This document shows, piece by piece, positions 1 through 64,000 of a stretch of DNA of 64,000 nt. Every line of letters starts with the position of its first letter. Positions within the stretch are counted from its first letter, which is position 1. The DNA is from a virus, in IMG/VR virus record IMGVR_UViG_3300033149_002975, positions 1 to 64,000 of that record; one strand, 5' to 3'. A model generated the notes under the pieces. The model had not been told where the DNA came from. It was given only the letters and a program-made list of their open reading frames with translations, and did no database searches. Position numbers and translations under genes: made by a program.

Positions 1-80
1 ACTGCAATATTAGATGGTTGTTGCAAAGCTTCTTATATAGAATCAGATAAACTTCCGGTTTATTGAAAGGGAAAAAGAAA

Positions 81-449
81 ATGACAAAGACTCCATTTCA
101 CGACAAAAAGGGAAAAATCGTATTAAAACTCGAACCATTACGCGACATTTGTCTGATATACCCGATACCACCCAAAGATACGATTGGTGATAAAAAGACA
201 ATATTAATTCCGGATCAATACAAAGATAAGCATTATAAACCAGAAGGCGTGTTGTTGGCCGTTGGACCTGGTTACTATGATCCAAAAACTGGGGTCTATA
301 GGGAAGTTTCTAAAGCATTAAAACCAGGGGTAAAAGTAACTTTTGATTTAAATGTTCCATGGAGACAAACCGTAAAAGGTGTTGACGGTAAACAATATAC
401 AGTTGTTATGTGCACGGAACAAGATATCCAGTGTATAATCAAAGAATAA
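81..449 (+). CDS. groES: GroES/Cpn10-like co-chaperonin
   Basis: LEPLRD..., ILIPD, GVLLAVGPG, LKPGVKVTF and EQDI follow the Cpn10 pattern; ATG at 81 after AAAGGG. Confidence 0.7.
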   Translation: MTKTPFHDKKGKIVLKLEPLRDICLIYPIPPKDTIGDKKTILIPDQYKDKHYKPEGVLLAVGPGYYDPKTGVYREVSKALKPGVKVTFDLNVPWRQTVKGVDGKQYTVVMCTEQDIQCIIKE

Positions 450-452
450 ATT

Positions 453-1106
453 ATGGGTACATCTATTGAAAAATTTAAATTAGAAGAACGAATAAGAATA
501 GCATATTTGAAACACGCCGGCAATGTCGAGATGGTGGCAACCGATTGTAATGTTGATTATGCGTATGCGTTAAAAATATGCAATAAATTTAAAAAACGAC
601 AATCAAGGGATGTTAGTGTGTTTGTTGGAACAGCAATGGCTTCCTATATCCTAATGGGTGCTGAAGAACGTAAAGCACACATTCGTGAATTGTTGAATGA
701 AGAATTGAGCAAACAGCCGGTTGAGGTTTCTACGTGTTGTAATAAACCAATAAAGAAATTAATATGGGATAATGAACATCGTGCTGTCTGTCAAAAATGT
801 GGAAAAGATTGTTTATTTACATTAAAAGATACAAGAGATAAAAATTTTATTTTAAAATTACTAAAACAGTTGAGAGAAGATGATACAGTGATAGTAAAAG
901 CCGCCGAACAATTGGGGTTCGGAAACAAACAAGATGCACCATTAATTTCCAAAAAAGAAGTAAATTATAATCTACATTTAGGAAAAGATGACCAAGAATT
1001 GTTAAAAAGAGCCGAAGATTTAGACCCAAGAACCAGAGAAATGTTAAGAAACGATCTACGTAAACAAATAGCAGAGGCAAATTTTGAGGAGAAAGACAAA
1101 AATTAG
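453..1106 (+). CDS. Hypothetical protein with N-terminal HTH-like region and zinc ribbon; possible small terminase
   Basis: 217 aa; CC..CxxC motif; lies just upstream of TerL; function inferred from position only. Confidence 0.4.
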   Translation: MGTSIEKFKLEERIRIAYLKHAGNVEMVATDCNVDYAYALKICNKFKKRQSRDVSVFVGTAMASYILMGAEERKAHIRELLNEELSKQPVEVSTCCNKPIKKLIWDNEHRAVCQKCGKDCLFTLKDTRDKNFILKLLKQLREDDTVIVKAAEQLGFGNKQDAPLISKKEVNYNLHLGKDDQELLKRAEDLDPRTREMLRNDLRKQIAEANFEEKDKN

Positions 1107-1116
1107 GGGGAACAAA

Positions 1117-1458
1117 ATGGGAAATGCACGTCCAAAAATATGGGGTAAAAATACAGAGATATTCCGAAATGGGTCCGTAAGTGTTAATCTTTTGGATCTG
1201 GTGAAAGGCGGAACTTGTTCATATCATTATCATAAATTTAAATCCAATACCTTTTATGTAATCAGTGGAAAACTTAAAATTCATACTGAAATAGGTGACC
1301 ATATTTTACGTCAGGGTGAAAATTTTTTCCTGCCGCCTTTACTGAAACATCAATTCGAAGCAATGGAACCATCCATTGTTATAGAAATTATGTCCGTAGC
1401 TTACAATCACGATGACATTGTACGTGAAACCACTGGGTTTGTTAAAAATGAACAATAA
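1117..1458 (+). CDS. Cupin-domain protein
   Basis: KIWG, CSYHYHKFKSNTFYVISG and HQF cupin motifs; ATG at 1117 after AGGGGG. Confidence 0.75.
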   Translation: MGNARPKIWGKNTEIFRNGSVSVNLLDLVKGGTCSYHYHKFKSNTFYVISGKLKIHTEIGDHILRQGENFFLPPLLKHQFEAMEPSIVIEIMSVAYNHDDIVRETTGFVKNEQ

Positions 1459-3424
1459 AATTAATTCATATATTGATTATTTGTACAATCTTGACTATCG
1501 TGAAAAACCGGTAGATATTGATGTGTTCTTGGAATCCACTGAATTTTTGGGAAATGTTACGGAAAAAGGTCGAATAGTATATCCATATTGGCGCAATGTG
1601 CTAAATGATATATCAATAGAAGATAGTAAATATATAGTAGTATTAACCGGTAGTATTGGTTCAGGAAAAACTCGATGTGCTGTGTATGATGTTTGTTATA
1701 CAATGTATAGAATTTTATGCCTGAAAGATCCGTGGCAATTTTTCCACAAAGGTAGTGTCGGTCAATTTGCAATAATGTTTTTCAATCTAACAAAATCATT
1801 AAGCAAATCACGTGGTTATTCATTGGTCCAATCACATCTTTGTTCATCTCCGTGGTTTAGGTCACACGGAAGAATAGTTGGTCATGATGAAAATCAAAAA
1901 ATAGAATTTCCAATTTTTAATTATAAATTGTCATCTCCACAGATACAAGGTTTTGGTATTCTTGGTGAAGACATTATAATTGCAATGATGGATGAGGTTG
2001 ACAATCCAATAGCTTCCGAAAAACAGAGAATAAAAGTTTTAAAAGCCTATGATGCAGCAATAAGACGTTTTAAGGGTCGATTTGTTTTTGACGGTGAATC
2101 TATCGGAAGGTTCTTTTTATTGGCTTCAAAACAGGAAAAATTGTCCTTTTTGAATACTTACATCATAGGAATGGCTAATGACCCAAATGTGTATATAAAA
2201 GATGATTCTATATGGAATGTATTACCGGCAAATACTTATTGTGGTGACAAATTCAACGTCTCATTAGGTGATATATATAATCCACCCAAAATTATAGAAA
2301 CCGCAGATGATGTGGAGAAAATGTCTCGTTCCGGGTTTAAAATTATACAAGTTCCAATAGAATATAAAGTGGATTTTGAAAGGGATATGGTAGGGGCATT
2401 AAGGGATTTGGGTGGAATATCAGTTACACATTTACGATCATCAAAGCTCTTTTCATCAGAAGAAGTATTAATGAAATGCTATGATAGGTTTGACGACAAG
2501 AAGTTTAAACCTTGCCCGGTGAATAAAACTACAATTCCAATTGGATTAAAAGACGATATAAATTTGTTGGATTTTATTGACCTGTCGGAAATACCAACAC
2601 CAAGAAATGTTCCAAGATTTATACACGTAGATATAGCATTTACCGGTGACGCATTGGGTTTTGGAATGTCACACGTCGTTGGGTGGACCAAAATTACTAC
2701 AACAAGGCCCGATGGTACATTTTTAATAAATAAAAAACCGGTAGTAAGAACCGATTTTGGGCTGAGATTAAAAGCCAGACCCGGTGATCAAATACCACTG
2801 GATAAAGTCCACAAATTGATAATAGACCTGAAAGAAATTTGTGGATTCAATCTTCGATTAACAACTTTCGATTTAAAAATAGCATCCACTGTTTCTATGC
2901 AAACATTGACTCTGGCAGGAATCGAATGTGGTAGTTTATCGCTGGATAAAGACCCACAGTTATACAGAGGGTTTAGGGATTTAGTAAACGAGGGCCGGTG
3001 GGAAAGTCGTTATGATCCGTATTTACAATTTGAATTGGCTAATTTGGATGATGATCCACAAAAAAACAAAATAGACCACCCGGATAAAGTGCCAGATATT
3101 GTATTGCTGAAAGACGGCGGTACAAAAGAAATAGTTCTAGAGGGATCGAAGGATAAATCCGATGGTGTAGTTGGGAGTGTAATGAAAGCTTTGGAAATGT
3201 GTGAAATGCCGCCGGATATAGAAATAATGAAAAAAATGATGGATACCGCAACAGCAACAACCATAACACCGACAATTGATAAAATGCCAAAAGAATTACA
3301 GGGATTAATTGACCAACCAAAATCCGGTGTTGAACCAAAACAAAAAAATGATAAAAAAAATGATCAGGGAACAAGTAAAACAATGGAAATTTATAAAAAT
3401 ATTCTGAAAAAAACTATGGAATAG
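1448..3424 (+). CDS. terL: Terminase large subunit
   Basis: Walker A LTGSIGSGKT, Walker B AMMDEVD, RNase H-like FIHVDIA...D, C-terminal KIDHP..KDKSDGV. Confidence 0.88.
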   Translation: MNNKINSYIDYLYNLDYREKPVDIDVFLESTEFLGNVTEKGRIVYPYWRNVLNDISIEDSKYIVVLTGSIGSGKTRCAVYDVCYTMYRILCLKDPWQFFHKGSVGQFAIMFFNLTKSLSKSRGYSLVQSHLCSSPWFRSHGRIVGHDENQKIEFPIFNYKLSSPQIQGFGILGEDIIIAMMDEVDNPIASEKQRIKVLKAYDAAIRRFKGRFVFDGESIGRFFLLASKQEKLSFLNTYIIGMANDPNVYIKDDSIWNVLPANTYCGDKFNVSLGDIYNPPKIIETADDVEKMSRSGFKIIQVPIEYKVDFERDMVGALRDLGGISVTHLRSSKLFSSEEVLMKCYDRFDDKKFKPCPVNKTTIPIGLKDDINLLDFIDLSEIPTPRNVPRFIHVDIAFTGDALGFGMSHVVGWTKITTTRPDGTFLINKKPVVRTDFGLRLKARPGDQIPLDKVHKLIIDLKEICGFNLRLTTFDLKIASTVSMQTLTLAGIECGSLSLDKDPQLYRGFRDLVNEGRWESRYDPYLQFELANLDDDPQKNKIDHPDKVPDIVLLKDGGTKEIVLEGSKDKSDGVVGSVMKALEMCEMPPDIEIMKKMMDTATATTITPTIDKMPKELQGLIDQPKSGVEPKQKNDKKNDQGTSKTMEIYKNILKKTME

Positions 3425-3435
3425 AAAGTATAATA

Positions 3436-4026
3436 ATGAGCAATGAATTTAAACAAGGAATTATAAAAGATTTGGTAGTATTATGGAAATCCAATAGCAA
3501 TAAGAATTTCTATTTTGAAAAAATCCTCAAAAGAATCGATAAACTTATAATATATAAAATAGGAAAATTAAAACGACAATATAAACAATTGTCGGCTGTT
3601 CCAAACCAAGATTTATATAATACTGCTATTTTAGGTATATATAGAGCACTGGATTCTGTAAAAGACAAAGACTCTGGGGCTACCATTCAGGCAAGAATAT
3701 TATCATATATAAAAGAAGAAATAAGAAAAATTTATATGCCGCATAAAAAAGAAATAATTACTGAAAATATAGAAAAATGGGAAAATAAAATAGAATCAAA
3801 AGAACCAGAATTTACAACTATCGAATATGAAGAGTTGCGAGAAATTGTTAATAAATTAATAGATAATTTTCAATTACCAAAAGAAGATTTTGATATATTT
3901 ATAGACCACTATTTAAATAGAAAGACATACAAAAAAATTGCAGAAGAATTAAAAGTACACCATACAACCATTGCTAATAGAATAAAAAATGTTAAGAATC
4001 TACTTAGAAAATCCTTGGAAGGTTGA
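3436..4026 (+). CDS. Sigma70-family RNA polymerase sigma factor-like protein
   Basis: Region-2-like QDLYNTAILGIYRA and region-4 HTH KTYKKIAEELKVHHTTI. Confidence 0.7.
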   Translation: MSNEFKQGIIKDLVVLWKSNSNKNFYFEKILKRIDKLIIYKIGKLKRQYKQLSAVPNQDLYNTAILGIYRALDSVKDKDSGATIQARILSYIKEEIRKIYMPHKKEIITENIEKWENKIESKEPEFTTIEYEELREIVNKLIDNFQLPKEDFDIFIDHYLNRKTYKKIAEELKVHHTTIANRIKNVKNLLRKSLEG

Positions 4027-4089
4027 ATTTAAGATTAATAATTTACGAAAGTATAATTAAAATATGAAAATAAATATGTAAAAGAAATA

Positions 4090-4458
4090 ATGGAGATTGA
4101 CAATGAAATGACTAGAGCAACTGATCCAAACGGTGCTGGGAAAGGTGATGATTATCGTCGTGTGAATCCAATTAAATGGAATCGTGGATGGTTACGCCGC
4201 CCAAAATTTGGGTTTAAATGTCCGTGGTGTAATAAATCTGGTGATGAATCAGAAATTAACGAAAATTGTAAATTGTGTGGTGGTGTTGGATACTTGGATA
4301 AAAAATACTGGAAAGTTTGTAAAGTGTGTAAAGGTACGGGTGTTTGTGGGGTGCCGGATTTTATTTCATCAAATGAAATCTGTACTATACATGAATGTGA
4401 AAATTGTGGTGGTATCGGATATATTCAAAAGAATGGTTTATTAAAAAGGAGCCAATAA
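4090..4458 (+). CDS. DnaJ-type zinc-finger protein (no J domain)
   Basis: CPWCNKSG, CKLCGGVG, CKVCKGTG and CENCGGIG repeats. Confidence 0.65.
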   Translation: MEIDNEMTRATDPNGAGKGDDYRRVNPIKWNRGWLRRPKFGFKCPWCNKSGDESEINENCKLCGGVGYLDKKYWKVCKVCKGTGVCGVPDFISSNEICTIHECENCGGIGYIQKNGLLKRSQ

Positions 4459-5504
4459 TGCTACAGAAAGGTAAAATCAATATACTGATTGGTAATAGTT
4501 TCGGAAGTGAAGGAAAGGGAAACATTGCAGCATATATCGCAGAGAAATATAAACCGGATATTTGTATTTCACAAAATGGCCCTAACGCCGGTCATTGTTA
4601 TCTTAATGACTCTGGAGAAACAGAAATATTTAAAATGCTACCGGTATCCGGTGTTGTTGCAAAAAATTCAACAATCATCCTTGGATCCGGGTCGGTGATA
4701 GACGTTAAACGCCTCGAAAAGGAAATTGCTGACAATCCCGGTGTTGAAGATAGATTATTTATATCACCAACTGCACCAATAGTTGATGAATATTGTAAAG
4801 AATACGAGAGAAAACATCTACAGTATATTGCATCTACATTTCAGGGGACGGGCGCAGCAATTGGACTCAAAGCGATGCGTTCAGAAAAGATAAAATTAGC
4901 AGCAAATGTCAAAGAACTTGAGAAATATGTAAGAAACGACATACCTGATTGGTTGATCGAGCAATTGGCTGTTGGAAAAACGGCATTGGCCGAAGTTTCA
5001 CAGGGTATACATTTGTCTGTTGATAGTGAATTTTATCCATATTGTACCAGCCGTTCAATAAACGTTGGACAAATGTTTGCTTATCTGGATGTTCCGGTAA
5101 CTTTATTGGGGGATGTAATAGGCATAGCACGTAGTTACCCAATAAGAGTTGGTAATGTGGAAAAGGGACAATCTGGTAAAGTTTATCCAGATAGCAAAGA
5201 ATTATCCTGGGAAGAAATTTCTGAACGTATTGGACGACCCGTAAAAGAATTAACTACGGTCACCAAACGCGTTCGCAGGGTATTTGAATTTTCAAAAATC
5301 GGATTTGAAATGGGCGTTCGCAGAAATGGAATAAATATTTTATTCCTATCATTTGCTGATTATCTGAGGCCGGAAGAGAAAGAAAAAATGAAAAATTATT
5401 TATTTGATTTAAACGTATACACGTTACACGGGACAGAAATTAAAGAAATTTATTTTGTTAATGGTTTTGGTCAATTTGACAAAAATATTGAAAGAATAAA
5501 ATAA
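4458..5504 (+). CDS. purZ: PurZ-type adenylosuccinate synthetase paralog (N6-succino-2-amino-2'-deoxyadenylate synthase)
   Basis: FGSEGKG (Ser for the PurA catalytic Asp), PNAGH, FYPYCTSR, PIRVG, ELTTVTKRVRRV; ~348 aa; ATG overlaps the upstream TAA. Confidence 0.8.
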   Translation: MLQKGKINILIGNSFGSEGKGNIAAYIAEKYKPDICISQNGPNAGHCYLNDSGETEIFKMLPVSGVVAKNSTIILGSGSVIDVKRLEKEIADNPGVEDRLFISPTAPIVDEYCKEYERKHLQYIASTFQGTGAAIGLKAMRSEKIKLAANVKELEKYVRNDIPDWLIEQLAVGKTALAEVSQGIHLSVDSEFYPYCTSRSINVGQMFAYLDVPVTLLGDVIGIARSYPIRVGNVEKGQSGKVYPDSKELSWEEISERIGRPVKELTTVTKRVRRVFEFSKIGFEMGVRRNGINILFLSFADYLRPEEKEKMKNYLFDLNVYTLHGTEIKEIYFVNGFGQFDKNIERIK

Positions 5505-5506
5505 CA

Positions 5507-5737
5507 ATGGAACCAAGTTCAGAACAAAAAGTGGTTGATAATTTATTGTGTGCTTGTAATGGTTTACGATGTAGCGGGATATGTCGTAAAATAAACTTGT
5601 ACAGAAAACGTAAAAATCAAAATATTTGCCCATCTGCATATAAAAAAGGATCAGAATACAAAAAGCCCACAGAAAAAAAGGAAAAACAAATTAGAAATAA
5701 AAAATGGAGGAGGCAGCACGATGAACAAATCAGGTAA
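5507..5737 (+). CDS. Small basic Cys-containing hypothetical protein
   Basis: Tightly packed ORF in operon. Confidence 0.45.
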   Translation: MEPSSEQKVVDNLLCACNGLRCSGICRKINLYRKRKNQNICPSAYKKGSEYKKPTEKKEKQIRNKKWRRQHDEQIR

Positions 5738-6110
5738 ACGTGAAAAATTCAAGACCGGCGCAGTTAGGGATTCCGGGGACAACAAAATTCGTCCAGATGA
5801 AATATCACCATTTGCTACTCTAAGGGTAGCAAAACGAATGCTTGAGGGTGCAAAAACATATGGTGAAGGAAACTGGCAAAAAGGAATGTCATTTAAAAGA
5901 ACACTTGCTTCTCTTGAAAGACACGTTTTAGCCGTAAAATTAGGAATGAAAGATGAAGATCATTTAGCGGCAATTGTTTGTAACGCTAATTTTTTAATAC
6001 ATTATGAAGAAATGATAAAACTCGGATTATTGCCGGAAGAATTAAACGATTTACCGGATTACACAGCACACAATGTAAAAAAACGAAAGGAAAATAACGA
6101 TGAAAAGTAA
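5721..6110 (+). CDS. dATP/dGTP diphosphohydrolase domain protein (DUF5664-like)
   Basis: FKTGAVRD..KIRPD, GAKTYGEGNWQKG, SLERH, EDHLAAIVCN. Confidence 0.75.
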   Translation: MNKSGKREKFKTGAVRDSGDNKIRPDEISPFATLRVAKRMLEGAKTYGEGNWQKGMSFKRTLASLERHVLAVKLGMKDEDHLAAIVCNANFLIHYEEMIKLGLLPEELNDLPDYTAHNVKKRKENNDEK

Positions 6111-6687
6111 ATATAAATCAAAGTTCCCGATACCACAGTTGACAAGTCTTGATGATATTATTAGATACAAAGATCTGAAACGTGGGATAATTCGTGTATA
6201 CTCGTATATTGATGAATCTTTGGTACATCAGGTATCATTAGAAACTATGGAAATTTTGGAACTGGGTTGCAAGAAAATAACGTTACATATTGCATCACCC
6301 GGTGGTGGAGTGTATTCGTCATTTGCAATTCACGATATATTAAGAAAATTATCTAAGGATGGAATAAAAATCGAAGCTATTGTTGAAGGTTATGCGGCAT
6401 CTGCCGCAGCAGCAATAATTTTACAGGCTGCTGATAAGAGAATGTGCTACCAATTAACCAGATTTTTGTTACACGAAGTAAGAACGTGGAGTGATGGATT
6501 TCAGAGGAATTCGGATTTGAAAGATGAAGCAAAAGAAGTAGGTATTATTGATGAAATGGTAAATAAAATATTAGCTGATAAATGCAATAAAAGTATTAAA
6601 GAAATTCGACAATTAGTTAATAGGAAAGAAGTTTGGATGTCGGCAAAAGAAGCTTTGAAATTCGGATTGATAGACAAAATTATATGA
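6100..6687 (+). CDS. clpP: ClpP-like serine protease
   Basis: IASPGG, GYAASAA (catalytic Ser), FLLHE (His), WMSAKEALKFGLIDKI. Confidence 0.8.
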   Translation: MKSKYKSKFPIPQLTSLDDIIRYKDLKRGIIRVYSYIDESLVHQVSLETMEILELGCKKITLHIASPGGGVYSSFAIHDILRKLSKDGIKIEAIVEGYAASAAAAIILQAADKRMCYQLTRFLLHEVRTWSDGFQRNSDLKDEAKEVGIIDEMVNKILADKCNKSIKEIRQLVNRKEVWMSAKEALKFGLIDKII

Positions 6688-7502
6688 CAGAGGTACCAAT
6701 AAATCAAATTTTGTGTGGTAATTGTAATGAATTATTGGACACAATACAATCAGAAAGTATTGATTTAACTATAACTTCACCACCATACGGGAATCTAAGA
6801 GATTACCACGGCTACGTATTAAATACCAATGATTTATCAATGCAACTTTTACGAATAACAAAACCTGGAGGAATCGTAGTATGGGTTGTTGGGGATGAAA
6901 CTATTAATGGTTCCGAATCCGGGGAAAGTTTTAAGCAAGCATTACAGTTTATACAACATGGCTGGTTGTTACATGACACCATGATATATGCTAAAAGTTC
7001 ATTTTCTTATCCATCAACAAAGGAATCAATGAGGTACCATCAACAATTTGAATTTATGTTTATATTCAGTAAAGGAAAACCAAAAACTTTTAATCCAATA
7101 ATGGATAAATTGAATGCTTATAAACAAGGTGGTGGTGATTGCAAAAGGCAAAAAGACGGTACATTAAAACGTGGTAAACGAAGTGGCACACCGTTAAATA
7201 AATATGGGATGCGTAACAATATTTGGACCTATGTTACTGGTGGTGGACATCATTCAGACTTTAAAAGATCGTCGGAACACCCAGCAACTTTTCCAGACCA
7301 ATTGGCAATTGATCACATAAAAAGTTGGAGTAACAAGGGTGATTTAATATTAGATCCAATGTGTGGTAGTGGAACAACTTGCGCTATGGCATATAAATTG
7401 GGGCGTAATTATATAGGAATCGATATTTCACCGGATTATTGTCAATTGGCAAAAGACAAAATTAAATATGAAGAAAAAATTAAAGCGGGAGAAATTTTCT
7501 AA
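6684..7502 (+). CDS. Beta-class DNA amino-methyltransferase (SPPY; probably N4-cytosine)
   Basis: TSPPY precedes HPATFP and LDPMCGSGTT; ATGA overlap with the clpP-like stop. Confidence 0.85.
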   Translation: MTEVPINQILCGNCNELLDTIQSESIDLTITSPPYGNLRDYHGYVLNTNDLSMQLLRITKPGGIVVWVVGDETINGSESGESFKQALQFIQHGWLLHDTMIYAKSSFSYPSTKESMRYHQQFEFMFIFSKGKPKTFNPIMDKLNAYKQGGGDCKRQKDGTLKRGKRSGTPLNKYGMRNNIWTYVTGGGHHSDFKRSSEHPATFPDQLAIDHIKSWSNKGDLILDPMCGSGTTCAMAYKLGRNYIGIDISPDYCQLAKDKIKYEEKIKAGEIF

Positions 7503-8152
7503 TGTCAGCAATTAAAACACCAGTATATTATACAAAAACAAAAGAAGGCGGACACGACGTATTTTTAATTTACGAACCCAAAAAAGAGGAACTAAAAAGT
7601 GGCTATACCGCCAAATGTTGGAAAGAAGATGAAGCAAAAGCCATTTGTGATTCAATAAATGGTAATGGGGTTACAAATAAGGAACAAAAATATCGAGAAT
7701 TCGTAATGAAACTTCAGCAGCAAAGGGCTGAAGCCGGTGTTGAAACCAAAGATATGCTTAGCAGTAAATTAACTTTTTTGCTTGCACACGCAGCGATGGG
7801 TATGGTAACGGAAGCCGCAGAAATATTGGATATTATCAAAAAGCATTTGGTATACCGCCGTCCCCTCGATTTCACGAAAATTAAAGACGAGTGCGGTGAC
7901 AGTTTGTTTTATCTAACAATGGCTATTATTGAATGTGGTTCAAACTACAATGAAATAATTGATATGAATATGGCCAAATTGAACGCCAGATACAAAGGCA
8001 GATATACGCACGAACAAGCTAACAGCAGAAATCTAGAAGAGGAGAAAAAAGCTCAAATGAAAGTCGTGAGTCCGGCATTGTCTGGCGGTATTACAGAAGA
8101 AGAAGCTTTAAAAGCTAAATATTTTGACAAGGATAAAGGTTGGATAACATAA
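7502..8152 (+). CDS. MazG-like nucleotide pyrophosphohydrolase with N-terminal extension
   Basis: GMVTEAAEILDIIKK...DECGDSLFY...NMAKLNARY. Confidence 0.8.
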   Translation: MSAIKTPVYYTKTKEGGHDVFLIYEPKKEELKSGYTAKCWKEDEAKAICDSINGNGVTNKEQKYREFVMKLQQQRAEAGVETKDMLSSKLTFLLAHAAMGMVTEAAEILDIIKKHLVYRRPLDFTKIKDECGDSLFYLTMAIIECGSNYNEIIDMNMAKLNARYKGRYTHEQANSRNLEEEKKAQMKVVSPALSGGITEEEALKAKYFDKDKGWIT

Positions 8153-8922
8153 ACGCTAGACAAATAACCAGATTATTGAGAAATAAACATCGCGAAGATG
8201 TATTTGTTTCACAGTGCAAAGATGGTCCTACAGGATATGGCTTGGCACAAATAGATGCTTGGGTTATGAAAAAGTCATGGGCACACCCTTTAATGATCGG
8301 ATACGAAATAAAAATTAACAGACAAGATTTTTTACGCGACAACAAATGGCCCAATTATTTAGAAATGTGCAACGAATTGGTATTCATTTGTCCGTGGGAT
8401 ATAATACACGTTAATGAAGTGCCGGACAGTTGTGGTTTAATGTGGGTCTCAAAAACTGGGACGAGAATTACCACGAAGAAAAAAGCACCATACAGGGAGA
8501 TTGAAGAACCCGTAAACCTTTTAAAATATTTGTTAATGGCCAGAACAACAATCGACCCGGAGTATAAAAGCGGCAATGGCTACACAAAAGAATTTTGGGA
8601 AAATTGGTTGGCCAACAAAAAGAAAAATTGGTATTTTGGGCACAACCTTGGAAAATCACTTCGTGAAGAAATAGAAAAGAAAATCTTAGAAGTTGATTCT
8701 GAAAACGCACGTTTACGAAATCTCGTAATTGGTTATGAAAAAATAGCCACAGTAATTAAAGAATTGGGATTTGATTCAAAGAATTTTTCTACATATCAAA
8801 TATCAAATGCACTTCGGGATTTGAAACGGGTAATTCCACAAGATCTGGTACGGACAATCAGTAATTTGAAAGATTGTTTGGTAAGAACGGAAGAAAATTT
8901 TAAAGAACACGGAATTGAATGA
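8140..8922 (+). CDS. MmcB-family PD-(D/E)XK nuclease-like protein
   Basis: IDAW...GYEIKINRQDFLRDNKW..Y...C. Confidence 0.7.
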   Translation: MDNINARQITRLLRNKHREDVFVSQCKDGPTGYGLAQIDAWVMKKSWAHPLMIGYEIKINRQDFLRDNKWPNYLEMCNELVFICPWDIIHVNEVPDSCGLMWVSKTGTRITTKKKAPYREIEEPVNLLKYLLMARTTIDPEYKSGNGYTKEFWENWLANKKKNWYFGHNLGKSLREEIEKKILEVDSENARLRNLVIGYEKIATVIKELGFDSKNFSTYQISNALRDLKRVIPQDLVRTISNLKDCLVRTEENFKEHGIE

Positions 8923-9146
8923 TTAATAAAATTATCATCATATCATTGTTAGCAGCAACTTCTGAAATATACGGTTTGTATCTGGTTGGAAATAAAAATA
9001 AATTTGGATTTATTCTTAATATAATATGTTGTTTGTTGTGGATTATAACATCAATAATTAGTAAAGTATACGGCCTGTCAATAAGTGCCGGAGTAATGTT
9101 ATTTCTAAACATAAGAAATTATAAAAAATGGTCTAATGGGGTCTAA
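8919..9146 (+). CDS. Small three-TM membrane protein (PnuC/SemiSWEET-like size)
   Basis: Three hydrophobic stretches, basic C-terminus NYKKW. Confidence 0.55.
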   Translation: MINKIIIISLLAATSEIYGLYLVGNKNKFGFILNIICCLLWIITSIISKVYGLSISAGVMLFLNIRNYKKWSNGV

Positions 9147-9148
9147 AT

Positions 9149-9829
9149 ATGAATACCGACACGTATTGGTTAATTATTCTTCAATTACTTATAGTTTGCG
9201 TTGAAATATTCACCCATTGGCGTGTAACATCTTCCAGACCTATAAGAAGAAAACACGGGTGTATGGCCGGATTGACTGTCCAATTCTTATGGTTGGTAGT
9301 TTTTGTTTGTGTCAAAACTTGGTATCTATTGCCTTTATTGGTTATTAATGGGTATATATGGCATAGGGGATACAAAAAGGCCAAATGGATCTCTGAACAT
9401 AATAGACGATCTGGCTACAGAATAAAGTTGTATATGAGTCATCCAATAAGGGGATCAAAAATTGATGAAGCGTCTTTGGAAATTCAGCTATCGAATTCAC
9501 AAAGGGCAAAAGATGCATCCTTTGAAATTATGACAAAAATTGAAGCTTTGGATATCTACACACCGGGAAATGCTGAGGATTTTGTTGGTCTAACATATTC
9601 CGAGGGTCTATTGACCGATAAACAAATATTAGATATTGATTGTAAAATACTAGATAAATGCGATGGTTTAATAGTTTATGATTTTGATAAATCAAAAGGT
9701 GTTGAAACCGAAGTTGCGTACGCAAAAAAACACAATATGCCGATTTTGAGATTTGAAAAATTGAATTCAAAAACCATAGATAGAATACAGAAATTCGTAA
9801 ACGATTTAATGTATATTAAGAAAGGATAA
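9149..9829 (+). CDS. N-terminal membrane domain fused to a nucleoside 2-deoxyribosyltransferase-like domain
   Basis: ~75 aa hydrophobic N-terminus; KLYMSHPIRG, DCKILDKCDGLIV, SKGVETEVAYA..HNMPI. Confidence 0.6.
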   Translation: MNTDTYWLIILQLLIVCVEIFTHWRVTSSRPIRRKHGCMAGLTVQFLWLVVFVCVKTWYLLPLLVINGYIWHRGYKKAKWISEHNRRSGYRIKLYMSHPIRGSKIDEASLEIQLSNSQRAKDASFEIMTKIEALDIYTPGNAEDFVGLTYSEGLLTDKQILDIDCKILDKCDGLIVYDFDKSKGVETEVAYAKKHNMPILRFEKLNSKTIDRIQKFVNDLMYIKKG

Positions 9830-9833
9830 CAAA

Positions 9834-10901
9834 ATGTCATATTCTCCTGAAATAAAGAAACAAATAATTGATAGTTTTGATCCAAACGAAATATCAATTG
9901 AAGAACATGCGAGAGAATGTAATATATCAACAAGAACGTTACGACGGTGGTTGAAAGGAAAAACCAATAAAATTATAACAAAAGAATCAGAACACCCAAT
10001 GCCAAATTTTCTGAAAGACCTTGGGAAAGAATATGACGTAATACGGGAATTGGGAAGACTGGCGGAAAGGGTAAAAGAACACGATAAGAAGGATAAAGAT
10101 TACTGTAAGATAGCAATAAAAACCAATAAACCAATAGCAGTAATAAAAGCCGCCGATCTCCACCTTGGTGGTTTAGACGTGGATTATGCATCATTGTTGG
10201 AACATTATAAATTTCTTCTTGAAGAACCAAATTTTTATCTGCAATTGTTTGGTGATGATATCAACTTGATGGTAATGCATAGAACTGTTGCTGCAAGACA
10301 CGATGCATTAACACCGGATGAACAAGCAAATTTATTGGTTGGAATAGTTAATGAATTGTTGGCCAAGGGCAAACTTTTAAGCATGGGTTGGGGTAACCAC
10401 GAAGAATTCACGGAAAGAAGTGCCGGGTTCAATCTAACAAAATTACTATTAAGTCATAAAGTTCCGTATTTTTCTGCTACCGGCTATATTGATCTGGTTA
10501 TCAATGATATAACATACCCAATGGCTTTTGCACATAAAACCAGATTTAATTCATTTACGAACGCCGTACACGGGAATAAAAGACTCGAACAAATGCACGC
10601 CCAATATTTCGGTGTAAATAGGCCGATTGCTCACGAATATATAACTGCACATACGCATTACCCGGCAGTGTCACACGAAGGCTGTTTGCCGGAAGAACGC
10701 ATTTGGTATATAAAATGTGGTACGTATAAAACCAATGATTTATATTCCAGAAGGTATTTCGGTAGTGGCAGAATAGGAACGCCGACCGTCGTATACCACC
10801 AGGACAGATTTGAACACATATGTTTCCCAACTCCATATGAAGCTTATCGTTATATGACTGGCCACGATTGGTCGGGACTTAAAAATTTAAAGAAAAAATA
10901 A
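9834..10901 (+). CDS. HTH + calcineurin-like metallophosphoesterase
   Basis: ARECNISTRTLRRW HTH; DLHLG, GDD, GNHE, H and HTH metal-binding motifs. Confidence 0.75.
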   Translation: MSYSPEIKKQIIDSFDPNEISIEEHARECNISTRTLRRWLKGKTNKIITKESEHPMPNFLKDLGKEYDVIRELGRLAERVKEHDKKDKDYCKIAIKTNKPIAVIKAADLHLGGLDVDYASLLEHYKFLLEEPNFYLQLFGDDINLMVMHRTVAARHDALTPDEQANLLVGIVNELLAKGKLLSMGWGNHEEFTERSAGFNLTKLLLSHKVPYFSATGYIDLVINDITYPMAFAHKTRFNSFTNAVHGNKRLEQMHAQYFGVNRPIAHEYITAHTHYPAVSHEGCLPEERIWYIKCGTYKTNDLYSRRYFGSGRIGTPTVVYHQDRFEHICFPTPYEAYRYMTGHDWSGLKNLKKK

Positions 10902-10938
10902 CAAAATTCGAGAAACAATAATATTAAAGGGATACAAA

Positions 10939-11193
10939 ATGAAAAAAGTTGAATTTAAAGCAATTACCGGCCCAGGACATACAGTTACTATTATTGTAAA
11001 TGCGGATATGGTTTGTATGATAGTTCCAGCGACTGTCGAGGGGGAGGTTGTTGGACCGGATAAAAAACCAATACCAAAATTGGTGGCGGGTTTAGATTTT
11101 GGAGTTAGAGTTATACCCGTGGATTGTTCGATTCAGGAAGCTACTGAAAAAATATTTGGTGAAGATGGATACACAAAACCACGGGTAGATTAA
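10939..11193 (+). CDS. Hypothetical protein
   Basis: ORF with AAAGGGA RBS. Confidence 0.6.
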   Translation: MKKVEFKAITGPGHTVTIIVNADMVCMIVPATVEGEVVGPDKKPIPKLVAGLDFGVRVIPVDCSIQEATEKIFGEDGYTKPRVD

Positions 11194-11198
11194 CAGAC

Positions 11199-11273
11199 AT
11201 TTCCTGTATATATTCCCATCTATTTCCCACGCCTCCGGTTGTGTGGGGATACATAAAAGCTATATTGGTATAT
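11199..11273. repeat. Dispersed 75-bp element, copy 1
   Basis: 72/75 identical to 19361-19435, including 53 bp exact. Confidence 0.9.
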
Positions 11274-11376
11274 ATACCCACAAACCTCCTGTCCGAACAA
11301 ACGTTAGGAACGTTACGAACGTTACCACCGGAATATATCCAAATATATAAAATTAATCGGGAATATGTGAAAAGAC

Positions 11377-11405
11377 TTGCACAGAGACTTTCCGTATATT
11401 ATAAT
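11377..11405 (+). promoter_or_regulatory. Sigma70-type promoter
   Basis: TTGCAC-17 nt-TATAAT upstream of the ATG at 11451. Confidence 0.7.
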
Positions 11406-11450
11406 TTATATAGAAAGAAGATAAAAATGTTAATAGAAAGGAAAGCCAAA

Positions 11451-11954
11451 ATGAATAAAAAATACGAAATTACGTCCGAAACAAAAATAGTAAACGGCGT
11501 TATACTTCACCGAATCAGGGCATTACGTGATTTTGGTAATGTGAAAGCTGGTGATTTGGGCGGTTGGATCGAAAAAACGGAAAGCTTATCCCATAATGGG
11601 AATTGTTGGGTATATGACAACGCCGAATTATATGGCGGTGCGCTGGTTGATTACGGTGCCAGAGTATATGGCAATGCCCAAATATTTGAGAACGCCCAGG
11701 TATTTGGTGAAGCCACAGTATATGGTAATGCCAAAATATATGGTAATGCCCAAGTGTATAACAGGGCTTGTGTATCCGGCGACGCTTTGGTGTACGGTAA
11801 CGCCTGGGTGCATGGTAACGCCTGGGTACACGACAATGCCCAGGTATTTGGTAATGCCCTGGTATTTGATAGCGCTGAGGTGTATGGCAACGCCAAAATA
11901 CGCGGTACCGCTTGGATATGTGGCAAAGACAAAGTACGTGGTGAATATGCATAA
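11451..11954 (+). CDS. Phage hexapeptide-repeat (VYGNAx) beta-helix protein
   Basis: LHRIRALRDFGNVKAGDLGGWIE followed by many VYGNA-type hexapeptide repeats; GAAAGGA RBS. Confidence 0.75.
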   Translation: MNKKYEITSETKIVNGVILHRIRALRDFGNVKAGDLGGWIEKTESLSHNGNCWVYDNAELYGGALVDYGARVYGNAQIFENAQVFGEATVYGNAKIYGNAQVYNRACVSGDALVYGNAWVHGNAWVHDNAQVFGNALVFDSAEVYGNAKIRGTAWICGKDKVRGEYA

Positions 11955-11978
11955 CACAATAAAAAGGAAAAAAATAAA

Positions 11979-12281
11979 ATGAGAATAACAAAAAATAATT
12001 ACAAATACCCGATTTTGGGTTTCATCTTCGAGTTTATCACAACATTTTGTGTATACTCGTGGATAATCTTTAAAATAACAATGAAAATTTCCTGGTTCAT
12101 CATTAAATGGACGTTCTTGATTTCCACGTGTATTCTTGGGGCATTTTTCGCTGCAAGTGCCGTTTACAATAGAATAATGGAAAATCAAGCAAGGCGTAAC
12201 ATACTTTCGGAAATGAACCGGCAAATATTACATGGAACATTCAACAGTGAATCAGCAAAACAATTCATGAGGATGAATTAA
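11979..12281 (+). CDS. Hypothetical membrane protein
   Basis: Long hydrophobic segment; AAAGGA RBS. Confidence 0.55.
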   Translation: MRITKNNYKYPILGFIFEFITTFCVYSWIIFKITMKISWFIIKWTFLISTCILGAFFAASAVYNRIMENQARRNILSEMNRQILHGTFNSESAKQFMRMN

Positions 12282-12282
12282 A

Positions 12283-12597
12283 ATGAAAAATAACAGATGT
12301 GGACTAATTGACCAGCCGACAGATGACGGGCGATGCGAAGTTAAAGTGTTAGACAGCAAAGGGTGGCATACACATAGATGTCCATTTAGGGCCAAAGTCA
12401 CCGTTGACGGTGTCCACTACTGTGGCAATCACGACCCGCTCAGAAGAGCAAAAAAACAAGAAGAAAAAAACGAGAGATGGAGAGAAAAGAAAAAAAAGCG
12501 TGAATATGAAATTTACGCAACCTTGTTTTGTAAAAAACAAAATTTAACTCTCAAAGATTTAATGAAAAAGATAGAAGAGTACGAAAATGCTAAATGA
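12283..12597 (+). CDS. Hypothetical Cys/His zinc-binding protein
   Basis: RC...RCPF...YCGNHDP. Confidence 0.55.
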   Translation: MKNNRCGLIDQPTDDGRCEVKVLDSKGWHTHRCPFRAKVTVDGVHYCGNHDPLRRAKKQEEKNERWREKKKKREYEIYATLFCKKQNLTLKDLMKKIEEYENAK

Positions 12598-12856
12598 CAA
12601 AGACAAACAAGAAATACAAAAATTAATAAACAAGTGCGACACCGCCGATGAAGTAATGTTTATTAACAATTTGTGCAAAATTAAATTTGATGTAATAGCC
12701 CTTGCAGCAACCGCATCATTCTACCCCGGCCTGAAAGTTTATTGGGGGAATGAATTAGAGGGTGTTGTAGAAAGCGTTGGTACAAAAAACGTAAAAGTCA
12801 ATGTGAATGGTGTGATGTGGAGGGTTGCAGCAACACTTTTGAGGACAGAAAAATGA
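12587..12856 (+). CDS. Hypothetical protein, SH3-like C-terminus
   Basis: GLKVYW...GVVESVGTKNVKV...WRVAATLL. Confidence 0.55.
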   Translation: MLNDKDKQEIQKLINKCDTADEVMFINNLCKIKFDVIALAATASFYPGLKVYWGNELEGVVESVGTKNVKVNVNGVMWRVAATLLRTEK

Positions 12857-13038
12857 ATTCAGAATTGACATATGAAGATGTAGTAGATGTTTTAGAATAT
12901 CTACCGGAAAGCAAGAAGGACGATAATCTACTAATACATTATATCACGCTGTTGGTTAATACATTTGGTAGATCGCAGGATTATCGTCCAATTTCGGGTA
13001 CCACACAAGTGAGCAAAAATAAAAGGGGACAAGAATGA
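12853..13038 (+). CDS. Hypothetical protein
   Basis: ATGA overlaps at both ends. Confidence 0.45.
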   Translation: MNSELTYEDVVDVLEYLPESKKDDNLLIHYITLLVNTFGRSQDYRPISGTTQVSKNKRGQE

Positions 13039-13370
13039 AAAATGGTAGATATGGGTTGATAAAATATTGGTGGACACTGTTCAAAATCAAGATATTACCG
13101 AAGATTGTTGGACGGACAATCAGATATGGCGTATTCAGCAAACGCACGCTACACAGGGATAGGCGTGGATACGTCGAAATTGGGGTCATAGTTGGTTCGT
13201 CTGGATTGTATGCTGGGGCACCACCAAACGAACTAATGATCGAAAATGTGTTTCCACTACAAGAAATTGACATGTGGAGACAAGTCATCAGAGAAACAAA
13301 CAAAACTAGGGATTTACCGTCATACGTCGGTAAAGCAAAAATCCGTGTTTACGGATTAGAGATTACATAG
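13035..13370 (+). CDS. Hypothetical protein
   Basis: ORF with AAAGGGG RBS. Confidence 0.5.
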   Translation: MKNGRYGLIKYWWTLFKIKILPKIVGRTIRYGVFSKRTLHRDRRGYVEIGVIVGSSGLYAGAPPNELMIENVFPLQEIDMWRQVIRETNKTRDLPSYVGKAKIRVYGLEIT

Positions 13371-13377
13371 AATAAAA

Positions 13378-13449
13378 CGCCCCGTAGTTTAATGGTTAGA
13401 ATCCCGGACCTTCAATCCGGTGATTTGGGTTCAATTCCCAACGGGGCGA
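13378..13449 (+). tRNA. tRNA-Glu(UUC), atypical C33, CCA not encoded
   Basis: Acceptor CGCCCCG/CGGGGCG, D stem GTTT/GAAT, anticodon arm CCGGA-CCTTCAA-TCCGG, 4-nt variable loop, T arm TTGGG-TTCAATT-CCCAA. Confidence 0.88.
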
Positions 13450-13476
13450 ATTAAAATTATGGAAAGGATAGTAATA

Positions 13477-13656
13477 ATGGAAACAATCTCTAAAATATTA
13501 ACAAAAATTGAAAAATCCTTAGGGCATTATGTACCAATTGGTGGTCCTGCCCCGCCATACATTAAAACAGACGATAAAACAATTCAAGAATGCCTTGGAT
13601 TATTACGACGTGAATTACAAAAACAACATTTAATTGAAAGGACCGATAAATGCTAA
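13477..13656 (+). CDS. Hypothetical protein
   Basis: GAAAGGA RBS before the ATG at 13477; the longer start at 13420 falls inside the tRNA. Confidence 0.5.
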   Translation: METISKILTKIEKSLGHYVPIGGPAPPYIKTDDKTIQECLGLLRRELQKQHLIERTDKC

Positions 13657-14183
13657 AATCAAAAATAAACCTTAATCAATACATGGACGTTATAAAATCT
13701 CACGCAAGGGTTGGGTACATAAAATTACGACACCCTTCTGTGTATTCAATTGATGATTTAGTACAGGAAGGTGTTTTAGTATTTTATCACGTATTCGATA
13801 TATACAGGGAAAACGGTCCGGCGGCATTTAGAACTTTACTGGTTCGGTCATTAAGAAATCATTATATAACAATGATGAAAAAATCTTTCAATCAGCGAAC
13901 CGGTTCAGATATCAAATCATCAGAATACCCAATAAATCACCCATTAGTCAGATATGCAGAACGTAGAAGAATAACTATGTCTGGGATGACGTCTGAAGAT
14001 ATTGTTGATTCAGAAGACAACATTTTAACGATTATGAATAAATTGAATAATAAAGAGAGAAATTATATACAATTAGTAATAAAATACGGCAGAAAATCCA
14101 CAAGGGGAATAATGCATATGTCGCTATTTATGGAAAACAAAATGCGAAAACGAATTCAAAATAAATGTAAAAACAACAATTAA
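13650..14183 (+). CDS. Second sigma-factor-like protein
   Basis: IDDLVQEGVLVF..FRTLL..LRNH region-2-like; LNNKER region-4-like. Confidence 0.6.
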   Translation: MLKSKINLNQYMDVIKSHARVGYIKLRHPSVYSIDDLVQEGVLVFYHVFDIYRENGPAAFRTLLVRSLRNHYITMMKKSFNQRTGSDIKSSEYPINHPLVRYAERRRITMSGMTSEDIVDSEDNILTIMNKLNNKERNYIQLVIKYGRKSTRGIMHMSLFMENKMRKRIQNKCKNNN

Positions 14184-14208
14184 AAGGAAATGATTCAAAG
14201 GGATAAAA

Positions 14209-14403
14209 ATGAGAACGGAAAATGAAATTAAGACCAAATTATCGGAAGCCCTGCAAGAAGCTAAACAGCTGCAAGGCAAAGAACGGGAGCTTGTAAACAT
14301 AGCAATAATGACATTGCAATGGGTGCTGAAACAACCGCTATTCAAGCCAGTTGCAATCAATACTGTAGAATTGGAAACCATTCTTGGCAACAGAATCCAA
14401 TAA
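14209..14403 (+). CDS. Hypothetical protein
   Basis: AAAGGGATAAAAATG start. Confidence 0.55.
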   Translation: MRTENEIKTKLSEALQEAKQLQGKERELVNIAIMTLQWVLKQPLFKPVAINTVELETILGNRIQ

Positions 14404-14409
14404 ACACCG

Positions 14410-14658
14410 ATGGCAAATAAAAATATTTTATTTGAAATACAAAAGGAGATAGAAAAGATGACGATGAATGTCGGAGATATAAGAAAGATCATTGAGGATG
14501 TTCCAGATAAAACACCGGTGATCGTTTGCTTCACCAAAGATAATTGGACATCCCACGATGTTAAGATCACATTTGAATCCGGAAATGAAGAAATAAAAGA
14601 CGTCTGTAACGAACCCACTCTTATCATTTGGGAAGGAACGGGTGCGTTAAGGTGGTGA
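14410..14658 (+). CDS. Hypothetical protein (alternative start 14458)
   Basis: Last ORF of the plus arm. Confidence 0.45.
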   Translation: MANKNILFEIQKEIEKMTMNVGDIRKIIEDVPDKTPVIVCFTKDNWTSHDVKITFESGNEEIKDVCNEPTLIIWEGTGALRW

Positions 14659-14827
14659 GGAAGAAAAAAACGATAAAGCAAATAGGTAAAGAATAACCGA
14701 TGATAGTTGCACAGGAATTGAGATTTTAAGAAAAGCCATAAACGTTCACCGGAAATCAAAATTAACTGAAAGATTACTTGGTTATAAGGTTGATGTAACC
14801 GAATTGCGGTTAATACCCTATATCATT

Positions 14828-15436
14828 TCAGATTTTAACGATTAATCCGTTTTTCCTAACTTCTCTTGATGCCTGATAATGGACAATTACCGGGTCGGTT
14901 ATGTGTTCCATCCTATCGAAAATTTTGCAATATTCACCAGGAATTTTAGTGTAATTACCATTTAAAACTTTTTCCAGCGATTTTTGATCCCAAACTCTTG
15001 GGTTGTTCTTACACTCCATTTCCCAACGTTTAACCAATTCAAGAACTGTCTGGTTATTTTTCAGGAAAACGGTACCACTCAAAACTTCAAATCCGTGTGC
15101 CGATTTTCTGTAACAAGATCTGTCAAAAATGTATACACCAACATTTACTGAAGGGTCAACGCTTAATCTTTCAAATAATTCTGGAAAATGCAAAAATTCA
15201 GCGTCACAATCAACATATATTACAGATTTTGGTTTATGTTTTTTCAACATTTCGTAGAGAAATGTTGGCTTGTAATTGGTGTTGGACCACCAATCGCCCA
15301 GATTTTTGATTGCCTGCACATCATATGGGATATTGAATTTTTTTAGGGAATTTATAAAAATTTTTGATTTTTCTTCATATATTGTATTTTTGGTATAATA
15401 ACCGACCACAATGAAATTATAAATTTTATTAAACAT
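14828..15436 (-). CDS. Nucleotide-diphospho-sugar transferase (GT-A)
   Basis: KP.F, VIYVDCDAEF (DxD), SGTVFL, WDQKSL, VIVHYQASR. Confidence 0.75.
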   Translation of the reverse strand: MFNKIYNFIVVGYYTKNTIYEEKSKIFINSLKKFNIPYDVQAIKNLGDWWSNTNYKPTFLYEMLKKHKPKSVIYVDCDAEFLHFPELFERLSVDPSVNVGVYIFDRSCYRKSAHGFEVLSGTVFLKNNQTVLELVKRWEMECKNNPRVWDQKSLEKVLNGNYTKIPGEYCKIFDRMEHITDPVIVHYQASREVRKNGLIVKI

Positions 15437-15782
15437 AATCAGCCCTTTTTCCTAATGATCGTTTCGTTTCTCTGAGTTGTTTTTCCAACTCAACAAGTCG
15501 TATACGTTCTAAACGCCGTTCCTTTGCTTCTTTAGGAGTTGGTGGAATTTTACTTTTTATCAAATCTCTTGTTGTTAATTTGTATTCTATTAATTTGTGA
15601 ACGATACTTATACCTTGGGAGAAAGCAGTTTCCAACAAAGGAATTAGCTTCTTAAGGACTTCCGGCTTATCCTGCATATTTAAAACTATAATATCGTATA
15701 TTTGCTGGTGAACTTCACAAATGGACATTTTCTTTTGAGAATATTTTCCTTTGTGCGTTTGAAAAATTTTACTATAAATCAT
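15429..15782 (-). CDS. Hypothetical protein
   Basis: Coupled ORF in glycosylation cluster. Confidence 0.55.
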   Translation of the reverse strand: MIYSKIFQTHKGKYSQKKMSICEVHQQIYDIIVLNMQDKPEVLKKLIPLLETAFSQGISIVHKLIEYKLTTRDLIKSKIPPTPKEAKERRLERIRLVELEKQLRETKRSLGKRADYV

Positions 15783-16501
15783 TATTCATTCCTTAAAGGG
15801 GGTGACCACATATTATAATCCGGTATACCAAATTTTTCATTCCATTCGGGAAAATCATTATGTTGTATGTAATAATTATTATTTTCTTTTAATGCCATCA
15901 ATTTTATTTTGTTATCTCTTCCACAGACTTCAACGGAAGAACGAAAATGCTTAACGGTAAAACAAAACGCTGGCATATCACGACCACAATCATTCAATTC
16001 ATAATATTCCCTCCACATATCAAAAAATCTAAACGAGACGTCGGATTTCTTAAACAAAAACGTCCCGGCAAAGACTCTTTCAATTGGGAATTTTTCTCCA
16101 AGTAATTTTGCCAATTTTCCATAGGTTTTTCTTTGTAAATCACTCTTTGGTTTGAATATGTGATAAAATTGACAAACAATATCCGAATTTTTAAGCAGAT
16201 TAAATATATTTTCGATTCCTGGTTTCTGTATTACTGAATCAGCATCCATATAAAGCACTTCATCAAATGGTATAAATTTAATCATAGATACCCTGATTTT
16301 TCTATTGTCTTTGTATGACAAAGGAAAATATCGAAAGGCAACATTAGAAACAGATTCCCAAACTGTATCACGCACTTTCATATTGGTTAATACATAAAAA
16401 GGCAAATCAGTAAACTTCCTGGAATAACGAGCGGTAGCCGCAGCCAGTTTATCATATTCTTCACCAAAAACAACAAAAGCTATGCATCTATTATTCATCA
16501 T
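15782..16501 (-). CDS. Glycosyltransferase (GT-A, GT8-like)
   Basis: PFDEVLYMDADS, AGTFLF, RDMPAF; paralog of 16491-17252. Confidence 0.7.
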   Translation of the reverse strand: MMNNRCIAFVVFGEEYDKLAAATARYSRKFTDLPFYVLTNMKVRDTVWESVSNVAFRYFPLSYKDNRKIRVSMIKFIPFDEVLYMDADSVIQKPGIENIFNLLKNSDIVCQFYHIFKPKSDLQRKTYGKLAKLLGEKFPIERVFAGTFLFKKSDVSFRFFDMWREYYELNDCGRDMPAFCFTVKHFRSSVEVCGRDNKIKLMALKENNNYYIQHNDFPEWNEKFGIPDYNMWSPPLRNE

Positions 16502-17252
16502 CTATATTTACTTTTTTCCAAAACCCAAATTTTTTATTATCAAACGGTTTCCACTCTTTATGTCTAGGTATTTTAAAATGACGAAAAAATTCCGGTCCAC
16601 ATCTGTGTTGTATAATTGCTTCTGATTGTAACTTTTTATATGCAAATATTTTATCATTCTTAAATACTGTTTTTACTGTATTTAAATTTGAATTTTTGAC
16701 GGCACACGCCAACGCTGGCATATCCCTATTACACCCACTTATTTTCCAGTATTTATTCCACAGATCAAAGAATTCTATGAGCTTTTGGTTCTTGTGAAAG
16801 GCAATAAAAGCACTACAATAAATTTCTAATGGTAATTTTGTTCCAGTTTTAACAACTGCATTTTTATATAATTGAAAAAATTTTTCACCAACATTCCAAT
16901 TCCCCCAGTGTTCCATAACGATATCATTTTCACCCAACATATCAAACACTTTTTCAATTCCTTCATTTTGAATAACCAAATCACAATCCAGAAATATTGT
17001 TGAATCAAATGGTGAATAATGTATCATTGAAGTTTTGATTCCCCTATTCATTTCTAATGGTAAATCAATGTACTTAAATTCTATATCTGGAACTTCTGAC
17101 CATCTGTGGTAACGTTTATCGGAATGTATATTTGATAAAACCAAAATTGGAAGCGACGTAAATTTTCTGGAGATAGCAATTGTACGTGCAGCCAATTTAT
17201 CGTATTCTTCACCAAAAGCTATAAATAATAATCCTCTATTGTTACCAGTCAT
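16491..17252 (-). CDS. Glycosyltransferase (GT-A, GT8-like)
   Basis: SPFDSTIFLDCD, RDMPAL; shares FGEEYDKLAA with its neighbour. Confidence 0.7.
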   Translation of the reverse strand: MTGNNRGLLFIAFGEEYDKLAARTIAISRKFTSLPILVLSNIHSDKRYHRWSEVPDIEFKYIDLPLEMNRGIKTSMIHYSPFDSTIFLDCDLVIQNEGIEKVFDMLGENDIVMEHWGNWNVGEKFFQLYKNAVVKTGTKLPLEIYCSAFIAFHKNQKLIEFFDLWNKYWKISGCNRDMPALACAVKNSNLNTVKTVFKNDKIFAYKKLQSEAIIQHRCGPEFFRHFKIPRHKEWKPFDNKKFGFWKKVNIDDE

Positions 17253-17836
17253 AACATTTCTTTAAAATTGTACAGTTTCTCATTTTCGTCCAAATGTATG
17301 TTTGTTTTGGATTTGTGGGAAAGTTTTAAAAATTCCCCCAATTTTTTCAACATCTGTTCTTTTTGTGGAGATACGAATTTATTATGATGCAATTTTATAT
17401 AAAGACAATCAATTTTATCCAAAATTTTAATTAAAGCTGGCATTAAATCATATTCACCACCTTCAATATTCATTTTAACGAGCACAAAATCATCTATGTT
17501 TATGTTATTGTCAAACCAATCAACAATATTTATGCTGTTGACTTCCAAATAAGTATCATACGATATTCTACCGGTTGTTTTGCCAAATATTGTTGTACAA
17601 CCCTGGCCCCGTTTTGATTTCGGGGTATAAATCTTTGTTTTTCCATTTTGATAACTAACAACCGCCTTAATACAAGACACATTGTTATATTTACCACAAT
17701 TGGATACCAATCTATCATATTCTACTGGTTCAAAACTGTATATGGTCCAGTCTTTGGCATCTGCGATTTGATTATAAAATTGATTGATACTTTGGCCGGT
17801 ATTTCCACCGATATCAACAAATACTTTTCTTTTCAT
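17249..17836 (-). CDS. FkbM-family SAM methyltransferase
   Basis: FVDIGGNTG, IYSFEP, VKMNIEGGEY. Confidence 0.8.
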   Translation of the reverse strand: MKRKVFVDIGGNTGQSINQFYNQIADAKDWTIYSFEPVEYDRLVSNCGKYNNVSCIKAVVSYQNGKTKIYTPKSKRGQGCTTIFGKTTGRISYDTYLEVNSINIVDWFDNNINIDDFVLVKMNIEGGEYDLMPALIKILDKIDCLYIKLHHNKFVSPQKEQMLKKLGEFLKLSHKSKTNIHLDENEKLYNFKEML

Positions 17837-18539
17837 CCCGTCTTTCCTTTAGTAGTGGTATTAAAATGTTTTTAAATACATATTCTCGTCTTTCTCTTAG
17901 TTCTTTATCCGCTCTCCATATTCTGCAGATTTCTGGTCCTTCGGATTTACACGGTCTTAACCACCTATCCCCACTTTTTATCCTAATAATCGGCAAATTA
18001 TTTTTGTGTGCGAGGATAGAAAACCACAGATCCCTTGAATAAATATCAGGAAAATCAGCCAATGTTGGTCTCATTCCATCTGTGTGGAATAAAGAACACC
18101 CAGCCCCTGCAATATCCATTTCTCGATCGCGATCACTCTTCCAAAAGAATCCTATAGCGTATCTTCCTTTGTTGTATCTGGTAAATGGGCGTTTTGCAAT
18201 TTCTCCATATAAAGTTATAATCGCTTTATTGTTATACTCTTTAATTTTTGGAATTAATGTTGAAACATAATCTGGTGGAAAAATGATATCATCATCACAG
18301 GTAAAAACATATCCGTTAACACCACCCATTGCCAACCACACAGAATTGGAGGTGTATTTATCCGGGGTATTTAAAAACGGAATAATCTTTTTTCTGTCTT
18401 TAACCCAATCAGGAATTGCAGTAAAATCATTAAATACCATTCTTACTTCGTCAACTTGTTCATAAATGGTATCCACAACTCTACGCAGATTATTGATCCT
18501 TTGTGGTATGGTAGTCATCAGTGCGTAAATTTTATCCAT
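17814..18539 (-). CDS. Glycosyltransferase (GT2-like)
   Basis: TTIPQR, FTCDDDIIFPPDYV, GAG, DLWFS. Confidence 0.7.
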   Translation of the reverse strand: MDKIYALMTTIPQRINNLRRVVDTIYEQVDEVRMVFNDFTAIPDWVKDRKKIIPFLNTPDKYTSNSVWLAMGGVNGYVFTCDDDIIFPPDYVSTLIPKIKEYNNKAIITLYGEIAKRPFTRYNKGRYAIGFFWKSDRDREMDIAGAGCSLFHTDGMRPTLADFPDIYSRDLWFSILAHKNNLPIIRIKSGDRWLRPCKSEGPEICRIWRADKELRERREYVFKNILIPLLKERRDEKKSIC

Positions 18540-19348
18540 TATTTTATTGCCCTAATAATCCATTCCAACAATTTTTGTGGCGTACTTGTTTCATCAAATA
18601 ATTTTTTGGCATTATTGCCGATTTCTACACATAAATTCCTATTTGACTTACACCACTCTATTTTTTCAATCAAATCAGAATAATCCGGGAGACACGAGAT
18701 ATAATGAACACCCGGCAACAATTCCTTGTTCCAAGCCAAACAATCCGACAATACCGGAGAAATCGTACAACAACCAAGAGCCATTACTTGTAATTGTCCT
18801 CTGTCTAAAATATCATTTCTGGCCCCCGGAACACAAATGTGAACTAAACAATTGTTTATTGTTTTCCAAAATTCGTTTTGATTTTCAACAAAATCGTATC
18901 TGCATTTGTCTCCATATTTTTCCACGAGTAATGACCGCACAAAATTTCTTCTTTCAACGGCGGCACCACGTGGTCTCTGCATGTGTATTACCAAATCGTT
19001 ATTGCACGAATATTTTATTGATTCTCTTAATTTAAAAAATTCCACCCAATCGTAAAATGATATGCCAGTAAATGAATGGATATTTTTGAAATTTTGGTGT
19101 TTTTCTTTACAATAATGAAATTTAAAATACGGTTCTTCTGATGAATAATACTTTAAATTTATATTATAAAAATCGCTGAAATCAATAATTATTGGTCTAT
19201 TGTCAATTTTCATTTTGAAAAGATTAAATACGGCCGAACCATCAAACAATGGGTGTATATCGTTTTCTTTTAAAATGCTTAACACGTACCCAACGTACGC
19301 TTCATAATAAGCTTTCTTTGGCCCATCTTTTGGTAAAATAACTTTCAT
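18539..19348 (-). CDS. Glycosyltransferase-like protein (GT-B type C-terminus)
   Basis: CVPG...MALGCCTISP...PGVHYI..DYSDLIEKIEW...IGNNAK. Confidence 0.6.
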   Translation of the reverse strand: MKVILPKDGPKKAYYEAYVGYVLSILKENDIHPLFDGSAVFNLFKMKIDNRPIIIDFSDFYNINLKYYSSEEPYFKFHYCKEKHQNFKNIHSFTGISFYDWVEFFKLRESIKYSCNNDLVIHMQRPRGAAVERRNFVRSLLVEKYGDKCRYDFVENQNEFWKTINNCLVHICVPGARNDILDRGQLQVMALGCCTISPVLSDCLAWNKELLPGVHYISCLPDYSDLIEKIEWCKSNRNLCVEIGNNAKKLFDETSTPQKLLEWIIRAIK

Positions 19349-19360
19349 CTATTAAATAGT

Positions 19361-19435
19361 ATTTCCTGTATATATTCCTACATATTTCCCACGCCTCCGG
19401 TTGTGTGGGGATACATAAAAGCTATATTGGTATAT
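19361..19435. repeat. Dispersed 75-bp element, copy 2
   Basis: Same orientation as copy 1; fills the 19349-19421 gap and overlaps the last codons of the upstream minus-strand gene. Confidence 0.9.
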
Positions 19436-20981
19436 GATAAATTCTTCTAATTCCTCTAACACGATGTTTGTAAGTATCCAACACTTCCCCACCAACAATT
19501 TTATCTATATCATGTTCCGTCAGTGATTTATTGGTGGGAAATGCTGGCGGCAATATCAATTCAACAAACAAATGCTTTTTTGCTATATTTTTTAAATACG
19601 CAATTTTTTCTTTCAATTTTACATAAAGTGGATCTATTTGGTGATAAACACTTAAATATAATACAACATCAAATTTTCCCTTTGGCATTTTATTAACAAA
19701 TCTTACGTCTTGTTGTATTATATTATCACGAATTGTTCTTGCGCATTTTATGGAAGTTTTATTTGGCTCAAAACCGGTAACTTGCGCTCCTTTTTCCGAA
19801 GCTTTAAAAGAAAAAAATCCGTAGTGACAACCAATATCCAAAACCGACATTCCCCCCCATTTTATTATGTTTATTTTTTTCCACAAATGCGCACTGTTGG
19901 CCTTTGGTGATGGGGTAAACGGAAACGTTTGAAACCAGTATTGATCACCGGCCCACTTTTTAATTGTATTTTCGTCCCATTTGCCCAAAATTGAAACATT
20001 TAATTGACAATTTTTAAACGAATCAGGAATTAAAGTTTTAGTTAATACTTCTATTACATTGAATCTTTGGTGACTTGAATAATCACGGATAGCCCAACCA
20101 AAACAACATTGACCACTGTTCCCGGCTTTTGCTATTTTTACAAACCAATATTGTTTAACGTCGGTGCTTATTGTTGGTTTAAAATCAGTTATATTGCAAC
20201 CGTGCAATAATATATTAAAAGTCCCAATCATTCGACAATTAAACACTGCGTCGTGTAATCTATTACAAGTGTGGGCGTGTCCTGCTCCTCGTATATAATG
20301 ACCAACAAACGTATTGATACTTGGATCGTTGTTGGCCGGTTCTACAATATTAGAATACTCCAAAATTCTATTTAATTTGCTTATTTTGGAACAAGAATAA
20401 ACATTAATTTTTCCATCAACTTTTAGTTGTTCCAATCCAGCTCTAAATTTATTAAGGTATAAATCAAGCGTTTTATTAAATACTTTCCAATTTTGACCAT
20501 ATCCCTCGTGATAATGCGTTTTTTTGGATATTGATCTGAAATCAAAACCTAGTAAATAAATATTTTTATATCCAAGAATTATTGCCAATTGTAATGCACA
20601 ATACCCGGAATTTATACCGGTACTAAATTTATCAAAACTGTAACCAAAACCATCTTGGTTTTTCGCTTCGATTATCCGATCAAAAATATCCAGATCTGTA
20701 TATTTCAAATTACATCTTGTATCAACATATACACCGTTAATTTTCTTTATAAAATCATAAGCCGTATCAACAACAAATACTTTTTTGCAATTTATTGTTT
20801 TTAATTTTTCCCTGGTAACTTTATTTATAAACGTATAGTCAACGGTTATAAAATATTTTGGGTCTGGAACATCAAAAACCGCTTTGTTTACAGCAATTAC
20901 GTCTTTTCCTTTAAGGAAGTTAAAATCAAAGTTTTTAAGACTGGGTCCGCCACCAACGATGAACACAGAATCCTTCATCAT
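19422..20981 (-). CDS. DUF115/MptE-like domain + unknown middle domain + class I SAM methyltransferase
   Basis: IVGGGPSL..IAVN, NSG..ALQLA..LGYKNIYLLGFD; C-terminal VLDIGCHYGFFS, GFEP, LSVYH. Confidence 0.7.
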   Translation of the reverse strand: MMKDSVFIVGGGPSLKNFDFNFLKGKDVIAVNKAVFDVPDPKYFITVDYTFINKVTREKLKTINCKKVFVVDTAYDFIKKINGVYVDTRCNLKYTDLDIFDRIIEAKNQDGFGYSFDKFSTGINSGYCALQLAIILGYKNIYLLGFDFRSISKKTHYHEGYGQNWKVFNKTLDLYLNKFRAGLEQLKVDGKINVYSCSKISKLNRILEYSNIVEPANNDPSINTFVGHYIRGAGHAHTCNRLHDAVFNCRMIGTFNILLHGCNITDFKPTISTDVKQYWFVKIAKAGNSGQCCFGWAIRDYSSHQRFNVIEVLTKTLIPDSFKNCQLNVSILGKWDENTIKKWAGDQYWFQTFPFTPSPKANSAHLWKKINIIKWGGMSVLDIGCHYGFFSFKASEKGAQVTGFEPNKTSIKCARTIRDNIIQQDVRFVNKMPKGKFDVVLYLSVYHQIDPLYVKLKEKIAYLKNIAKKHLFVELILPPAFPTNKSLTEHDIDKIVGGEVLDTYKHRVRGIRRIYHIPI

Positions 20982-21748
20982 TTGCCTCTTAGGAATTCTT
21001 GTAAAGTAATTTTTGGAAAACAATTAAGTGCAGAATTTTTATTCAAATTAAAAACTTCAACACCAGCCTGTTTTACCGGTGTGGCAATAGTTTCAAATCT
21101 TATTTTGAAATCATTTAATATTCTAGTCATCGATTCGATATTGTGCTTCGGTTTCCCATTACCTCTTTTATAGCCGCCGTGGCAATGAGTTTTACCATTA
21201 ACAATTTTCATATCAAAACCTAGAAGCCCGATTTTTCTTGACCCAAGAGCAATGGCCAACATCAATCCACCAATTCCGGAATTGTTCCCCGAATAAATAC
21301 CGTTTTTTAAATCTAAACTTATTATTTCTCTTTTTATTCTGTTAACGGTATACACGTAATCAGAAAATCTTCCCTTGTCGTGTTTTAAAAATACTTTTAT
21401 TCCTTTATACTCTTTCCACAACCTTCTCATCAGGATTTCTTCGGGATCCATTCTTTGATTATTATTCAACAATTCAAAAAACGTATAATCCATAGAATAG
21501 TTTATTGTGGAGCTGGAAAACATGAATTCTTTATTAATACCGATTGTTAATTCGTCCTTTATTACGGAACGATCAAAACCACGAAGTGATGGACCGCCAC
21601 CTATAATTATACAACGTCTGCCGGACCAAGAATCATTCGATAAAATTTCAGAAATATCGCGAGAATGGTTGATATTTTTGTTCGTATGACAAATTATTTT
21701 AGTTCCAGTATGGTGTTGCACTATTCGCCCCAATTTATATAATAACAA
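20978..21748 (-). CDS. DUF115/MptE-like (Maf-type glycosyltransferase-fold) protein
   Basis: IIGGGPSL..IGIN, NSG..LAIALG..IGLLGFDM; start uncertain. Confidence 0.7.
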   Translation of the reverse strand: MLLYKLGRIVQHHTGTKIICHTNKNINHSRDISEILSNDSWSGRRCIIIGGGPSLRGFDRSVIKDELTIGINKEFMFSSSTINYSMDYTFFELLNNNQRMDPEEILMRRLWKEYKGIKVFLKHDKGRFSDYVYTVNRIKREIISLDLKNGIYSGNNSGIGGLMLAIALGSRKIGLLGFDMKIVNGKTHCHGGYKRGNGKPKHNIESMTRILNDFKIRFETIATPVKQAGVEVFNLNKNSALNCFPKITLQEFLRGK

Positions 21749-21765
21749 ATTATCTTATCAATAAA

Positions 21766-22896
21766 TCAATTTTGATAAGTTTCAACCCATAAATTATAAT
21801 TGTTGCCACAATTTCCTTTTTTAACTTCTATTATACCATTTGAATCCGTCTTAACTATAACATAAGCTATATGATTATTATCAAATGTTGCCGTACTTAC
21901 TCCACCACCATATTGGGTCGCTCCACCAAAACCCAAATCTGAAGACTCTCCATTCTTTCTAAATTTAATATTAAGTGAACCCCCACCAGTGGCTTGAACT
22001 TTTAACATAACTAGCGATTCTTTATTACCAATAACGCTGCTTAAATCAATATCTGTCCAACTTGTTGGTACCGGTTGATTATTAATAATTTGTGATGATA
22101 CAAAATTTAATTTACTTGATTGTTGGGTAATAAATGACCTGACATCCGTTATCCTACTTGATGGAATACTGGAATCACCGTTAACCAATTTTATCTGTGC
22201 AACAACTAATTTCCTATCATAATTTGGTGCTGATGGACTGACAGCAGGTGTTCCTTGTAGAATTTTTGGTGTTCCATCGGTGTCCACATAGACTAAATCA
22301 ATTCTCGAATTCGGAGATGAAGGAACGGCAAACGGCCCAACTTTTTGTTCCGGAACAAAAACACACCGGGTATCGTTCTGAATTTTTCCTGCTCTAAGCT
22401 GAACATACATTTCAGAAACGCCGGTTGATTCCACTTTTAAAAACAAATCCTGAACGTTCAAAAATGTCCTATCCGAATAATCAAAGCCAGTAAGTGTTGC
22501 ACCGTCAAACACACATTTACCAACAATTATATCCGTAGCTTCTGCTGCCGCCAAAGAACTTACCGCGTGAATTTCCATATAATTAGTAATTGATTCAACG
22601 CGCTTTCGCCTCAATACTATGTATGGAGTGGCTGATGATATATTACCGGAATCTAAAGTCTCAGAATTTAAATTGGCTGAATTTGAAGTTTTAACCCTGA
22701 CCTGTATGTCATCATCACCAATTTCGACAACCATTGGCGATATTGTTATACTCGTATCCGAAACTTTAGTTAAATATCCACCGGAATAAATCCCACGCGG
22801 TCGAATTCCAACGTGTCTAGAATTTACTTCTCTAGAAGTCATTTCCTCATAATATTCATACACTATATTTTGTGTGCCGTGATTTATAGCTCCCAT
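21766..22896 (-). CDS. Tail fibre/baseplate-attached protein, paralog A
   Basis: GIYSGG.L, SRIDLVY, ITDVR; N-terminal ~255 aa homologous to 22910-24130. Confidence 0.6.
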   Translation of the reverse strand: MGAINHGTQNIVYEYYEEMTSREVNSRHVGIRPRGIYSGGYLTKVSDTSITISPMVVEIGDDDIQVRVKTSNSANLNSETLDSGNISSATPYIVLRRKRVESITNYMEIHAVSSLAAAEATDIIVGKCVFDGATLTGFDYSDRTFLNVQDLFLKVESTGVSEMYVQLRAGKIQNDTRCVFVPEQKVGPFAVPSSPNSRIDLVYVDTDGTPKILQGTPAVSPSAPNYDRKLVVAQIKLVNGDSSIPSSRITDVRSFITQQSSKLNFVSSQIINNQPVPTSWTDIDLSSVIGNKESLVMLKVQATGGGSLNIKFRKNGESSDLGFGGATQYGGGVSTATFDNNHIAYVIVKTDSNGIIEVKKGNCGNNYNLWVETYQN

Positions 22897-22909
22897 ATAT
22901 TATCTCCAA

Positions 22910-24130
22910 TTATATCATATAACCTATCAAACGTATTCTTGCGCCCTGATTAAAACCGTGTTCACCACCTTGTGCACCATCATCTATTTTGTATTGAAAT
23001 GTCCCAGAAGCACTAACCGGACACATAGCTTGATGTCCAACACTTATACTATCCTCACCGGCTCGTGCAGCCGCACGTAAACCCTCTAAAATTTGTGACG
23101 ACGGATCTTTTCTTAACCATATAACACCGTCTTTATTAAGGGTAGATCCATCCGGAGTACTTAATCTGCCATACATATCAAAAATGGCAACAGTAGCTAC
23201 CGGCGATATGTAAGCCGAAATATCAGAAGTTGTCCAATCAACAAATCCGGTATTATTAATTCCAGAATCATAAATTATTCGTGGGGTAATAAATGTAATA
23301 CCCGGTCTTCCATTCTTAATCTGCAATCGCCCACTAGAATTTAATTCTATGGTCGAATCATCCGGCTCCGTAAATTTTGAAACAAAATTTCTAACGTCTT
23401 TGATTTTTGATTGAGGAATCGATGTATCGGTAGAAGCCAACGTAACCTCAGCCAACACCAATTTACCGGCATAATTTGGTGGTGAAGGATTTGCACCGGG
23501 TGTCCCTGAACTATCAATAGCTATGGCACCGGTTGTCATATCTATATACACCAAATAAACTTTGCTATCTGATGTCGGAGGAACAAATAAGTCGGATTTT
23601 TGATCATCTATATTTATGCTGCCGGATGGCGTTTGTATTCTTCCGGCCCTTATTCTTACTCTTAAATCTGAATCTCCAGTCTCTTCAACTTTTAAAAATA
23701 AATCTTGTACGTTTGGATTACTGCGTGGATATAAAGAATCACCATAATCAAAACCATTTAGATCTCCACTACCGGAAAATATACACTTACCAACAACCAA
23801 ATCATAGGAAAGAGGTGTGGGAACAGCTTTCAATTCCATATAATCAGAAACCGAGCCGGTATACGTCCATCTTAATATGATATATGGATTGCCGGGAGAA
23901 ACCGACAAATTAACCGCATCTTGAGTCTCTGCCCTCACTTGATAATCGGTATCAGATATTTCACAAATTAATGGGCTTATTTGTGCATGTGAATCATCGA
24001 TAATCGACAACCACCCACCTTTATATATACCCTTCTGACGGATGTCCACATACCGTTTATTCACTTCCAAAGAATTAGCTATTGTATGATATAACAATGT
24101 TATCTTCTGATTTCCAACATTGGCTGCCAT
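22910..24130 (-). CDS. Tail fibre/baseplate-attached protein, paralog B
   Basis: Shares NVQDLFLKVE, PNY..KLV.A and IxDVR with its neighbour. Confidence 0.6.
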   Translation of the reverse strand: MAANVGNQKITLLYHTIANSLEVNKRYVDIRQKGIYKGGWLSIIDDSHAQISPLICEISDTDYQVRAETQDAVNLSVSPGNPYIILRWTYTGSVSDYMELKAVPTPLSYDLVVGKCIFSGSGDLNGFDYGDSLYPRSNPNVQDLFLKVEETGDSDLRVRIRAGRIQTPSGSINIDDQKSDLFVPPTSDSKVYLVYIDMTTGAIAIDSSGTPGANPSPPNYAGKLVLAEVTLASTDTSIPQSKIKDVRNFVSKFTEPDDSTIELNSSGRLQIKNGRPGITFITPRIIYDSGINNTGFVDWTTSDISAYISPVATVAIFDMYGRLSTPDGSTLNKDGVIWLRKDPSSQILEGLRAAARAGEDSISVGHQAMCPVSASGTFQYKIDDGAQGGEHGFNQGARIRLIGYMI

Positions 24131-24145
24131 ATTTTTACTCCTCTA

Positions 24146-25393
24146 TTATATCAATGATTTTTTGTAAACTTCAACTACAACGTGGATTTCAACACGATCA
24201 TCTTTATCAATTTTTGGGAAACTGCTACCGACAACTAATGTATCTGGTGCGCCGGGAATATAAAGCCCCAATTCATTTATATCATCTTGAATTTCCGATT
24301 TAGGGACTATAAATTCAAAAATTATCTTTTCATCAGTTATTGTTATGTTGTCAATATCACCTTCCAAAACTGTCGTTACATAAAAATCGGAATCCGAAAT
24401 ATCCTTACCACCATTACCCAATTTCCATTTCGTTATGCTGTTAATAAATCCTTCTTCCGATTCATCAAAATACGTTCCGTCATCAAAATCCCAAATTTCA
24501 GAACTGGTTTGGCCGTCAAAATATTTGGTACTGAATTGCCAGTCACTGAAAACTTTTGTATCTATGTCACCTGAAACTTTTATTTCATTACCAAATTCAT
24601 CCGTTTTTGGATTGAGCAATAACAAATAATGTGGAACGGTATGAACCGGTCTTGTCTCTTCAAGCTTTAAATATAAATTATCCAGATAACTGGTTAACCA
24701 CAGGTGATCACCAGCACCAAGTCCACCAGATTCGCCGGATTCATCGAATTCATAGACTTTATTCAATACTATTTCGATACCAAAATGTGGGCTTTTATAG
24801 TATGAAGAATCCAATCCCGGTGGATTTTCATTCTCATCACCGACAAACCAATCAACCATTTCAAAAGTTGAATAATCCTTTGTATACATATCGTATATAT
24901 TAACAGTAAATTGGTGGATTAAAGAAATTATACTGACGGATTTATACGTTCCTTTAACTTTATACCAATCAACGGCGTTTATTATGGTTTTTCTTAATTC
25001 TGCAACTGTTGTTGAATCCTCCGGCGGTAAACTAACACCAATTAGTGCGCCCAAATATTTTAAATATTTAATGGTGCCAACAGTTTTTACATTCAAAAGC
25101 TTTATAATATCTCTGACGTTTGAGAACCAATTACCGACTTGAATACCGGCTTCGTCCAAATAATCAATTAATATTTGTGATTTCCTAAATTTTTCCGGCA
25201 TCAACTTCAACAAATCAATGGCTGCCGTCGATAAAACCGAAATTTCAAAATCACAACCGACATCAAACTGCCTGTCAGCTAACGGTTTGCTCGTGTATTC
25301 AAAAGAATACGTAGAAATTTCGGATTTGGCATCAATCGATGCTTTATTCGATTCATCTAAATGGAAATTTTCATCAAGGTGCCAATTTGGCAT
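24146..25393 (-). CDS. Baseplate wedge protein (P2 gpI/T4 gp7-like)
   Basis: YLKYLGALIG...LRK.I..AVDWYKVKGT, RPVHT; follows the gp6-like gene. Confidence 0.7.
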   Translation of the reverse strand: MPNWHLDENFHLDESNKASIDAKSEISTYSFEYTSKPLADRQFDVGCDFEISVLSTAAIDLLKLMPEKFRKSQILIDYLDEAGIQVGNWFSNVRDIIKLLNVKTVGTIKYLKYLGALIGVSLPPEDSTTVAELRKTIINAVDWYKVKGTYKSVSIISLIHQFTVNIYDMYTKDYSTFEMVDWFVGDENENPPGLDSSYYKSPHFGIEIVLNKVYEFDESGESGGLGAGDHLWLTSYLDNLYLKLEETRPVHTVPHYLLLLNPKTDEFGNEIKVSGDIDTKVFSDWQFSTKYFDGQTSSEIWDFDDGTYFDESEEGFINSITKWKLGNGGKDISDSDFYVTTVLEGDIDNITITDEKIIFEFIVPKSEIQDDINELGLYIPGAPDTLVVGSSFPKIDKDDRVEIHVVVEVYKKSLI

Positions 25394-26706
25394 TATGTAT
25401 CCTCCGCGTCTAAATCAAGAGGCATATTAAATATATTTCGTCTACGTATTGTATCGATATCGGCCCCACCGGCCTCACCCAAAACCATAACCTTTAATAT
25501 TATTGGATCGGATTCATCACTGTCATAATCATTGGTTACTACACACGTATAAGTACCGGCATCAGACATAACAACATCACTCAAATCCAATGTCGCGTTG
25601 GTTTCCCCTTCTATTTCCGCCGCATTTTTATACCACTGATAAGTAAATGGCTCTTCGCCTTCAGCAGCGACAAAAAATGAAACCTCGGACCATTCATAAA
25701 CAGAAGTATCGGACGATTGATCAGTTATATGTGGTGGACCAAAACCCCATACTTGAAAAATCAAATCCAAATCGGTATCATTGGACCACGAACCAATATA
25801 ATTTATCCAATTGCCACCTTCATAGGTAGAACCTCCGACATCTTCACCCCAAATAAGAATAGTACCATCTGTTATATCCCTTTTCACCCAAAAAGCATAT
25901 TTTGTTCCGCCGGTTAATTTAACAGGACTATTAAAATTAAATTCATATAACACACCTGAATCGGTAGTTATCCCTCTACTTGGAACTATGGAAGTAGCAA
26001 GGACATCACCCGTTGGCAATCCGGAACCATCAACAGCCGTTAAATAACCAAAAACATTTCCAAGAGCAGCTGAAGTTCCGGATCTTTGTAAACAAAGTTT
26101 AACACCAGAAGCGTAGAATGTAACATTAGGGGTAAATGTTTGGCCCCTATACCAAGCTGTGGTTATTTCAGCATTTGAATTTGGGGTTCCATCCAAATAT
26201 TCATATTTGGTAGAACCCGCAATTATATCATCGCCATACGTTTCAAACGGAGAATCAGTATAATCATCATATTTATACCACGTAGAACCATCATACCGCC
26301 CGGCAGTACCACCAGTATAATAATCGTAACTTGCGTCAGTACCCTTCCTGGCAATAATTCCGTATTCATCAGATGCTCTAATAACAATAGCATATACTTC
26401 GCCACCAACAAGTGGTACTGGGGAAGAAAAAGTAATTTCCCTTGATTCATACGATTCGGAGGGTAAAGAATCACCATCTGTTGTTCCAAGACATAATACA
26501 CTACCAGATGGATGTCCACCACTATAATCGGTAGATCTTATTTCAACCGTTATTTCGCCTGGATTGCCGCTCTTTTTAAGTGGCAAAACAACTGATGTTA
26601 AACTATAATTTTTACCGGCAGTAAATGTTTGGTACGCCCAATTTACATCCGAAAAATATGTCATATTATCGGGTTCAGTATTAACAAACGAATCTTGTAA
26701 TGACAC
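25393..26706 (-). CDS. Virion protein with two tandem beta-sandwich repeats and an Ig-like domain
   Basis: Two QTFT...G.P.G.VL...F.SPV.L.GG..YA repeats; PFTYQWYKN...DAGTYTCVVTN. Confidence 0.7.
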   Translation of the reverse strand: MSLQDSFVNTEPDNMTYFSDVNWAYQTFTAGKNYSLTSVVLPLKKSGNPGEITVEIRSTDYSGGHPSGSVLCLGTTDGDSLPSESYESREITFSSPVPLVGGEVYAIVIRASDEYGIIARKGTDASYDYYTGGTAGRYDGSTWYKYDDYTDSPFETYGDDIIAGSTKYEYLDGTPNSNAEITTAWYRGQTFTPNVTFYASGVKLCLQRSGTSAALGNVFGYLTAVDGSGLPTGDVLATSIVPSRGITTDSGVLYEFNFNSPVKLTGGTKYAFWVKRDITDGTILIWGEDVGGSTYEGGNWINYIGSWSNDTDLDLIFQVWGFGPPHITDQSSDTSVYEWSEVSFFVAAEGEEPFTYQWYKNAAEIEGETNATLDLSDVVMSDAGTYTCVVTNDYDSDESDPIILKVMVLGEAGGADIDTIRRRNIFNMPLDLDAEDT

Positions 26707-26721
26707 GATTTAAACCCTCTA

Positions 26722-27222
26722 TTAACTAATTTTAGCTTTTAATTGAGCTATTACTGAATCACCAGACAATATTGTTCTTTGAATACCAAACGCCACGGCA
26801 CCAATTAGCGTTCCAACGGCGGTCAAAGAAGTACAAAGGAATGCACCGTCTATGGGTCCAATATTTCCACCAGAAGCGGTAAACGTTAGTTCTTTGGAAA
26901 CAACACGCCAGTCACTTGATTCATCTTGTTCTATCGTTGGCCAACCAACAATCGATCTTTCACATTTGATGCGCTCATATCCGTTACCGGACGGTTCTCC
27001 AGGGATGGTCGCAAGAATCGTTGACTTTGATACGGATCCCCTATAAAAACCAACGTAGAAATCGGTATCCGTCCAGTATGTTGAACTATTATCCCTGAAT
27101 ATCGTATCAACCAAAGCTTTTGCGCCTTCGTGTGTCAACAAATTTTTATGATTAAATCTCCAAATAATTTTACCATTTCTAATGTGTTTTATGTCCCAAT
27201 TACAGTTCCAATTACACAGCAT
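26722..27222 (-). CDS. Putative tail/baseplate structural protein
   Basis: Position in operon; NLLT.EG, GNGYER, FTASGG. Confidence 0.5.
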   Translation of the reverse strand: MLCNWNCNWDIKHIRNGKIIWRFNHKNLLTHEGAKALVDTIFRDNSSTYWTDTDFYVGFYRGSVSKSTILATIPGEPSGNGYERIKCERSIVGWPTIEQDESSDWRVVSKELTFTASGGNIGPIDGAFLCTSLTAVGTLIGAVAFGIQRTILSGDSVIAQLKAKIS

Positions 27223-27250
27223 TTTGTTCTCCTAATTATACTTTTGAGTA

Positions 27251-28951
27251 TTATTCCATACTTATAGATTCAACATCTACGTCGTATAATTTTGCTATTT
27301 GATTAAAAGTCGTTACTATATTACCATCTTCATCCTGTTGATATCTGACATATATACTAGAAGTCGGGGACGGATTAATATCCAACAATATTTCACCGGT
27401 TTCGTAATCTATTGTTCCGGATATGGTATATGGATCAGACGCAGAAAATGTTCCGGTCCCATCACCATTGTCTGTATCGGTTAGTATATAAGAACCGTCA
27501 ACAAATAATCTTACCGTACCAGGTTTAATTGGTAATGCACCCAACACTATACCATAGTCATACGAAGAATTATAATCGTCATCCAATTCTTTTTTTATTT
27601 CTAAAACCATATTAACATAAGCTATATTTTCCAAATCGTCTATGGCCGCTATTATATTGCTGTATTTAATCATATCCCCCAATTTTGTGGTGTCCCCAAG
27701 TATAAATTGATTAGATACTGCTAATTCGGCATCATCTTGCGCATCCGACATAGAATACCCGGTTGAAACTTTTAAATTTAAAACTGCAATGATATCCAAT
27801 AACTCCGGTTCAACAAATTCATATTTTACGGTAATCATTGATTTATCATAAATATGATCGGAAAGTGCACTTTTGAATGTATCATCCGGCAAATCCCAAT
27901 TTTGAAGAATCACACACATTTTAACTTTATTAAGCATAGACTGAACAACCGAAACTCCATTAGCTAATGCTTCCTCGTTTTCTCCCCAAACATTGGCATC
28001 GGCAACACCCGGATAATTTTCCAAAATTGTGATAAAATCATCCCTTGATACGGCCCTATCGCCGGTTTTAAAAACCCTTGGTGCTTCATACCTTATTTCT
28101 TCTATATCTTCTTCGTCATCTCCACCTAAAAATGAAGAACTATTGGTAACTGTAACAGTAACTGGTGAACCGTCTTCATCGTATATCGTAGAATTTAAAT
28201 TTGTTATTAAACCGGTATTTGTTACATTTCCATCAAGACCTGCAGATTTTATATACGTTATAACTATCAGTGATCCGGATGTTGGGATTAAACCATTAAT
28301 GCCATCACCAAAAACTATTGATACATTTCCATCAATTTCGTCTATAACTTTATAATGCATTGAATCACTATCACTGTTTATAAATGAATCAACTTTTGTC
28401 CATAAATCCCCATCAATAACTACTCTTATTGAACTCTCCGAATTTTCAACTTCTTTGCTGTTTATCAGATACTCTTGATTGGTCGCACCATTTGATGAAA
28501 TTTCCAATTGTGCCAATTCTCCCTGAATGGAACTCACAATAACTGAAGTTTGTCCTTTTCCAATAACTGCATCTTCATTGGTTAAATACTCAACACCGGA
28601 TGCAGATTTACACGATGTATATTTTGGAATGTAAATATTTTTGTCAGACGGCGAAGCTATACTAAACGTTAAATTACCGGTAGCAGACGCTTTTCTTTTT
28701 GGTCTATATCCTATTAAAGCAACCAAATTCTTAACACTTGATAATAACTTAGCCGTTGGTAAATATGATTCCGTAGCCCTTCTTTCAGTATAATAATTTC
28801 CATTGGTTAATATAAATGCCAGCAATTCTATCAACGTTTCACCGGTCCCAGAAACACCAATGTCTTTCCAGGAATCACGAAGTTTCAACCTGTTTCTCAA
28901 ATCTAATACTATCGACTCGAAATCAACATTTGTATAATTAATTCCCGACAT
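27251..28951 (-). CDS. Baseplate wedge subunit (T4 gp6/J-like)
   Basis: YTNVDFESI, ESYLPTA, FGDG.NG.IP, GGDDEE.IEEIR..AP, RAVSRDD. Confidence 0.85.
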   Translation of the reverse strand: MSGINYTNVDFESIVLDLRNRLKLRDSWKDIGVSGTGETLIELLAFILTNGNYYTERRATESYLPTAKLLSSVKNLVALIGYRPKRKASATGNLTFSIASPSDKNIYIPKYTSCKSASGVEYLTNEDAVIGKGQTSVIVSSIQGELAQLEISSNGATNQEYLINSKEVENSESSIRVVIDGDLWTKVDSFINSDSDSMHYKVIDEIDGNVSIVFGDGINGLIPTSGSLIVITYIKSAGLDGNVTNTGLITNLNSTIYDEDGSPVTVTVTNSSSFLGGDDEEDIEEIRYEAPRVFKTGDRAVSRDDFITILENYPGVADANVWGENEEALANGVSVVQSMLNKVKMCVILQNWDLPDDTFKSALSDHIYDKSMITVKYEFVEPELLDIIAVLNLKVSTGYSMSDAQDDAELAVSNQFILGDTTKLGDMIKYSNIIAAIDDLENIAYVNMVLEIKKELDDDYNSSYDYGIVLGALPIKPGTVRLFVDGSYILTDTDNGDGTGTFSASDPYTISGTIDYETGEILLDINPSPTSSIYVRYQQDEDGNIVTTFNQIAKLYDVDVESISME

Positions 28952-29346
28952 TACGATTCTCCTTTTATATCTATTGTATGCTTATAAATCCCTTGGTGTC
29001 CCTTGATAATAAATGCAATTTCTATCGATACCGAATTCATATCTGGATCTGAATAAAAATTCAATTCATTTACTATTACCCTATTTTCCCATCTTTCTAT
29101 ATTCTTTTTTAACTGTCTTGATAAAAAGTTCATCATTGTGCTGTTTGTATTCTCAAAAAGCACAGTTTTAAGATTGGAACCAAATTCTGGACGCATAACA
29201 CGTTCACCAAAGGAAGTTCTAAGTATATTATCAATAGACGTTATTACCGAATCCACATTAATGGCTATTTTTATATCGCCAAGAGCATCAGCCGTTATCT
29301 CGTGATATATGTCCGACCAAATTTTTGTTATTCTTCTGTTATCCAT
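28951..29346 (-). CDS. Baseplate gp25/GPW-like protein
   Basis: NILRTSFGERVMRPEFGS, WENRV. Confidence 0.85.
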   Translation of the reverse strand: MDNRRITKIWSDIYHEITADALGDIKIAINVDSVITSIDNILRTSFGERVMRPEFGSNLKTVLFENTNSTMMNFLSRQLKKNIERWENRVIVNELNFYSDPDMNSVSIEIAFIIKGHQGIYKHTIDIKGES

Positions 29347-29347
29347 A

Positions 29348-29680
29348 TTATTCCACATAAACCGATCTATTTGGGGGATCAATTAATGCTCCACAACCAG
29401 CCATAGCACCCCTGGTCAATATTAATTTACCATTGTGAAAAGTTGATACAATAACAGCGGAAATTGGAGTAACTCCGTGTCCTTCAATTGGACAGGAATG
29501 TAAGGCGTCCTCAACTGCAACCAATTCACCGAACGCCTTTAGTGTTCCGTCCTGATTACTTGATATAATTACACCACCATGTGAACTTCTATCACCAACT
29601 ACCGCAATTTGTCGTTTGTTACCAGTTTTTATTATAAATCCGGTAGAACCAAATTCCGAACACCCAAAGCTGCCAAGCAT
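29348..29680 (-). CDS. PAAR-like spike tip protein
   Basis: GDRSSHGG, D.LHSCPIEGHG, AGCGA. Confidence 0.8.
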   Translation of the reverse strand: MLGSFGCSEFGSTGFIIKTGNKRQIAVVGDRSSHGGVIISSNQDGTLKAFGELVAVEDALHSCPIEGHGVTPISAVIVSTFHNGKLILTRGAMAGCGALIDPPNRSVYVE

Positions 29681-29706
29681 TTAATTCCTCATCTAAAATT
29701 TATTTT

Positions 29707-29880
29707 CTATTTGGATTCCCATTGATATCCACAAGTACTCCACTCTTCAATACATTGTTTCTCTATATGCATTGAATTCCCAATGATATCCACGGGTAGT
29801 GGATAAATAGCTGGAAAGTTACTTTTGAACTTCTCCGTCTCCGCCGCAGGTATTGTAATTGTAATTCTAATATCTTTCAT
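29707..29880 (-). CDS. Small hypothetical protein, diverged paralog of 29901-30104
   Basis: ITI......F...F..IYP.P pattern shared. Confidence 0.35.
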   Translation of the reverse strand: MKDIRITITIPAAETEKFKSNFPAIYPLPVDIIGNSMHIEKQCIEEWSTCGYQWESK

Positions 29881-29900
29881 AATTTTTAACTGTTTTTTCT

Positions 29901-30104
29901 TCAATATAATATATCTTCAGAAATAATTCCTTCCTTGATAATTTCCACTTTACCAGTTCTATAGGCATTTTTCAATTTGTGAATAATCCAAGATTTTACC
30001 CAATGTTCAAAAGACACGCTTTTCGGTTTTGGATACAATTTTAGAAATGCTTCTCTAAAATCGTCCACTTTCGAATCATTTAATTCTATTGTTATCTGTG
30101 CCAT
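29901..30104 (-). CDS. Small hypothetical protein (possible fibre chaperone)
   Basis: AGGAG RBS; directly after the long fibre gene. Confidence 0.55.
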   Translation of the reverse strand: MAQITIELNDSKVDDFREAFLKLYPKPKSVSFEHWVKSWIIHKLKNAYRTGKVEIIKEGIISEDILY

Positions 30105-30113
30105 TTTTTCTCC

Positions 30114-33100
30114 TTACGCCGCAATCGGCTCACCTAATTTATTAGAAGTAAAAGTCATACATATTCCGTGCAATTCGACAGTATCGCCATTGATTGTATC
30201 CGCCGCCAAGTCAGCCCTTCTTTTAATCCTCAAATGCAGGCAGACATCAGTTGCACTGGGGGCAGATATTGGAAATGTCGATAAGACAAATCCATTTGCC
30301 GTTGCGCTGGAAATCGAGACGTCTGCATCAGTACTGCTTAACAGGGTATCATCCGGCGCTGCCGGAGTTGTGTCCTCATTTACCGACCGCCACAGATATT
30401 CAATTTGCCACTCACAAAATTTTTCTGTTGTCGCCGAACTCCAACCTATCGTTATCGAAGGAGCTTCCGACCTGTCCATTTTATAAGGAATTCTCATATT
30501 GGCTACAATAGTATCATCAGTGGCATCTGAAAACTCCCATGCACCCGAATATCCGTGGTCAACAAAAGTAGCGGATTTTGTGGGCGGTGCTTTCATCCCT
30601 TCCGCCCCTATCCAAAGCGTGTTTGTCGTCCTCGCCGTGCCGTGCAGGGTTTGTATGCCATCGGTTGCGAATTGAGTGTAATTAGTAGTACTATCACCAA
30701 ATTTTGAAACGCTTCCTGTTACGTCTAAACCACCCTTGCATTGAGTTACTCCTGCCGCAGTAAGTCTAAATTTTTCAGTAAATGAACCGGCATTATTTGT
30801 ATAAATGAATAAATCTCCCTTTGCATTAACTGTTGAATCATCCGTTTTTTGTACAGCTATTTCAACGAGTCTTTTTTCTGATGACGATAAACTTGTGCAT
30901 ATAAAATCTATAATTCCAGGAAATGCACTATACCCCGTATCAGTATTACTTAGAATAAATTGTGCAACGGAAGTTCCTTCTTTATGAATTTGAAATCTTG
31001 TTGGAGATCCACCAACTCCACCACCAACAATACTTGAAATACCAATTCCTACGTTACAACCGGCCACCAACAATTCATCTGACGTATCATTGAAAGTTAT
31101 TAAGGGGCCTGCAGCTTGTCCTATTGTTGAACCGTCTGCTAATATTATATCATGGGCAGTTAAAGTTCCGTCTATCTCAACATTATAAAGAAAATGAGCC
31201 AATCCTGCTTTATCAATTCTTAATCGTTCAAGTATGGTTCCTGTTGAATTCGTTGTATAAAAAGAAAATCTTGATGGTACTCTTGCTAATCCTGTTGGGT
31301 CTCCATCACAAACTGCATTTAAAGAAGCCGAATTCTGAAAACCACCATTAACATAACCAGAAAATCCAAATACACCCAAATCATCACCAACTTGTACATT
31401 TAATTTTGAGGCAACAGTACCTCTTGACTTACCGAGACTCAAAACATTGGTATAAGTATCATTAGAAGAACGAGTAATTAAAAATACCTGATTTTCGGGA
31501 TTAAATCCGGATTCATTATGCACTTCAAGAAGATCAGTAAGCGTAATTCCGTTAGTAACTAATCTTCCTGCAATGTTGGTATTTCCATTCACATCCAAAA
31601 TTGCAGATGGTGATGTTGTTCCTATACCAACATTACCACCATTTGGATTTAATTGTATATTTCCGTATCCGGCGTCTATATGCCCGCTTCCTGTCACACC
31701 ACCACTTATAATCGCATCTTCACCTTTTTGTGCTTCAGTTGTAACTTCTTTAACAGATATGGTTTCAATTAAACACCCATTTCCGTTTGAATATATTATC
31801 AACTCATCTGTATTTGAAGCAGTTACATACCAAGTCTTTGTTCCGGAAGATGTCCAATTCTGGGATGTTTGCCCACCGAAAGTCGCGTAGGTTGTTCCAA
31901 CTGTTCCACTCATCTTTATTCTTATTCTATATTCTTTTGACACAGTTGGATTGAATGGAGTATCTTCGGTTAAGCTATCGTTTGACGTTCCCGTATGCTT
32001 CTTGGCAAGAACTGTTGGTGGACAAGTTGGAGGACAATTTGAATAATCCGTCCAGTTCGTCCCTGACCAATCACCATAACCACCAACATTTTCAGAACCA
32101 AGACTCTCATCCGCACCTTGTCCTGATGTAATGGTTATATCATTTTCTTGACTCGCCACAAAATCTATAGCTCCACCACTAACGTTTATCCCACCATTTA
32201 GATCTGTAGCACCGTCTACCCTAAAATCATCATCAACAGTTAGATTGTCCCGTATTATCACGTTTGTCCCAGAATTAATAGTGAAAGTATCCCCGTGTGT
32301 GTAAAGGTCCAGATTTCCAGTTGAACTATTAAAAAAGTAAGTAGCGTTGCTGTTATCATATTGGGCAAAATACAACCATTGATTTGTACCTTTGACATAC
32401 AAAAGTCCTCCCCCTAGAGCAAAAGCAGATGTAGTTGTTTCTGCCTCATCAGAGTACAAGAAGATAGTACCTATATCATCTGCTGCTGCCGTATTCTTAA
32501 ACTTAAAATGATAACCAGAAGCATCACCTATTTTTGTATCCCAGCCAAACGCCCCCTTTCCTGTGGTAATAAAATCACCACTGCCGGAAAAATCATTATT
32601 GCCAAAACTGTAATCTGCTTTATCATTGAAATCATTCCAATCAATAGAAGAAAGATACCCATCTGCTGCTGCACCGGCCTGTGAAATGGTTATAACATCC
32701 CCGGAATTTCTATAGAGTGGAGCGTCAAATGTTAGAACATCTTCTTTTGTATTAAGCACATTCTGTAAATCTGTTTGATCAGAAAGCGTGCCGGTTATAC
32801 TGCCCCAAACAGCACTTGTTGGTAAATCGAAGAAACCCTTGGTTCCACCACTGTCAGTACCATAGTATTTATTATTACCCGGTGCGTCAGAATCGTTGAC
32901 AAGATTAACAGTGTTTGTAGAACGAGAAAGCGAATGTTGAAAGGTTAGAGGGGTTTCATAATCAGTACCAGCAGAAGCTACACTAACTGCACCGTTATTA
33001 CCCTTTAGAATACCGGAAAGATTTCCGATTGTTACATTTCCAGCAGTTATCAGCCCTGTTGTTGTAAGATTATTATCAACAAGAGTTATTTCACCGGTGT

Positions 33101-34061
33101 AAGCGGTTATAATTAAGTCACTGTCAAGAATTGAAGATATTGTAATAGCTGATAAACTCTCTGAAGCTATTATACCTTGTGCGAAAACCGTATTAGCAGA
33201 TAAAGTACTGTTGATTGTAACAGTGCTTCCCTGCATACTAATTGTTGCGCTACCCCCGGCTGTCGTTGAAATTGTGTTACCATCCAACCGGATACTATCA
33301 ACATCAAGCCGAGCAAATGTCGGTGTCCCCGTGGTAGTTACATCTTGGTTTATGTATGTATGGCTTGCCCCGCTTTCAGATATATGTGCAAAAGCCAAAT
33401 CCCAGTTATCTGAGTTGTCCACTATCGCAGAATAATTACCAGCACCATCACATTTAATAATTCCATTAAGTGCATCTTCAGCTATCTTGTGTAAATAGGC
33501 TGAATTATAATTATTATGATCATATGTCAATTCGTGTGCATTTCTAGCCGTAGATCCCTTATCAATATTAATTAATGTTCTATCCGCGGATATGTCACCG
33601 CCACCGGATAAACCATCACCAGCAATAATTGAAACTAACGTATGATTTATGTGCTCATCGGCTAAAAAATTAATTAGTAAATCGTGATCAACTAAATCTG
33701 AGCCACCAATTTCATGTGTACTGGCGTGATTACCAATATTATGATTTATATCATCCAGTGATACCCCAGCGGTATAATGTAATCCACAACGACACCCAAT
33801 ATCGTGTGTAGTAGCTGCCGTATCTTCTTGTGCTCTTATTATATTATAAACATTTGGAACACCGGAATATATGGCGGTGACTATTTCGACATTTGGATCA
33901 TCTGCTGGGTCCGGATAATGAATGTGATCCCAAATAACCAATCTAAATTGTCCACTATCAGTCGGTAAAGTATGTCCAGAATTTACAGTTATCTGGGTGG
34001 ATGATTCAGTAATTCCGGAATTCAAATATCCTCTTGAAAAATTTTTTCTTAAAAAACTCAT
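30114..34061 (-). CDS. Long tail fibre protein (1315 aa)
   Basis: G/S/T-rich mosaic; RAQEDT, WGSITGTLSDQTDLQ, GNVGIGTTSP, ERLRID. Confidence 0.75.
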   Translation of the reverse strand: MSFLRKNFSRGYLNSGITESSTQITVNSGHTLPTDSGQFRLVIWDHIHYPDPADDPNVEIVTAIYSGVPNVYNIIRAQEDTAATTHDIGCRCGLHYTAGVSLDDINHNIGNHASTHEIGGSDLVDHDLLINFLADEHINHTLVSIIAGDGLSGGGDISADRTLINIDKGSTARNAHELTYDHNNYNSAYLHKIAEDALNGIIKCDGAGNYSAIVDNSDNWDLAFAHISESGASHTYINQDVTTTGTPTFARLDVDSIRLDGNTISTTAGGSATISMQGSTVTINSTLSANTVFAQGIIASESLSAITISSILDSDLIITAYTGEITLVDNNLTTTGLITAGNVTIGNLSGILKGNNGAVSVASAGTDYETPLTFQHSLSRSTNTVNLVNDSDAPGNNKYYGTDSGGTKGFFDLPTSAVWGSITGTLSDQTDLQNVLNTKEDVLTFDAPLYRNSGDVITISQAGAAADGYLSSIDWNDFNDKADYSFGNNDFSGSGDFITTGKGAFGWDTKIGDASGYHFKFKNTAAADDIGTIFLYSDEAETTTSAFALGGGLLYVKGTNQWLYFAQYDNSNATYFFNSSTGNLDLYTHGDTFTINSGTNVIIRDNLTVDDDFRVDGATDLNGGINVSGGAIDFVASQENDITITSGQGADESLGSENVGGYGDWSGTNWTDYSNCPPTCPPTVLAKKHTGTSNDSLTEDTPFNPTVSKEYRIRIKMSGTVGTTYATFGGQTSQNWTSSGTKTWYVTASNTDELIIYSNGNGCLIETISVKEVTTEAQKGEDAIISGGVTGSGHIDAGYGNIQLNPNGGNVGIGTTSPSAILDVNGNTNIAGRLVTNGITLTDLLEVHNESGFNPENQVFLITRSSNDTYTNVLSLGKSRGTVASKLNVQVGDDLGVFGFSGYVNGGFQNSASLNAVCDGDPTGLARVPSRFSFYTTNSTGTILERLRIDKAGLAHFLYNVEIDGTLTAHDIILADGSTIGQAAGPLITFNDTSDELLVAGCNVGIGISSIVGGGVGGSPTRFQIHKEGTSVAQFILSNTDTGYSAFPGIIDFICTSLSSSEKRLVEIAVQKTDDSTVNAKGDLFIYTNNAGSFTEKFRLTAAGVTQCKGGLDVTGSVSKFGDSTTNYTQFATDGIQTLHGTARTTNTLWIGAEGMKAPPTKSATFVDHGYSGAWEFSDATDDTIVANMRIPYKMDRSEAPSITIGWSSATTEKFCEWQIEYLWRSVNEDTTPAAPDDTLLSSTDADVSISSATANGFVLSTFPISAPSATDVCLHLRIKRRADLAADTINGDTVELHGICMTFTSNKLGEPIAA

Positions 34062-34065
34062 TTAC

Positions 34066-34119
34066 ATTTCCCGAATACGTCCCAATGTATTTCCCATGAC
34101 TGGTGTTGTGTTGGGATAC
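34066..34119. repeat. Diverged third copy of the dispersed element
   Basis: 41/54 ungapped identity to 11199-11252; fills the gap before the fibre ATG. Confidence 0.65.
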
Positions 34120-34601
34120 TAAGGATTTATGTTAACAATACTGCCTTTTATTGTTATATTCCCGGAAGCATCCATATTTATATAAGACCCCGACGGCTGC
34201 TTAATATTTATTTCACCGTTTGAATCATCAACGTATATTATTACTCCATTTGGAGTCTTTATTACCATTCTATTTGGATAATTAGTAATTCTCTCACTTG
34301 GTAAACCGTGAACACCATCGAGGGCCGATCCAATATATAATGGTTGATAAATATCGCCAGCTTCAAACATTACAAAAACTATAGAATCAACTTTTGGCAC
34401 AGAAAACATTCCAAACCCCAAACCGGCCCCAAACCCGGGTGGTTGCATTGGCACACACCACGGTAAATTATCAGCGTCTATACCATTGTAAATACCAAAC
34501 ACATTAACTTTTATTCGACCCAACATATTCGGATCGTTGTTATCAAGGACTATTCCCCTATATATTCCTTCATATCTTATCGAATCTTTACTAAAATCCA
34601 T
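34119..34601 (-). CDS. Baseplate spike (gp5 OB-fold/gpV-like), no lysozyme domain
   Basis: YRGIVLDNNDP..LGRIKV, LPW, P.V...V.V.FE.GD..P. Confidence 0.85.
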   Translation of the reverse strand: MDFSKDSIRYEGIYRGIVLDNNDPNMLGRIKVNVFGIYNGIDADNLPWCVPMQPPGFGAGLGFGMFSVPKVDSIVFVMFEAGDIYQPLYIGSALDGVHGLPSERITNYPNRMVIKTPNGVIIYVDDSNGEINIKQPSGSYINMDASGNITIKGSIVNINP

Positions 34602-34602
34602 A

Positions 34603-35778
34603 TTATTTTCTCTTGATATTAGTGGCCGGTATTAATGTATTAGGAACATCAGTATTTACACCAGCTCTGGTTAACAATAAATTGGTCATATATGAAGAAC
34701 CAAAAACATGTACAACTCTTTTAATCATCCATAAACCACTGTGTTGATAGAGGAATAATTTTCCCCTGACCAACGATTCACTAAATATCAACCTTATTAT
34801 GTCACCTGGTGATACGTTTTCCAATCCCCAAGTGGATATCCACATATTAATAAATCCGTTAATTCTTCTATTAAAACTCCCCCCGTTCTTGCCATGAAAA
34901 TTAGAAGTAAATAAATTGTTCCTTCCTAATTTGTGAATATATACACTATCATTTCGATTATCTTTATCAACAAGAAAATTTTTGGCCAACGACGGGCAGT
35001 CATTAATAACTATGGAATCATCAACGTATTCCCCGGAATTATAATTAAAATATCCAAATGACTGGGATCTTGCACCCAAATCCGATATTAACGGTGAATT
35101 ATCAAAAATTTTGTAATCAACAACCGGGTAAAAGTTCTCATACGGTTTTGGTCCCACGATAAAATTATATCTGGGTTCTGATGATAAAATTTCACTCAGA
35201 CTTTTAAATACCAATATTGGTTTGCCCTTAACATTTTTTATAAAACAATAATAACACAACTCACCATTTTTGCCTTCTATATTATCAATCAAATGTCTAA
35301 ATAATTTGGCATCGGTCCATCTAGTTTGGAGTATTGTTTTATCATAATTTAATGATTGGCCAATTTCAGTATTTAATATTTCTAAATCTTCGGAGGCTAT
35401 TAATTCTATGTTCTTTTTTATATTACCGGTGTGTGCCCTTCCATATGATTTGGTTAATAAATTTTTTACACTTAAAATTCCCTCGATAATATATATCTTA
35501 TTGGAATTTGGCTTTCTCCTTTTAACCATAAAATTCATTATATTTAAATTATTAAGATTCTCACCCCTTGAAAATTCAATTTTTATATTATTAGAATTTT
35601 TATCATATGGTATTATATCACCAAGAAGACCTGTGGCATCTTTAATCGATATTTTAAAAGTAGGAAGAAGTCTGTCAACATCCATTGTTATCGAGACTTC
35701 TTCCATCATCTGGGGCGATACGTAAGCTCCCACATCTCCCATACTTATATTAAGATAATAATTGCCTGTTACTAACAC
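34603..35778 (-). CDS. Baseplate hub (gp27-like)
   Basis: Size and position next to the spike; SGLWMIKRVVHVF. Confidence 0.6.
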   Translation of the reverse strand: MLVTGNYYLNISMGDVGAYVSPQMMEEVSITMDVDRLLPTFKISIKDATGLLGDIIPYDKNSNNIKIEFSRGENLNNLNIMNFMVKRRKPNSNKIYIIEGILSVKNLLTKSYGRAHTGNIKKNIELIASEDLEILNTEIGQSLNYDKTILQTRWTDAKLFRHLIDNIEGKNGELCYYCFIKNVKGKPILVFKSLSEILSSEPRYNFIVGPKPYENFYPVVDYKIFDNSPLISDLGARSQSFGYFNYNSGEYVDDSIVINDCPSLAKNFLVDKDNRNDSVYIHKLGRNNLFTSNFHGKNGGSFNRRINGFINMWISTWGLENVSPGDIIRLIFSESLVRGKLFLYQHSGLWMIKRVVHVFGSSYMTNLLLTRAGVNTDVPNTLIPATNIKRK

Positions 35779-35782
35779 TGAA

Positions 35783-36088
35783 TTATATAATCCTATATTT
35801 TTCTTGAAAACTATAAATATCTAATTTGTTTGGTACCACCAATATCTGTCCATTGATTAAATCCAACAATGGATTATCCACACCATTTACCAACATCAAT
35901 ATCCACCAGAATTCTACAGAACCATAACATTTGTAGCTTATTATATCAGGTCGCATGAGATCGGAATTTGTTACCCTATAATATTGTGGCTCATAAATCA
36001 TTGGAAAATCCGATAAAGGATTATGTAAAAAATCCAATTCGGTATTGTTATCAACTACAACTTTTGTATAAAAATTTGATCTATTCAT
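35783..36088 (-). CDS. Baseplate wedge gp53-like (LysM-like)
   Basis: RPDIISYKCYGSVEFWWILMLVNG. Confidence 0.8.
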   Translation of the reverse strand: MNRSNFYTKVVVDNNTELDFLHNPLSDFPMIYEPQYYRVTNSDLMRPDIISYKCYGSVEFWWILMLVNGVDNPLLDLINGQILVVPNKLDIYSFQEKYRII

Positions 36089-36101
36089 ATTTGTACAACA
36101 A

Positions 36102-36956
36102 TTATTTTAGATTATGAAATTTTTGAGCTTTTGCCCACGTGGCTTTATCAAAAGCTTTTTCCAACCCTTGAACTGTCATCATTTCATACGTTTCAAAAAC
36201 TATATCAACCTCGGCCTTAACGGGATTGCCGGTTGGATCTGACATATTAAAAATGGTTGGTGTAACTTCCTGAACAATAACATTATCAAACGTCAATAAT
36301 CTACCCCATTCAACCATTATTACATCACCACCATCTGCCCCTTCTACAATGTCATTTATAGCTTTAAAACCTTCAAGGTCCACTAGACCCCGAACAGAAA
36401 ATGGTGTAGGCCCCGGCGGTATCAAAAGTGGAATGGTGCTTAATGCTTCCCGCAATTCAGATGCATTTAAATCTTTCATTGATTTAAGTGCCCCATTTAC
36501 ATCAAATCCCCTACCATCAGATGGATCACTTGGTAAAGCTATCGACTGCAACAACCTTATTGGTTCAGTAACTTCCATAAATGAATCTTTTACCGATTGA
36601 AATTTTAGATGTATTGACAAAGTCATAGGCGATGATCCGGTCCAAACTCTTCTACTGGTAGCTTTAGTTATTAATGATCTTCTACCACCAGTAATTGTCT
36701 GCATTAATATATTTCCAAGTGATGATGTTGGAACAAACGGCTCCCACTTGGATGTAGATTTCATTTTAATTGAATCTTGAATAGGAGATATTATGGTACA
36801 ATTATTTCTTATGCTGGTTATTTTTATAAGATAATCGGGTGGTAAAGCTTTTCCATCCGGGTTGATATATCCATATTCAATAATGCCGGTATTTTTTTCC
36901 TGATCAACAGATCTTAAATTACTATTAAATGTCGTTGTATGTATTAATTCTTTCAT
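36102..36956 (-). CDS. Tail tube initiator/baseplate-tube cap (gp48-like)
   Basis: Position after the tape measure; G.PVKAEVDIVFET. Confidence 0.5.
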   Translation of the reverse strand: MKELIHTTTFNSNLRSVDQEKNTGIIEYGYINPDGKALPPDYLIKITSIRNNCTIISPIQDSIKMKSTSKWEPFVPTSSLGNILMQTITGGRRSLITKATSRRVWTGSSPMTLSIHLKFQSVKDSFMEVTEPIRLLQSIALPSDPSDGRGFDVNGALKSMKDLNASELREALSTIPLLIPPGPTPFSVRGLVDLEGFKAINDIVEGADGGDVIMVEWGRLLTFDNVIVQEVTPTIFNMSDPTGNPVKAEVDIVFETYEMMTVQGLEKAFDKATWAKAQKFHNLK

Positions 36957-38428
36957 TACTCACCCAATGTTAAATTCCCGGCCGCGTGTAAATTTATAAG
37001 CGGATCCGCCGAATCATAAACACCCGTATTTGGAATTCTAATATTTGGCAATTCCTTGTCTTTTCTAACGCTTTCTGACAATTCATTAATTGCATCATAT
37101 AATTTATCAGCATTTTTTGATTCAATAACATTACTACGCAATGCTGGCTGTGGGGATATTGAAGACCTATCAATATCTTTTGTGGCCGGTTTTATCGTTC
37201 TTGGTTTTGGTGTTTCCAAAAATTCGGAAGACATCGCTGTGACTCCTGATCTCCAATTCTTGTATAATTTTTCTTCTGGGGTAGTTAATCCTTCTTCATA
37301 TGCTTCCTTTGATTTTAGCCAATCAGCACCTTCAGCCTTGAACAACGCGACCTTTTTTCTCCTTTTTTCTTCATCAGAAATTTTCATTTCATCTATCTGT
37401 GATATTTTTGTTCTTATATATTTGTCTCTACTTAAATCTTCTTTTATCTCTAATTTTTTAACGCTTTCTCCGGCTTCTTCCCTTACTTGTTTAAATTCCT
37501 TTATTGTATCAATTAATGTGGAAATTTTATCAGCAGTAAATGCAGTTGCAATGGCAACTCCACCAAGTTTCAAACCTAAAGACCCAAGTCCACCGGTTTG
37601 TGTAGTCCCCGTTTCGGAAACTTTATGTAATAACTCTTTGGTCCATTTAGCTTTATACGCAGTTTTATTAAAAAAGTTAAATAATGAAGCAACAATTACG
37701 TCATTATCACGTGCAATATCAACCGCCCCACTTATACCGGCTCCAGTACCGGATAAAACACCGGCCGTTGTTAAATTCGATGAATCACCAACATATCCAG
37801 ACGGTTGTAAATTCTTAATAGATTTTTCAATAGACGCTTCGCGTCTTCCTTTAATAATACCACGAACATCTTTAAAAACACCGGTGGCTACATCAAAAAG
37901 TTGAGAAAATGGACCAAATGCCGCACCTTTCACACCACGCAAAATTTCCGATGCCAATTGGTGCGTCCTTGGCATGGTTTTTGATAATGGTTCACGTGGT
38001 GTTTTTTGTGCAATGGCCAAACTTTCCTTTATCACGGAATCCGTTATATTTAAATCCTGAGATGAAATTCCTGTTTCATCGGTGACTTTTTCTACGCGAT
38101 CTTTTAAAGCTTTTGTGTTTTTTATCTCCTCAATAAATACTTCTTTACTCTCATTTATTTCATTAATTTCCGCCAACAATTTGTCTGCATCTTTTTTACT
38201 TATGGAACCAAACATCGCTATGTTGTTTATGGTGGTTATTGCTCGACGTATTTTACCAATAATATAATTTAATTCATTCTTCCTTTCACCTTTTTTATAT
38301 AATTTATATAGTCCATTAAAAAACCTCAGATAATCCCTTTCCAGTTTTCTGCCAATAGCAATTATTGATTGCACATTAACATTACCAAAACTAAAAGAAT
38401 CTTTTTTGTGCCTAAAAAATCTATCCAT
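36956..38428 (-). CDS. Putative tape measure protein
   Basis: 490 aa helical protein with Gly/Ala hydrophobic patches, between chaperones and baseplate genes. Confidence 0.55.
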   Translation of the reverse strand: MDRFFRHKKDSFSFGNVNVQSIIAIGRKLERDYLRFFNGLYKLYKKGERKNELNYIIGKIRRAITTINNIAMFGSISKKDADKLLAEINEINESKEVFIEEIKNTKALKDRVEKVTDETGISSQDLNITDSVIKESLAIAQKTPREPLSKTMPRTHQLASEILRGVKGAAFGPFSQLFDVATGVFKDVRGIIKGRREASIEKSIKNLQPSGYVGDSSNLTTAGVLSGTGAGISGAVDIARDNDVIVASLFNFFNKTAYKAKWTKELLHKVSETGTTQTGGLGSLGLKLGGVAIATAFTADKISTLIDTIKEFKQVREEAGESVKKLEIKEDLSRDKYIRTKISQIDEMKISDEEKRRKKVALFKAEGADWLKSKEAYEEGLTTPEEKLYKNWRSGVTAMSSEFLETPKPRTIKPATKDIDRSSISPQPALRSNVIESKNADKLYDAINELSESVRKDKELPNIRIPNTGVYDSADPLINLHAAGNLTLGE

Positions 38429-38595
38429 TATTCTTCACCGGTCGAGATTTGTTTTCTTTCATCCCGTTTTTCTTTAGCCAATCGATTATAAAACCATTCA
38501 ATTTTCCGTACATCCATATTTCTAATTTCCGCAATTGAAAAATTGGCATAGTATTTAAGTAGAAATTCCCTTTCCAAAATATCTTGTAAGCCCAT
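38428..38595 (-). CDS. gp51-like/tail assembly chaperone C-terminal part
   Basis: EFLLKYYANFSIAEIRNMDVRKIEWFYNRL; overlaps the upstream gene. Confidence 0.55.
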   Translation of the reverse strand: MGLQDILEREFLLKYYANFSIAEIRNMDVRKIEWFYNRLAKEKRDERKQISTGEE

Positions 38596-39286
38596 CACCC
38601 CTTGGATAAATGTAGTCAAATCGAAAGGGTACCAGTACGCGGTCCTCCTTTCCACATTTTGGACAAACGAACTTTGCATTCATATTTGGTCCGTGGTAAA
38701 ATTCCTCCTGGAAAGCCCTTATCGCTGTAACGTCATTTATTGGTCCGGAACTCAATTTTTCAATTCTTGATAAAACATTATCATCATCAACTATAGACCT
38801 CGCACACCTAAACAGCACACCATTACCGTTTTTTTCCTCAAATTTTTGTGCTTCTATTTCATCATTTATATTCAAAAGTCTCAAATTGACCAGTTTACCA
38901 CTTGGTAAAACTTTTTCGTATGGTTGTTTAAAATCAGCGGGGAGCGTTATAACATCCAATTCACCAAAATCAACAACGGCTTCAACTTCCGACAAACAGT
39001 ATGAACATTTCGTCAGAACCTTAACAATATTCGTATAGGATTTTGCATATTCCCAAACAATTATATATTGCAGGTCACCAATAGTTATATCTCCAGGATT
39101 AACACCAATTATCAAATCTTTTAAAATAGTTAGAAACTTCAATTCGAGATTTGACGGGTTTATTTCAGAAAGATATATTTCGTCTTTGCCTTGGTATGCC
39201 CTAATTTTTACATCTTCTGGTTTTGTGTCTTTATAAACAAGACATTTCGAAGGAAGACTTATTGGAAGGAAATTTTCTATATTCAT
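38555..39286 (-). CDS. gp26-like baseplate hub/tail assembly chaperone
   Basis: LPSK..Y, DE..L, GD..YI, two CxxC motifs, LPSGK.V.LRLL. Confidence 0.75.
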   Translation of the reverse strand: MNIENFLPISLPSKCLVYKDTKPEDVKIRAYQGKDEIYLSEINPSNLELKFLTILKDLIIGVNPGDITIGDLQYIIVWEYAKSYTNIVKVLTKCSYCLSEVEAVVDFGELDVITLPADFKQPYEKVLPSGKLVNLRLLNINDEIEAQKFEEKNGNGVLFRCARSIVDDDNVLSRIEKLSSGPINDVTAIRAFQEEFYHGPNMNAKFVCPKCGKEDRVLVPFRFDYIYPRGDGLTRYFGKGIST

Positions 39287-39314
39287 TCTATCACCCCTTT
39301 AAATATATTATTAA

Positions 39315-39923
39315 TTAACCGCCCAACAGATTTTTTGCAGCATTTATCACACCACCAACAGCATTAAATGCAGCCGATCTAATAGATCCTATTAAACTAC
39401 TCACCTCCACATAATCAACAAATAGATCAACATTCCATTTTAAAACCGAATTTTCGGAATACGATAAAGATAACGGTGGACAATTTTTGGGAAAACAACC
39501 GTGCAATACAAATTTTGCCGACTGTATACCAGATCTGTCAAATAAAAACACATAGACATCACGTTTGTAATAACTTTTTGGATAAAAATATCCATCATCA
39601 TCAACAATTAATCTTCTCCAGTCACGAAAATATTCATATACTGAATTATCCACCGGCATGATAAACGACATCGGAATTTGTTCAATATCTCTTAATCCGG
39701 AATAAAATCTTCGTTCAGATCCGTATCTGGTAACAGAAATTTCCGCTATTGAATAATCACCAAATTTGATATCCTGGCAATACTGGGATATCAAAATTCC
39801 AGGAACATCACTAACACCATCTGGAAGTATTATTTGCCAGTTATATGTACGTTGTAATGTCCATAATTTAGTTATTAGATTTCCTGCCACACCGGGCAAA
39901 TCAAACCCTAATTTCTGAGGCAT
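39315..39923 (-). CDS. Second tail-tube-fold protein (gp19/gp54-like)
   Basis: YFRDWR, YKRDV, GCFP...LSY. Confidence 0.65.
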   Translation of the reverse strand: MPQKLGFDLPGVAGNLITKLWTLQRTYNWQIILPDGVSDVPGILISQYCQDIKFGDYSIAEISVTRYGSERRFYSGLRDIEQIPMSFIMPVDNSVYEYFRDWRRLIVDDDGYFYPKSYYKRDVYVFLFDRSGIQSAKFVLHGCFPKNCPPLSLSYSENSVLKWNVDLFVDYVEVSSLIGSIRSAAFNAVGGVINAAKNLLGG

Positions 39924-40438
39924 TATTCAACCATCTCCCACCTATCATAACTAAACGTTACCGTATAAATAATACCGGCATCGTTCGCGTAGGTCAATGG
40001 AACTTCGTCTAAAAGTTCAGGGTACGCACCTATTAATTTTATTTTTTTGGTGATTTTACCCTGCATATCCAATAAATTCAAATATATATCAGATTTGATC
40101 AGGGCATCCGGGCCTCCGATATTTAACCTGTCGTGAACTATTGATTGCTTCCACTTGTAAATAGCATCAAAAACTTTTCCATCAGTTCCTTCAACAAATG
40201 TGCAAGTCCACGTCTGTGGCATCACCAATTTTCCCGGAAATTTAACGCCCGGCCCTTGCTTGTATGGAATTCGTATTGAACCAAAACTTCTTCCAGGCTG
40301 TGCAGTTGATTGACACCTGACATTTAATGCCTCCGAATCACCGCCGCCTATCGGATTGGCGAACAATACATCCCACAAAAAAACTTTTGCAAGGTTCGTT
40401 AAATTATTCTTTAAGTTATCACTGCTCATTTTAGCCAT
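39923..40438 (-). CDS. Tail tube protein (gp19-like)
   Basis: KFPGK...WTCTF, GAYP, VTFSYDRW; follows the sheath gene. Confidence 0.8.
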   Translation of the reverse strand: MAKMSSDNLKNNLTNLAKVFLWDVLFANPIGGGDSEALNVRCQSTAQPGRSFGSIRIPYKQGPGVKFPGKLVMPQTWTCTFVEGTDGKVFDAIYKWKQSIVHDRLNIGGPDALIKSDIYLNLLDMQGKITKKIKLIGAYPELLDEVPLTYANDAGIIYTVTFSYDRWEMVE

Positions 40439-40455
40439 AATTTGTCCCTTTTATA

Positions 40456-42105
40456 TTATTTACCAACACCCCTTGAAATTATTTCTTCAAATGAGGCACC
40501 ACTTGAAGTAATAACGGTTTGTAATTGAATGTATTCTGCGGCCCTTGAAGGTTTGACAAAAACATCCACCCTCAATTCATTTTGATCAATAGTTACCCCT
40601 GTGTTGTTTGTCTCATCGCAAACAACGTTGAATCCTTTATCATTACCCTCCGTTTGAAAAGCGCCCTGTGCTGACAAATCATCCAAATAACTGTTCAATA
40701 AAGCCTCGACTCTGAACCTCGTAGTTTCATCATTTGGTTCGAAAACAAATGGTCTAAGAGAAATTGCCATTGCTTTTTCAATAACTATTAACAATCTGCG
40801 GACATTTATTCTGTCAAGAGCGGATGCTTTCTTTTGTAATGTTTTCTGTCCCCAAATGGCAAAACCTTCACCAACAAATGTCTGGAGTGGGTTAATCCCA
40901 GCGGCGTATAATACGTCCCTTTCACCTTCCGTAAATATCAAATTACCATTTGGTCCGGTAATGGCCAATACATCAAGAAGTCCCCTATTTAATCCAGCCG
41001 GAGCCGTCCACGGTTTACCAGCAAAATCATTGTACGCCATTTGTGCAGCAACATAACCAGATGAAGGAACATCAACTATTATATCATTGTATACATCATA
41101 AATTTGACACCACCCGGCGGCCAAACAACCATAACTTGAATTAATGTTCATTGAATTTCTAAATATCACCATATCGGCTACAGTGTTCAATGAAGTCCAC
41201 GGAATATCCAAAACCGCAATACAATCGGCTCTTGTTTCCGCAACCGTTTTTATCTTTGATTGAACACCGGCACCCGTTTCTCCACCATTAATCAAAATTC
41301 TGACATCAACTTTGTCCGGATTGATAAATTCATCCCAACCAGCAATCAATTCAGACGGCGATATTTCAGAGCCATCAGAACCCCCATCAAAATCTAATCT
41401 TACCGGTGAATCTTCTACAACCGCCGATGCCTTCGGTAAAACAGTATCTGCCAAAGCCGAATCGGCGACCGTTATATATTTTGATACACCATTAATTTTA
41501 TCCTCAAGATATAGCTGCTTACCAAAACCATCAATCTTTTTCTTTCGTGAAACTTTCCAAGATTCAACCATTAACCAATTACCGTCGTCATCTTGCCAAT
41601 AAACATTGATTTTAAATGTATATTGATCGGTTGGAACTTCGTCGGATCCGTCTTTCACTTCGGTAATCGTTATTCCTATCCTATTATTCCAAATCCCCTG
41701 GTTGGCCCCGAAAATCTGAATAGCAATCTCAGTATCCATCCCTGAATCAGCATTAAAAGCATTGGACAATCTGCCGGTAGCGAATGCTGCGTTGTTTTCC
41801 GATGAATCAGATTTCATCACATTAACACCACCATACAACGCAGAATTGTGAACCCTTAAGCAATATAATGATTTGCCCTTTGCCAAATACGCCATTGCAG
41901 CATAATGAAAATAATGACCAGACGATGGATCCGGTTTTCCATATTCATTAATAAAATCCTGAACATTGGTCATTAACATTATATCATTGGTTGACCCTTT
42001 AGCTGAATAACCAACTAAGGCGGCAGAAGATGTTGCCACATTTGCGACAATATTTGAAACATCAGTTTCTTTTGCATAAACACCTGGCGACAAAAAAATA
42101 CTCAT
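40456..42105 (-). CDS. Contractile tail sheath protein (gp18-like)
   Basis: SPGVY..E.D, PW.APAG.NRG, WGQKT, INVRRL, FEPND. Confidence 0.92.
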   Translation of the reverse strand: MSIFLSPGVYAKETDVSNIVANVATSSAALVGYSAKGSTNDIMLMTNVQDFINEYGKPDPSSGHYFHYAAMAYLAKGKSLYCLRVHNSALYGGVNVMKSDSSENNAAFATGRLSNAFNADSGMDTEIAIQIFGANQGIWNNRIGITITEVKDGSDEVPTDQYTFKINVYWQDDDGNWLMVESWKVSRKKKIDGFGKQLYLEDKINGVSKYITVADSALADTVLPKASAVVEDSPVRLDFDGGSDGSEISPSELIAGWDEFINPDKVDVRILINGGETGAGVQSKIKTVAETRADCIAVLDIPWTSLNTVADMVIFRNSMNINSSYGCLAAGWCQIYDVYNDIIVDVPSSGYVAAQMAYNDFAGKPWTAPAGLNRGLLDVLAITGPNGNLIFTEGERDVLYAAGINPLQTFVGEGFAIWGQKTLQKKASALDRINVRRLLIVIEKAMAISLRPFVFEPNDETTRFRVEALLNSYLDDLSAQGAFQTEGNDKGFNVVCDETNNTGVTIDQNELRVDVFVKPSRAAEYIQLQTVITSSGASFEEIISRGVGK

Positions 42106-42142
42106 ATCATTTCTCCTTTATTTTAGGTTTAAATCTATTTTA

Positions 42143-42487
42143 TCAAACACGAATTTTATAACCTAAGCTTTCAATAAATGCTTCTATAACCATATCCATC
42201 AAATTGTCCTCAATACCCGCTTTTTCATCGTCATCTGCTATTTCTGTAATTTCCGGCAATAATTCATATAAATGCTCGTTTAAAGCGGGCACAACGTGTT
42301 CATACCAGTTATCTTCGGCTGCCGTCCCAGAAAAGATACTGTCACCCTTTTTATTTAGGATTTTCTTTAGTTTCTTTTTTAATTCATCAATATTATATTT
42401 AATTTTTTCTTCTTTCAATTCTTTTCTTTTAACCAATTCTATTGGTTGATCCCATATAAATTGTAACATTCTTTCAAAAGTATTCAT
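42143..42487 (-). CDS. Hypothetical protein, candidate internal head protein
   Basis: N-terminus MNTFERMLQF nearly identical to that of 44167-44982. Confidence 0.55.
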   Translation of the reverse strand: MNTFERMLQFIWDQPIELVKRKELKEEKIKYNIDELKKKLKKILNKKGDSIFSGTAAEDNWYEHVVPALNEHLYELLPEITEIADDDEKAGIEDNLMDMVIEAFIESLGYKIRV

Positions 42488-42491
42488 TATT

Positions 42492-43427
42492 TTATGCCTC
42501 CATCTTTTTTATATTTCCATCCACAGTATCATCAACCAAATCTTCAATTAATTTTATTTCCGTATCGCCGTCAACAACCGATACTGAAAATATCGTATAC
42601 GAACCATCATTATTGGTCGATCCTTCAATAAATATTGTTTCGCCAACTTCAAAATCGCTGGATCTATCATCCGATATAGTTATCGTATTGTCAATCAAAT
42701 TAACAGCAGAAATTCCGTATAATGAGATTTTTTCCATCCTTAATTTCTGTTCCAATTCCGTGTCTTGTGATGAATCTTCAACCACTATTGATGAATAATC
42801 AGTTACGTAATCTTTATCATATAATGTCATTCGTATTTTATTGATAATCCCAATATTATCATCACTCTTTAAAACCCACGCGTCCAATTTTATTGGCATT
42901 CTATAAACAAAATACCTGCCTTTGTTATATTCAACTGGAACTGTAGATTCATCAACAATTTCCCCAAAATGCAACCACGGTTGTAACACGTACAAATCAT
43001 TATACGTTATTTCCAAAGCCGGTGTTTCGTGTTGCCATAGTATGTAATTTTCAATTATTTGGTAGGCTTTATCCAAATTTTTTGTCCAAAACCACGCATT
43101 ATAACGAATATCTATTGGTTGTGCTTTTACTCTTCTAGGTAAACCATTATCTCTTGGAACAATCAAACCTTTTCTAGCTAATGGGGTTCTCTGTCTTTCC
43201 CAAGACGGTGATGCGCCGACTCTATAAAAATTTATAAATTCTAAAGAATCATATCCACGTTTTTCAGAAATTGTTCTCAACGCCACATCTTTATGAATTT
43301 GTATAACACTTTTATTTATTTTATCGGAAACCTCCAATGCGTCACCAAATTCCAACTTGCTGTGCCATTTTGCAAAAAGCAAAGTTTTCATTGCATCATC
43401 ATAACTTTTTATAAAAGAGACCGACAT
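42492..43427 (-). CDS. Putative tail terminator/sheath stabilizer (gp15-like) with an extra C-terminal beta domain
   Basis: PIDIRY..WFW; position between neck and sheath. Confidence 0.5.
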   Translation of the reverse strand: MSVSFIKSYDDAMKTLLFAKWHSKLEFGDALEVSDKINKSVIQIHKDVALRTISEKRGYDSLEFINFYRVGASPSWERQRTPLARKGLIVPRDNGLPRRVKAQPIDIRYNAWFWTKNLDKAYQIIENYILWQHETPALEITYNDLYVLQPWLHFGEIVDESTVPVEYNKGRYFVYRMPIKLDAWVLKSDDNIGIINKIRMTLYDKDYVTDYSSIVVEDSSQDTELEQKLRMEKISLYGISAVNLIDNTITISDDRSSDFEVGETIFIEGSTNNDGSYTIFSVSVVDGDTEIKLIEDLVDDTVDGNIKKMEA

Positions 43428-43685
43428 TTATTTCGCTTTCTTCTTATTATTCTTTTTTCCATTTCCCAAATCATATAACAATTGTGTAAATTTTGATATT
43501 ACTTCATCCTGTAATGCTGCTCCATCCAATTTCTTCTTTGTCCACGATTCTGCAAATCCTTCCGGGCCAACAGCAAATATTTTAAATCTGGATAAATTGT
43601 TCTTGGCTTTACAATAATCTTCAAACAACCGCTTTGCTATTATTGTAGTAGACATATCACGGTAAAAATAATTCTCGTTAATCAT
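43428..43685 (-). CDS. Hypothetical protein
   Basis: Coupled ORF. Confidence 0.5.
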   Translation of the reverse strand: MINENYFYRDMSTTIIAKRLFEDYCKAKNNLSRFKIFAVGPEGFAESWTKKKLDGAALQDEVISKFTQLLYDLGNGKKNNKKKAK

Positions 43686-44167
43686 AATTTAATCCTTCTA
43701 GGTGCAATAGAAAAACATCTCACAATTTCCATATCCTGCATACCTTTTAATGAAAGGTTTACAATTTCGAATTCTGATGTTTTCTCAATACCTTCTGGAA
43801 CTGTTTCTATATCAATTTTAAAATATGATTGTTTACAAATAGATACGTCAACTTCCGATCCAGCATCCGATCCCTCTAAAGCTATGGCCTTTGTTCCAAA
43901 CCAAGCAATAATCGGTAAATTATCTTCTACGTATAATCCAAGTTTCTTTAAACGATAAGCGGTTGGTTGCCACTCAATAAAAACCAAAGCCTGATAACTT
44001 ATATATTGAATATCAGATGGTGTTGCAAAAATATCAGATTTTTCAGCTTCATTGTACGATGCCACAGTTGGTATATATAGTATACAATCCTGCCCATAAT
44101 TCGTCAGTGAAACATTTACTTGGGTACGTAAGGCGTCAACTAATTCTTTTGGCAGCATTCTGGACAT
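43682..44167 (-). CDS. Putative head closure/neck protein (gp14-like)
   Basis: YGQDCILYIP, LKKLG; position. Confidence 0.5.
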   Translation of the reverse strand: MSRMLPKELVDALRTQVNVSLTNYGQDCILYIPTVASYNEAEKSDIFATPSDIQYISYQALVFIEWQPTAYRLKKLGLYVEDNLPIIAWFGTKAIALEGSDAGSEVDVSICKQSYFKIDIETVPEGIEKTSEFEIVNLSLKGMQDMEIVRCFSIAPRRIKL

Positions 44168-44982
44168 TATTTTTCATTCTCTTCATATTCAACATTAAAC
44201 GCTGAATCTTCGATATCTACTTCACCGGTTGGTTCTGATTCAATCCTCTTAGCTGCATCATTCAATTTGGATACCAAATTTTTTATGGCCTCAGCTTCAG
44301 TTTTACCATATGCGAACGCCGTATATTTAGCAACTTTTCCAGGAACTTTTTCTGCTAATTCGTTAACTTTTGATTCAAATTGTCTTCCCCTCTTAAATCG
44401 CCTGTAAATTCTTTTTACGTATTCTTCATCAAAAAAATTTCTCAACATGTTTTGTGCTTCTTCATACGATATTGTATCCGTGTCTCCTAATCTATCTTCT
44501 CTTTCTTCAGGGGGTAAAGAATTCCAACCATTCATAAACCATTCAACAAAAGGCTCTTCGTAAGCAACATCCCCTCTAGTATCATCCCACCCGGATTCAT
44601 TTAATTTTTCGTTCATCGTATCGTTAACATATTTGGTTAATTGGTTAACAATATCCTCTACCGAATCACCCTCCCAATAATCTTTATCTTCAGTTGACAG
44701 ATCACCGGCATTCCAAATTGCATCCAATTGCTCGATAGTTAATGGTTTATTGGATATAAACATAACTTTTGAATCAACTTCATCTTGATCATAATCATAA
44801 ATAACTGCGTCACCACCAACTTGTTGCGTGATTTTTACTATTTCTCTACCGGAAAAACTGTCCTTCCAGTCACAGGAAATTTGTGCTACCCTTATTTTAT
44901 CCCCGGATTCATTTAATTTTTTATCCGTAGGTTCTTCCAACTTATCCTGTACAAATTTTAACATTCTTTCAAAAGCATTCAT
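44167..44982 (-). CDS. Modular hypothetical protein with KLNES/ESKVNE linkers
   Basis: Linkers separate ~100, ~75 and ~60 aa segments. Confidence 0.65.
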   Translation of the reverse strand: MNAFERMLKFVQDKLEEPTDKKLNESGDKIRVAQISCDWKDSFSGREIVKITQQVGGDAVIYDYDQDEVDSKVMFISNKPLTIEQLDAIWNAGDLSTEDKDYWEGDSVEDIVNQLTKYVNDTMNEKLNESGWDDTRGDVAYEEPFVEWFMNGWNSLPPEEREDRLGDTDTISYEEAQNMLRNFFDEEYVKRIYRRFKRGRQFESKVNELAEKVPGKVAKYTAFAYGKTEAEAIKNLVSKLNDAAKRIESEPTGEVDIEDSAFNVEYEENEK

Positions 44983-45929
44983 TATTTTATACCTCCTACA
45001 ATTTTTTTGGTTTTTTCAACATCTTTCGGGCTTAATTCCCCATCTTCTAATAGATCTTTTAACTCTTTTATAATACGTAAATATTGATAACGAACAATAA
45101 ATTTAAATGTTGCGTTTTTATTCTTCCAAATTTTCTTTAAATTTTCATCCCCCATAGCTTGTTCTTTTGATTGTGGTTGTGAAGCCGACCGGCGGGTTTT
45201 TATTAAATCTGACCTTTTTTTATACAACATTTCTATATCATTTTCTATCTCTTTCAATTTTCCTTCCAATTTGGTAAGAAACGATTTTTTTAAATCTTTG
45301 GGCATTTTAGCTATTGCTTGTTTTATCGTTTCATAATCTATGATGTCACGTTTCAACTCCCCCATTTGCAAATCAACACCCTTTACTTCTTTTCTAATTT
45401 CATCAAAAATTTCTGAATAATCTTCATATGGGTCATAATCCTCCGGAACTATCTTTGGTCCTTTTAACCAATTGTCAGACATTATATTATAACAAGCATC
45501 GGCCAAATATTCCTGGTTTATATTTGATTGTATATAAACTTCAATTGGATATTTTCCAAAATAACCATTGATTTTGTCTCGATTATCAGAAAACCAGTCA
45601 AGTACAGCTTTTGAAAATTGTTCATCCTCATAGTATTTGGAATCCGTTGGTATCACTATATGAACATCAATATCTGAATCCTCACTGTATTGATTGGTAC
45701 ATATTGATCCTGTAATGTGAATCATTTTTTCTGAATCTTCACCGGTAGCCGCCATATCAATCAAATCAACATCTTTGTATTTTCCCAAAACATTTAAAAT
45801 TTTACGCCTTACCAAAGGCTTAAGTGTATATTTACCATTTTTAAAATCCCAAATGGATTTATTTAGAGTTTCACCCCTTGGAAAATCAATTGAAGATTCG
45901 ATGATTCTTTTATATAATTGTCCAAACAT
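44982..45929 (-). CDS. Pol-beta superfamily nucleotidyltransferase
   Basis: ITGSI.TNQY..DSDIDVHI...PIEVYIQ, then a helical C-terminal domain. Confidence 0.75.
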   Translation of the reverse strand: MFGQLYKRIIESSIDFPRGETLNKSIWDFKNGKYTLKPLVRRKILNVLGKYKDVDLIDMAATGEDSEKMIHITGSICTNQYSEDSDIDVHIVIPTDSKYYEDEQFSKAVLDWFSDNRDKINGYFGKYPIEVYIQSNINQEYLADACYNIMSDNWLKGPKIVPEDYDPYEDYSEIFDEIRKEVKGVDLQMGELKRDIIDYETIKQAIAKMPKDLKKSFLTKLEGKLKEIENDIEMLYKKRSDLIKTRRSASQPQSKEQAMGDENLKKIWKNKNATFKFIVRYQYLRIIKELKDLLEDGELSPKDVEKTKKIVGGIK

Positions 45930-45936
45930 TATTTTT

Positions 45937-48219
45937 CTATTCTTTCCTATCTCCAACTGTCCGCCAAAATAGGTTTTCATCAAATCTTGGGTTGTCCTCT
46001 TTAAACATCCTGACCAAAGCTGAAGCAAAAGCTTTAACATCGTCATTCAATGGTACCAGCTTTTTTAATTCTTTGGCTATCTCTTTATAATGCTTTCTTG
46101 AAAAATGGGATTCATTAACTTTTGATTCTTTCACAATTACTGCAAATTTTTGGGAATCTTCAGAATCCGGTATAACTACCCCGTTTTTCTCTCTCGCAAT
46201 TCTGTCAGCTTCTTCTCTATCAACTATCCCTTTCGCGATAACTGTTCTTGTTTCCTTTTCTTCCTCATTAACTTTGGATTCACCAACTTTTATTGTTCCT
46301 TCTCTATTTGTTTCGTCTACCCTTGCATGCTCATCCAAATAATTTTCCAAAACAATTAACTTGTCACGATCAGATGTTGCATTCCCCGTTTCATATATTG
46401 CTTGTAGTGCTTCTTCAAAAACACATTGTGGCTCTTTAGTCCATACGGGGTCCGAATCAAAATGCACGGTAACTTTGTAATAACTTTCTTTTGGTGAAAC
46501 ATTCCTTGGCAATCTGGCTTCATTAACCCCCGACATTTCAGACCCCAAATATTTTACACCATTTTCCTCAGCTAACTCTTCTCCTGTCTGATCTGCAAAA
46601 TCTTTCAATTCTTCTATCGACAGTGCGTTTTCTGTTCCAGGTTCAGCTATTTGTTGACTATCAAGTCTATGATTTCCAGCGATATAAATTTCTCTATCGG
46701 ATTTCGTGTCCACTATTCTATATCCATATTTGTCTACTACCCCATAAAGATCACCCATTTTCGCGTCTTCATTGGTTTTTCGTTCCGGGAGAATATAAGT
46801 TCCATCCAAATCTTTTATTTTTCTAGAACTAATGACACGTTTTTCCGGACTCTTCACTCTTGCCTTATTCATTGCGTCAACACGCGAATTGGCATCCAAC
46901 TCCACAACTGAACCGTCAAAAAATATAACTCTATATGTGCCGGGGTCAACGTGTACCCCAACTTCGTTCAATTCTCCGGTTATTTTCTCAACTCTTTCAC
47001 TGCCACATTCTGTACATTTAGATTCATTAGCTCTAAAAGTTTTGCAACATTCATTACAAAGATAAAGGCTTTTCCTTGTTAATGATTCACTGGTTCTAAG
47101 ACGACGGCCGGCAGTTCTTCTAGGACGGCCGGCAGTTCTTCTAGGACGGCTGGCAGTTCTTGCCCCACGTTCTGTATAACCACACGAATTACAAACCCAC
47201 GAACCACGAACTGGCGTCATTTTTTTATTGCATTTTGGGCACTTTTTTCCCGCCATTATTCTTTTGCCAACACCAAACTTTTGTCTCTGATATGATCCTC
47301 TACGAGGACCAGTTCCACTTCGTTCACCACTTTTAGTAAAAGATTCACCAACCTTTTTCATGCTACGGGTACCGGTTTCACTGTGAATCTTTTTACCTTT
47401 TGTATCTACTTTTTCTTCCGCCTGGGGGTTTTCCACCATCCCCACATCTTCCGCCTTTAACCCCTTTCCCTCTCCGGGTTTTTGGGTCTGGGGAACATTG
47501 GGTTTTGTTTTATCCTTAACTTTTGCTTTTTTTGATGCCGGTGCAGCAGGTGTTGATTTGGCCTTTGAACCATCAGTAGCCACTACTCCTTCAGCAACCG
47601 TTGATTCACTAGTATCCCAAACAATATTATAAGCTGTTCCGGTTCCATCGTCATTTCGTTTGATATCTAATTCGCTAACTAGGAACCCATAGCTATCGGA
47701 CAAATAATCAGCAACGGCCGTATCATTTCCCGCCTCTTGATCATCCATTATTTCTTTTGGAACATTATCGACCTTTTTTGGTAAATTATTGGCCTCACTT
47801 GTCACAGTTTTACTACGTTTTCCTCTTAACCACCTTCGTTCGGGACCCCACAGGTGGGCACCAGGTAAAGCTTCTCTGATCTTTTTCTTTTCAGTAACTT
47901 CGGTATTGTCAAACAGTTCTCTAATTTTATTATTAATCTCTTTACTGTATGGCAATTCATTTATATCTTCCGGAACATAAATATTGGTAGTTTCTTTACC
48001 GTTGTTAAATTTTATTTCTTCTTTTATGCTGCCAGTAGCTGTTTCTACATAAACGTCAACATCTGAATCAACATCTTTGTATGCCCCAACGTATTGCCAT
48101 ATTCTATTGGCTTCTCTGATCTTTTTCTTTTCAGCTTCCCTTATTGCCCTATCGTTTTCAGCATAAGCTTTTTTCAACGATTCAAAGAGATCAAACATTC
48201 CTTGGTTCTGCATTCTCAT
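45937..48219 (-). CDS. Large modular protein (760 aa) with zinc ribbons, Arg-rich repeat and repeated linkers
   Basis: KKKIREA x2, ESKVNE x2, CPKC..CNSC, CNEC..CTEC. Confidence 0.7.
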   Translation of the reverse strand: MRMQNQGMFDLFESLKKAYAENDRAIREAEKKKIREANRIWQYVGAYKDVDSDVDVYVETATGSIKEEIKFNNGKETTNIYVPEDINELPYSKEINNKIRELFDNTEVTEKKKIREALPGAHLWGPERRWLRGKRSKTVTSEANNLPKKVDNVPKEIMDDQEAGNDTAVADYLSDSYGFLVSELDIKRNDDGTGTAYNIVWDTSESTVAEGVVATDGSKAKSTPAAPASKKAKVKDKTKPNVPQTQKPGEGKGLKAEDVGMVENPQAEEKVDTKGKKIHSETGTRSMKKVGESFTKSGERSGTGPRRGSYQRQKFGVGKRIMAGKKCPKCNKKMTPVRGSWVCNSCGYTERGARTASRPRRTAGRPRRTAGRRLRTSESLTRKSLYLCNECCKTFRANESKCTECGSERVEKITGELNEVGVHVDPGTYRVIFFDGSVVELDANSRVDAMNKARVKSPEKRVISSRKIKDLDGTYILPERKTNEDAKMGDLYGVVDKYGYRIVDTKSDREIYIAGNHRLDSQQIAEPGTENALSIEELKDFADQTGEELAEENGVKYLGSEMSGVNEARLPRNVSPKESYYKVTVHFDSDPVWTKEPQCVFEEALQAIYETGNATSDRDKLIVLENYLDEHARVDETNREGTIKVGESKVNEEEKETRTVIAKGIVDREEADRIAREKNGVVIPDSEDSQKFAVIVKESKVNESHFSRKHYKEIAKELKKLVPLNDDVKAFASALVRMFKEDNPRFDENLFWRTVGDRKE
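47103..47161. repeat. 21-bp coding tandem repeat (RTAGRPR)
   Basis: gacggccggcagttcttctag x2 plus a partial copy. Confidence 0.85.
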
Positions 48220-48224
48220 ATTAT

Positions 48225-48668
48225 TTACTCCTTTATAGAATTTGACATATCTATAATTTTTGCTTTATTGCCATTAATATCCGTCCAATTACCAGCTTGT
48301 CCTGTATTTTCCCAATCAATTAGATCCTTAACTCTGTCATAAATTGTCTTTCCCCGCGTCCACATTGCAACCTCATATTTCCCATTTACATTTATCATCG
48401 GTTTATATTCAACCGGTAAACGGGCAAAACGTGTATTTAACAATGCATGAACCACAGCCGGTGTATTTTTTTCAGACCCCAAAATCCAATTTAAAATATT
48501 GAGGGCCAATTTATCCTTGGGTAAGATACTAGCACCATTTTTTATCAAAATATCAAACAGTTTATCCACACCGGTACAAGGGGCATTCAATTTGTAATCA
48601 CCCAGAATTTGCAACAAGTTTTTATAAACCGTTAAATTTTTAGCTTCAAACAATTTATTGATGTTCAT
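48225..48668 (-). CDS. Hypothetical protein
   Basis: N-terminal KLFEA motif also present in the capsid propeptide. Confidence 0.6.
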   Translation of the reverse strand: MNINKLFEAKNLTVYKNLLQILGDYKLNAPCTGVDKLFDILIKNGASILPKDKLALNILNWILGSEKNTPAVVHALLNTRFARLPVEYKPMINVNGKYEVAMWTRGKTIYDRVKDLIDWENTGQAGNWTDINGNKAKIIDMSNSIKE

Positions 48669-48670
48669 TT

Positions 48671-50086
48671 TTATTTTTCCTTTTTAATAACTAAATCATC
48701 TATTACATTTTTAATTCTTTGAAAAGTCCCCCGTTTAAACAAACCACCAACGGGCCAAATCGTACTGTACACAATTTTGATTCCCGATGTTATATCTTCC
48801 TCAATTGCATCGAGTAACTCTTTGTCGGCCACATAAATTGTCTGACTTGGGTTGTACATAAAATCTATAAGATATTCAAAACCTAAATGGTATCCTTCGT
48901 ATAAAGAATTCATTCTAGTACCAAATATGTAATCAAAATCCCTAAAAACATCAAAAGTATTCAATTCCGACTTATTGGATAATGCAGCAATTAGCATTTC
49001 CAAATTTCCGCGGTCTTCACCGTATTCACGTAATAGTCGTCCATAGATTCGTTGTATATCACGTTTCATTTTCTCATTAGAAACCGCAATTGATTCCCCG
49101 GAAGAAGTTGTATATTGCACAACACCAAATACTGAATACCAATTCCACGCCATCTCTTGAAGTTTTATGAATTCCTTATTATGAAATAACGAATATAATT
49201 CAGTTTTTAATTTTGAACGAAGTTTCTTCATATCCGCTTCATTGGCCTCGAATAAACGACGTTCCTCCAATGATTCCTTCATATTCCCGAGCTTCAACAA
49301 TTTTCCGTTTATCTTGTTGCCAAATATCTTCAAAAAACCATCCCAGTGTTTTTTGGGAACTAAAAACTTGACTTTATTTTTAATTATAAACTGTCGTGGG
49401 TCCAAATCATCTAAAATTTCCAAATCCCAATCAGGTTTTTCTTCAGCTAAAGTTGTAAGCATTGCTTTAACAGCTCCTAGTTGCGTCGGCAAATAAGAAA
49501 TGTTGGACATAGTGGTGGATTCATTAATCTTTACTTCATTGGCGGTTATAAGTTCCATTTCCCGCTTACTTGCACCCAACAACCATTCCAATTGTTCTTT
49601 CGGATGAAGACTTGGAATTGATATAGCCTTCTTAAACCATATAATTCTTCTGAACCCATACCTATCATATAGATTGCATATTGTATTAATTTGTTTGTCA
49701 GTTAATTTTTTCTTATTTTCTATATTAATTTCTTTATTACTAACTGAAACCACAACAGCCCCTGAATCAAGCATACGATATTTATCGTAAATATCACTAT
49801 CTGTATATTCCAGGGCCAACTCCCCCAGCCGTCCTTCTCTGTATTTACGTTCCCCTTTTTTATAACCAAAATCTTTGTGTGCAAACGGTACGTGAATTAA
49901 TGACCCATCATTTAACAACCAAAATTTAACGTAATTACCTTCGCGAGGCCACGTGCTATATTTCTTATAATCAGCTTCTTTCGCAACGCCCCATTTCTTT
50001 TTTACCAATGATTGGATATTGGGCAATCTCGACTCGTCAATCATTACTCCATCAAAGACTTTTGTTGCTAAATTGTATAAAGACAT
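48671..50086 (-). CDS. Modular hypothetical protein
   Basis: MIDES, KINES and RLFEA linkers. Confidence 0.65.
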   Translation of the reverse strand: MSLYNLATKVFDGVMIDESRLPNIQSLVKKKWGVAKEADYKKYSTWPREGNYVKFWLLNDGSLIHVPFAHKDFGYKKGERKYREGRLGELALEYTDSDIYDKYRMLDSGAVVVSVSNKEINIENKKKLTDKQINTICNLYDRYGFRRIIWFKKAISIPSLHPKEQLEWLLGASKREMELITANEVKINESTTMSNISYLPTQLGAVKAMLTTLAEEKPDWDLEILDDLDPRQFIIKNKVKFLVPKKHWDGFLKIFGNKINGKLLKLGNMKESLEERRLFEANEADMKKLRSKLKTELYSLFHNKEFIKLQEMAWNWYSVFGVVQYTTSSGESIAVSNEKMKRDIQRIYGRLLREYGEDRGNLEMLIAALSNKSELNTFDVFRDFDYIFGTRMNSLYEGYHLGFEYLIDFMYNPSQTIYVADKELLDAIEEDITSGIKIVYSTIWPVGGLFKRGTFQRIKNVIDDLVIKKEK

Positions 50087-50106
50087 TTTTATCCCTTTAG
50101 GAGACC

Positions 50107-52272
50107 TTAGTACGGACTTTCTTCCGGTAATCTACCAAGCTTTGTAAGAATCTGCCGCACCTCCTCAAGCCATTTATCTAATTGCAACCCACGTCTAGAC
50201 TCAGGATCATCTATATCCATCACCAGATGTCCAAGTGCCGGAAAATCTCTGTGCCACTGATTAACAGCATTATCTAAAGCAACCAACGCCTCACCCGGGT
50301 CTTTTCTAATTATTGCCGATTGAATTTCTTGTAATCTTTTTCTATACGCTTTATAAATTTCCTCATCTTCAATTTTATCCTGTTCGTATTTATCATACCA
50401 CTCCAAATATCCTTTATAATAGCCCTTCATCATATATAAAGCTTCAAACACGTTTTCTGGTGATGGGTCGATACCCCTTTCTATGTCATGATAAACTTTA
50501 TACAAAGCTTTGACCCCAGAATAATCAACGGATTCTTTTAACCGATTTTTCCAATATTCATTTTCCGCTTTAATACCATTTTCTGAAGTAAATTTTGATC
50601 CACCTTCCTCAAACCACCATTTAGTGTATTCATCAAAAAGATAAAAATCAGCGTAGTGACCCCAAAATTCTATATCGACCCATAATTTTAATTGTAATTC
50701 AGCCTCTAATTGTGCCTTTTCATTCCTTGATAATTTACCGTAAGCAAATTTATCAACTTTGAAATATTTTTCATAATCGGGTTCCCACCACCCCATCCAA
50801 TCACCCGCCGGTACTGGTTTATTGGGTTTTCTATTTAATATATAAATCACCTTATTATTATCAAGAATTTTAACAGTATATTTATCATTCGATGCTTCGG
50901 CTATTGATTTTATCGTTCCATTCGTGTAACCAGTTATTGTTCTTTTATCATTTTCATATTCATCATAAACGAATTTGGCAAATTTGTCTTCATTTATCGA
51001 TTCTCTTAAAGCGTACCCACCACTAAATATACTGTACCCATTTTTATCCCTTGCATCAAACCATTTACTACTTTTTTTCTTTCTAAAAATAATAGCTGGT
51101 GAATTCTTATACATAATTCCGGCAGGAACATGAACTTCAACCATTTCCCCGCCTTTATCAATAATTTTTACATTATCCAATTCCACAATATCCATTTTTG
51201 GGTGTGATCTACTTCCGGACCATTCCGCCCATTTAACCTTAACATTTTCATATTCTTTTGGGTAACCAACAACCTTTTTTCTAGATAATTCTTTCATTTG
51301 TTTCAAATCTTCATCCGCTTGCATACGAGTATCTTCATCATAGTCTTGTGGGTTTATATAAACATTTATATCATAATAATCGGTCGGATTATACTTGCAA
51401 CTTGTATGGTGCCACTCGGACGGGGAAAGAACTTGTTTTAATGCTTTAGTTGTTACACCCAATTTTTTTGCAGCAATGGAAGCAGGGAATTTTCCAATAT
51501 GTTCCGCCTCAACCGCCCTTTTACTTTTAGAATACCCAACATAACCTCTTTCATTAATTGATTCTTTGGTCTCTTCTTTCTCCGGCTCTTCCTTCTCCGG
51601 CTCTTCTTTTTTTATCTCTTTTCTCTTCCCTAATTCCTCGCCAGCCTTTTTGAATTCTTCGGATTCTTTCTTAGCTTCATCCTCGAATTCTTCAATATCT
51701 TTTCCATAAAAATCATTCAACCATCGAGCAATCGTCGAATTGTAAAACGGCAAAGCCTTAAATAATGCGTCCAAATGCTTACACACAGCCCCATATTGAT
51801 GTGGATTTCTAATTCTTGGTGCCCTGGTTTCTTTATCCCCATATTTCGCATTATATTTATCTTTGCTTAATATATAATTGAAACCCCAATATTGCTGACA
51901 GGGACAATTACACGTGATTTTAACTTCCGCTTGATTACGAAATTCATTAGCCAACAACCTTAAATCAATTTTCGATTTATCACGTGTCCACAATCTTCGA
52001 TCTTTTACCAGTTTTTCCAAAGTTGGTGTAATATTTGAAAATTTGATAACCGCGTCATACCATACAGACTTTTTAGTTCCAGAATGAATTTTAAAATGCC
52101 AGGATTCGGTTCCTAATCTATCCAACCTGACACCACCCATATGGCCAACCTTTTCCACACGCCCAGGGTGGGCTGGGAACAAAGAAGTGATGGTACGTTG
52201 CTTTCTTGTAATATCAGCCACCGTTGCTTCATTTATTCTATCAATAGTTTTTGTTAATAATTTGTATAACAT
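50107..52272 (-). CDS. SWIM zinc-finger modular protein
   Basis: TCNCP...GAVCKHL; ESINE x2 linkers; EWHHTS module. Confidence 0.7.
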   Translation of the reverse strand: MLYKLLTKTIDRINEATVADITRKQRTITSLFPAHPGRVEKVGHMGGVRLDRLGTESWHFKIHSGTKKSVWYDAVIKFSNITPTLEKLVKDRRLWTRDKSKIDLRLLANEFRNQAEVKITCNCPCQQYWGFNYILSKDKYNAKYGDKETRAPRIRNPHQYGAVCKHLDALFKALPFYNSTIARWLNDFYGKDIEEFEDEAKKESEEFKKAGEELGKRKEIKKEEPEKEEPEKEETKESINERGYVGYSKSKRAVEAEHIGKFPASIAAKKLGVTTKALKQVLSPSEWHHTSCKYNPTDYYDINVYINPQDYDEDTRMQADEDLKQMKELSRKKVVGYPKEYENVKVKWAEWSGSRSHPKMDIVELDNVKIIDKGGEMVEVHVPAGIMYKNSPAIIFRKKKSSKWFDARDKNGYSIFSGGYALRESINEDKFAKFVYDEYENDKRTITGYTNGTIKSIAEASNDKYTVKILDNNKVIYILNRKPNKPVPAGDWMGWWEPDYEKYFKVDKFAYGKLSRNEKAQLEAELQLKLWVDIEFWGHYADFYLFDEYTKWWFEEGGSKFTSENGIKAENEYWKNRLKESVDYSGVKALYKVYHDIERGIDPSPENVFEALYMMKGYYKGYLEWYDKYEQDKIEDEEIYKAYRKRLQEIQSAIIRKDPGEALVALDNAVNQWHRDFPALGHLVMDIDDPESRRGLQLDKWLEEVRQILTKLGRLPEESPY

Positions 52273-52275
52273 AAA

Positions 52276-53055
52276 TTAGACCGCTACCAAACTCTCGGTA
52301 TTGTGGGAACAGATACCATAATGTCCAATAGCAAAATTACAATTTCTGCATAAAATTCTAAAATCACTTGGAAAATTATTATAAATTATCCAATCATATA
52401 TACCGGACCCAACATCTTTTCTGTGTTTACAACCACCACCACAAATATGATCGACGGATAACACATCAAAATTCTCTTCCCCGCAGCATTCACACTTCCC
52501 ACCATAATAACCAATAACTGTACTCCTAATTCGTGCATAACGTCCATTAACACGTTTAATTGAATTAAGATATTTTAACCAATTACAATTATGACATAAA
52601 ACCTGAAATCCTGATGGAAAATTATTATTAATTATCCACCGGTAAAACCCATAACCACTAAATGATTTAATTTGTTCTGTTCCGCCGCCATTAATATGAT
52701 CTACGGTCAAGAACATTAAATTGGACTCACCACAACAAGCACATTTGCCACCATAATGGGTAATAATTTGTAATTTTATTTTCTGTCCATACTCAAAATG
52801 TCTCAATTTCTCTTCGGTGGCGTGATTATCCCTAAATTTCTTTCCGTACCTCCTTATTTCTTCAATATGTTCTTTTCGATACAAACCCCAATATTCATTA
52901 AACCGATCTTTGTTGTCCTTTCTATATGTACTCTTACATTCTTTACACTTTGAATACAAACCATCCGGTGAATATTTGTTTCTACTAAAATATACTGATG
53001 TAGCTGGTAATTCTCTTTTACAACCAGAACAAATTTTAATACCATCATTAATCAT
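52276..53055 (-). CDS. HNH homing endonuclease-like protein with tandem HNH domains
   Basis: Two copies of YGGKC.CCGE...VDHI.GGG...F..LC.NCN; N-terminal CxxC..CxxC. Confidence 0.75.
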   Translation of the reverse strand: MINDGIKICSGCKRELPATSVYFSRNKYSPDGLYSKCKECKSTYRKDNKDRFNEYWGLYRKEHIEEIRRYGKKFRDNHATEEKLRHFEYGQKIKLQIITHYGGKCACCGESNLMFLTVDHINGGGTEQIKSFSGYGFYRWIINNNFPSGFQVLCHNCNWLKYLNSIKRVNGRYARIRSTVIGYYGGKCECCGEENFDVLSVDHICGGGCKHRKDVGSGIYDWIIYNNFPSDFRILCRNCNFAIGHYGICSHNTESLVAV

Positions 53056-53759
53056 ATTTTGCGCGCGAATATGACCCATCTTGAATCTTCAGCCAATCTG
53101 TCTTCAAGTTCCTTGGCCCGTTCTTTTCCATCATTCACCATTGATTGCCCATCATTTGCTATATTAACAATTGATGATTTTCTCAATGTATTGCCTTCTA
53201 TTTGCTGAAGTAGCGCTTTACTGTATCGTAACAGCCAATCGTATATCGGCTCAATTTTTACATCTTCAAATTCTGTGATTCTTTTTGTTCCTATGACGTA
53301 TAACTTATCAGTTCCCGCCGGAACATTTATTGCATATAAATAACCGCCAACATTCATATCTTCAGATTTTTGCCATATAAATTGAAAATCAGTACCAACG
53401 TAAGCTCTATACGATCTGAAAGCCTCTGAAAGCATTATCAAATCGCCGGTTACATTATCCAAAACCGTAATACCCATCAAAGTCCACAACGGATGATCAT
53501 TCCAAATCCACGTTGTGGTTTTTGATGGATAACAATCTGCTACTGCCTTAAATTGTGCATTCAATTGAACACGTTTGGTGCCGGGTGGAAAATCAACCAT
53601 TGTTTCTATACGATAAGCGGAATGTGTATTCCAATACCTAATGGCATTTTCTACTATTTGTTTTAACGTAGTATCTGGTGTTGCCAATTGCAGTGGTAGA
53701 AATTCTTGTTTCAACCATTTTATGTATTTATCATAATTTCGCTCACCTGATTCAGCCAT
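53052..53759 (-). CDS. Neck/head-tail adaptor (gp13-like)
   Basis: AIRYW, WLLRYSKAL...G..LRK, DG.....LEDRL; follows the capsid gene. Confidence 0.65.
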   Translation of the reverse strand: MAESGERNYDKYIKWLKQEFLPLQLATPDTTLKQIVENAIRYWNTHSAYRIETMVDFPPGTKRVQLNAQFKAVADCYPSKTTTWIWNDHPLWTLMGITVLDNVTGDLIMLSEAFRSYRAYVGTDFQFIWQKSEDMNVGGYLYAINVPAGTDKLYVIGTKRITEFEDVKIEPIYDWLLRYSKALLQQIEGNTLRKSSIVNIANDGQSMVNDGKERAKELEDRLAEDSRWVIFARKI

Positions 53760-53829
53760 TTTTATTATTCCGTGGACTGCTGGCGTCCTTTATTGCCAGC
53801 AGTCCGTATTATATATATTATAATAACAA

Positions 53830-53851
53830 GGGTGGTGAAAAATCACCACCC
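53830..53851 (-). terminator. Rho-independent terminator after the major capsid gene
   Basis: GGGTGGTGA-TTTT-TCACCACCC followed by TTGTTATT on the minus strand. Confidence 0.7.
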
Positions 53852-53867
53852 ATTTTGCCCGCTCGGT

Positions 53868-55403
53868 CTAGGCAGTTGTTCCAATACCAGAAATTTTACC
53901 CTTTGTGAATAATCCAGGATTTACAACCTTGAATCCCGCAGAACTTAGGAAACCTTTCTGTGACTGTAGATCACTGGTGATCAGCGTCGGAGTTGCAAAC
54001 AACGGAATATAAGGTGCATAAATGAACGAAGAATACAAAAAGTTTTCGCCTTTATAGGCTTCAACATAACTGTTCTCGTCCATAAATGGATTCTGAACTA
54101 CTATCATGTTGTTAACCGACGTAACATTTCCTATAACTATTGGACCTGTCGGGATATCCTTCTCCCAGTTAAACGAAGGTTTAAACGAACCCTCAAGACC
54201 AAACCCAGGAGTTAATTGGCGAAGCACTCTGGCAACATTATTACCGCAAATGCAAACATTACCAACACCTCTCAAGGTTTTCTTGAAAATAGCATTTGAA
54301 CCCTGAATCAAACGATCCGTAAACTCTCTGCAATGAAGTGTCCACGCCTGACCGGAACGTATTGCAGCGTTCCAAGTGTCATTGGATTCAGCGGCATCAT
54401 CGTCGTCTGCAGCAGCAATCATCATATCAAGACCTCTCTGATCAATTGCAAACTTGGCCATACCGCCAACATACTTGATCATTTCATCTTCAAGATTGAT
54501 GCCGTGCGCTTTCTGCAAATCGATGGCTGCACCCACCGAATATTGTGCACGTGCCGGAAAATCTTCAGCAGTTACTGTTTCCTGTACAACTTCAACATCA
54601 AATCCGGAAACACCAGTTTTCTTGTCGTTATCATCGGTCGGCAAATCATACTGATACCAGTAACTTATCAATACCGTATCATCCGAATCAAGCCCGGAAA
54701 TTTCGATTGAATAAGTACCGGCAGCAGTAATTGTTCCTGCAACCGTAACGCCATCATCATCTACATCAACCAGTGTGCCATCGGAATTACAAGTAGCAAT
54801 TGTCGAATAAGTACCGGCAGCAGTTAATCTTTCGATGATTACATTATCAAGATGAATTAGTCCGGGATTGATGTCAGTTGGACCGGGACCATACGTTCCA
54901 TCACCAACGCCAAGTGTCTCCCTTGAAACCGCAGCCATAGCGTATTTGCGGCCACCGCGCTTCGTGTTGACACCAGTTTTTGCCGATATCAACGATTCTC
55001 CAGCAGCTACCTCACCCTTCTTATTGGCGGCCAATACATTTAGATAAAACACAGCAGCAATTCTTCTATCCAACGGCTGAATGGTAGCTATTTGGTTGAG
55101 AACCAACGAAGGAAGCAATGCAGCAATTACCGGCAACTGAATGCCCAAAAAGCTAATGCTATCTTCAGTCGTGGCCTCAAACAGCTTGCTATGACGTCTA
55201 GACATCGCATCTTCGCGTGCATTCTGCATACACTGGGCAATGGACATCTTCTCGTACAAACTCATCTCACGTCCTTGCTCCGCCTTGACACCCTCTGCAA
55301 CCATTTCTATCAACGGTTTGATCTCTGGATGCTCAAGGAGGCGCATTCGGCGACCCTCCATAAGGGCCATTTCTGATTTCTGTGCCTCTGTTAATGGCAA
55401 CAT
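53868..55403 (-). CDS. Major capsid protein (T4 gp23-like)
   Basis: IQPL....VFYL, DLQKAHGINLEDE, YKG......YAPYIP. Confidence 0.9.
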   Translation of the reverse strand: MLPLTEAQKSEMALMEGRRMRLLEHPEIKPLIEMVAEGVKAEQGREMSLYEKMSIAQCMQNAREDAMSRRHSKLFEATTEDSISFLGIQLPVIAALLPSLVLNQIATIQPLDRRIAAVFYLNVLAANKKGEVAAGESLISAKTGVNTKRGGRKYAMAAVSRETLGVGDGTYGPGPTDINPGLIHLDNVIIERLTAAGTYSTIATCNSDGTLVDVDDDGVTVAGTITAAGTYSIEISGLDSDDTVLISYWYQYDLPTDDNDKKTGVSGFDVEVVQETVTAEDFPARAQYSVGAAIDLQKAHGINLEDEMIKYVGGMAKFAIDQRGLDMMIAAADDDDAAESNDTWNAAIRSGQAWTLHCREFTDRLIQGSNAIFKKTLRGVGNVCICGNNVARVLRQLTPGFGLEGSFKPSFNWEKDIPTGPIVIGNVTSVNNMIVVQNPFMDENSYVEAYKGENFLYSSFIYAPYIPLFATPTLITSDLQSQKGFLSSAGFKVVNPGLFTKGKISGIGTTA

Positions 55404-55420
55404 GTTCTTCACCTTTCCTT

Positions 55421-57760
55421 TTAAGATTTTAATCCTAATACATTGTTAATAATTGTTTTCTGACGTTTTCTAACTGGGTCGATTGGTTCTTTTCGCTTTT
55501 CAATTAATACCGTTTGCACCGGATTGGCATGAAGTGCACGCCTACGCGAAACATCGCGGCATTCGTCTAAAGCTTTATCGACCTCTTCAATTGTCTGACA
55601 ACTTTCAAGAAGTGCTCGTTGGTTGTCAGAAATTTGTAGCCCATTTGATTCCTTTGTTAAATATTCTTTAATTATTCTTGCTCTAACTTTTTTTTCAGTT
55701 TGCTTTATTTTTTCATCAAATTTTTTGTTGGCCTCCGTCATTTCCCTATCATGCTTTTTCTTTAATCCTGCGGCCTTTTGTTTTAAATATGAAGTTACTT
55801 TTTTGATTTCTGCTTTTGCATTATTAAGTTTCTTCTCCAATATGTTTATCTTTGCTGTTAATTCATTGCTACGTTTCATTAAATCCTGTGCTGATTTTGC
55901 CTTCTCTTCAAGTTTTAACCTTAAAGCCAAAACATCATCAGATTCTGCATTCCTCATTTCTTTAAGCTTTTTGGTAAGAATTCGAAATTCCAAATCTTTA
56001 TCAGCTATGGTATTCAAAAATTCGACTGCCAAATCTCTTTCAGCGCGTGAGGTGGCTTCTTTAATTTGTAATTCCATGATATCTTTACCAATGGGTCTAA
56101 CTATTTCCGGTTTCGATACAGACATTACCCCCTCTGGAACTGTTTCACTGAAAGAAGTTTTCAATATTCCGGCAATTACCTTCGCCATTTCAACAGCTTT
56201 TTCTTTTGTTGGAAAACTAAATGTCAAGTAAGCAGCACCATTTGCTGGCTTCCTATAAACACCGTATTTATCATTCAAAAAACCGGTCTCATCAACAAAT
56301 AATATGTCTTTATCCTCATTAATTTTTGACTCTTCAAGAACTATTATTTCATATTGTGATTCATCATACCAGTCATCAATACCGTCAATTTTTACGGCGG
56401 TCGTTCCTTCGGGTTCCGTTGTACTAACATCCACAACTTTTCCAAATGGAACAATTGTCGTGTTACCGTCTTTATCTTTTATTTGTACAATATTCCCAAC
56501 TTTATAACGTTCATTTAACATTTCATTGATATAATCAATAATTTGTTCCACCGATTCATTCCTTTGGTGTGCCGGTTTTACGGCACGTTTCTTTCCCAAT
56601 GCACCCATACAACGCTTGTAGGCTTCTTTTTGCGTCATTTCTCCAGATTTGATTTTTGCCGCATAACCTGTAGCACATTTGTGGAAAGCTTTCGTGTGGA
56701 CCCCTTTACCTTTTGGGGGTTTCAAACCTTTGCTGGTGTACAATTTTCTAATCTCTTCTGTTTCATTAACTTTTGATTCTTTCATATCTTCCGAATCCAA
56801 ATCAAATTCCTCCTCAAAATCTTCGTCCGACAATTCGATATCTTCACCGGACGTATCATCGTCAACGTCCCCAGTTTCCGTTTGCGTCCCATCATCAGGT
56901 ATAGCTATTTCATCAGGTGCTCCTTGTGGGGGCGTTTCCACGGTAATTTCAACCGTTGAATCGGGTTGATCCGGTAACACATTAACCGATTTTACATCCC
57001 CGGTAGCAACAATTTTTTGTGTATTTGGGTTCACTCCCACCGTTATTTGTTCTTCATTGGTCCTTGATTCAGACGATATTCTAATATTACCTTCAACTAT
57101 TTTACATTCCCCTTTATCATTACACTCTATAGATTCCAAAAGTTTCATTGCAAATCGTTTCTCTTCCGGCTTTATTTTCTCGTTCTCAATTTCTTTGCGG
57201 ACGGCAGACATTATGTTTCTTTTTATGTCTATTGGGAAAGCACCAAATGTTGAAGGGTCTGCCGTAAAATCTGTAACTTTAAAATTATACGCTTCAGGAA
57301 TTACATGATAACATTTATTGCCGGACTCATCAATTTCTTCTCTCAAATCACCCTCAGCCCTCGTTGACACACCAATATTACATTTGGCAGCCAACAATGC
57401 GTCAATAATTCTGCCCTGCGGGGTATCCAGAACATCCATCTCAGTATATACTTTACTCTCGTCCATCCACATTTTAACAATTACGTGAGAAATTAATGGA
57501 GTTTTGGATTGAATGCCGTCAGGGTGCTCTGCGTGCCCAAATAACGAACGATTCTTTATTGAATCCATCAATTCTTTGTTTTCAAAGAGCCTTTCCCACA
57601 CATCGCGTCCGTATATTCGGTGATTGGCATTAATTTTCCCTATATTACAAATGGGATAGACCACACGGCATAAAACACGATCCGGCAATTTGTCGGTTTT
57701 CACCAATCTCCCGCCTGTGGTAATCGATTCATCCAATTTTTGGTTTTTTAATATTCTCAT
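55421..57760 (-). CDS. Prohead protease (gp21-like) fused to inserted modules and a scaffold-like coiled coil
   Basis: NANHRIY, GHAEHP, ISH, LDTPQG, GVSTRAEG, DFTADPS; long K/E coiled-coil C-terminus. Confidence 0.85.
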   Translation of the reverse strand: MRILKNQKLDESITTGGRLVKTDKLPDRVLCRVVYPICNIGKINANHRIYGRDVWERLFENKELMDSIKNRSLFGHAEHPDGIQSKTPLISHVIVKMWMDESKVYTEMDVLDTPQGRIIDALLAAKCNIGVSTRAEGDLREEIDESGNKCYHVIPEAYNFKVTDFTADPSTFGAFPIDIKRNIMSAVRKEIENEKIKPEEKRFAMKLLESIECNDKGECKIVEGNIRISSESRTNEEQITVGVNPNTQKIVATGDVKSVNVLPDQPDSTVEITVETPPQGAPDEIAIPDDGTQTETGDVDDDTSGEDIELSDEDFEEEFDLDSEDMKESKVNETEEIRKLYTSKGLKPPKGKGVHTKAFHKCATGYAAKIKSGEMTQKEAYKRCMGALGKKRAVKPAHQRNESVEQIIDYINEMLNERYKVGNIVQIKDKDGNTTIVPFGKVVDVSTTEPEGTTAVKIDGIDDWYDESQYEIIVLEESKINEDKDILFVDETGFLNDKYGVYRKPANGAAYLTFSFPTKEKAVEMAKVIAGILKTSFSETVPEGVMSVSKPEIVRPIGKDIMELQIKEATSRAERDLAVEFLNTIADKDLEFRILTKKLKEMRNAESDDVLALRLKLEEKAKSAQDLMKRSNELTAKINILEKKLNNAKAEIKKVTSYLKQKAAGLKKKHDREMTEANKKFDEKIKQTEKKVRARIIKEYLTKESNGLQISDNQRALLESCQTIEEVDKALDECRDVSRRRALHANPVQTVLIEKRKEPIDPVRKRQKTIINNVLGLKS

Positions 57761-57777
57761 CTTTATCCCTTTTTGAA

Positions 57778-60700
57778 TTATCTCTTTAAAAGCTTTCTAA
57801 GCAAATCTACACCGCGTGAAGGAACAATAAAATCTTGTGGTTGCCTGGTTTCTTCCAATTTTTTGTCATTTTTCTTGATACGCACCGCTTCCGATATTTT
57901 TATTGATGGATAAGCAGCGTGCACGGCACGTTTTACTTTATCCTGTAAACTCTTTAAGGACCCAGAATACCAAGGTGGTGACGACTTATAATGCTTACAA
58001 TACGATAAAGCGGCCCTTGCTTGCTTGGCGGTATTAATTGGAAAATGATCTTTTTTGTCTTTTGATTTTTCTGCAGGAAATACGACCTTACCTCTATTAC
58101 GGTTTTCGGCTTTTGGATTCAATTTCCTACCGGTTTTCTTGGAAACCATTGCTTCTCGTAATTTATTCATTTTTAACCCCTTTTCATTCATTGATTCCTT
58201 TAAAATCGGTGCTTCTACGCCCGGACTACCAAAAATATCTGGGCTTCCATAATACATCAACAAATCTGATACTCTATACGGTAATGGTTTTTTCATCCAT
58301 TCTTCCTCTGATCCTGCACCGGAAAACTTCACTACATCCTTGATATTAAACCGCCCACCATTTTCTATTAATTCTTTAAGATCATCCTCTGAAAATTCAG
58401 TAATGGAAAATTTAGTATATTCATCAGGGTTTTCTTCACCGCCGTGTTGTGTTCCATAAATAAACAAGAAATTCCCATTACCCAAGTCTTTATGTATCAA
58501 ACCATAATTGTAAAGACTTATTTCAACATTCGCATCAACGGAACCTTCAAAACCGTCATCAATGGCCCTAGTTAACGTGTAATCATTTGGAATTTCTTTC
58601 ATAGTCTCATTAATTTTTGATTCTTTCAACATACCGGAATAAACATAAAATTTATTATCTATATCTATTACATAATCATAATTATCTGCATCTTCTTTAG
58701 CAACCTCGACCCATTCCGACAATTCGTCATTGTTCACATTAAACAGTATTACATACCCATTGTATTCTTCTATCAATTTATAACCGGAATCTTCAATCAA
58801 ATCGATATGTTCGTTAATATTGGATTCATTTCTTGGTTTAAATTGACCCTCCCCACGCCTGGCTTGGTCCTCAGTTCTCTTTAATTCATCGCCGTGCAAA
58901 ATGTAAGGATTTTCCTCATCTTCATCAGATTCCTCATCATTATTTTCCTCAGCACTCTGCTTGACCAAATCATCATATTCCTCTTGTTCCATATATGACA
59001 AGGCATCCAATGCCAATTCCCGCAAACCTTCTTCCGACAATTCACCTTCTGAATTTCTCCACATAGAAGCAAAGTCCGAGTCAAAACGAAATTCACGACC
59101 ATTTATGCTTATCACTGTATCCAGTGTTCCATCATCTTCCAAATAAACATCAAATTCATTCGTTCCATCAGAAACTTTCATTTCAATTAACGGCTTATTC
59201 ATTTTCGACTCTTTAAGAGACATGCTTCTCAACCATGCATGAATTTCCGGTTTATTATAATCAGTAAATAATGAAGACCTTATATAATCATTTATTTTGT
59301 CAATACTGCTATTATTTGGTGTAAGCCCGCCGCTCCAATCCTTGAAATCAGCTATTATTGCATTTTTAGCATCCTCTGACAACAAATCGTTGGGACATTT
59401 TTCCCCTCTCATTTTTCTTACACCTTTATCCCCATAAATGCTTCTTTGTGCAGAATCTTTGTATGGGCCAGTACCATCCCTTTTACCACGAATATTTTTT
59501 CCTTCACTAATCTGTTTTAAAATTTTTGATGCCAAATCAATTTTTGATTGCAATTCGTTGATATCATCAAACGTCAACTTATAAGTTTTTATCAAGGTAT
59601 CTATTACTAAACGAGTTGTGTCCAAAGCCATATTTTCTCTTTTTTTAGTTGGATCACTCTTTACTTTAATTATGGCATCTGATACAATTTTTGCAATCTC
59701 TTCATCGTTTGGCAACGCCACTTTTTCAACAATATCTTTCATCATTTTAATCTTAAAACCCCTATCATCACATTGTGGACAAATACCACCTCTTCTTAGT
59801 TCAGAGTATTTAGCTTTATATCCACACATCGGACAAATGTATTCATCGGCTAGCAACCCCGCTTTTTCAACAATTTTCGATTCCTTTTTCTCCCTTTCAA
59901 TCTCTGCCGGGTGTGGCGGCGGCTCAACTTTTGATCCTTTTTCCCCCGTATTTTCCTCTTCTTCTGGCTCTTCCTCTTCTTCTGGCTCTTCCTCTTCTTC
60001 TGGCTCTTCCTCCGGTTCTGGTGCTTCTTCTTCAGGCATTATATAATTCATCACTACATCCCTAGTTACTGAATCTATATCAACATCCCTTATTACCGAA
60101 GCAACAAACCCACGTATATCTTTAACATCCAATAATTTTTCTTTTGCAGAATAAACTTTATTGCCCTCCTGATCAACCAATTGCAAATCCCCATCATCGG
60201 TCGTTACCATATAATAATGGTTGTCTTCCGATTCCCCTACATATTCCTTCTCAATTGGGGCTTCTTCTGGTTCCGTATCAGTATCGGCCTTTTTCCCTAA
60301 TTCCTGCTCTGGTCTAAATTTAGGTTTGTGTTCTGTTTTTGGTTTCAGTTCTTTGGGGATATCTTCATAGTTGGGTTCTTCTACATCCCCTTTTATTTCA
60401 TCTTCATTAACTCTAGACTCATCAACAATCAATGAACTAGATTCCGCGAATTTATCATAAAAAGCAATAAACCTATCTATCGCTTCTTCAACATTTTTTA
60501 CAAAACGTTTACTGTTCCTATCTTTCGTAGTATAGAATTGTGCAAGATTAAACTCTGGAGTATCAACGGAAACGTAAAAACCATCATCACGCTTTTTTAC
60601 TTTAACATCTTTTCTCTCTATTCCTTCATTAACTTTGGATTCGGTGGCCTTTGCCAATTTTTTAACTTTTCTAGCAAACCTATTGATCCATCTTTCCTCA

Positions 60701-61074
60701 CCGGTATCTTTTATGCGAATTTTTAATGATCTATTATCGGGACTTATATCCAAAATTTCGGCGTCGGACCATTGTTTGCCGCCTTTAGTAACAGCTTGTG
60801 ATCCACCCACCGGGACTTTGACTATTTCACCGATTTTATAGGTTAATTTTCTATATATGTCTGGATCCGGAATATTGGATTCACCCACCAATGAATTGCG
60901 AATATTCTCTACAGTTGTTATTCTCGTCGATTTATTAACCGATCGCAGCTTTCTGCTACCGACAGCAATTCTTTCAAAAAGCGACATATTGGGGTCTTTA
61001 AATTTTTTGGAACTCGTCAACGAACTGTCTTTTATCCCCCTGCGCCTTTTTGCCAAATCTTCAAATAAGCTCAT
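57778..61074 (-). CDS. Large modular protein (1098 aa), candidate internal head polyprotein
   Basis: ESKVNE, ESRVNE, ESKIVE, ESNINE, ESKINE and ESMNE linkers; CPMC..CPQC; acidic PEEEEE repeats. Confidence 0.7.
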   Translation of the reverse strand: MSLFEDLAKRRRGIKDSSLTSSKKFKDPNMSLFERIAVGSRKLRSVNKSTRITTVENIRNSLVGESNIPDPDIYRKLTYKIGEIVKVPVGGSQAVTKGGKQWSDAEILDISPDNRSLKIRIKDTGEERWINRFARKVKKLAKATESKVNEGIERKDVKVKKRDDGFYVSVDTPEFNLAQFYTTKDRNSKRFVKNVEEAIDRFIAFYDKFAESSSLIVDESRVNEDEIKGDVEEPNYEDIPKELKPKTEHKPKFRPEQELGKKADTDTEPEEAPIEKEYVGESEDNHYYMVTTDDGDLQLVDQEGNKVYSAKEKLLDVKDIRGFVASVIRDVDIDSVTRDVVMNYIMPEEEAPEPEEEPEEEEEPEEEEEPEEEENTGEKGSKVEPPPHPAEIEREKKESKIVEKAGLLADEYICPMCGYKAKYSELRRGGICPQCDDRGFKIKMMKDIVEKVALPNDEEIAKIVSDAIIKVKSDPTKKRENMALDTTRLVIDTLIKTYKLTFDDINELQSKIDLASKILKQISEGKNIRGKRDGTGPYKDSAQRSIYGDKGVRKMRGEKCPNDLLSEDAKNAIIADFKDWSGGLTPNNSSIDKINDYIRSSLFTDYNKPEIHAWLRSMSLKESKMNKPLIEMKVSDGTNEFDVYLEDDGTLDTVISINGREFRFDSDFASMWRNSEGELSEEGLRELALDALSYMEQEEYDDLVKQSAEENNDEESDEDEENPYILHGDELKRTEDQARRGEGQFKPRNESNINEHIDLIEDSGYKLIEEYNGYVILFNVNNDELSEWVEVAKEDADNYDYVIDIDNKFYVYSGMLKESKINETMKEIPNDYTLTRAIDDGFEGSVDANVEISLYNYGLIHKDLGNGNFLFIYGTQHGGEENPDEYTKFSITEFSEDDLKELIENGGRFNIKDVVKFSGAGSEEEWMKKPLPYRVSDLLMYYGSPDIFGSPGVEAPILKESMNEKGLKMNKLREAMVSKKTGRKLNPKAENRNRGKVVFPAEKSKDKKDHFPINTAKQARAALSYCKHYKSSPPWYSGSLKSLQDKVKRAVHAAYPSIKISEAVRIKKNDKKLEETRQPQDFIVPSRGVDLLRKLLKR

Positions 61075-61096
61075 ATATTTATTCCTTATTTTTTAA

Positions 61097-61417
61097 TTAA
61101 AAACCAAAAATATCTCCATTTGTAAAAGTCTTTTGCTTCTTAACGTCATCGGTATTTGCCGGTTCAGACCCATCCATTTTACTAACCACGTAATCATATC
61201 TGTGGCCTTTTGGTAAATCATCCGGAACCACCACCGGAAATTGGCCGTTCGTACCGGTTTCTATTAACATTATTGCCTGATCCCCATAATCCGGCAAATC
61301 AGCAAGCTTTTTATTCGTGTTATCCCATATCTGTCCGGTATCCGCCTCAATAAACCTAACATAATACGAATTTCCAGTATGTCCCTGAACGTCATATAAA
61401 GTATCAACAATATACAT
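61097..61417 (-). CDS. Hypothetical virion-region protein
   Basis: Likely start MYIVDT after AAAGGG. Confidence 0.5.
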   Translation of the reverse strand: MYIVDTLYDVQGHTGNSYYVRFIEADTGQIWDNTNKKLADLPDYGDQAIMLIETGTNGQFPVVVPDDLPKGHRYDYVVSKMDGSEPANTDDVKKQKTFTNGDIFGF

Positions 61418-61428
61418 CAATTTACCCT

Positions 61429-61614
61429 TTAATTTAATGAATAAAGTAATATTATACCAACCGCCAATGAAAAAGCTCCGGTTAACGCAGCGCCCAGAGC
61501 AGTGATGGTGACCATCCAATGATGTTGTAAATGATTTGTAAATTGCTTAGACACTTCGTCCAATTTTACAATAACTTCTATTAATAAGTCGTGATCTGAT
61601 TTTTTTAACGGCAT
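61429..61614 (-). CDS. Small membrane protein (holin-like)
   Basis: Short coiled coil plus C-terminal TM helix. Confidence 0.4.
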   Translation of the reverse strand: MPLKKSDHDLLIEVIVKLDEVSKQFTNHLQHHWMVTITALGAALTGAFSLAVGIILLYSLN

Positions 61615-61629
61615 AATACACCCAATCAA

Positions 61630-63162
61630 TTATTCATCTATTACTTTATTATCACTAGTAACTACCAATTCATCAGCAATTGCTGATTCACCGTCTATTA
61701 ATATATCAATACCCAACAACTTATCGCCGGTGGCAACCACGGTTTCAGGTTCTGGCTCAGGTTCGGGTTCCGGGGCCCCACCAAACACCCGCAATAATGG
61801 ATAAGTTTCTGATTCAGTTATCCACCAATCATTGTCAAAATCCCAATTGGTGAATGTTGCTTGCTGTTTCATTTCGGCGGTAGTCTTACCTTCAGCGTCC
61901 CCTTCATCCTCAGCACCACCGTCCACGGCTACCCCTGAAGTTTCAATATTCCAAAAAGAATTCGTTGCATATTGGGCAAATGTTGCGTCGTTAATATCTA
62001 CTTCAACACCAGAAGCTATATTACCATTAAATTCCAAATCTATAAGAATGGAATCATCATCACTATCAAGTATGTTATACCACCCATCTGTATATTTGGC
62101 GTCATTAAATTCAACGGCTGCATACATTGAACCGGGAACCGTATTCTTGAATTCACCAGATTTGGTAAGTAAAACCTTGCCCCCTACACCTTCCGTTACC
62201 GCACAATGAGGACTGGAAGTATAATCCACCAAATTCCAATGTAAATTTCCACAAAAACCACCAATGCGGGTCTTAGAAGATTGATCCCCTATATGGGTAA
62301 GTTTTCCCAATGAATAACAATTGACACAATCCGTATTTATACTATCGCTACCTACAAAACCACCAAGATAGCACATAGAATCGGAAACAACCGTTACATC
62401 CACATCTGTCCAACAATTTAAGAAATACCCATTATTTGATTGTCCTATAAATCCAGCACCTATTGATGAAGAAACAATGGTCCCAGTAACATAACAATTT
62501 TTCACCGGAAAACCTTTAGAAATACCAAAACCGAGACAAGCACCAATCATACCGGCACCGGATTTACAAGTAATATCAATATCTACCAACCCCAAATTTT
62601 TGATGGGGTTGTCGGTAAGAGAAGAATCTTGTCCTACGGATACATCTACCCCATTAGGTATAACGTGATTGAAGGGTAAATCAAGCACAATATAATCGTC
62701 ATTAACCCCAATTATATCATATGTACCATTTTCATACCAAATACTAACAAAATCTACAATCGCTTTCATTCCAACTTTTGAATGACCAAATCTGCCGGCC
62801 TGCGTTATCCTAACGTTGCCACCGTCATCCGACACTGCACCATCATCACAACTATCGACATCGGCTCCACTAACCGGATCTACTGCACCAAACAAACCCT
62901 GATTAACTTCGGTCGGACGATTTATTTTCATATTGGATATTATATGTCCTTGGCCGTCAAAAAATCCATTGAAAAAATCGCCGGAATTCCAAGATCCTAT
63001 AGGCCACCAACCCGTACCGTCCCCTTTTGGATCAACGCCTGTTAAATCCAAATCAGTGGTAAGTTTAAATAAATTGTCTTTCCATAATTTTCCGGCAAAC
63101 TTCCCGGAAAGCAAGGTAAGATCAATTAAATCTTGAACGGAATCTATTGTGTACTCAGCCAC
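61630..63162 (-). CDS. GLUG-motif beta-helix protein with two inserted beta domains
   Basis: PIG...F.G.FDGQGH.ISN, GGFVG, NCYS.G, TTAEMKQQATFTNWDF...W. Confidence 0.7.
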   Translation of the reverse strand: MAEYTIDSVQDLIDLTLLSGKFAGKLWKDNLFKLTTDLDLTGVDPKGDGTGWWPIGSWNSGDFFNGFFDGQGHIISNMKINRPTEVNQGLFGAVDPVSGADVDSCDDGAVSDDGGNVRITQAGRFGHSKVGMKAIVDFVSIWYENGTYDIIGVNDDYIVLDLPFNHVIPNGVDVSVGQDSSLTDNPIKNLGLVDIDITCKSGAGMIGACLGFGISKGFPVKNCYVTGTIVSSSIGAGFIGQSNNGYFLNCWTDVDVTVVSDSMCYLGGFVGSDSINTDCVNCYSLGKLTHIGDQSSKTRIGGFCGNLHWNLVDYTSSPHCAVTEGVGGKVLLTKSGEFKNTVPGSMYAAVEFNDAKYTDGWYNILDSDDDSILIDLEFNGNIASGVEVDINDATFAQYATNSFWNIETSGVAVDGGAEDEGDAEGKTTAEMKQQATFTNWDFDNDWWITESETYPLLRVFGGAPEPEPEPEPETVVATGDKLLGIDILIDGESAIADELVVTSDNKVIDE

Positions 63163-63170
63163 CTATTAAT

Positions 63171-63383
63171 TTATTCCTTTTTCTCGTTTAAATTTTGTTT
63201 TTTTAAAATTTTCTTTGATTCGTTTGTCCCATCGCCAATATCCGCTGCCGGTATTTCCTTATCTTTTGTCAAACTTAATATTTTGGCTACCGATTGTAGA
63301 TTCTGTACACCGCCTTGCTTCAGCGCGATATCACACAACTGAACAATAACTTCACGTCCTTCTTTGTCAACTATTATTTCCAT
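63171..63383 (-). CDS. Hypothetical protein
   Basis: AAGGGG RBS. Confidence 0.55.
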   Translation of the reverse strand: MEIIVDKEGREVIVQLCDIALKQGGVQNLQSVAKILSLTKDKEIPAADIGDGTNESKKILKKQNLNEKKE

Positions 63384-63804
63384 TATTCGCCCCCTTTAAT
63401 ATTGAATTGTATATTTCTTCGTTTAAACGTTCCTGAATTGCAGGAATCAACATTCTGAATTCCAAATTACCTTGCTGGCATTCTATAATTACATGCGTCA
63501 AAAGACTCGACAAACCCTTTGCCACCGTAAATCCGTCAATTTTTTCTTCCACCCCTTCGTGAATCTTTTTCCCACGGCATATTTGAAGAAGCGTTCTATA
63601 AATGTGCTTTTTATCCTTCAATTTTCCAATGATTTCCGCGGATAGATGATCCGGCGTTGGTAATTTTAAAATTTCTTGTTCACATAGTTCATATGAATGG
63701 TTAGTAAATAATCTCATCGCCTTATCAACGATTTTTTGATACTTGGTCCCCGAAAGATAAATCTCGGCTTCCATTAATTTGGATAAAAGCTCTGCATTAA
63801 TCAT
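63367..63804 (-). CDS. Hypothetical protein
   Basis: Coupled ORF. Confidence 0.55.
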   Translation of the reverse strand: MINAELLSKLMEAEIYLSGTKYQKIVDKAMRLFTNHSYELCEQEILKLPTPDHLSAEIIGKLKDKKHIYRTLLQICRGKKIHEGVEEKIDGFTVAKGLSSLLTHVIIECQQGNLEFRMLIPAIQERLNEEIYNSILKGANNGNNS

Positions 63805-63818
63805 TTTGTATCATTCCA

Positions 63819-63998
63819 TCAGCGTTTTGTAAATCGGCGTTTCCGCAAATCAACGTGCCGCAAACTGGGTGGTGTTTCCAATGAATCATTATTTTCTTCA
63901 TCAATTCTGGATTCAACTGCGGGGGTTGGCTTCGTTAACTTCGCCAATGCTTCATCAGCCCACTTCTCACCTTCAAATTCAGCCAAAACTTTGGGACC
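63819..63998 (-). CDS. 3' end of a CDS running off the window; contains an ESRIDE linker
   Basis: Hand translation GPKVLAEFEGEKWADEALAKLTKPTPAVESRIDEENNDSLE...KR*. Confidence 0.55.
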   Translation of the reverse strand, partial: GPKVLAEFEGEKWADEALAKLTKPTPAVESRIDEENNDSLETPPSLRHVDLRKRRFTKR

Positions 63999-64000
63999 AA

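Follow-up and report, generated by a model that had tools for sequence, protein, structure and literature searches.

A PurZ-type synthetase of a separate branch and its predicted deoxynucleotide-editing neighbours in a 103-kb contractile-tailed phage

The DNA of an uncultured, contractile-tailed phage probably contains Z (2-aminoadenine), because a synthetase of a new PurZ branch adjoins three predicted adenine-clearing helper genes. The 348-amino-acid protein would act as a dGMP-specific PurZ at the head of a module that shifts the pool from dATP to dZTP, with Z replacing most or all of the adenine, a reading to which a probability of roughly 70% is assigned. More tentatively, and at somewhat less than even odds, the phage may stand for a lineage of ca. 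100-kb contractile-tailed, AT-rich Z-DNA phages with a third, intermediate PurZ, combining the PurZ substrate loop with the GTP site of PurA and PurZ0. In such a lineage, adenine would be excluded by DUF5664, MazG-like and membrane-tethered DmtZ-like proteins, without DatZ, DutZ or DpoZ, while UDG-PolA copies the DNA.

PurZ catalyses the opening step in the making of Z. Two Z toolkits are known, one composed of PurZ with DatZ, MazZ and DpoZ, the other of PurZ0 with DutZ and DmtZ. To our knowledge, chemically proven Z-DNA is confined to small phages with non-contractile tails. The genome considered here is complete (102.8 kb, with terminal repeats and 35.5% GC). The window, positions 1 to 64,000 of IMG/VR record IMGVR_UViG_3300033149_002975, harbors the features collected in Table 1.

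Table 1. Features of the window that bear on the synthetase, its neighbours and the phage type
Feature	Coordinates	Strand	Basis
Large terminase subunit	1412..3424	+	ESM Atlas MJ0330_N/terminase clusters, score 0.99; structure TM 0.78
purZ-type gene (succino-amino-deoxyadenylate synthase homologue, new clade)	4458..5504	+	Translation, PF00709, PHROG 1211, PDB, NF038379, motifs, trees
Basic, Cys-rich 76-aa ORF, between purZ and the DUF5664 gene	5507..5737	+	Same position in L112, 1e-27
Stand-alone DUF5664 (dGTP_diPhyd_N), 129 aa, predicted dATP/dGTP diphosphohydrolase	5721..6110	+	PF18909, phrog_801
ClpP-family protease, within the cluster	6100..6687	+	PF00574, 102 bits; syntenic in L100, L112, L098
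Beta-class N6_N4 DNA methyltransferase, SPPY motif IV	6633..7502	+	PF01555, 141.7 bits; syntenic in L100, L112
MazG-like all-alpha NTP pyrophosphohydrolase, 216 aa	7502..8152	+	phrog_229, 1.2e-30; ExxE...ExxD motif
NDT/DNPH1-fold protein, 226 aa, candidate dAMP N-hydrolase/transferase (DmtZ-like)	9149..9829	+	phrog_355, 1.1e-8; DUF7768, DUF4406
Baseplate wedge subunit (T4 gp6-like)	27251..28951	-	phrog_219, 1.4e-67
Tail sheath	40456..42105	-	phrog_23, 1.4e-88; best cultured match Xanthomonas phage phiXF1, 35% identity

The synthetase and its place among PurZ, PurZ0 and PurA

The gene is intact, with a stop-free translation of 348 residues followed by a stop codon, which agrees with the length of ~348 aa given in the first-pass annotation. 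Its ATG at 4458 shares a TAATG with the stop of the upstream ORF and is preceded, 8 nt 5', by AAGGAG. This start is preferred over a longer ORF opening with TTG at 4404, because homologues in the alignment begin at the equivalent residue. Membership of the adenylosuccinate synthetase family is evident from Pfam Adenylsucc_synt (PF00709, cut-off 27), which scores 123 bits, and the leading PDB, PHROG and NCBIfam matches are all to PurZ, in agreement with the original call of a PurZ-type gene. PHROG 1211 is matched at E 8.8e-59, while the closest PDB entries are the PurZ of phiVC8 (177 bits, E 4.5e-51) and that of S-2L (129 bits, E 2e-36), with a PurZ match identity of 39.7% over 86% of the query. 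Lower scores are returned by archaeal short PurA (92 bits), PurZ0 7VF6 (74 bits) and classical PurA (53–72 bits). The top NCBIfam model is PurZ NF038379 (E 9e-62), its 208.9 bits lying below the curated PurZ cut-off of 300 bits.

The three motifs first singled out are present as FGSEGKG (15-21), YPIRVG (227-232) and ELTTVT (264-269), the counterparts in an alignment of three bacterial PurA being WGDEGKG, Y[ST][TS]RVG and EYG[AT]TTG. Ser17, within GSEGKG, stands at the position of the PurA catalytic Asp13 and is invariant in 26 clade members. According to PMC12884076, 99% of PurA-group sequences keep this Asp, and all 147 phage sequences of the PurZ group (100%) have Ser there. Thr266 aligns with the PurZ-specific T273 of S-2L, and the IRVG motif is followed by a PurZ-type insertion, NVEKGQSGKVYPDS, which is 4 residues longer than that of phiVC8. 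The post-IRV(G/A) insertion deforms a loop near C2' and has been linked to deoxyribose selectivity (PMC8342488).

The protein has in common with the enzymes of Vibrio phage phiVC8 (6FM1/6FKO) and cyanophage S-2L (7ODX) the exchange of Asp13 for Ser, a TTVTK aspartate loop bearing the PurZ-specific Thr, the post-IRVG insertion, the short length (~340–360 aa) and the phage setting next to dNTP-editing enzymes. It differs from them in its clade and in its P-loop, GSEGKG rather than GSTGKG, as well as at the donor-base site. With the PurZ0 enzymes of actinophages (Gordonia phage Archimedes 7VF6, Ghobes and Arthrobacter phage Wayne) it shares the GSE P-loop and the donor-site Asp; PurZ0, unlike the query, is devoid of the post-IRVG insertion. 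The short architecture is also that of archaeal PurA (Pyrococcus horikoshii 5K7X/2D7U), the third-best PDB group, which acts on IMP and keeps PurA chemistry, whereas the query, with its Ser17, resembles phage PurZ much more. An archaeal origin has been proposed for PurZ (PMC8342488).

Trees were rooted on three bacterial PurA, the only PurA sequences included. The Ser-type PurZ group is split from these PurA with an SH-aLRT of 100 (96/87 in the careful tree), and the query falls within it in a clade of its own (100/100) made up of about 48 clusters at 51–78% identity with 76 invariant columns. The characterised PurZ (phiVC8, S-2L, PMBT28 and SH-Ab 15497) form an 11-row clade (99/92) that does not include the query clade, the two being joined only in a 44-row clade (91/86). 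PurZ0 (Archimedes, Litotes and Spocter) constitutes a separate basal clade (100/100), again without the query. The phylogeny called for in the first-pass annotation accordingly sets the protein apart from PurA, and its view that the motifs mark PurZ or PurZ0 survives at the level of the Ser-type group, but not as membership of typical PurZ or of PurZ0. On sequence grounds, the protein is a member of a new PurZ branch, neither typical PurZ nor PurZ0. Its dGMP specificity is extrapolated, since none of the clades with biochemically tested members includes it.

At the donor-base site the query has Asp301 (SFAD), invariant within its clade in the alignment. Asp is likewise found there in PurA ([TN][KS][LI]D) and PurZ0 ([ST]MxD), whereas ATP-using PurZ, such as the phiVC8 and S-2L enzymes, have Asn297 or Gln308. 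PurZ0 reportedly uses GTP, as Tong et al. are said to have described in 2023. One paper words the preference of PurZ0 and PurZ as 'ATP and GTP, respectively' (PMC12884076), which is at odds both with that account and with the use of ATP by PurZ (PMC8342488). Because Asp301 is PurA/PurZ0-like, GTP is likelier than ATP as the phosphate donor, and the donor of the query is inferred to be of the GTP type. This use of GTP is not certain, because Asp301 could take hydrogen bonds from the adenine N6 as well.

Neighbouring genes and the proposed route to Z

Downstream of purZ, within 4.3 kb, lie three predicted helper genes (DUF5664, MazG-like and NDT/DNPH1-fold) that are syntenic in related contigs, a context which agrees with a Z pathway more fully than was visible to the first-pass annotation. 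The DUF5664 protein scores 65.5 bits with PF18909 (cut-off 27), is 31% identical to Wayne gp51, the product of a DUF5664-domain gene beside Wayne PurZ0, and matches the N-terminal domain of PMBT28 MazZ. Its gene is syntenic in L100, L095, L098 and L112, and a stand-alone DUF5664 occurs in all three of the IMG/VR records with a same-clade PurZ that were searched. The stand-alone enzyme of Wayne converts dATP, dGTP and dUTP to the corresponding dNMP and favours dATP 10-fold (PMC12884076). The MazG-like protein reaches 20.6 bits with Pfam MazG, slightly below the cut-off, and its gene stays beside purZ and DUF5664 in L095, L098 and L100.

The NDT-like protein carries three long hydrophobic helices at its N-terminus, and its gene is syntenic in L100 (6e-48). 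Its AF2 model (pLDDT 78, highest in the C-terminal domain) matches 1T1J, several NDTs, DNPH1 and MilB in Foldseek with a probability of 1.00, a TM (target) of 0.43–0.67 and weak E values of 1.6e-3 to 7e-2; as modelled, the protein has the NDT/DNPH1 fold. No direct sequence match to DmtZ was found. Alignment by hhalign to the Wayne DmtZ domain, the N-terminal one of Wayne NDT-Dut, is weak (E 0.0056, probability 6.5%) and places Tyr95 and Glu188, both invariant in nine homologues, opposite a Tyr and a Glu. DmtZ is a dAMP hydrolase/transferase of the NDT superfamily in which, for Ghobes, Tyr6 is catalytic and Glu103 the nucleophile (PMC12884076), and NDT genes are associated with dZ-enriched contigs (bioRxiv 10.1101/2025.10.22.683976).

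The 76-aa ORF has no match in PHROG or Pfam, and searching the PDB by sequence yielded no useful match for the DUF5664, MazG-like, NDT-like or 670-aa protein. Related contigs were recovered with an alignment query, a single-protein query giving none. The genome relatives proper are metagenome contigs L100, L095, L096 and L116; L100 is collinear over about 23 genes, including purZ, DUF5664, ClpP, the methyltransferase, MazG-like and NDT-like genes, and the core of the cluster is retained in L095, L098 and L112. A scan of positions 1-14500 for promoters and terminators was at chance level (64 against 63.1 expected and 9 against 8.8 expected, respectively).

The route for this phage would run as follows; the substrates of all its enzymes, its GTP donor, its DmtZ-like activity and whether, and how far, Z enters the virion DNA are inferred. 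The DUF5664 and MazG-like enzymes would supply PurZ with its substrate by converting dGTP to dGMP, and would turn dATP into dAMP. PurZ would then join dGMP and aspartate, likely with GTP as donor, and host PurB and host kinases would finish dZTP. The NDT-like protein, probably membrane-tethered, would destroy dAMP and may pass its deoxyribose-5-phosphate to free Z in the fashion of DmtZ. Finally, the UDG-fused PolA, itself no DpoZ, would incorporate whatever the pool supplies. Exclusion of A would thus depend on editing of the pool, the way S-2L achieves it.

The adenine-excluding parts that have been studied best are all missing. The statement that the window holds neither a DatZ-like HD hydrolase nor a DNA polymerase is borne out by the searches, and extension to the rest of the genome found a UDG-fused PolA and no DatZ. 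Across the whole genome, PF01966, PF12917 and PF13023 are unmatched and the DatZ sequences of phiVC8, S-2L, PMBT28 and Bm1 (n=4) find no counterpart; with these three Pfam HD models and four queries all negative, the possibility that a divergent HD protein is an unrecognised DatZ was rejected. DUF550 was likewise not found in the whole genome, PF00692 (dUTPase/DutZ) is unmatched at E <= 1, and neither the Dut proteins of Wayne and Archimedes nor S-2L MazZ has a match in it. No phage PurB or guanylate kinase was found in the genome. Where the canonical Z-cluster has a (d)GTP/dATP diphosphohydrolase (MazZ-1, MazZ-2, or DUF550 with or without DUF5664), this genome shows a DUF5664 domain above its cut-off, no DUF550 and a second, unclassified MazG-like protein.

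Set against the phiVC8 and S-2L systems, then, the phage does without DatZ, MazZ-1/MazZ-2, DUF550, DpoZ and PrimPol. The Z-clusters of Acinetobacter phage SH-Ab 15497 and Salmonella phage PMBT28 have in common with it the order of PurZ followed by a DUF5664-domain dATP/dGTP diphosphohydrolase, but they encode DpoZ, DatZ and a DUF5664::DUF550 MazZ, whereas here DUF5664 is unfused and both DatZ and DpoZ are absent. The likeness to the PurZ0 system (PurZ0 with DutZ and DmtZ, with or without DUF5664) consists of a stand-alone DUF5664 adjoining the synthetase, a clustered gene for an NDT-fold protein and a genome lacking DatZ. The differences from it are the separate clade and low score of the synthetase, the lack of a dUTPase-family DutZ, which is present in 98 of 98 PurZ0 genomes (PMC12884076), the hydrophobic N-terminal extension of the NDT-like protein and a polymerase that is not DpoZ-1.

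These absences bear on whether the pathway works only in part, giving a mixed A/Z genome or raising Z in certain hosts or under certain conditions alone, which is regarded as unlikely. DatZ, DUF550, Dut and DpoZ are absent genome-wide, the Z-cluster alone converts a significant part, not all, of the DNA adenine in E. coli (PMC8342488), and the phage encodes a Dam-family DPPY methyltransferase, which suggests that the N6 of adenine or of Z is a target. Yet PurZ0 genomes, which have no DatZ and encode DutZ, DmtZ and DUF5664 instead, are treated as Z-containing (PMC12884076), analogues of two of the three PurZ0 helper activities are present here together with a second MazG-like enzyme, all of them syntenic, and S-2L is fully substituted with a non-selective PrimPol (PMC8065100). 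Also to be set against Z in this DNA are the knowledge of the genome from a metagenome only and its 35.5% GC, predicted dZ contigs being GC-richer than canonical ones (bioRxiv 10.1101/2025.10.22.683976).

It is highly improbable that dGMP is turned into another purine deoxynucleotide, or the succinylated intermediate into, for example, another N6-substituted 2-aminopurine, to yield a different DNA modification. The clade is deep and outside the biochemically tested ones, its donor site is unlike that of PurZ, and some conserved neighbours (the 76-aa ORF, ClpP, an MmcB-like nuclease and SPPY methyltransferases) are unexplained. However, no extra enzyme with plausible chemistry was found, the lack of a phage PurB is matched by phiVC8 and S-2L, which likewise depend on host PurB, and the helper set closely matches the published logic of Z. 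Least credible of all is that the protein serves as an additional PurA, with IMP or dIMP as substrate, to boost adenylate for an AT-rich genome and is unrelated to Z, since the PF00709 family membership, the PurA-like GxEGKG glutamate and donor-site Asp, the base composition and the NF038379 score under its cut-off are opposed by the Ser at the Asp13 site, the nesting in a Ser-type clade apart from bacterial PurA, the insertion tied to deoxyribose selection and the flanking deoxynucleotide-specific helper families.

Genome, tail and replication genes

The phage was originally described as a large, T4-like myovirus. Its contractile tail is backed by the sheath match, and sheath and baseplate wedge are indeed of T4 type; the replication genes and the genome size are not, and at 102.8 kb the word large does not hold. 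A T4-like assignment (Straboviridae, ~170 kb, PolB) was rejected on the UDG-fused PolA, DnaB, a beta-clamp-like factor and the length of the genome, in which no family-B DNA polymerase (PF00136) was matched. The nearest cultured relatives of the polymerase are SPO1-like UDG-PolA (24%). Its candidacy as a DpoZ was also rejected, NF038380 scoring it at 88 bits (cut-off 500), less than generic Pol I (231 bits), and identity to phiVC8 DpoZ is 21%. The SPO1-like UDG-PolA fusion had suggested thymidine hypermodification, which is not supported because a thymidylate-synthase homologue and a dUTPase are absent.

The terminase, a landmark for the position of the cluster in the genome, has no match in Pfam, PHROG or PDB and matches related contigs at 1e-238 to 1e-274. 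Megablast of positions 1-20000 found no close DNA relatives among cultured phages. The IMG/VR records with a same-clade PurZ (57–58% identity) were rejected as genome relatives, their replication genes showing weak similarity only and the sheath being unmatched. That known Z-phages are smaller and non-contractile was upheld, with cultured PurZ phages among the matches listed measuring 38–83 kb, and the sheath gene absent in five of five cultured PurZ phages tested; the phiVC8 and S-2L genomes, of ~40–45 kb with a non-contractile tail, differ from this phage in both respects. Big contractile-tailed phages with PurZ homologues are not rare in metagenomes.

Significance for Z-DNA phages

A synthetase on the PurZ side, helpers in the style of PurZ0 and a donor site in the style of PurA come together in one AT-rich, contractile-tailed phage. 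The gain is limited, because PurZ homologues in metagenomes number in the thousands (PMC13128860). If confirmed, the system would extend the use of Z to further kinds of virus and to other genome sizes and would offer a natural intermediate for testing the switch of donor from GTP to ATP. It would further indicate that pool editing is enough without DatZ or DpoZ, and full substitution at 64.5% A+T would alter DNA stability more than it does in any known Z phage.

Sequence and phylogeny of the synthetase

The purZ reading frame opens with an ATG (4458) that shares TAATG with the stop codon of a zinc-finger-like ORF upstream; AAGGAG precedes this start, which 25 homologues have in common. The encoded protein (the query) is matched by Pfam Adenylsucc_synt (123 bits) and PHROG 1211, "2-aminooxy adenylosuccinate synthetase" (8.8e-59). 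Of the NCBIfam models, NF038379 (PurZ) ranks first (E 9e-62), though its 208.9 bits fall short of the curated cut-off of 300. Among solved structures, phiVC8 PurZ (177 bits) and S-2L PurZ (129 bits) rank first and second, followed by a short archaeal PurA (92), the PurZ0 of Gordonia phage Archimedes (7VF6, 74) and classical PurA (53–72 bits).

The three motifs quoted in the first-pass annotation, GSEGKG, PIRVG and ELTTVT, are all present and lie opposite GDEGKG, Y[ST][TS]RVG and EYG[AT]TTG in an alignment with three bacterial PurA. According to PMC12884076, 99% of PurA-group members have Asp13, and each of the 147 PurZ-group sequences from phages has Ser; the query residue is Ser17, invariant among its relatives. 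In S-2L PurZ the specific substrate contacts are S23, T273 and Q308, and an insertion after a conserved Val moves a loop near C2' (PMC8342488). Ser and Thr (T266) recur in the query, as does the insertion; its third position is Asp301, within an SFAD motif. PurZ of phiVC8, S-2L and PMBT28 and of Acinetobacter, Klebsiella and Burkholderia phages has Asn or Gln at this site, but PurA ([TN][KS][LI]D) and PurZ0 ([ST]MxD) have Asp, which suggests that the query enzyme would retain a guanine-nucleotide donor. Such a donor was reportedly described for PurZ0 by Tong et al. in 2023.

Trees of the query, metagenomic relatives, IMG/VR homologues and ten named phage enzymes, with the three bacterial PurA as outgroup, were computed in three versions: 96 rows in a quick LG+G4 run, and 67 rows under a mixture model in a quick (LG+C20+F+G4) and a careful run. 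All three are concordant and set the Ser-type group, including the query, apart from PurA. The PurZ0 clade is basal (100/100; 97/87 with environmental kin), and a clade of 11 rows (99/92) holds the characterised PurZ. The query falls within a separate 14-row clade (100/100; 95/95 once P0049, a further homologue, is added), the smallest union of its clade with characterised PurZ having 44 rows (91/86). The query therefore belongs to a broadly defined PurZ group, outside both named subgroups; the PurZ-type call stands on Ser17, the insertion, the matches and the trees, and assignment to PurZ or PurZ0 proper does not. Its sequence features appear intermediate between PurZ0 and PurZ.

A further Ser-type clade (100/100) comprises the IMG/VR contigs L013-L030, L038, L041, L044, L045, L051, L053, L054 and L082, of about 17–408 kb and mostly over 100 kb. 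Its motifs are mostly GSCGKG or GSTGKG, with NFAN or NFIQ, and DatZ, DpoZ and DUF5664 were not found within 10 kb of its PurZ homologue genes.

Virus type and spread of the gene

The record is one contig of 102,811 bp whose ends overlap by 114 bp; IMG/VR places it in the class with direct terminal repeats. CheckV completeness is 66%, despite these repeats and a related metagenome contig (L100) that preserves the gene order across the ends; the low estimate probably reflects a lack of close reference genomes. The tail is contractile, as shown by genes for its sheath (phrog_23, 1.4e-88) and for a baseplate wedge similar to gp6 (1.4e-67). Capsid protein, prohead protease and portal are also encoded, and the replication set comprises DnaB, primase, a beta-clamp-like factor, a clamp loader and a UvsX-like recombinase. 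The earlier description as a T4-like myovirus thus holds for the tail and fails for the remainder, with DnaB, the beta-clamp-like factor, and PolA rather than PolB as sole polymerase. The 670-aa terminase, for which sequence searches of Pfam, PHROG and PDB gave no match, is the most conserved gene across related contigs (1e-238 to 1e-274).

At cluster level the query has about 48 relatives (51–78% identity). L100 is collinear with the genome over about 23 genes, from the recombinase block across the contig ends to the terminase and then purZ, DUF5664, ClpP, methyltransferase, MazG-like and NDT-like genes. Three further related contigs (L095, L098, L112) retain purZ and DUF5664, and the MazG-like gene where sequence continues; in a 116-kb contig (L116) homologous baseplate genes adjoin purZ. 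A stand-alone DUF5664 also occurs in all three of the IMG/VR records with same-clade PurZ that were searched, whose genomes are otherwise dissimilar and gave no sheath match. PurZ and DUF5664 therefore travel as a pair across different phages.

Cultured PurZ-group phages measure 38–83 kb among the matches listed, a subset of 218 matching records, three larger or odd records being rejected as host contamination. Five of five representatives lack a sheath gene, and PMC8599892 describes Z phages as Siphoviridae and Podoviridae, in agreement with the first-pass view of characterised Z phages as smaller and non-contractile. In our literature search no paper connected PurZ with myoviruses or jumbo phages, but Ser-type homologues lie on many IMG/VR contigs of 100–408 kb. 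Of five jumbo contigs examined for a sheath gene, four have one; the L013-L082 clade supplied four of the five. PurZ in contractile-tailed phages is therefore undescribed in the literature searched, yet not rare in sequence data.

Helper genes and DNA polymerase

Features of the record (window positions unless marked genome; L003, part of the record outside the window)
Feature	Position	Strand	Remarks
Large terminase, 670 aa	1412-3424	+	Upstream of purZ; ESM Atlas MJ0330_N P-loop family, score 0.99; structure TM 0.78
Sigma-factor-like protein	3436-4026	+	
purZ-type synthetase gene	4458-5504	+	348 codons + stop, uninterrupted frame
76-aa ORF		+	Directly after purZ
Stand-alone DUF5664 protein, 129 aa	5721-6110	+	Pfam dGTP_diPhyd_N 65.5 bits (cut-off 27); phrog_801
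ClpP-family protease	6100-6687	+	
DNA methyltransferase	6633-7502	+	Beta-class N6_N4, SPPY motif IV
MazG-like pyrophosphatase	7502-8152	+	phrog_229 1.2e-30; ExxE...ExxD motif
MmcB-like protein		+	Downstream of purZ
NDT-like protein, 226 aa	9149-9829	+	Weak NDT-family matches
Sigma-factor-like protein	13650-14183	+	
Nucleotide-diphospho-sugar transferase-like protein	14828-15436	-	Beside tail genes
533-aa protein	19422-21023	-	Beside tail genes; sialyltransferase-like and methyltransferase-like parts
DNA methyltransferase	genome 83641-84426	+	
DNA methyltransferase	genome 85576-86418	+	
M42 glutamyl aminopeptidase	genome 87308-88384 (L003:4308-5384)	+	212 bits
PolA, 855 aa	genome 89703-92270 (L003:6703-9270)	+	Outside window; N-terminal family-4-like UDG domain

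The DUF5664 protein shares 31% identity with gp51 of Arthrobacter phage Wayne, encoded by the DUF5664-domain gene that adjoins PurZ0, and matches the N-terminal domain of PMBT28 MazZ. The small sigma-factor-like proteins (phrog_1740, 7.9e-8; Pfam Sigma70_r2, 21 bits, under cut-off) lie on both sides of the purZ block. The M42 aminopeptidase and the ClpP-family protease both sit amid replication and nucleotide genes, and L095 has an M42 homologue within its purZ cluster.

In an AlphaFold model of the NDT-like protein (nine sequences, pLDDT 78), three long hydrophobic helices at the N-terminus precede an alpha/beta domain. Foldseek pairs this domain with nucleoside deoxyribosyltransferases, DNPH1/Rcl and MilB (probability 1.00, E 1.6e-3 to 7e-2). 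The same kinds of structure are given for DmtZ, which combines dAMP hydrolysis with sugar-phosphate transfer to Z (PMC12884076). When the family profile is aligned with the NDT-like part of Wayne's NDT-Dut fusion (E 0.0056, low probability), Tyr95 and Glu188, both invariant, each pair with the same amino acid. An independent preprint associates dZ-enriched contigs with NDT domains (bioRxiv 10.1101/2025.10.22.683976). The helices, about 90 residues (9149-9420, +), are conserved among the nearest homologues, whereas more distant ones have another hydrophobic segment instead; an NDT-family enzyme anchored in the membrane would be unusual.

The search of the rest of the genome suggested in the first-pass annotation located PolA, the only DNA polymerase, and no HD-type DatZ; DUF550, dUTPase, PurB, guanylate kinase, thymidylate synthase and PolB were likewise not found in the whole 102,811-bp record. 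With the DpoZ model PolA reaches 88 bits, where the cut-off is 500, and the cultured relatives closest to it are enzymes of SPO1-like Bacillus phages (24% identity). Its UDG domain (residues 36-210, TIGR00758 102 bits) has GLCPG in place of the family 4 GEAPG, and HPS at residue 197. The SPO1-like UDG-PolA type has been linked to T-modified genomes (PMC13697223); here it occurs in a genome with neither a thymidylate-synthase homologue nor a dUTPase. UDG domains also co-occur with dZ-enriched contigs (preprint).

Reading of the proposed pathway

A working Z pathway is the most likely reading (a probability of about 0.7), its substrates and the DNA content all being what we infer. In this reading, the adenine-clearing toolkit is closer to that of PurZ0 phages than to that of phiVC8 or S-2L. 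The main rival reading is that Z replaces A only partly. A PurA-like supply role is unlikely for an enzyme which, while sharing Asp301 with PurA, carries Ser17 and groups apart from it. Two of the three DNA methyltransferases are beta-class N6_N4 proteins with an SPPY motif IV, resembling N4-cytosine enzymes, and the third is of the Dam family (DPPY). If Z replaces A, this Dam-like methyltransferase must act on Z or stay idle.

Follow-up and report, generated by a model that had tools for sequence, protein, structure and literature searches.

Gene content of the head module

The window analysed here is a stretch of 64,000 nucleotides from the genome (102,811 bp, ~103 kb) of an uncultured phage, a myovirus with a T4-type head. 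Among cultured relatives none was closer than 26% capsid identity. The features of the head module are collected in Table 1.

Table 1. Head-module features in the window (arrows mark predicted cuts C-terminal to Glu)
Feature	Coordinates	Strand	Remarks
271-aa ORF	44167..44982	-	leader MNAFERML..; KLNE↓S at 25 and 129
ESKVNE linker, 271-aa ORF aa 203-208	44359-44376	-	
Nucleotidyltransferase-fold protein	44982..45929	-	Pfam NTP_transf_2 E 4e-5; conserved in 12 relatives
760-aa polyprotein	45937..48219	-	leader LFE13↓S; KKIRE↓A at 36 and 116; two zinc ribbons; ESKVNE 647-652 and 698-703; 57-aa C-terminal module
ESKVNE linker, 760-aa ORF aa 698-703	46111..46128	-	shares exact DNA repeat with protease ORF
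ESKVNE linker, 760-aa ORF aa 647-652	46264..46281	-	
147-aa conserved head-module protein	48225..48668	-	8-aa leader ending KLFE8↓A
471-aa ORF	48671..50086	-	leader MIDE18↓S; add-on module 19-189 ending KINE189↓S; conserved domain 190-465
721-aa ORF	50107..52272	-	leader RINE15↓A; clade-wide conserved N-domain aa 16-230; three add-on modules, following ESINE241, ESINE428 and LKE580↓S
T4 gp23-type major capsid protein	53868..55412	-	Pfam PF07068 E 7.5e-31, PHROG 138
779-aa protease ORF	55421..57760	-	PHROG 207, Pfam PF03420, profile match to T4 gp21; leader (KLDE11↓S); S77 protease domain aa ~22-210, ending LLE209↓S; three ES-type linkers; variable modules 237-333 (acidic), 334-482, 483-556; scaffold-like coiled coil 557-704, then helical C-terminal domain
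ESKINE linker, protease ORF aa 477-482	56315..56332	-	start of low-pLDDT stretch 475-517
ESKVNE linker, protease ORF aa 328-333	56762..56779	-	end of low-pLDDT stretch 266-332
ESRTNE linker, protease ORF aa 231-236	57053..57070	-	within low-pLDDT stretch 223-246
1098-aa polyprotein	57778..61074	-	directly upstream of protease gene; duplicated N-terminal leader (MSLFE..); four ES-type linkers; ~nine modules; C-terminal basic helix; other sites ESKIVE 398-403, LKE↓S 622, LKE↓S 960, LRE↓A 974, ISE↓A 1062
ESKINE linker, 1098-aa ORF aa 818-823	58606..58623	-	within low-pLDDT stretch 817-828
ESNINE linker, 1098-aa ORF aa 750-755	58810..58827	-	after low-pLDDT acidic stretch 720-753
ESRVNE linker, 1098-aa ORF aa 219-224	60403..60420	-	
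ESKVNE linker, 1098-aa ORF aa 145-150	60625..60642	-	
145-aa conserved head-module protein	63367..63804	-	leader MINAELLSKLME12↓A
290-aa ORF, 3' part	63819..64000 (63819-64691 in genome)	-	passes window end; leader ending FQE22↓A; RyR domain; ESRIDE 260-265 (63897-63914); basic C-terminal tail

The pattern [LIVM]xE[ASG] was found within the first 40 aa of 12 of the 33 head-module ORFs and of 5 of the other 111 (Fisher p 9e-6), and about twelve head ORFs appear to carry a short N-terminal leader resembling the capsid-targeting sequence of T4. The families recognized in the leader-bearing ORFs (pentapeptide repeats, RyR, DUF5662, NTP_transf_2 and DUF6582) are non-structural domains. Fold searches with the modelled modules gave no informative match, so an effector role is unsupported for most of them. 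Relatives align to the long version of the nucleotidyltransferase-fold ORF only from aa ~40-50, and its true start is likely to be 45929, with the leader MFGQLYKRIIE↓S. The leader and ribosome-binding region of the 271-aa ORF are 84% identical over 62 nt to those of ORF 42143-42487.

The linker peptide

A preliminary description of this DNA had reported eleven copies of the hexapeptide ES-x-[VIT]-[ND]-E in five head-region ORFs, and a recount gave exactly the same numbers and positions: four in ORF 57778-61074 (aa 145, 219, 750, 818), three in 55421-57760 (231, 328, 477), two in 45937-48219 (647, 698) and one each in 44167-44982 (203) and in the ORF starting at 63819. The variants listed with it were likewise all found (ESINE twice, ESKIVE, ESMNE, KLNES twice, KIREA twice, KINES, RINEA and KLFEA), as was the single left-arm match, ESEINE in ORF 4090-4458. 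This last copy sits within a DnaJ-type CxxCxGxG zinc finger and was ruled out as a linker. Beyond these 12 copies the whole 102,811-bp genome holds no additional ES-x-[VIT]-[ND]-E, against 0.19 expected from protein shuffles. A count by gene class, which had been proposed as a check, showed enrichment in the head ORFs, and the highest number reached in any of 1000 shuffles was 3.

Looser patterns of the T4 type are also enriched, and only in the 33 head-module ORFs. There [KR][LIV]xE occurs 60 times (24.9 expected) and [LIV]xE[AS] 53 times (19.7 expected), whereas the values for the other 111 ORFs are 54 (44.9 expected) and 38 (36.8 expected), respectively.

The codons for Ser, Glu, Asn and Arg differ synonymously between the copies of the linker and every near-match of it in the DNA is in frame, from which it follows that the linker works at the peptide level. 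Some copies nevertheless lie in exact DNA repeats, namely one of 23 nt (56762-56784 and 46111-46133) that includes the ESKVNE of the protease ORF, one of 25 nt (47870/48110) encoding the KKIRE↓A pair of the 760-aa ORF and one of 20 nt (44590/44902) encoding the KLNE↓S pair of the 271-aa ORF.

The protease and the capsid maturation site

The protease ORF was recognized by Pfam PF03420 (32.4 bits, cut-off 27) and by PHROG 207 (E 5e-28), and the profile of 32 relatives matched the T4 gp21 structure 5JBL (E 1.6e-7). E11, H79 and S132 are invariant and L208 and E209 nearly so, and H79 and S132 align to positions of 5JBL that are 55 residues apart, which is the spacing of His85 and Ser140 in gp21. 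On this basis the enzyme is assigned to the S77 proteases of the T4 gp21 type, with its catalytic residues intact. The protease domain is flanked by two conserved sites, M-x-L-N-E (with E11) and [IL]-L-E↓S (positions 208-209), which parallel the N-terminal LIE-9 site and the C-terminal processing of T4 gp21 (PMC9026906). In 31 relatives the N- and C-terminal parts of this ORF are conserved and the middle is variable, the length ranging from 533 to 1545 aa. The order of leader, protease, cargo modules and scaffold-like coiled coil makes it a protease-cargo-scaffold fusion.

The capsid protein has a propeptide of 79 aa ending S-K-L-F-E79↓A-T-T-E-D, of which L77, F78 and E79 are invariant in 24 homologues, and the linker shares its S-K-hydrophobic-x-E pattern (P5-P1). 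The proposal that the linkers are prohead-protease sites is thus supported in silico by the presence of an S77/gp21-type protease and by a capsid site of the same form. The hexapeptide E-S-K-[V/I]-N-E would be the strongest form of the site and is perhaps a double one, x-x-E↓S-K-V-N-E↓, as its first E-S may also be a site (x-x-E↓S-K in relatives).

Module borders and mosaicism in related phages

The segments between the linkers had been described as unrelated to each other, and a comparison of 35 segments of at least 40 aa bore this out except for two matching pairs, one formed by the duplicated pentapeptide domain and the other by a short Gly-Thr-Gly-Pro element in common. HSPs to relatives seldom span the ES-linkers and frequently terminate there; that between the 1098-aa ORF and the relative L001 begins at aa 818. 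In AF2 models all five ES-type linkers covered fall in low-confidence inter-domain stretches between domains of confident or medium confidence, so that homology blocks and AlphaFold domains both stop at the linkers, a correspondence that had been put forward for checking. In the model of aa 600-1098 of the 1098-aa ORF, residues 627-714 and 994-1059 form confident domains and pLDDT is low for 622-624, 720-753 and 817-828; module 829-964 was modelled poorly and site 974 falls in a low-confidence helix.

Single modules of this ORF gave 684 database matches in proteins of 79-1314 aa, including stand-alone proteins of 79, 107 and 131 aa, and the match blocks (620-720, 819-965, 975-1065) adjoin sites 622, 823, 960/974 and 1062. 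A resemblance of several segments to stand-alone small proteins had been suggested, and this held for two modules of the 1098-aa ORF, DANVEISLYNYGL and DHFPIN, the tail SRKHY..DNPRFD being a lead only. For segment 703-760 of the 760-aa ORF there is an atlas lead.

The pattern ES.[VILT][NDE]E is present in 24 of 35 related loci with unconserved flanks, down to capsid identities of ~40-50%, and ES[KR][VIT][ND]E occurs 42 times in related uncultured phages (0.3 expected), always on the strand of the capsid gene. The modules are found there in another order, in other ORFs or as stand-alone small proteins. In L001 the pentapeptide module lies inside the big ORF, in L003 and L018 DUF5662 is fused, and module 653-703 of the 760-aa ORF has counterparts in different ORFs of five relatives, the protease ORF of L010 among them. 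The N-domain of the 721-aa ORF stands alone (214-250-aa proteins) or with different C-terminal modules, and domain 190-465 of the 471-aa ORF is a separate ~290-aa protein in most relatives, with 20 HSP ends at most 15 aa from site 189. These two clade-wide conserved domains may belong to the structure or scaffold and not to the cargo, and the same holds for the coiled coil at the C-terminus of the protease ORF.

Module content is strongly variable among the relatives, whereas capsid, protease and coiled coil are constant. As this comparison, also proposed beforehand, showed modules gained, lost and moved between head ORFs, it fits the expandable arrangement that had been suggested. The earlier interpretation is partly supported, namely as to protease-site-like linkers, their position at borders and the turnover of modules, but it had missed the possible E-S site and the protease-cargo-scaffold fusion.

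Proposed mechanism and alternative explanations

Computation gave the counts of the motif, the protease family with its intact catalytic residues, the resemblance of the linkers to the conserved capsid and protease sites, their border position and the mosaicism. Since the linker fits the cutting rule of the phage's own head-maturation protease, the capsid probably takes up the modules, which are then separated inside it. It seems rather likely to us that the head-module proteins enter the prohead and that the S77 protease cuts them into modules that exit with the DNA; what we infer is that cutting occurs, that the products remain in the head, that they are ejected and that they act as effectors.

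About a dozen proteins encoded in the head module would be bound for the prohead interior. Entry would be by a short N-terminal amphipathic leader, as with the T4 capsid-targeting sequence, possibly also by the C-terminal basic helix in the ORF adjoining the protease gene, and in one case by covalent insertion between the protease domain and the scaffold-like coiled coil. There is a precedent in T4, where foreign proteins loaded by means of the targeting sequence are processed by gp21 and reach the cell (PMC9026906). Once the shell has assembled, the S77 (gp21-type) protease would cleave on the C-terminal side of Glu in [K/R]-[L/I/V]-x-E. The leaders would thereby be lost, the protease released from the scaffold, the capsid protein matured at KLFE↓A, and the long ORFs divided into ~30-35 individual modules, each of 50-360 aa. 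Modules retained in the head would then exit together with the DNA. Because the same short, sequence-independent linker brackets each module, modules could be added, lost or moved by recombination.

The T4 scaffold is likewise cut at many sites, merely for its removal, and cleavage sites alone are therefore no proof of cargo. The long ORFs and the protease extension could form a prohead core or scaffold that is chopped and leaves the shell with nothing functional delivered, comparable to T4 gp22, gp67 and gp68 and to the propeptides of phiKZ and SPN3US, although we consider this unlikely. It would agree with the long coiled coil that ends the protease ORF and adjoins the capsid gene, with the core-like conservation of modules 260-350 and 615-715 of the 1098-aa ORF in 12-20 relatives and with the many acidic modules with low-complexity stretches. 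In addition, the cuts identified in SPN3US, the protease's own excepted, strip N-terminal propeptides at several sites (PMC10052503). However, compact predicted domains (70-90 aa, pLDDT 95-97) and the five families named above would be unexpected in a disposable scaffold, which would also have to account for modules that vary strongly beside a constant capsid, protease and coiled coil, and that stand alone as proteins elsewhere.

It is very unlikely that there is no cleavage and that the motif is a flexible spacer, a recombination 'sticky end' in the DNA or a peptide docking to shell or portal, in proteins that stay intact and 'polyvalent'. The exact repeats of 20-25 nt do encode some linkers and bracket single modules (46111/56762, 47870/48110, 44590/44902), and packaging without any cut is known for the virion RNA polymerase of N4 and for some polyvalent proteins (PMC5512222). 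Nevertheless the copies differ by synonymous codons, the peptide is kept at ~40-50% capsid identity between unconserved flanks, its P5-P1 pattern is common to the capsid propeptide site, and a spacer would not need invariant Glu, Ser, basic, aliphatic and Glu residues. Most improbable of all is that another enzyme does the cutting (the trypsin-like serine protease of genome positions 66092-66796 or a host protease) or that it happens at another stage, after injection. Although that Trypsin_2 gene (E 6e-20) is in the same gene block and some S1-family enzymes are Glu-specific, its product bears an N-terminal hydrophobic segment, none of the 35 relatives, among which the linker does occur, has a homologue within 10 kb of the capsid gene, and the linker agrees with the site of capsid maturation and with those on either side of the S77 domain.

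Comparison with known systems

Read as cargo cut by the head protease, the arrangement shares features with several known systems. Protease-scaffold fusions are known in P2 gpO, lambda C/Nu3 and herpesvirus UL26, which also have an N-terminal protease and a C-terminal scaffold in one ORF beside the capsid gene with release sites between, but here 250 aa of linker-bracketed unrelated modules are interposed (up to ~1000 aa in L010). In encapsulins a short terminal cargo-loading peptide sends arbitrary cargo into an HK97-fold shell, and the conserved C-terminal helix of the 1098-aa ORF may have a similar role; unlike the system proposed here, encapsulins involve neither protease processing nor DNA.

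Head proteins of the giant phages phiKZ, 201phi2-1 and SPN3US undergo extensive proteolysis (PMC10052503, PMC9026906). There too a protease distantly related to gp21 cleaves numerous head and ejection proteins behind the Glu of a short motif, commonly at several sites per protein. The identified cuts, however, strip N-terminal propeptides off single mature proteins, whereas the sites here separate independent modules along the whole length, in a genome of only 103 kb.

IPI, IPII, IPIII and Alt of T4 have a capsid-targeting sequence and are processed by gp21 (PMC9026906; Mullaney and Black 1996, cited therein). The phage shares with T4 the capsid (PF07068), the portal (PF07230), the S77 protease with its own N- and C-terminal sites, and short N-terminal leaders ending [LI]-x-E on diverse proteins poorly conserved among relatives. 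No sequence resembling IPI-III or Alt was found. Every internal protein of T4 has a small gene of its own and a single site, whereas here many modules follow one another in ORFs of 271-1098 aa, joined by a hexapeptide (E-S-K-V/I-N-E) that is far more sharply defined than the loose rule of T4. In addition, cargo modules lie between protease and scaffold, and the C-terminal helix may be a second anchor.

The polyvalent proteins of phages and conjugative elements (Iyer, Burroughs, Anand, de Souza, Aravind 2017; PMC5512222) similarly combine several unrelated domains per polypeptide, lie among virion genes with combinatorially variable content and are predicted to be packaged and delivered with the DNA. 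Their typical domains (MuF, ART, MPTase, primase and others) were not detected here by Pfam. Iyer et al. liken them to viral polyproteins, from which a peptidase sets the domains free; in the polyvalent proteins the peptidase is embedded and mostly a zincin-like metallopeptidase, and a shared linker code is not described (PMC5512222); here release would instead use the prohead maturation protease at a conserved hexapeptide. The nearest known systems are the T4 internal proteins with their targeting sequence and the polyvalent proteins of Iyer et al.

Head module and relatives

The window covers the first 64 kb of a single contig of 102,811 bp. The minus strand carries the genes from approximately 14 kb to approximately 71 kb, and the region studied (42143-63998) corresponds to the head module of a phage with a contractile tail. 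The genome gave no megablast match to cultured phages, and the best cultured capsid matches obtained using tblastn, those of Bacillus phage HSE3 and Listeria phage LIS04, present 26% identity. At least 290 capsid homologues were found in metagenomes; a single-protein scan of viral contigs gave no match. The comparison set consisted of 36 IMG/VR loci, 35 of them distinct (L027 repeats L006), with capsid identities of at most approximately 70%, and the nearest capsid homologues (82-92% identity) lie outside the set of 35. Two capsid homologues with approximately 50% identity, P0024 and P0065, are labelled by NCBI as metagenome bins of Thorarchaeota and Hodarchaeota (Asgard archaea), which could be a binning artefact or a clue to the hosts of the clade.

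Between conserved head genes there is an HNH or endonuclease VII-type gene with an internal duplication, which has a homologue in a single relative (L003) and is probably a mobile homing endonuclease insertion. The 510-aa ORF within the head module has a Pro-Glu repeat near its C-terminus and a homologue only in the relative L030 (58% identity); no leader, linker or Pfam family was found in it. A short adenylosuccinate-synthetase homologue was also present in the window.

Coordinates of the features discussed; genome positions refer to the full record, with L037 coordinates beside them where available
Feature	Position	L037 position	Remarks
Adenylosuccinate-synthetase homologue	4404-5504		PF00709, E 2e-35
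Tail sheath gene	40456-42105		PHROG 23
ORF 42143	42143-42487		Leader MNTFERML
ORF 44167	44167-44982		271 aa; leader MNAFERML
62-nt repeat	42449-42510 / 44944-45005		84% identity
ORF 45937	45937-48219		760 aa
ORF 48671	48671-50086		471 aa
ORF 50107	50107-52272		721 aa
HNH / endonuclease VII-type gene	52276-53079
Major capsid protein, T4 gp23-type	53868-55412		PF07068, E 7.5e-31, match from aa 93
Protease ORF 55421	55421-57760		779 aa; head maturation protease domain at N-terminus: PHROG 207 'head maturation protease', E 5e-28; Pfam Peptidase_S77 above cut-off; PF03420, 32.4 bits (cut-off 27)
ORF 57778	57778-61074		1098 aa
510-aa ORF	61630-63162
ORF 63819	63819-64691		290 aa
Exact repeat encoding linkers, 23 nt	46111 and 56762
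Exact repeat encoding linkers, 25 nt	47870 and 48110
Exact repeat encoding linkers, 20 nt	44590 and 44902
G-T-G-P element with zinc ribbon	47344-47871 / 59209-59865		aa 293-652 of ORF 45937 / aa 404-622 of ORF 57778
Basic C-terminal tails	57781-57888 / 63822-63896		ORF 57778 (aa 1063-1098) / ORF 63819
Pentapeptide-repeat ORF with leader	genome 64708-66081	909-2282	Domain present twice
Trypsin_2 protease	genome 66092-66796	2293-2997	Minus strand; E 6e-20
DUF5662 ORF with leader	genome 68842-69441		Stand-alone
T4-type portal	genome 69640-71397		PF07230
Pentapeptide-repeat gene, stand-alone	genome 72672-73220	8873-9421	182 aa; opposite strand

The linker motif

The preliminary description had counted the hexapeptide ES-x-[VIT]-[ND]-E four times in ORF 57778, three times in the protease ORF, twice in ORF 45937, once each in ORFs 44167 and 63819, and once as ESEINE in ORF 4090. 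This count was borne out, every weaker variant that it listed was found, and the genome beyond the window holds no additional copy. When each protein was shuffled the mean was 0.19 copies and never more than three, against 12 observed. The ESEINE of ORF 4090 sits within a DnaJ-type zinc finger and is not a linker. T4-type site patterns are approximately 2.5-fold enriched in the 33 ORFs of the head module and not in the other 111: [KR][LIV]xE was observed 60 times against 24.9 expected in the former and 54 times against 44.9 in the latter, and [LIV]xE[AS] 53 times against 19.7 and 38 against 36.8, respectively.

The broader form ES.[VILT][NDE]E is present in 24 of the 35 related loci, and the stricter ES[KR][VIT][ND]E was observed 42 times in relatives against 0.3 expected, without exception on the strand of the capsid gene. 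More distant relatives have K-K-L-[LTV]-E or E-S-V-N-E in place of the hexapeptide. A motif acting at the nucleic acid level was rejected, as the DNA near-matches across the genome are all in frame inside ORFs and the Ser, Glu, Asn and Arg codons differ among the twelve copies. The varied codons, the in-frame near-matches and the recurrence in relatives, where the flanking residues are not conserved, together argue that the motif is a short linear peptide signal kept under selection across a clade with capsid identity down to approximately 40-50%. The exact DNA repeats at some linkers may aid recombination.

The protease and the predicted cut site

By its sequence the protease ORF combines the S77 family match with candidate catalytic His and Ser residues. 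All of 32 relatives retain H79 and S132, which align with positions of PDB 5JBL (T4 gp21) that are 55 residues apart, the spacing of the catalytic gp21 residues His85 and Ser140. A profile of the proteases of these 32 relatives matches 5JBL (E 1.6e-7), a relationship missed by phmmer when the protease ORF was searched against PDB sequences.

The capsid protein, besides its family match, has the N-terminal propeptide ending at [LI]-x-E that is characteristic of the gp23 type. This propeptide of 79 residues ends S-K-L-F-E/A-T-T-E-D (the slash marks the predicted cut bond), with Leu, Phe and Glu invariant in 24 homologues, and KLFE79/A lies at the position where T4 cuts gp23. S-K-L-F-E and the S-K-V-N-E of the linkers share one pattern, in which P5 is Ser, P4 is basic, P3 is aliphatic and P1 is Glu. 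Moreover, conserved sites bracket the protease domain itself, M-x-L-N-E near the N-terminus (Glu11 invariant) and [IL]-L-E/S at 207-210. These can be likened to the processing of T4 gp21, which has an N-terminal LIE-9 site and is also processed C-terminally (PMC9026906).

The hexapeptide is most likely a prohead-protease site, a prediction made because the phage has a gp21-type protease, the linkers resemble the capsid site, related sites bracket the protease domain and the ES-linkers are confined to the head module. From the conserved KLFE/A and the bracketing [LI]-x-E sites, the protease is predicted to cut after the Glu of [L/I]-x-E. The joints of close database relatives are V-K-E/S-K, A-N-E/S-K and F-N-E/S-K, and [LVM]-K precedes many of the motif copies in the window, so the hexapeptide may comprise two overlapping candidate sites, x-x-E/S-K-V-N-E/.

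Module borders

The expectation that domain boundaries would coincide with linkers was supported by BLAST, HMMER and AlphaFold2. In BLAST comparisons with the ORFs of relatives the conserved blocks fall between linkers and HSPs seldom cross an ES-linker; 20 HSP ends lie within 15 residues of KINE189/S in ORF 48671 and 27 within the same distance of RINE15/A in ORF 50107. The 1098-aa protein, used as query in an exhaustive HMMER search, retrieved 684 proteins of 79-1314 aa, in which the matching block can occupy any position. The blocks (620-720, 819-965 and 975-1065) adjoin the sites at 622, 823, 960/974 and 1062, and the stand-alone matches include proteins of 79, 131 and 107 aa (P0174, P0223 and P0167, respectively).

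The AlphaFold2 model of aa 600-1098 of the same protein, obtained from a 47-row alignment, has confident domains at 627-714 and 994-1059 (pLDDT 95-97), a medium-confidence domain at 754-814, and low confidence at 622-624, 720-753 and 817-828, the last containing ESKINE. For the whole protease ORF a confident protease domain was predicted at approximately 22-210, followed by low-confidence stretches (223-246, 266-332 and 475-517) that contain or abut the three ES-linkers. Its middle holds a helical module (334-413) and a beta module (424-475), and from residue 557 it is helical, with a continuous helix at 589-704 (pLDDT 70-91) and then a small helical domain. The C-terminal 220 aa are conserved in relatives, and the protease and capsid genes have no ORF between them. 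In neither model does a confident fold run through a linker.

Module content and mosaicism

The segments between sites had been described as unrelated to each other, which holds except for a duplicated pentapeptide domain and one short common element. The recognisable families are pentapeptide repeats (two, E 4e-83), a RyR domain, DUF5662, an NTP_transf_2 nucleotidyltransferase, DUF6582 and several zinc ribbons. The pentapeptide-repeat domain, found twice in a leader-bearing head-module ORF, occurs again as a stand-alone gene, and the protein may be a DNA mimic that is both virion cargo and an expressed gene. The common element, a short basic sequence that includes G-T-G-P and is followed by a zinc ribbon, is found in ORFs 45937 and 57778 (53% over 32 aa) and, at varying positions, in four or five relatives.

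Foldseek gave no match at E <= 0.001 for the model of aa 600-1098 against BFVD and PDB. The last 57 residues of the 760-aa protein resemble stand-alone viral proteins of 60-70 aa in an Atlas look-up, which is a lead only; a word-index search for short relatives of its aa 640-760 returned none, nor did tblastn find the DUF6582-like module in cultured phages. Given the lack of a fold match and a likeness that is only a lead, 'effector' is a role that we infer for the modules by analogy with T4 Alt and IPI.

Comparison with relatives, which the preliminary description had proposed, revealed the modules in other orders and in other ORFs. Blocks 268-347, 523-563, 615-731 and 984-1076 of the 1098-aa protein are permuted in one relative (L030) and split over two ORFs in another (L025). 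The pentapeptide-repeat module, here in a separate leader-bearing ORF, is in L001 part of the large ORF that lies upstream of the protease; DUF5662, also separate here, is joined with other modules in L003 and L018; and the module at 653-703 of the 760-aa protein is found within the 1545-aa protease ORF of L010. Most relatives have the N-domain of ORF 50107 and the C-domain of ORF 48671 as proteins of 214-300 aa in their own right, to which the window phage adds modules joined via ESINE or KINES. The length of the protease ORF varies from 533 to 1545 aa among relatives, with constant ends and a variable middle. Such mosaicism is what an expandable, linker-delimited arrangement would predict.

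Leaders and possible anchors

Unrelated head-module proteins appear to begin with a leader of approximately 10 aa that ends at a predicted protease site. [LIVM]xE[ASG] occurs within the first 40 residues of 12 of the 33 head ORFs and of 5 of the 111 others (p 9e-6), and the leaders have a common amphipathic pattern, M-x-x-F/I-E/D-R/K-L/M. They resemble the capsid-targeting sequence of T4, whose 10 residues suffice to load foreign proteins that are trimmed by gp21 and reach the host cell (PMC9026906). The 62-nt repeat covers the ribosome-binding region and leader codons of ORFs 42143 and 44167, whose leader seems to have been copied as a DNA cassette.

Two further loading routes can be envisaged. 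Modules could be loaded by fusion between the protease and the scaffold-like coiled coil, or by a basic helix at the C-terminus of the ORF that lies upstream of the protease. The latter helix is conserved in style among closer relatives, and its loading role is a conjecture. The basic C-terminal tails of ORFs 57778 and 63819 are alike and directly follow the last linker (..PSRGVDLLRKLLKR and ..PSLRHVDLRKRRFTKR, respectively). The database relatives P0121 and P0145 have the same kind of ending, and in closer relatives a similar D-L-L-x-x-L-L helix terminates the ORF upstream of the protease. The basic tail may be a C-terminal capsid or scaffold anchor.

Interpretation

The evidence from linkers, borders, mosaicism and protease is strong, and on these sequence comparisons and predicted structures the interpretation of the head-region proteins as cargo polyproteins is partly supported. 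The main rival is that the sites only clear scaffold or core proteins out of the shell, for which T4 gp22 and the propeptides of SPN3US, cut at multiple sites (PMC10052503), are the model. Scaffold clearance fits the conserved blocks and the coiled coil, but it accounts less well for compact domains and non-structural families, and also for the variable content and the existence of stand-alone homologues. The Trypsin_2 protease, encoded among the head genes and having an N-terminal hydrophobic segment, is unlikely to be the linker cutter, because in the 35 relatives, linker carriers included, the 10 kb on either side of the capsid gene contain no homologue. That the motif is an uncut spacer or docking motif is also unlikely, because its invariant positions are common to the capsid site. 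A Lys-Asn isopeptide cross-link motif (HK97-like) was dropped, since it found no support and T4-type shells are not known to be cross-linked.

Returning to cargo polyproteins, we consider it possible, with somewhat more doubt than confidence, that this large, uncultured clade of T4-type phages uses a simple and portable loading code made of an N-terminal leader or a protease/scaffold fusion, the hexapeptide as the cut site that separates modules, and possibly an anchor helix at the C-terminus. Under such a code almost any small protein could be inserted into a head polyprotein, packaged, set free by the prohead protease and injected together with the DNA, and every virion would carry dozens of ready-made effectors from a fast-evolving arsenal, for example a nucleotidyltransferase and pentapeptide proteins that mimic DNA.

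Should cleavage at the linkers and delivery of the modules take place, approximately 16% of the genome (5.3-5.7 thousand codons), a figure that includes the protease itself and several possibly structural domains, would encode proteins entering the prohead, and many modules would be in the host before any phage gene is transcribed. Such an arrangement would parallel in nature the engineered T4 'expression-packaging-processing' system, would explain the size range of the prohead-protease ORFs in the clade, and would provide a sequence rule to predict virion cargo in metagenomic phages together with a pool of small proteins that may act in anti-defence or host takeover. The compact S77 domain, paired with the defined hexapeptide, could moreover serve as a specific protease/site pair.

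Comparison with known systems

A limited literature search found no description of cargo polyproteins delimited by a prohead protease. The conceptually close case is that of the polyvalent proteins of Iyer et al. (2017), predicted to be packaged as multi-domain proteins and released by embedded peptidases, and likened to viral polyproteins (PMC5512222). Polyvalent proteins unite 2 to 15 unrelated domains in a polypeptide encoded among virion or transfer genes, and the long head-module ORFs likewise encode discrete, mutually unrelated modules in a virion gene context. However, they differ in domain repertoire, peptidase and linker code: Pfam searches of the long ORFs found none of the polyvalent repertoire (MuF, ART, zincin-like MPTase, primase, methylase and others), and modules are fused to a single kind of peptidase, the S77 prohead protease. 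Searches of the head ORFs against PHROG and Pfam gave no family of the IPI, IPII, IPIII or Alt kind. The mechanistic match is with the T4 targeting-sequence/gp21 system, which in T4 serves single small genes, whereas here the modules are concatenated with a defined hexapeptide joint and the system is additionally combined with a putative protease-scaffold fusion of the P2 gpO type.

Follow-up and report, generated by a model that had tools for sequence, protein, structure and literature searches.

Short peptide linkers recur within minus-strand head-module genes of a 103-kb phage whose capsid is of the T4 type, and some copies of their coding DNA are identical over 20 to 25 bp. These linker repeats are probably DNA joints between portable modules of protease-cut, head-internal polyproteins, the modules being exchanged by recombination. 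As judged from sequence comparison, modules are inserted, deleted, replaced and permuted among relatives, with breakpoints at linkers. The features discussed are collected in Table 1; the window is the whole stretch of 64,000 nucleotides that was analyzed.

Table 1. Linkers, modules and head genes in the window; a slash marks the predicted cut after Glu
Feature	Position	Strand	Remark
Module after KLNE/SG copy 2, aa 130-208, ends in ESKVNE	44347..44589	-	homolog in L022
KLNE/SG linker, copy 2	44590..44609	-	exact 20-mer
Module between the 20-bp copies	44610..44901	-	conserved core aa 29-119
KLNE/SG linker, copy 1, after leader	44902..44921	-	exact 20-mer, rare codons TCC and GGG
KESKVNE linker	46111..46133	-	23 bp, equal to 56762-56784
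51-aa module between two ESKVNE linkers	46129..46263	-	homologs in at least 11 relatives
ESKVNE linker, aa 647-652 of 760-aa protein	46264..46281	-	in-frame copy
Module X2, aa 117-210, ends in ES-T-V-A-E linker	47590..47869	-	homologs
EKKKIRE/A linker, copy 2, between X1 and X2	47870..47894	-	exact 25-mer, flanks at random identity
Module X1, ~72 aa, unique	47895..48109	-	between 25-bp copies; start-to-start 240 bp = 80 aa
EKKKIRE/A linker, copy 1, end of N-terminal leader	48110..48134	-	exact 25-mer
Two modules, ~aa 242-581 of 721-aa protein	50530..51549	-	missing in closest relative L030
HNH endonuclease gene	52276-53079		in head module; absent from L030
Major capsid protein, T4 gp23 family	53868..55412	-	Pfam PF07068, E = 7.5e-31; matches mature gp23 structures
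Predicted propeptide cleavage site of capsid protein, S-K-L-F-E/A	55176..55190	-	conservation in homologs
Prohead protease-scaffold gene	55421..57760	-	N-terminal protease (~aa 1-235) fused to linker-bounded modules and coiled-coil scaffold
KESKVNE linker in protease-scaffold gene	56762..56784	-	equal to 46111-46133
1098-aa polyprotein	57778..61074	-	six linkers

Genomic setting of the linker-bearing genes

The protease gene (MEROPS S77 type) and the gp23-type capsid gene are adjacent and lie beside the linker-bearing genes, whose polyproteins hold up to ~10 modules per reading frame, with internal sites between them. Regarding the protease, residues 36-213 of the 55421-57760 product matched the head maturation protease family PHROG 207 (E = 5e-28), and the domain matched Pfam PF03420 (Peptidase_S77) with 32.4 bits against a cut-off of 27; the Pfam support, at 32 bits, is modest, and no solved structure was matched when the protease part was searched by sequence. 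As for the capsid protein, L77, F78, E79 and the residues that follow are invariant in 17 homologs, and the S-K-aliphatic-x-E pattern of the predicted site recurs in relatives. In the alignment to mature T4 gp23 this site is ~16 residues closer to the conserved core than in T4, a position compatible with cleavage, not decisive for it.

PHROG scans of 10 neighboring ORFs yielded almost no names. No match was found by blastn of 44000-50100 against cultured phages, nor by IMG/VR single-protein scans with the capsid protein and with P0125. Among relatives known as proteins only, the closest are P0004 and P0009, from the capsid search, along with P0125, P0124 and P0002.

DNA identity of the linker repeats

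The preliminary description of this DNA had pointed to three linker pairs, and all of them were recovered. The 25-mer encoding EKKKIREA and the 20-mer encoding KLNESG each occur in exactly two copies, with 0 matches in shuffles for the former and 0.03 expected for the latter; the ESKVNE codons at 46111-46128 and 46264-46281 have the same base at 16 of 18 positions. These copies are all in frame in the minus-strand ORFs 44167-44982 (271 aa) and 45937-48219 (760 aa), and related ESKVNE copies were found near 44349, 56752 and 60615. The spacings are 240, 312 and 153 bp, each divisible by 3 as described; divisibility follows automatically when one ORF encodes the same peptide twice.

It had further been claimed that the identity goes beyond what the protein imposes. 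This was assessed with a synonymous-codon shuffle that kept every protein and the codon usage, counting non-tandem exact repeats over 400 shuffles. Seven repeats of at least 17 bp were observed against 0.52 expected, four of at least 20 bp against 0.04, and two of at least 23 bp against 0.018; none of the 400 shuffles reached the observed counts, so codon bias on top of protein constraint fails to explain the repeat identity, in favor of the claim. The named 25-bp and 20-bp pairs reached identity in 0.5% and 1% of shuffles. The repeats contain the rare codons AAG, ATC, TCC and GGG, both EKKKIRE/A copies having theirs in common, and just outside each repeat identity drops to 0.19-0.38, the level expected at random (mean 0.28).

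A 23-bp exact copy overlooked before is common to two genes (46111-46133 and 56762-56784). Compared with the L030 ortholog, the copy in the protease-scaffold gene differs at 7 of 23 bases and its flanks at 4 of 24, which suggests that this linker is probably an ectopic conversion patch. The ESKVNE linker at 46264-46281 has in turn a 17-bp exact stretch in common with 60626-60642 in the 1098-aa gene. The exact ESKVNE 18-mer was also present, in frame and often ~18 aa from the N-terminus, in 26 other, unrelated-looking viral contigs, a sign of wide use of the peptide; it is the most likely codon string for this peptide, and its recurrence is therefore uninformative on DNA sharing.

No dyad symmetry was evident by eye in the repeats. 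Tandem duplications occur in the region, namely three RPRRTAGR units at 47093-47161 and acidic repeats at 59935-60024. Misassembly was weighed and rejected: the repeats fall short of the k-mer lengths commonly used by assemblers, the frames are open, and the same architecture is found in >20 independent assemblies.

Modules of the 760-aa and 271-aa genes

The leader and first linker of the 760-aa protein are 89% identical to those of P0125, which has N for R before the final Glu. At the protein level, P0125 is without X1: its leader linker and downstream segment, which correspond to those of the 760-aa protein, enclose a 49-aa zinc-ribbon module instead. Replacement of one module by another within such a pair of flanks had been anticipated from the repeats, and P0125 provides it. 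No homolog of X1 was found among 1.84 billion representatives. The X2 core (aa 152-205) is 70% identical to the free-standing 60-aa protein P0126, which stops at the linker start, and it is the C-terminal domain in P0127 and P0129. The 51-aa module has homologs upstream of the capsid gene in L010, L061 and L066, downstream of it in L013, L014, L028, L044, L073, L080 and L096, and near the N-terminus in P0002; in nearly all relatives a linker precedes it.

As for the 271-aa gene, the module between the 20-bp copies has 56% identity over 91 aa with residues 124-214 of P0124, its C-terminal domain; this 220-aa protein has an unrelated zinc ribbon at its N-terminus and no such linkers. The following module is 42% identical to one inside the protease-scaffold polyprotein of L022, and the linkers align at its end. 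AlphaFold2 on the 271-aa protein without alignment gave a pLDDT of 48.

Module exchange at linkers in relatives

The ortholog of the 721-aa protein in L030, whose capsid protein is 92% identical, has 438 aa: the 721-aa gene has a linker, ~335 aa and a linker remnant where L030 has a single linker, a net in-frame difference of 990 bp, and the junction repeats are short (~8 plus 10 bases). The 1098-aa gene has the module order Ma, Mb, Mc and L002 the order Ma, Mc, Mb, with an alignment that begins exactly at a linker. The contrast of linker-module-linker with a single linker recurs in other phage pairs, for example L052 and L056, and further module exchanges at linkers were found for L050 and L054, L022 and L042, and L003 and L004. 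Alleles without the module and with one linker left, as the preliminary description had predicted, are thus represented by L030 (~990 bp lacking) and by the L052-L056 pair; such comparisons were favorable throughout, mostly at boundaries other than those of the 240-, 312- and 153-bp pairs. Overall, conserved repeats flank single units, and relatives vary by presence, absence or replacement of a unit with one repeat left, the pattern of linker-mediated modular shuffling known from Botstein linkers and the PeSL type. Alignment ends fell within 3 aa of a linker at 2.5 times the random frequency, and only ~13% lay within 6 aa when linkers were defined strictly. Some in-frame indels of the protease-scaffold gene are away from canonical linkers.

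Linkers as predicted protease sites

The linkers fit the aliphatic-x-Glu pattern of T4 gp21-type prohead proteases, of which they are probably substrates. Their usual form has Glu-Ser-Lys before this tripeptide; [VILM]-N-E is found in all 15 listed linkers, IRE and LNE fit too, and the invariant, predicted propeptide site of the capsid protein obeys this pattern as well. The motif ES[KR]?[VILM]NE occurs at 11 sites in six head genes (4100 aa) and at none in 102 other ORFs (27,002 aa), against a residue-shuffle mean of 0.03. The proteins with predicted sites are all head-internal proteins, scaffolds or capsid precursors, as expected of gp21-type substrates, whose sites end in Glu and have a small or aliphatic residue two positions earlier. 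Proteases of this family cut after Glu, at ITE and LTE in T4 Alt and at AXE in SPN3US (PMC5694885).

The linker serine keeps one codon family throughout the phage family: 142 of 151 codons are TCN and 9 are AGY, while outside the linkers AGY makes up 27% of the codons for serine in that dipeptide context (Fisher 5e-9). This bias is an argument for the spread of linker DNA by descent. Uniformity within genomes of the residue before the final Glu was only marginal (p = 0.056) and is given no weight. The probable primary role of the linkers as prohead-protease cleavage sites provides a protein-level reason for their conservation, and the recombination role sits on top of it. The proposal that modules are gained, lost and shuffled at linkers is largely borne out among relatives, with the qualification that the linkers are foremost probable protease sites and may mark the joints at which recombinants stay viable instead of driving exchange by homology.

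Proposed mechanism and alternatives

Inside the prohead, the gp21-type protease encoded by the phage would cut after the final Glu, so that each module is set free regardless of its position in the string or the gene that carries it. Linker copies of one genome, or of relatives that infect the same cell, might recombine through general or short homology by means of the phage RecA/UvsX. Linker-by-linker recombination would remove a linker-module-linker unit. A unit could enter wherever one linker is present, through template switching or through insertion of an excised circle; in both cases identical linkers would end up on the two sides, and the reading frame would always be kept. In line with the earlier remark that no dedicated integrase was in view, a general recombination set was found instead (RecA/UvsX, SbcC-like and Mre11-like); with RecA/UvsX encoded by the phage, an integrase is unnecessary.

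A farther-reaching version, for which the odds are against rather than in favor, is that linker DNA has evolved as a frame-keeping recombination joint, with integrase-free, protein-level cassettes drawn from a family-wide pool of capsid-delivered cargo domains. Units would then excise from and integrate at any linker of any head polyprotein in any co-infecting relative, and single populations may hold module-plus and module-minus variants at appreciable frequency.

Among the alternatives, it is unlikely, though worth weighing, that recombination is illegitimate and happens anywhere, joints at domain boundaries being the ones to survive, so that linkers simply mark the survivors and the exact repeats are small local duplications. 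Several in-frame indels away from canonical linkers, the majority of alignment ends that are not at linkers, and the short junction repeats of the 721-aa gene agree with such a filter; they are opposed by the exact 20-25 bp copies that flank modules, by the 23-bp copy in two genes 10 kb apart whose ortholog differs at 7 of 23 bases, and by the repeated finding of linker-module-linker versus single linker in independent phage pairs. Convergence under peptide constraint and the codon bias of an AT-rich genome, with no recombination at all, is disfavored as extremely improbable: none of the 400 synonymous shuffles matched the repeat counts, rare codons are present in both pairs, and the linker serines keep to one codon family far more strictly than in the context control, even if the commonest ESKVNE 18-mer, in frame in 26 viral contigs, indicates that preferred codons do converge.

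The linker pairs might instead be remnants of old whole-module tandem duplications, the bodies having diverged beyond recognition, and the tandem repeats at 47093-47161 and 59935-60024 attest that duplication occurs in the region; a linker that is 100% identical and random one base outside, between modules that have unrelated homologs elsewhere, makes this origin highly improbable. Very improbable, too, is DNA breakage near linkers by a sequence-specific nuclease, with modules carried along in repair tracts. The candidate would be the HNH endonuclease of the head module, whose gene is absent from L030 and is separated by ~650 bp from the two-module insertion of the 721-aa gene; this proximity is one coincidence only, linker-bounded exchanges also occur far from HNH genes and in relatives without one nearby, and the recognition site is not known. 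Exchange of modules by recombination at linker DNA is thus retained as the preferred reading.

Significance

Proteins carried in phage heads enter the host before the DNA does, and the T4 examples include counter-defence factors. In a widespread family of uncultured phages, such cargo seems to be made as a string of small domains, later cut apart by a protease. Because order and context are irrelevant after cleavage, almost any linker-to-linker recombinant would be viable, and this would be an unusually permissive route to evolve and exchange cargo. The idea is directly testable, since the evidence is at the DNA level: exact linker copies, a fixed serine codon family and linker-bounded indels in several pairs. 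Possible uses include a natural grammar of leader, linker and module for loading foreign proteins into capsids, and a screen of the small-domain catalogue (zinc ribbons, pentapeptide-repeat DNA mimics, orphan folds) for anti-defence activity.

Comparison with known systems

Integrons, like the present genes, hold arrays of single repeat-bounded units that are gained or lost singly; they differ in that the IntI integrase and attC/attI sites are required and the cassettes are whole genes. No IntI-type tyrosine recombinase was found beside the array among the ORFs scanned: searches for an integrase gave no match in 10 head-module proteins (Pfam and PHROGs), 10 further window proteins (PHROGs) or 10 replication/recombination proteins (Pfam). 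In polymorphic toxin loci (CdiA VENN, Rhs core), a short conserved coding motif marks the swap of C-terminal modules by homologous recombination, with one joint per gene and a toxin plus immunity logic; they are not known to have multi-cassette strings or a protease that frees each piece.

T4 IPI-III and Alt are packaged in the head and have a short conserved N-terminal leader removed after Glu by the prohead protease (PMC5694885, PMC3012670), as is predicted here. The T-even IP loci are polymorphic, with highly variable payloads exchanged between relatives, according to Repoila (1994) as cited in PMC2839356. The T4 internal proteins have one payload per gene, one site and intergenic exchange elements, whereas exchange in this phage takes place at in-frame joints within coding sequence. 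PeSL cassettes of T4-type phages (Arbiol 2010, PMC2839356) also have short conserved repeats that flank single units; recombination between the repeats deletes or inserts the unit, mini-circle intermediates have been proposed, and no integrase is involved (PMC2839356). A PeSL proper is a non-coding promoter plus stem-loop located in intergenic, early regions, whereas the linkers here are peptide-coding and inside long open reading frames of late structural genes.

The glycine-rich motifs of the gp38 adhesin (PMC3157838) are likewise conserved coding motifs between variable segments, with exchange within or near them; unlike the linkers, they make up the structural core of a single folded domain, whose segments are inseparable, uncut loops. 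The giant phages phiKZ, 201phi2-1 and SPN3US resemble this phage in head proteins with multiple three-residue sites ending in Glu and in a gp21-related protease (PMC5694885); their sites differ in having Ala, Ser or Gly at P3, not an aliphatic residue, and the literature found on them does not describe linker-bounded module shuffling or DNA-level linker repeats. A full-text literature search retrieved no paper describing the linker or such polyprotein shuffling. In conclusion, the phenomenon is a variant of known linker-mediated shuffling.

Head-gene region

The record is 102,811 bp long, with direct terminal repeats and 36% G+C; its 42-61 kb segment, all on the minus strand, is the head-morphogenesis module, in which the protease-bearing gene lies directly upstream of the major capsid gene. 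The capsid protein had at most 26% identity with those of cultured phages over most of its length (29% over half), and no DNA-level match to cultured phages was found. NCBI attributes two capsid homologs with ∼50% identity (P0026 and P0067) to metagenome bins labeled Candidatus Thorarchaeota and Candidatus Hodarchaeota; these names may result from erroneous binning or may offer a clue to the hosts of this phage family.

Regarding the 354-aa ORF, it overlaps the 760-aa gene by 110 bp; its homologs align from about aa 35-50, and its true start is probably the Met at 45929. Its protein is conserved in relatives without mosaicism, and its leader ends in I-I-E|S. In two genes that are unrelated apart from this, of 114 and 271 aa, the ribosome-binding site and codons 1-13 are covered by a 62-nt repeat (84% identity), a shared leader that is conserved as DNA and is probably a capsid-targeting sequence; similar M-x-[DE]-L-L leaders begin small genes at the same position in four related loci (L003, L004, L044, and L096).

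Positions of the features discussed (window or genome numbering unless a related locus is named)
Feature	Positions	Strand	Remarks
Tail sheath-like gene	40456-42105		after head genes
62-nt repeat	42449-42510; 44944-45005
271-aa gene	44167-44982	-
20-bp linker repeat	44590-44609; 44902-44921		KLNESG; aa 21-27 and 125-131 of 271-aa ORF
354-aa ORF	44982-46046		nucleotidyltransferase domain, PF01909
17-bp YKDVD match	45764-45780; 48066-48082
760-aa gene	45937-48219	-
ESKVNE pair	46111-46128; 46264-46281
23-bp exact copy	46111-46133; 56762-56784		760-aa and protease-scaffold genes
Tandem repeat	47093-47161		three 21-bp units, Arg/Pro-rich heptad
G-T-G-P segments	∼47290-47340; ∼59400-59520		760-aa gene, aa 295-320; 1098-aa gene, aa 518-563
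25-bp linker repeat	47870-47894; 48110-48134		aa 29-37 and 109-117 of 760-aa ORF
HNH endonuclease gene	52276-53079		between 235-aa and 721-aa genes
Major capsid gene, T4 gp23 type	53868-55412	-	PF07068, E = 7.5e-31
20-bp direct repeat, capsid gene	54709-54728; 54805-54824		96 bp apart; T-A-A-G-T-Y twice
779-aa protease-scaffold gene, N-terminal prohead serine protease of T4 gp21 family	55421-57760	-	PF03420, 32.4 bits (cut-off 27); PHROG 207, E = 5e-28
1098-aa gene	57778-61074	-
Tandem repeat	59935-60024		four 18-bp units, acidic Glu/Pro hexad
Pentapeptide-repeat loci	64708-66081; 72723-73220; 76154-76993; L002:4525-7758; P0125		first starts 708 bases past window end
RecA/UvsX gene	95905-97026		PF00154, E = 1.6e-42

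Linkers as predicted prohead-protease sites

The linkers, short coding stretches between the small modules of the head polyproteins, are predicted to be prohead-protease sites because of their confinement to these genes, their common aliphatic-x-Glu rule, a comparable site in the capsid protein, and the cleavage after Glu typical of the protease family. All 11 occurrences of the strict motif ES[KR]?[VILM]NE fall in six genes (4100 aa) around the capsid gene, and the genome's remaining 102 ORFs (27,002 aa) have none; when the residues of the six motif-bearing proteins were shuffled, 0.03 motifs were obtained. IRE|A and LNE|S obey the same rule. The capsid protein has S-K-L-F-E|A at residues 75-80; its L, F, and E and the residues that follow do not vary among 17 homologs, whose identity goes down to 58%. 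In ∼90 related loci (capsid identity 38 to 92%), the same genes bear [ED]-S-K-[VILM]-x-E, with x variable. Proteases of the T4 gp21 family cut after Glu, at ITE and LTE in T4 Alt, at AXE in SPN3US, and at S/A/G-X-E in phiKZ (PMC5694885). On these sequence grounds, the linker genes would encode leader-bearing polyproteins that are cut into modules inside the prohead.

Linker repeats at the DNA level

Both exact repeats of the preliminary description, of 25 and 20 bp, are present, and neither occurs elsewhere in the window even with 3 mismatches allowed; the near-identical ESKVNE copies agree at 16 of 18 bases, with similar copies near 44349, 56752, and 60615. All copies are in frame, as proposed. 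The spacings are indeed multiples of 3, but this carries no weight as evidence because it is automatic for one peptide repeated in a single ORF. The 25-mer codes for EKKKIRE and runs two bases into the next codon, for Ala, and a further linker copy, exact over 23 bp, is common to two genes.

The identity at synonymous positions had been claimed to exceed protein-level constraint, and codon bias alone is the rival explanation. Synonymous codons were permuted among all same-amino-acid positions of 16 head-region genes in 400 shuffles, so that neither the proteins nor the codon usage changed. For non-tandem exact repeats with minimum lengths of 17, 20, and 23 bp, the expected counts were 0.52, 0.04, and 0.018 and the observed counts 7, 4, and 2; the observed counts at 20 or 23 bp were reached in 0/400 shuffles. 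The 25-bp and 20-bp pairs turned identical in 0.5% and 1% of shuffles, in agreement with the analytic values of 0.005 and 0.006, and both contain rare codons (AAG 19%, ATC 10%, TCC 14%, GGG 16%). Since these expectations were exceeded, rare codons are shared, and identity falls to background at once outside each repeat, codon bias alone does not explain the identity, and the claim stands. Four of the seven repeats are linkers; the others are an N-terminal leader common to two genes, a capsid-gene repeat, and the YKDVD match, which may be due to chance.

The linker serine codons are TCN in 142 cases vs AGY in 9, while the AGY share is 27% for serines in an [ED]-S-[KR] context outside the motif (Fisher 5e-9, a P inflated by repeated counting of orthologous sites, although the within-genome pattern stands) and 32% for all other serines; in the window, 9/9 linker serines are TCN. 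The two serine codon families are not interconvertible by one synonymous step, which, with the codon family fixed, argues that the linker DNA was copied and not reinvented. The protease-scaffold copy of the 23-bp linker differs from its own L030 ortholog at 7/23 bases (flanks, 4/24 on each side) and is identical to that of the 760-aa gene; it looks like a case of ectopic conversion.

Other repeats were also noted. The capsid-gene repeat represents a small duplication within the gene, where the protein sequence is variable, and is as improbable in synonymous shuffling as the linker repeats. The in-frame tandem repeats in the polyproteins suggest slippage-prone spacer segments.

Module exchange among relatives

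The proposed gain, loss, and shuffling of modules at linkers was seen at several levels of relatedness; all the relatives are metagenomic assemblies. In the closest one, L030 (capsid protein 92% identical), the ortholog of the 721-aa gene encodes 438 aa; identity is 71% as far as the linker and 64% once the next conserved segment is reached. Between these parts, the window protein has ∼335 aa, corresponding to two modules and a linker inside this stretch (aa 423-428), for a net difference of 990 bp that keeps the frame; where L030 has a single linker, the window has K-E-S on both sides and, likewise on both sides, a V-[GD]-Y-S remnant.

As for the 760-aa protein, comparison with P0125, a 228-aa fragment from an 827-bp contig, bore out the expectation of a different module between the same linkers, at the linker of the 25-bp repeat. 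Identity is 89% for the leader with the first linker and 67% for aa 206-293; these two segments enclose the first two modules (X1 and X2, 168 aa) in the window and an unrelated 49-aa zinc ribbon in P0125. Past the next linker the two diverge again, with pentapeptide repeats in P0125. X2 occurs elsewhere as free-standing proteins of 57-60 aa, ending where the linker begins, and as the C-terminal domain of larger proteins.

P0124, whose N-terminus is unrelated, has a C-terminal domain with 56% identity to the module that the 20-bp repeat encloses; the homology begins two residues past the first linker and ends just before the second. The L022 protease-scaffold polyprotein contains the module that comes next in the 271-aa protein, with linkers aligned. 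Eleven relatives have the 51-aa module that lies between the two ESKVNE copies; depending on the relative, the protein with this module is encoded upstream or downstream of the capsid gene, and P0002 has the module close to its N-terminus. In L002 (capsid protein 70% identical), three modules of the 1098-aa gene follow another order, and one alignment begins exactly at a linker.

Independent pairs behaved likewise: L056 has linker, 111 aa, and linker where L052 has a single linker (345 bp); the single linker of L022 corresponds in L042 to two linkers with 72 additional aa between them; at one position after the protease domain, L050, L054, L056, and L053 have one module, none, a different one, and a larger deletion; and homology between L003 and L004 resumes exactly at a linker. 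Considering all alignments, 7.3% of ends fell within 3 aa of a strictly defined linker vs 2.9% for random placement (2.5x; shuffle maximum 4.9%). Some in-frame indels of the protease-scaffold gene lie away from canonical linkers; one directly follows C-K-I-V-E, a likely autocleavage site with which the protease domain ends.

Other elements were noted as well. The HNH gene, ∼650 bp from the two-module insertion, is missing in L030 (778-bp insertion; L030:5760-5765), and both L030 (275 bp) and L004 (∼800 bp, beside a zinc-finger ORF) have an interrupted copy of the neighboring 235-aa gene; the locus looks like a hot spot for mobile endonucleases. In L022, L012, L013, L023, and L029, an insertion of 0.3-1.4 kb splits the capsid gene, with 1428 bp and a 305-aa ORF in L022 (L022:10881-12309); it resembles an intron or intein that carries a homing enzyme. 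One leader-bearing head protein has two linker-bounded modules that are pentapeptide-repeat domains of the DNA-mimic type; such domains are also present as free-standing early-region genes (52-55% identical) and in polyproteins of two relatives. Two polyproteins and many relatives share a G-T-G-P motif with a basic Gly-rich stretch after it (55-65% identity over ∼40 aa), often beside a zinc ribbon.

Mechanism and comparison with known systems

No dedicated integrase was seen among the ORFs scanned, in line with the preliminary description; the genome encodes RecA/UvsX, an SbcC-like ATPase, and an Mre11-like phosphoesterase. The simplest model would be general recombination between linker copies: modules would be deleted by linker-by-linker exchange and gained by template switching, or through an excised circle of linker plus module that integrates at a single linker, either route leaving identical linkers on both sides. 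Mini-circles with the same outcome were proposed for the promoter plus stem-loop elements (PeSLs) of T4-type phages (PMC2839356). The reading frame would always be kept because the joint is coding and has a fixed phase, and module order would be neutral since the modules are later cut apart by the protease. Homology may target the events, and part of the pattern could stem from selection for viable joints.

The combination of long multi-module head polyproteins, cleavage-site codons that also act as in-frame exchange joints, and DNA-level signatures was not found in the papers searched, though each part is known separately: leaders, Glu-specific cleavage, and variable loci in T4 internal proteins; multiple processing of head proteins in giant phages; and shuffling via conserved flanking motifs in PeSLs and in the glycine-rich motifs of gp38.
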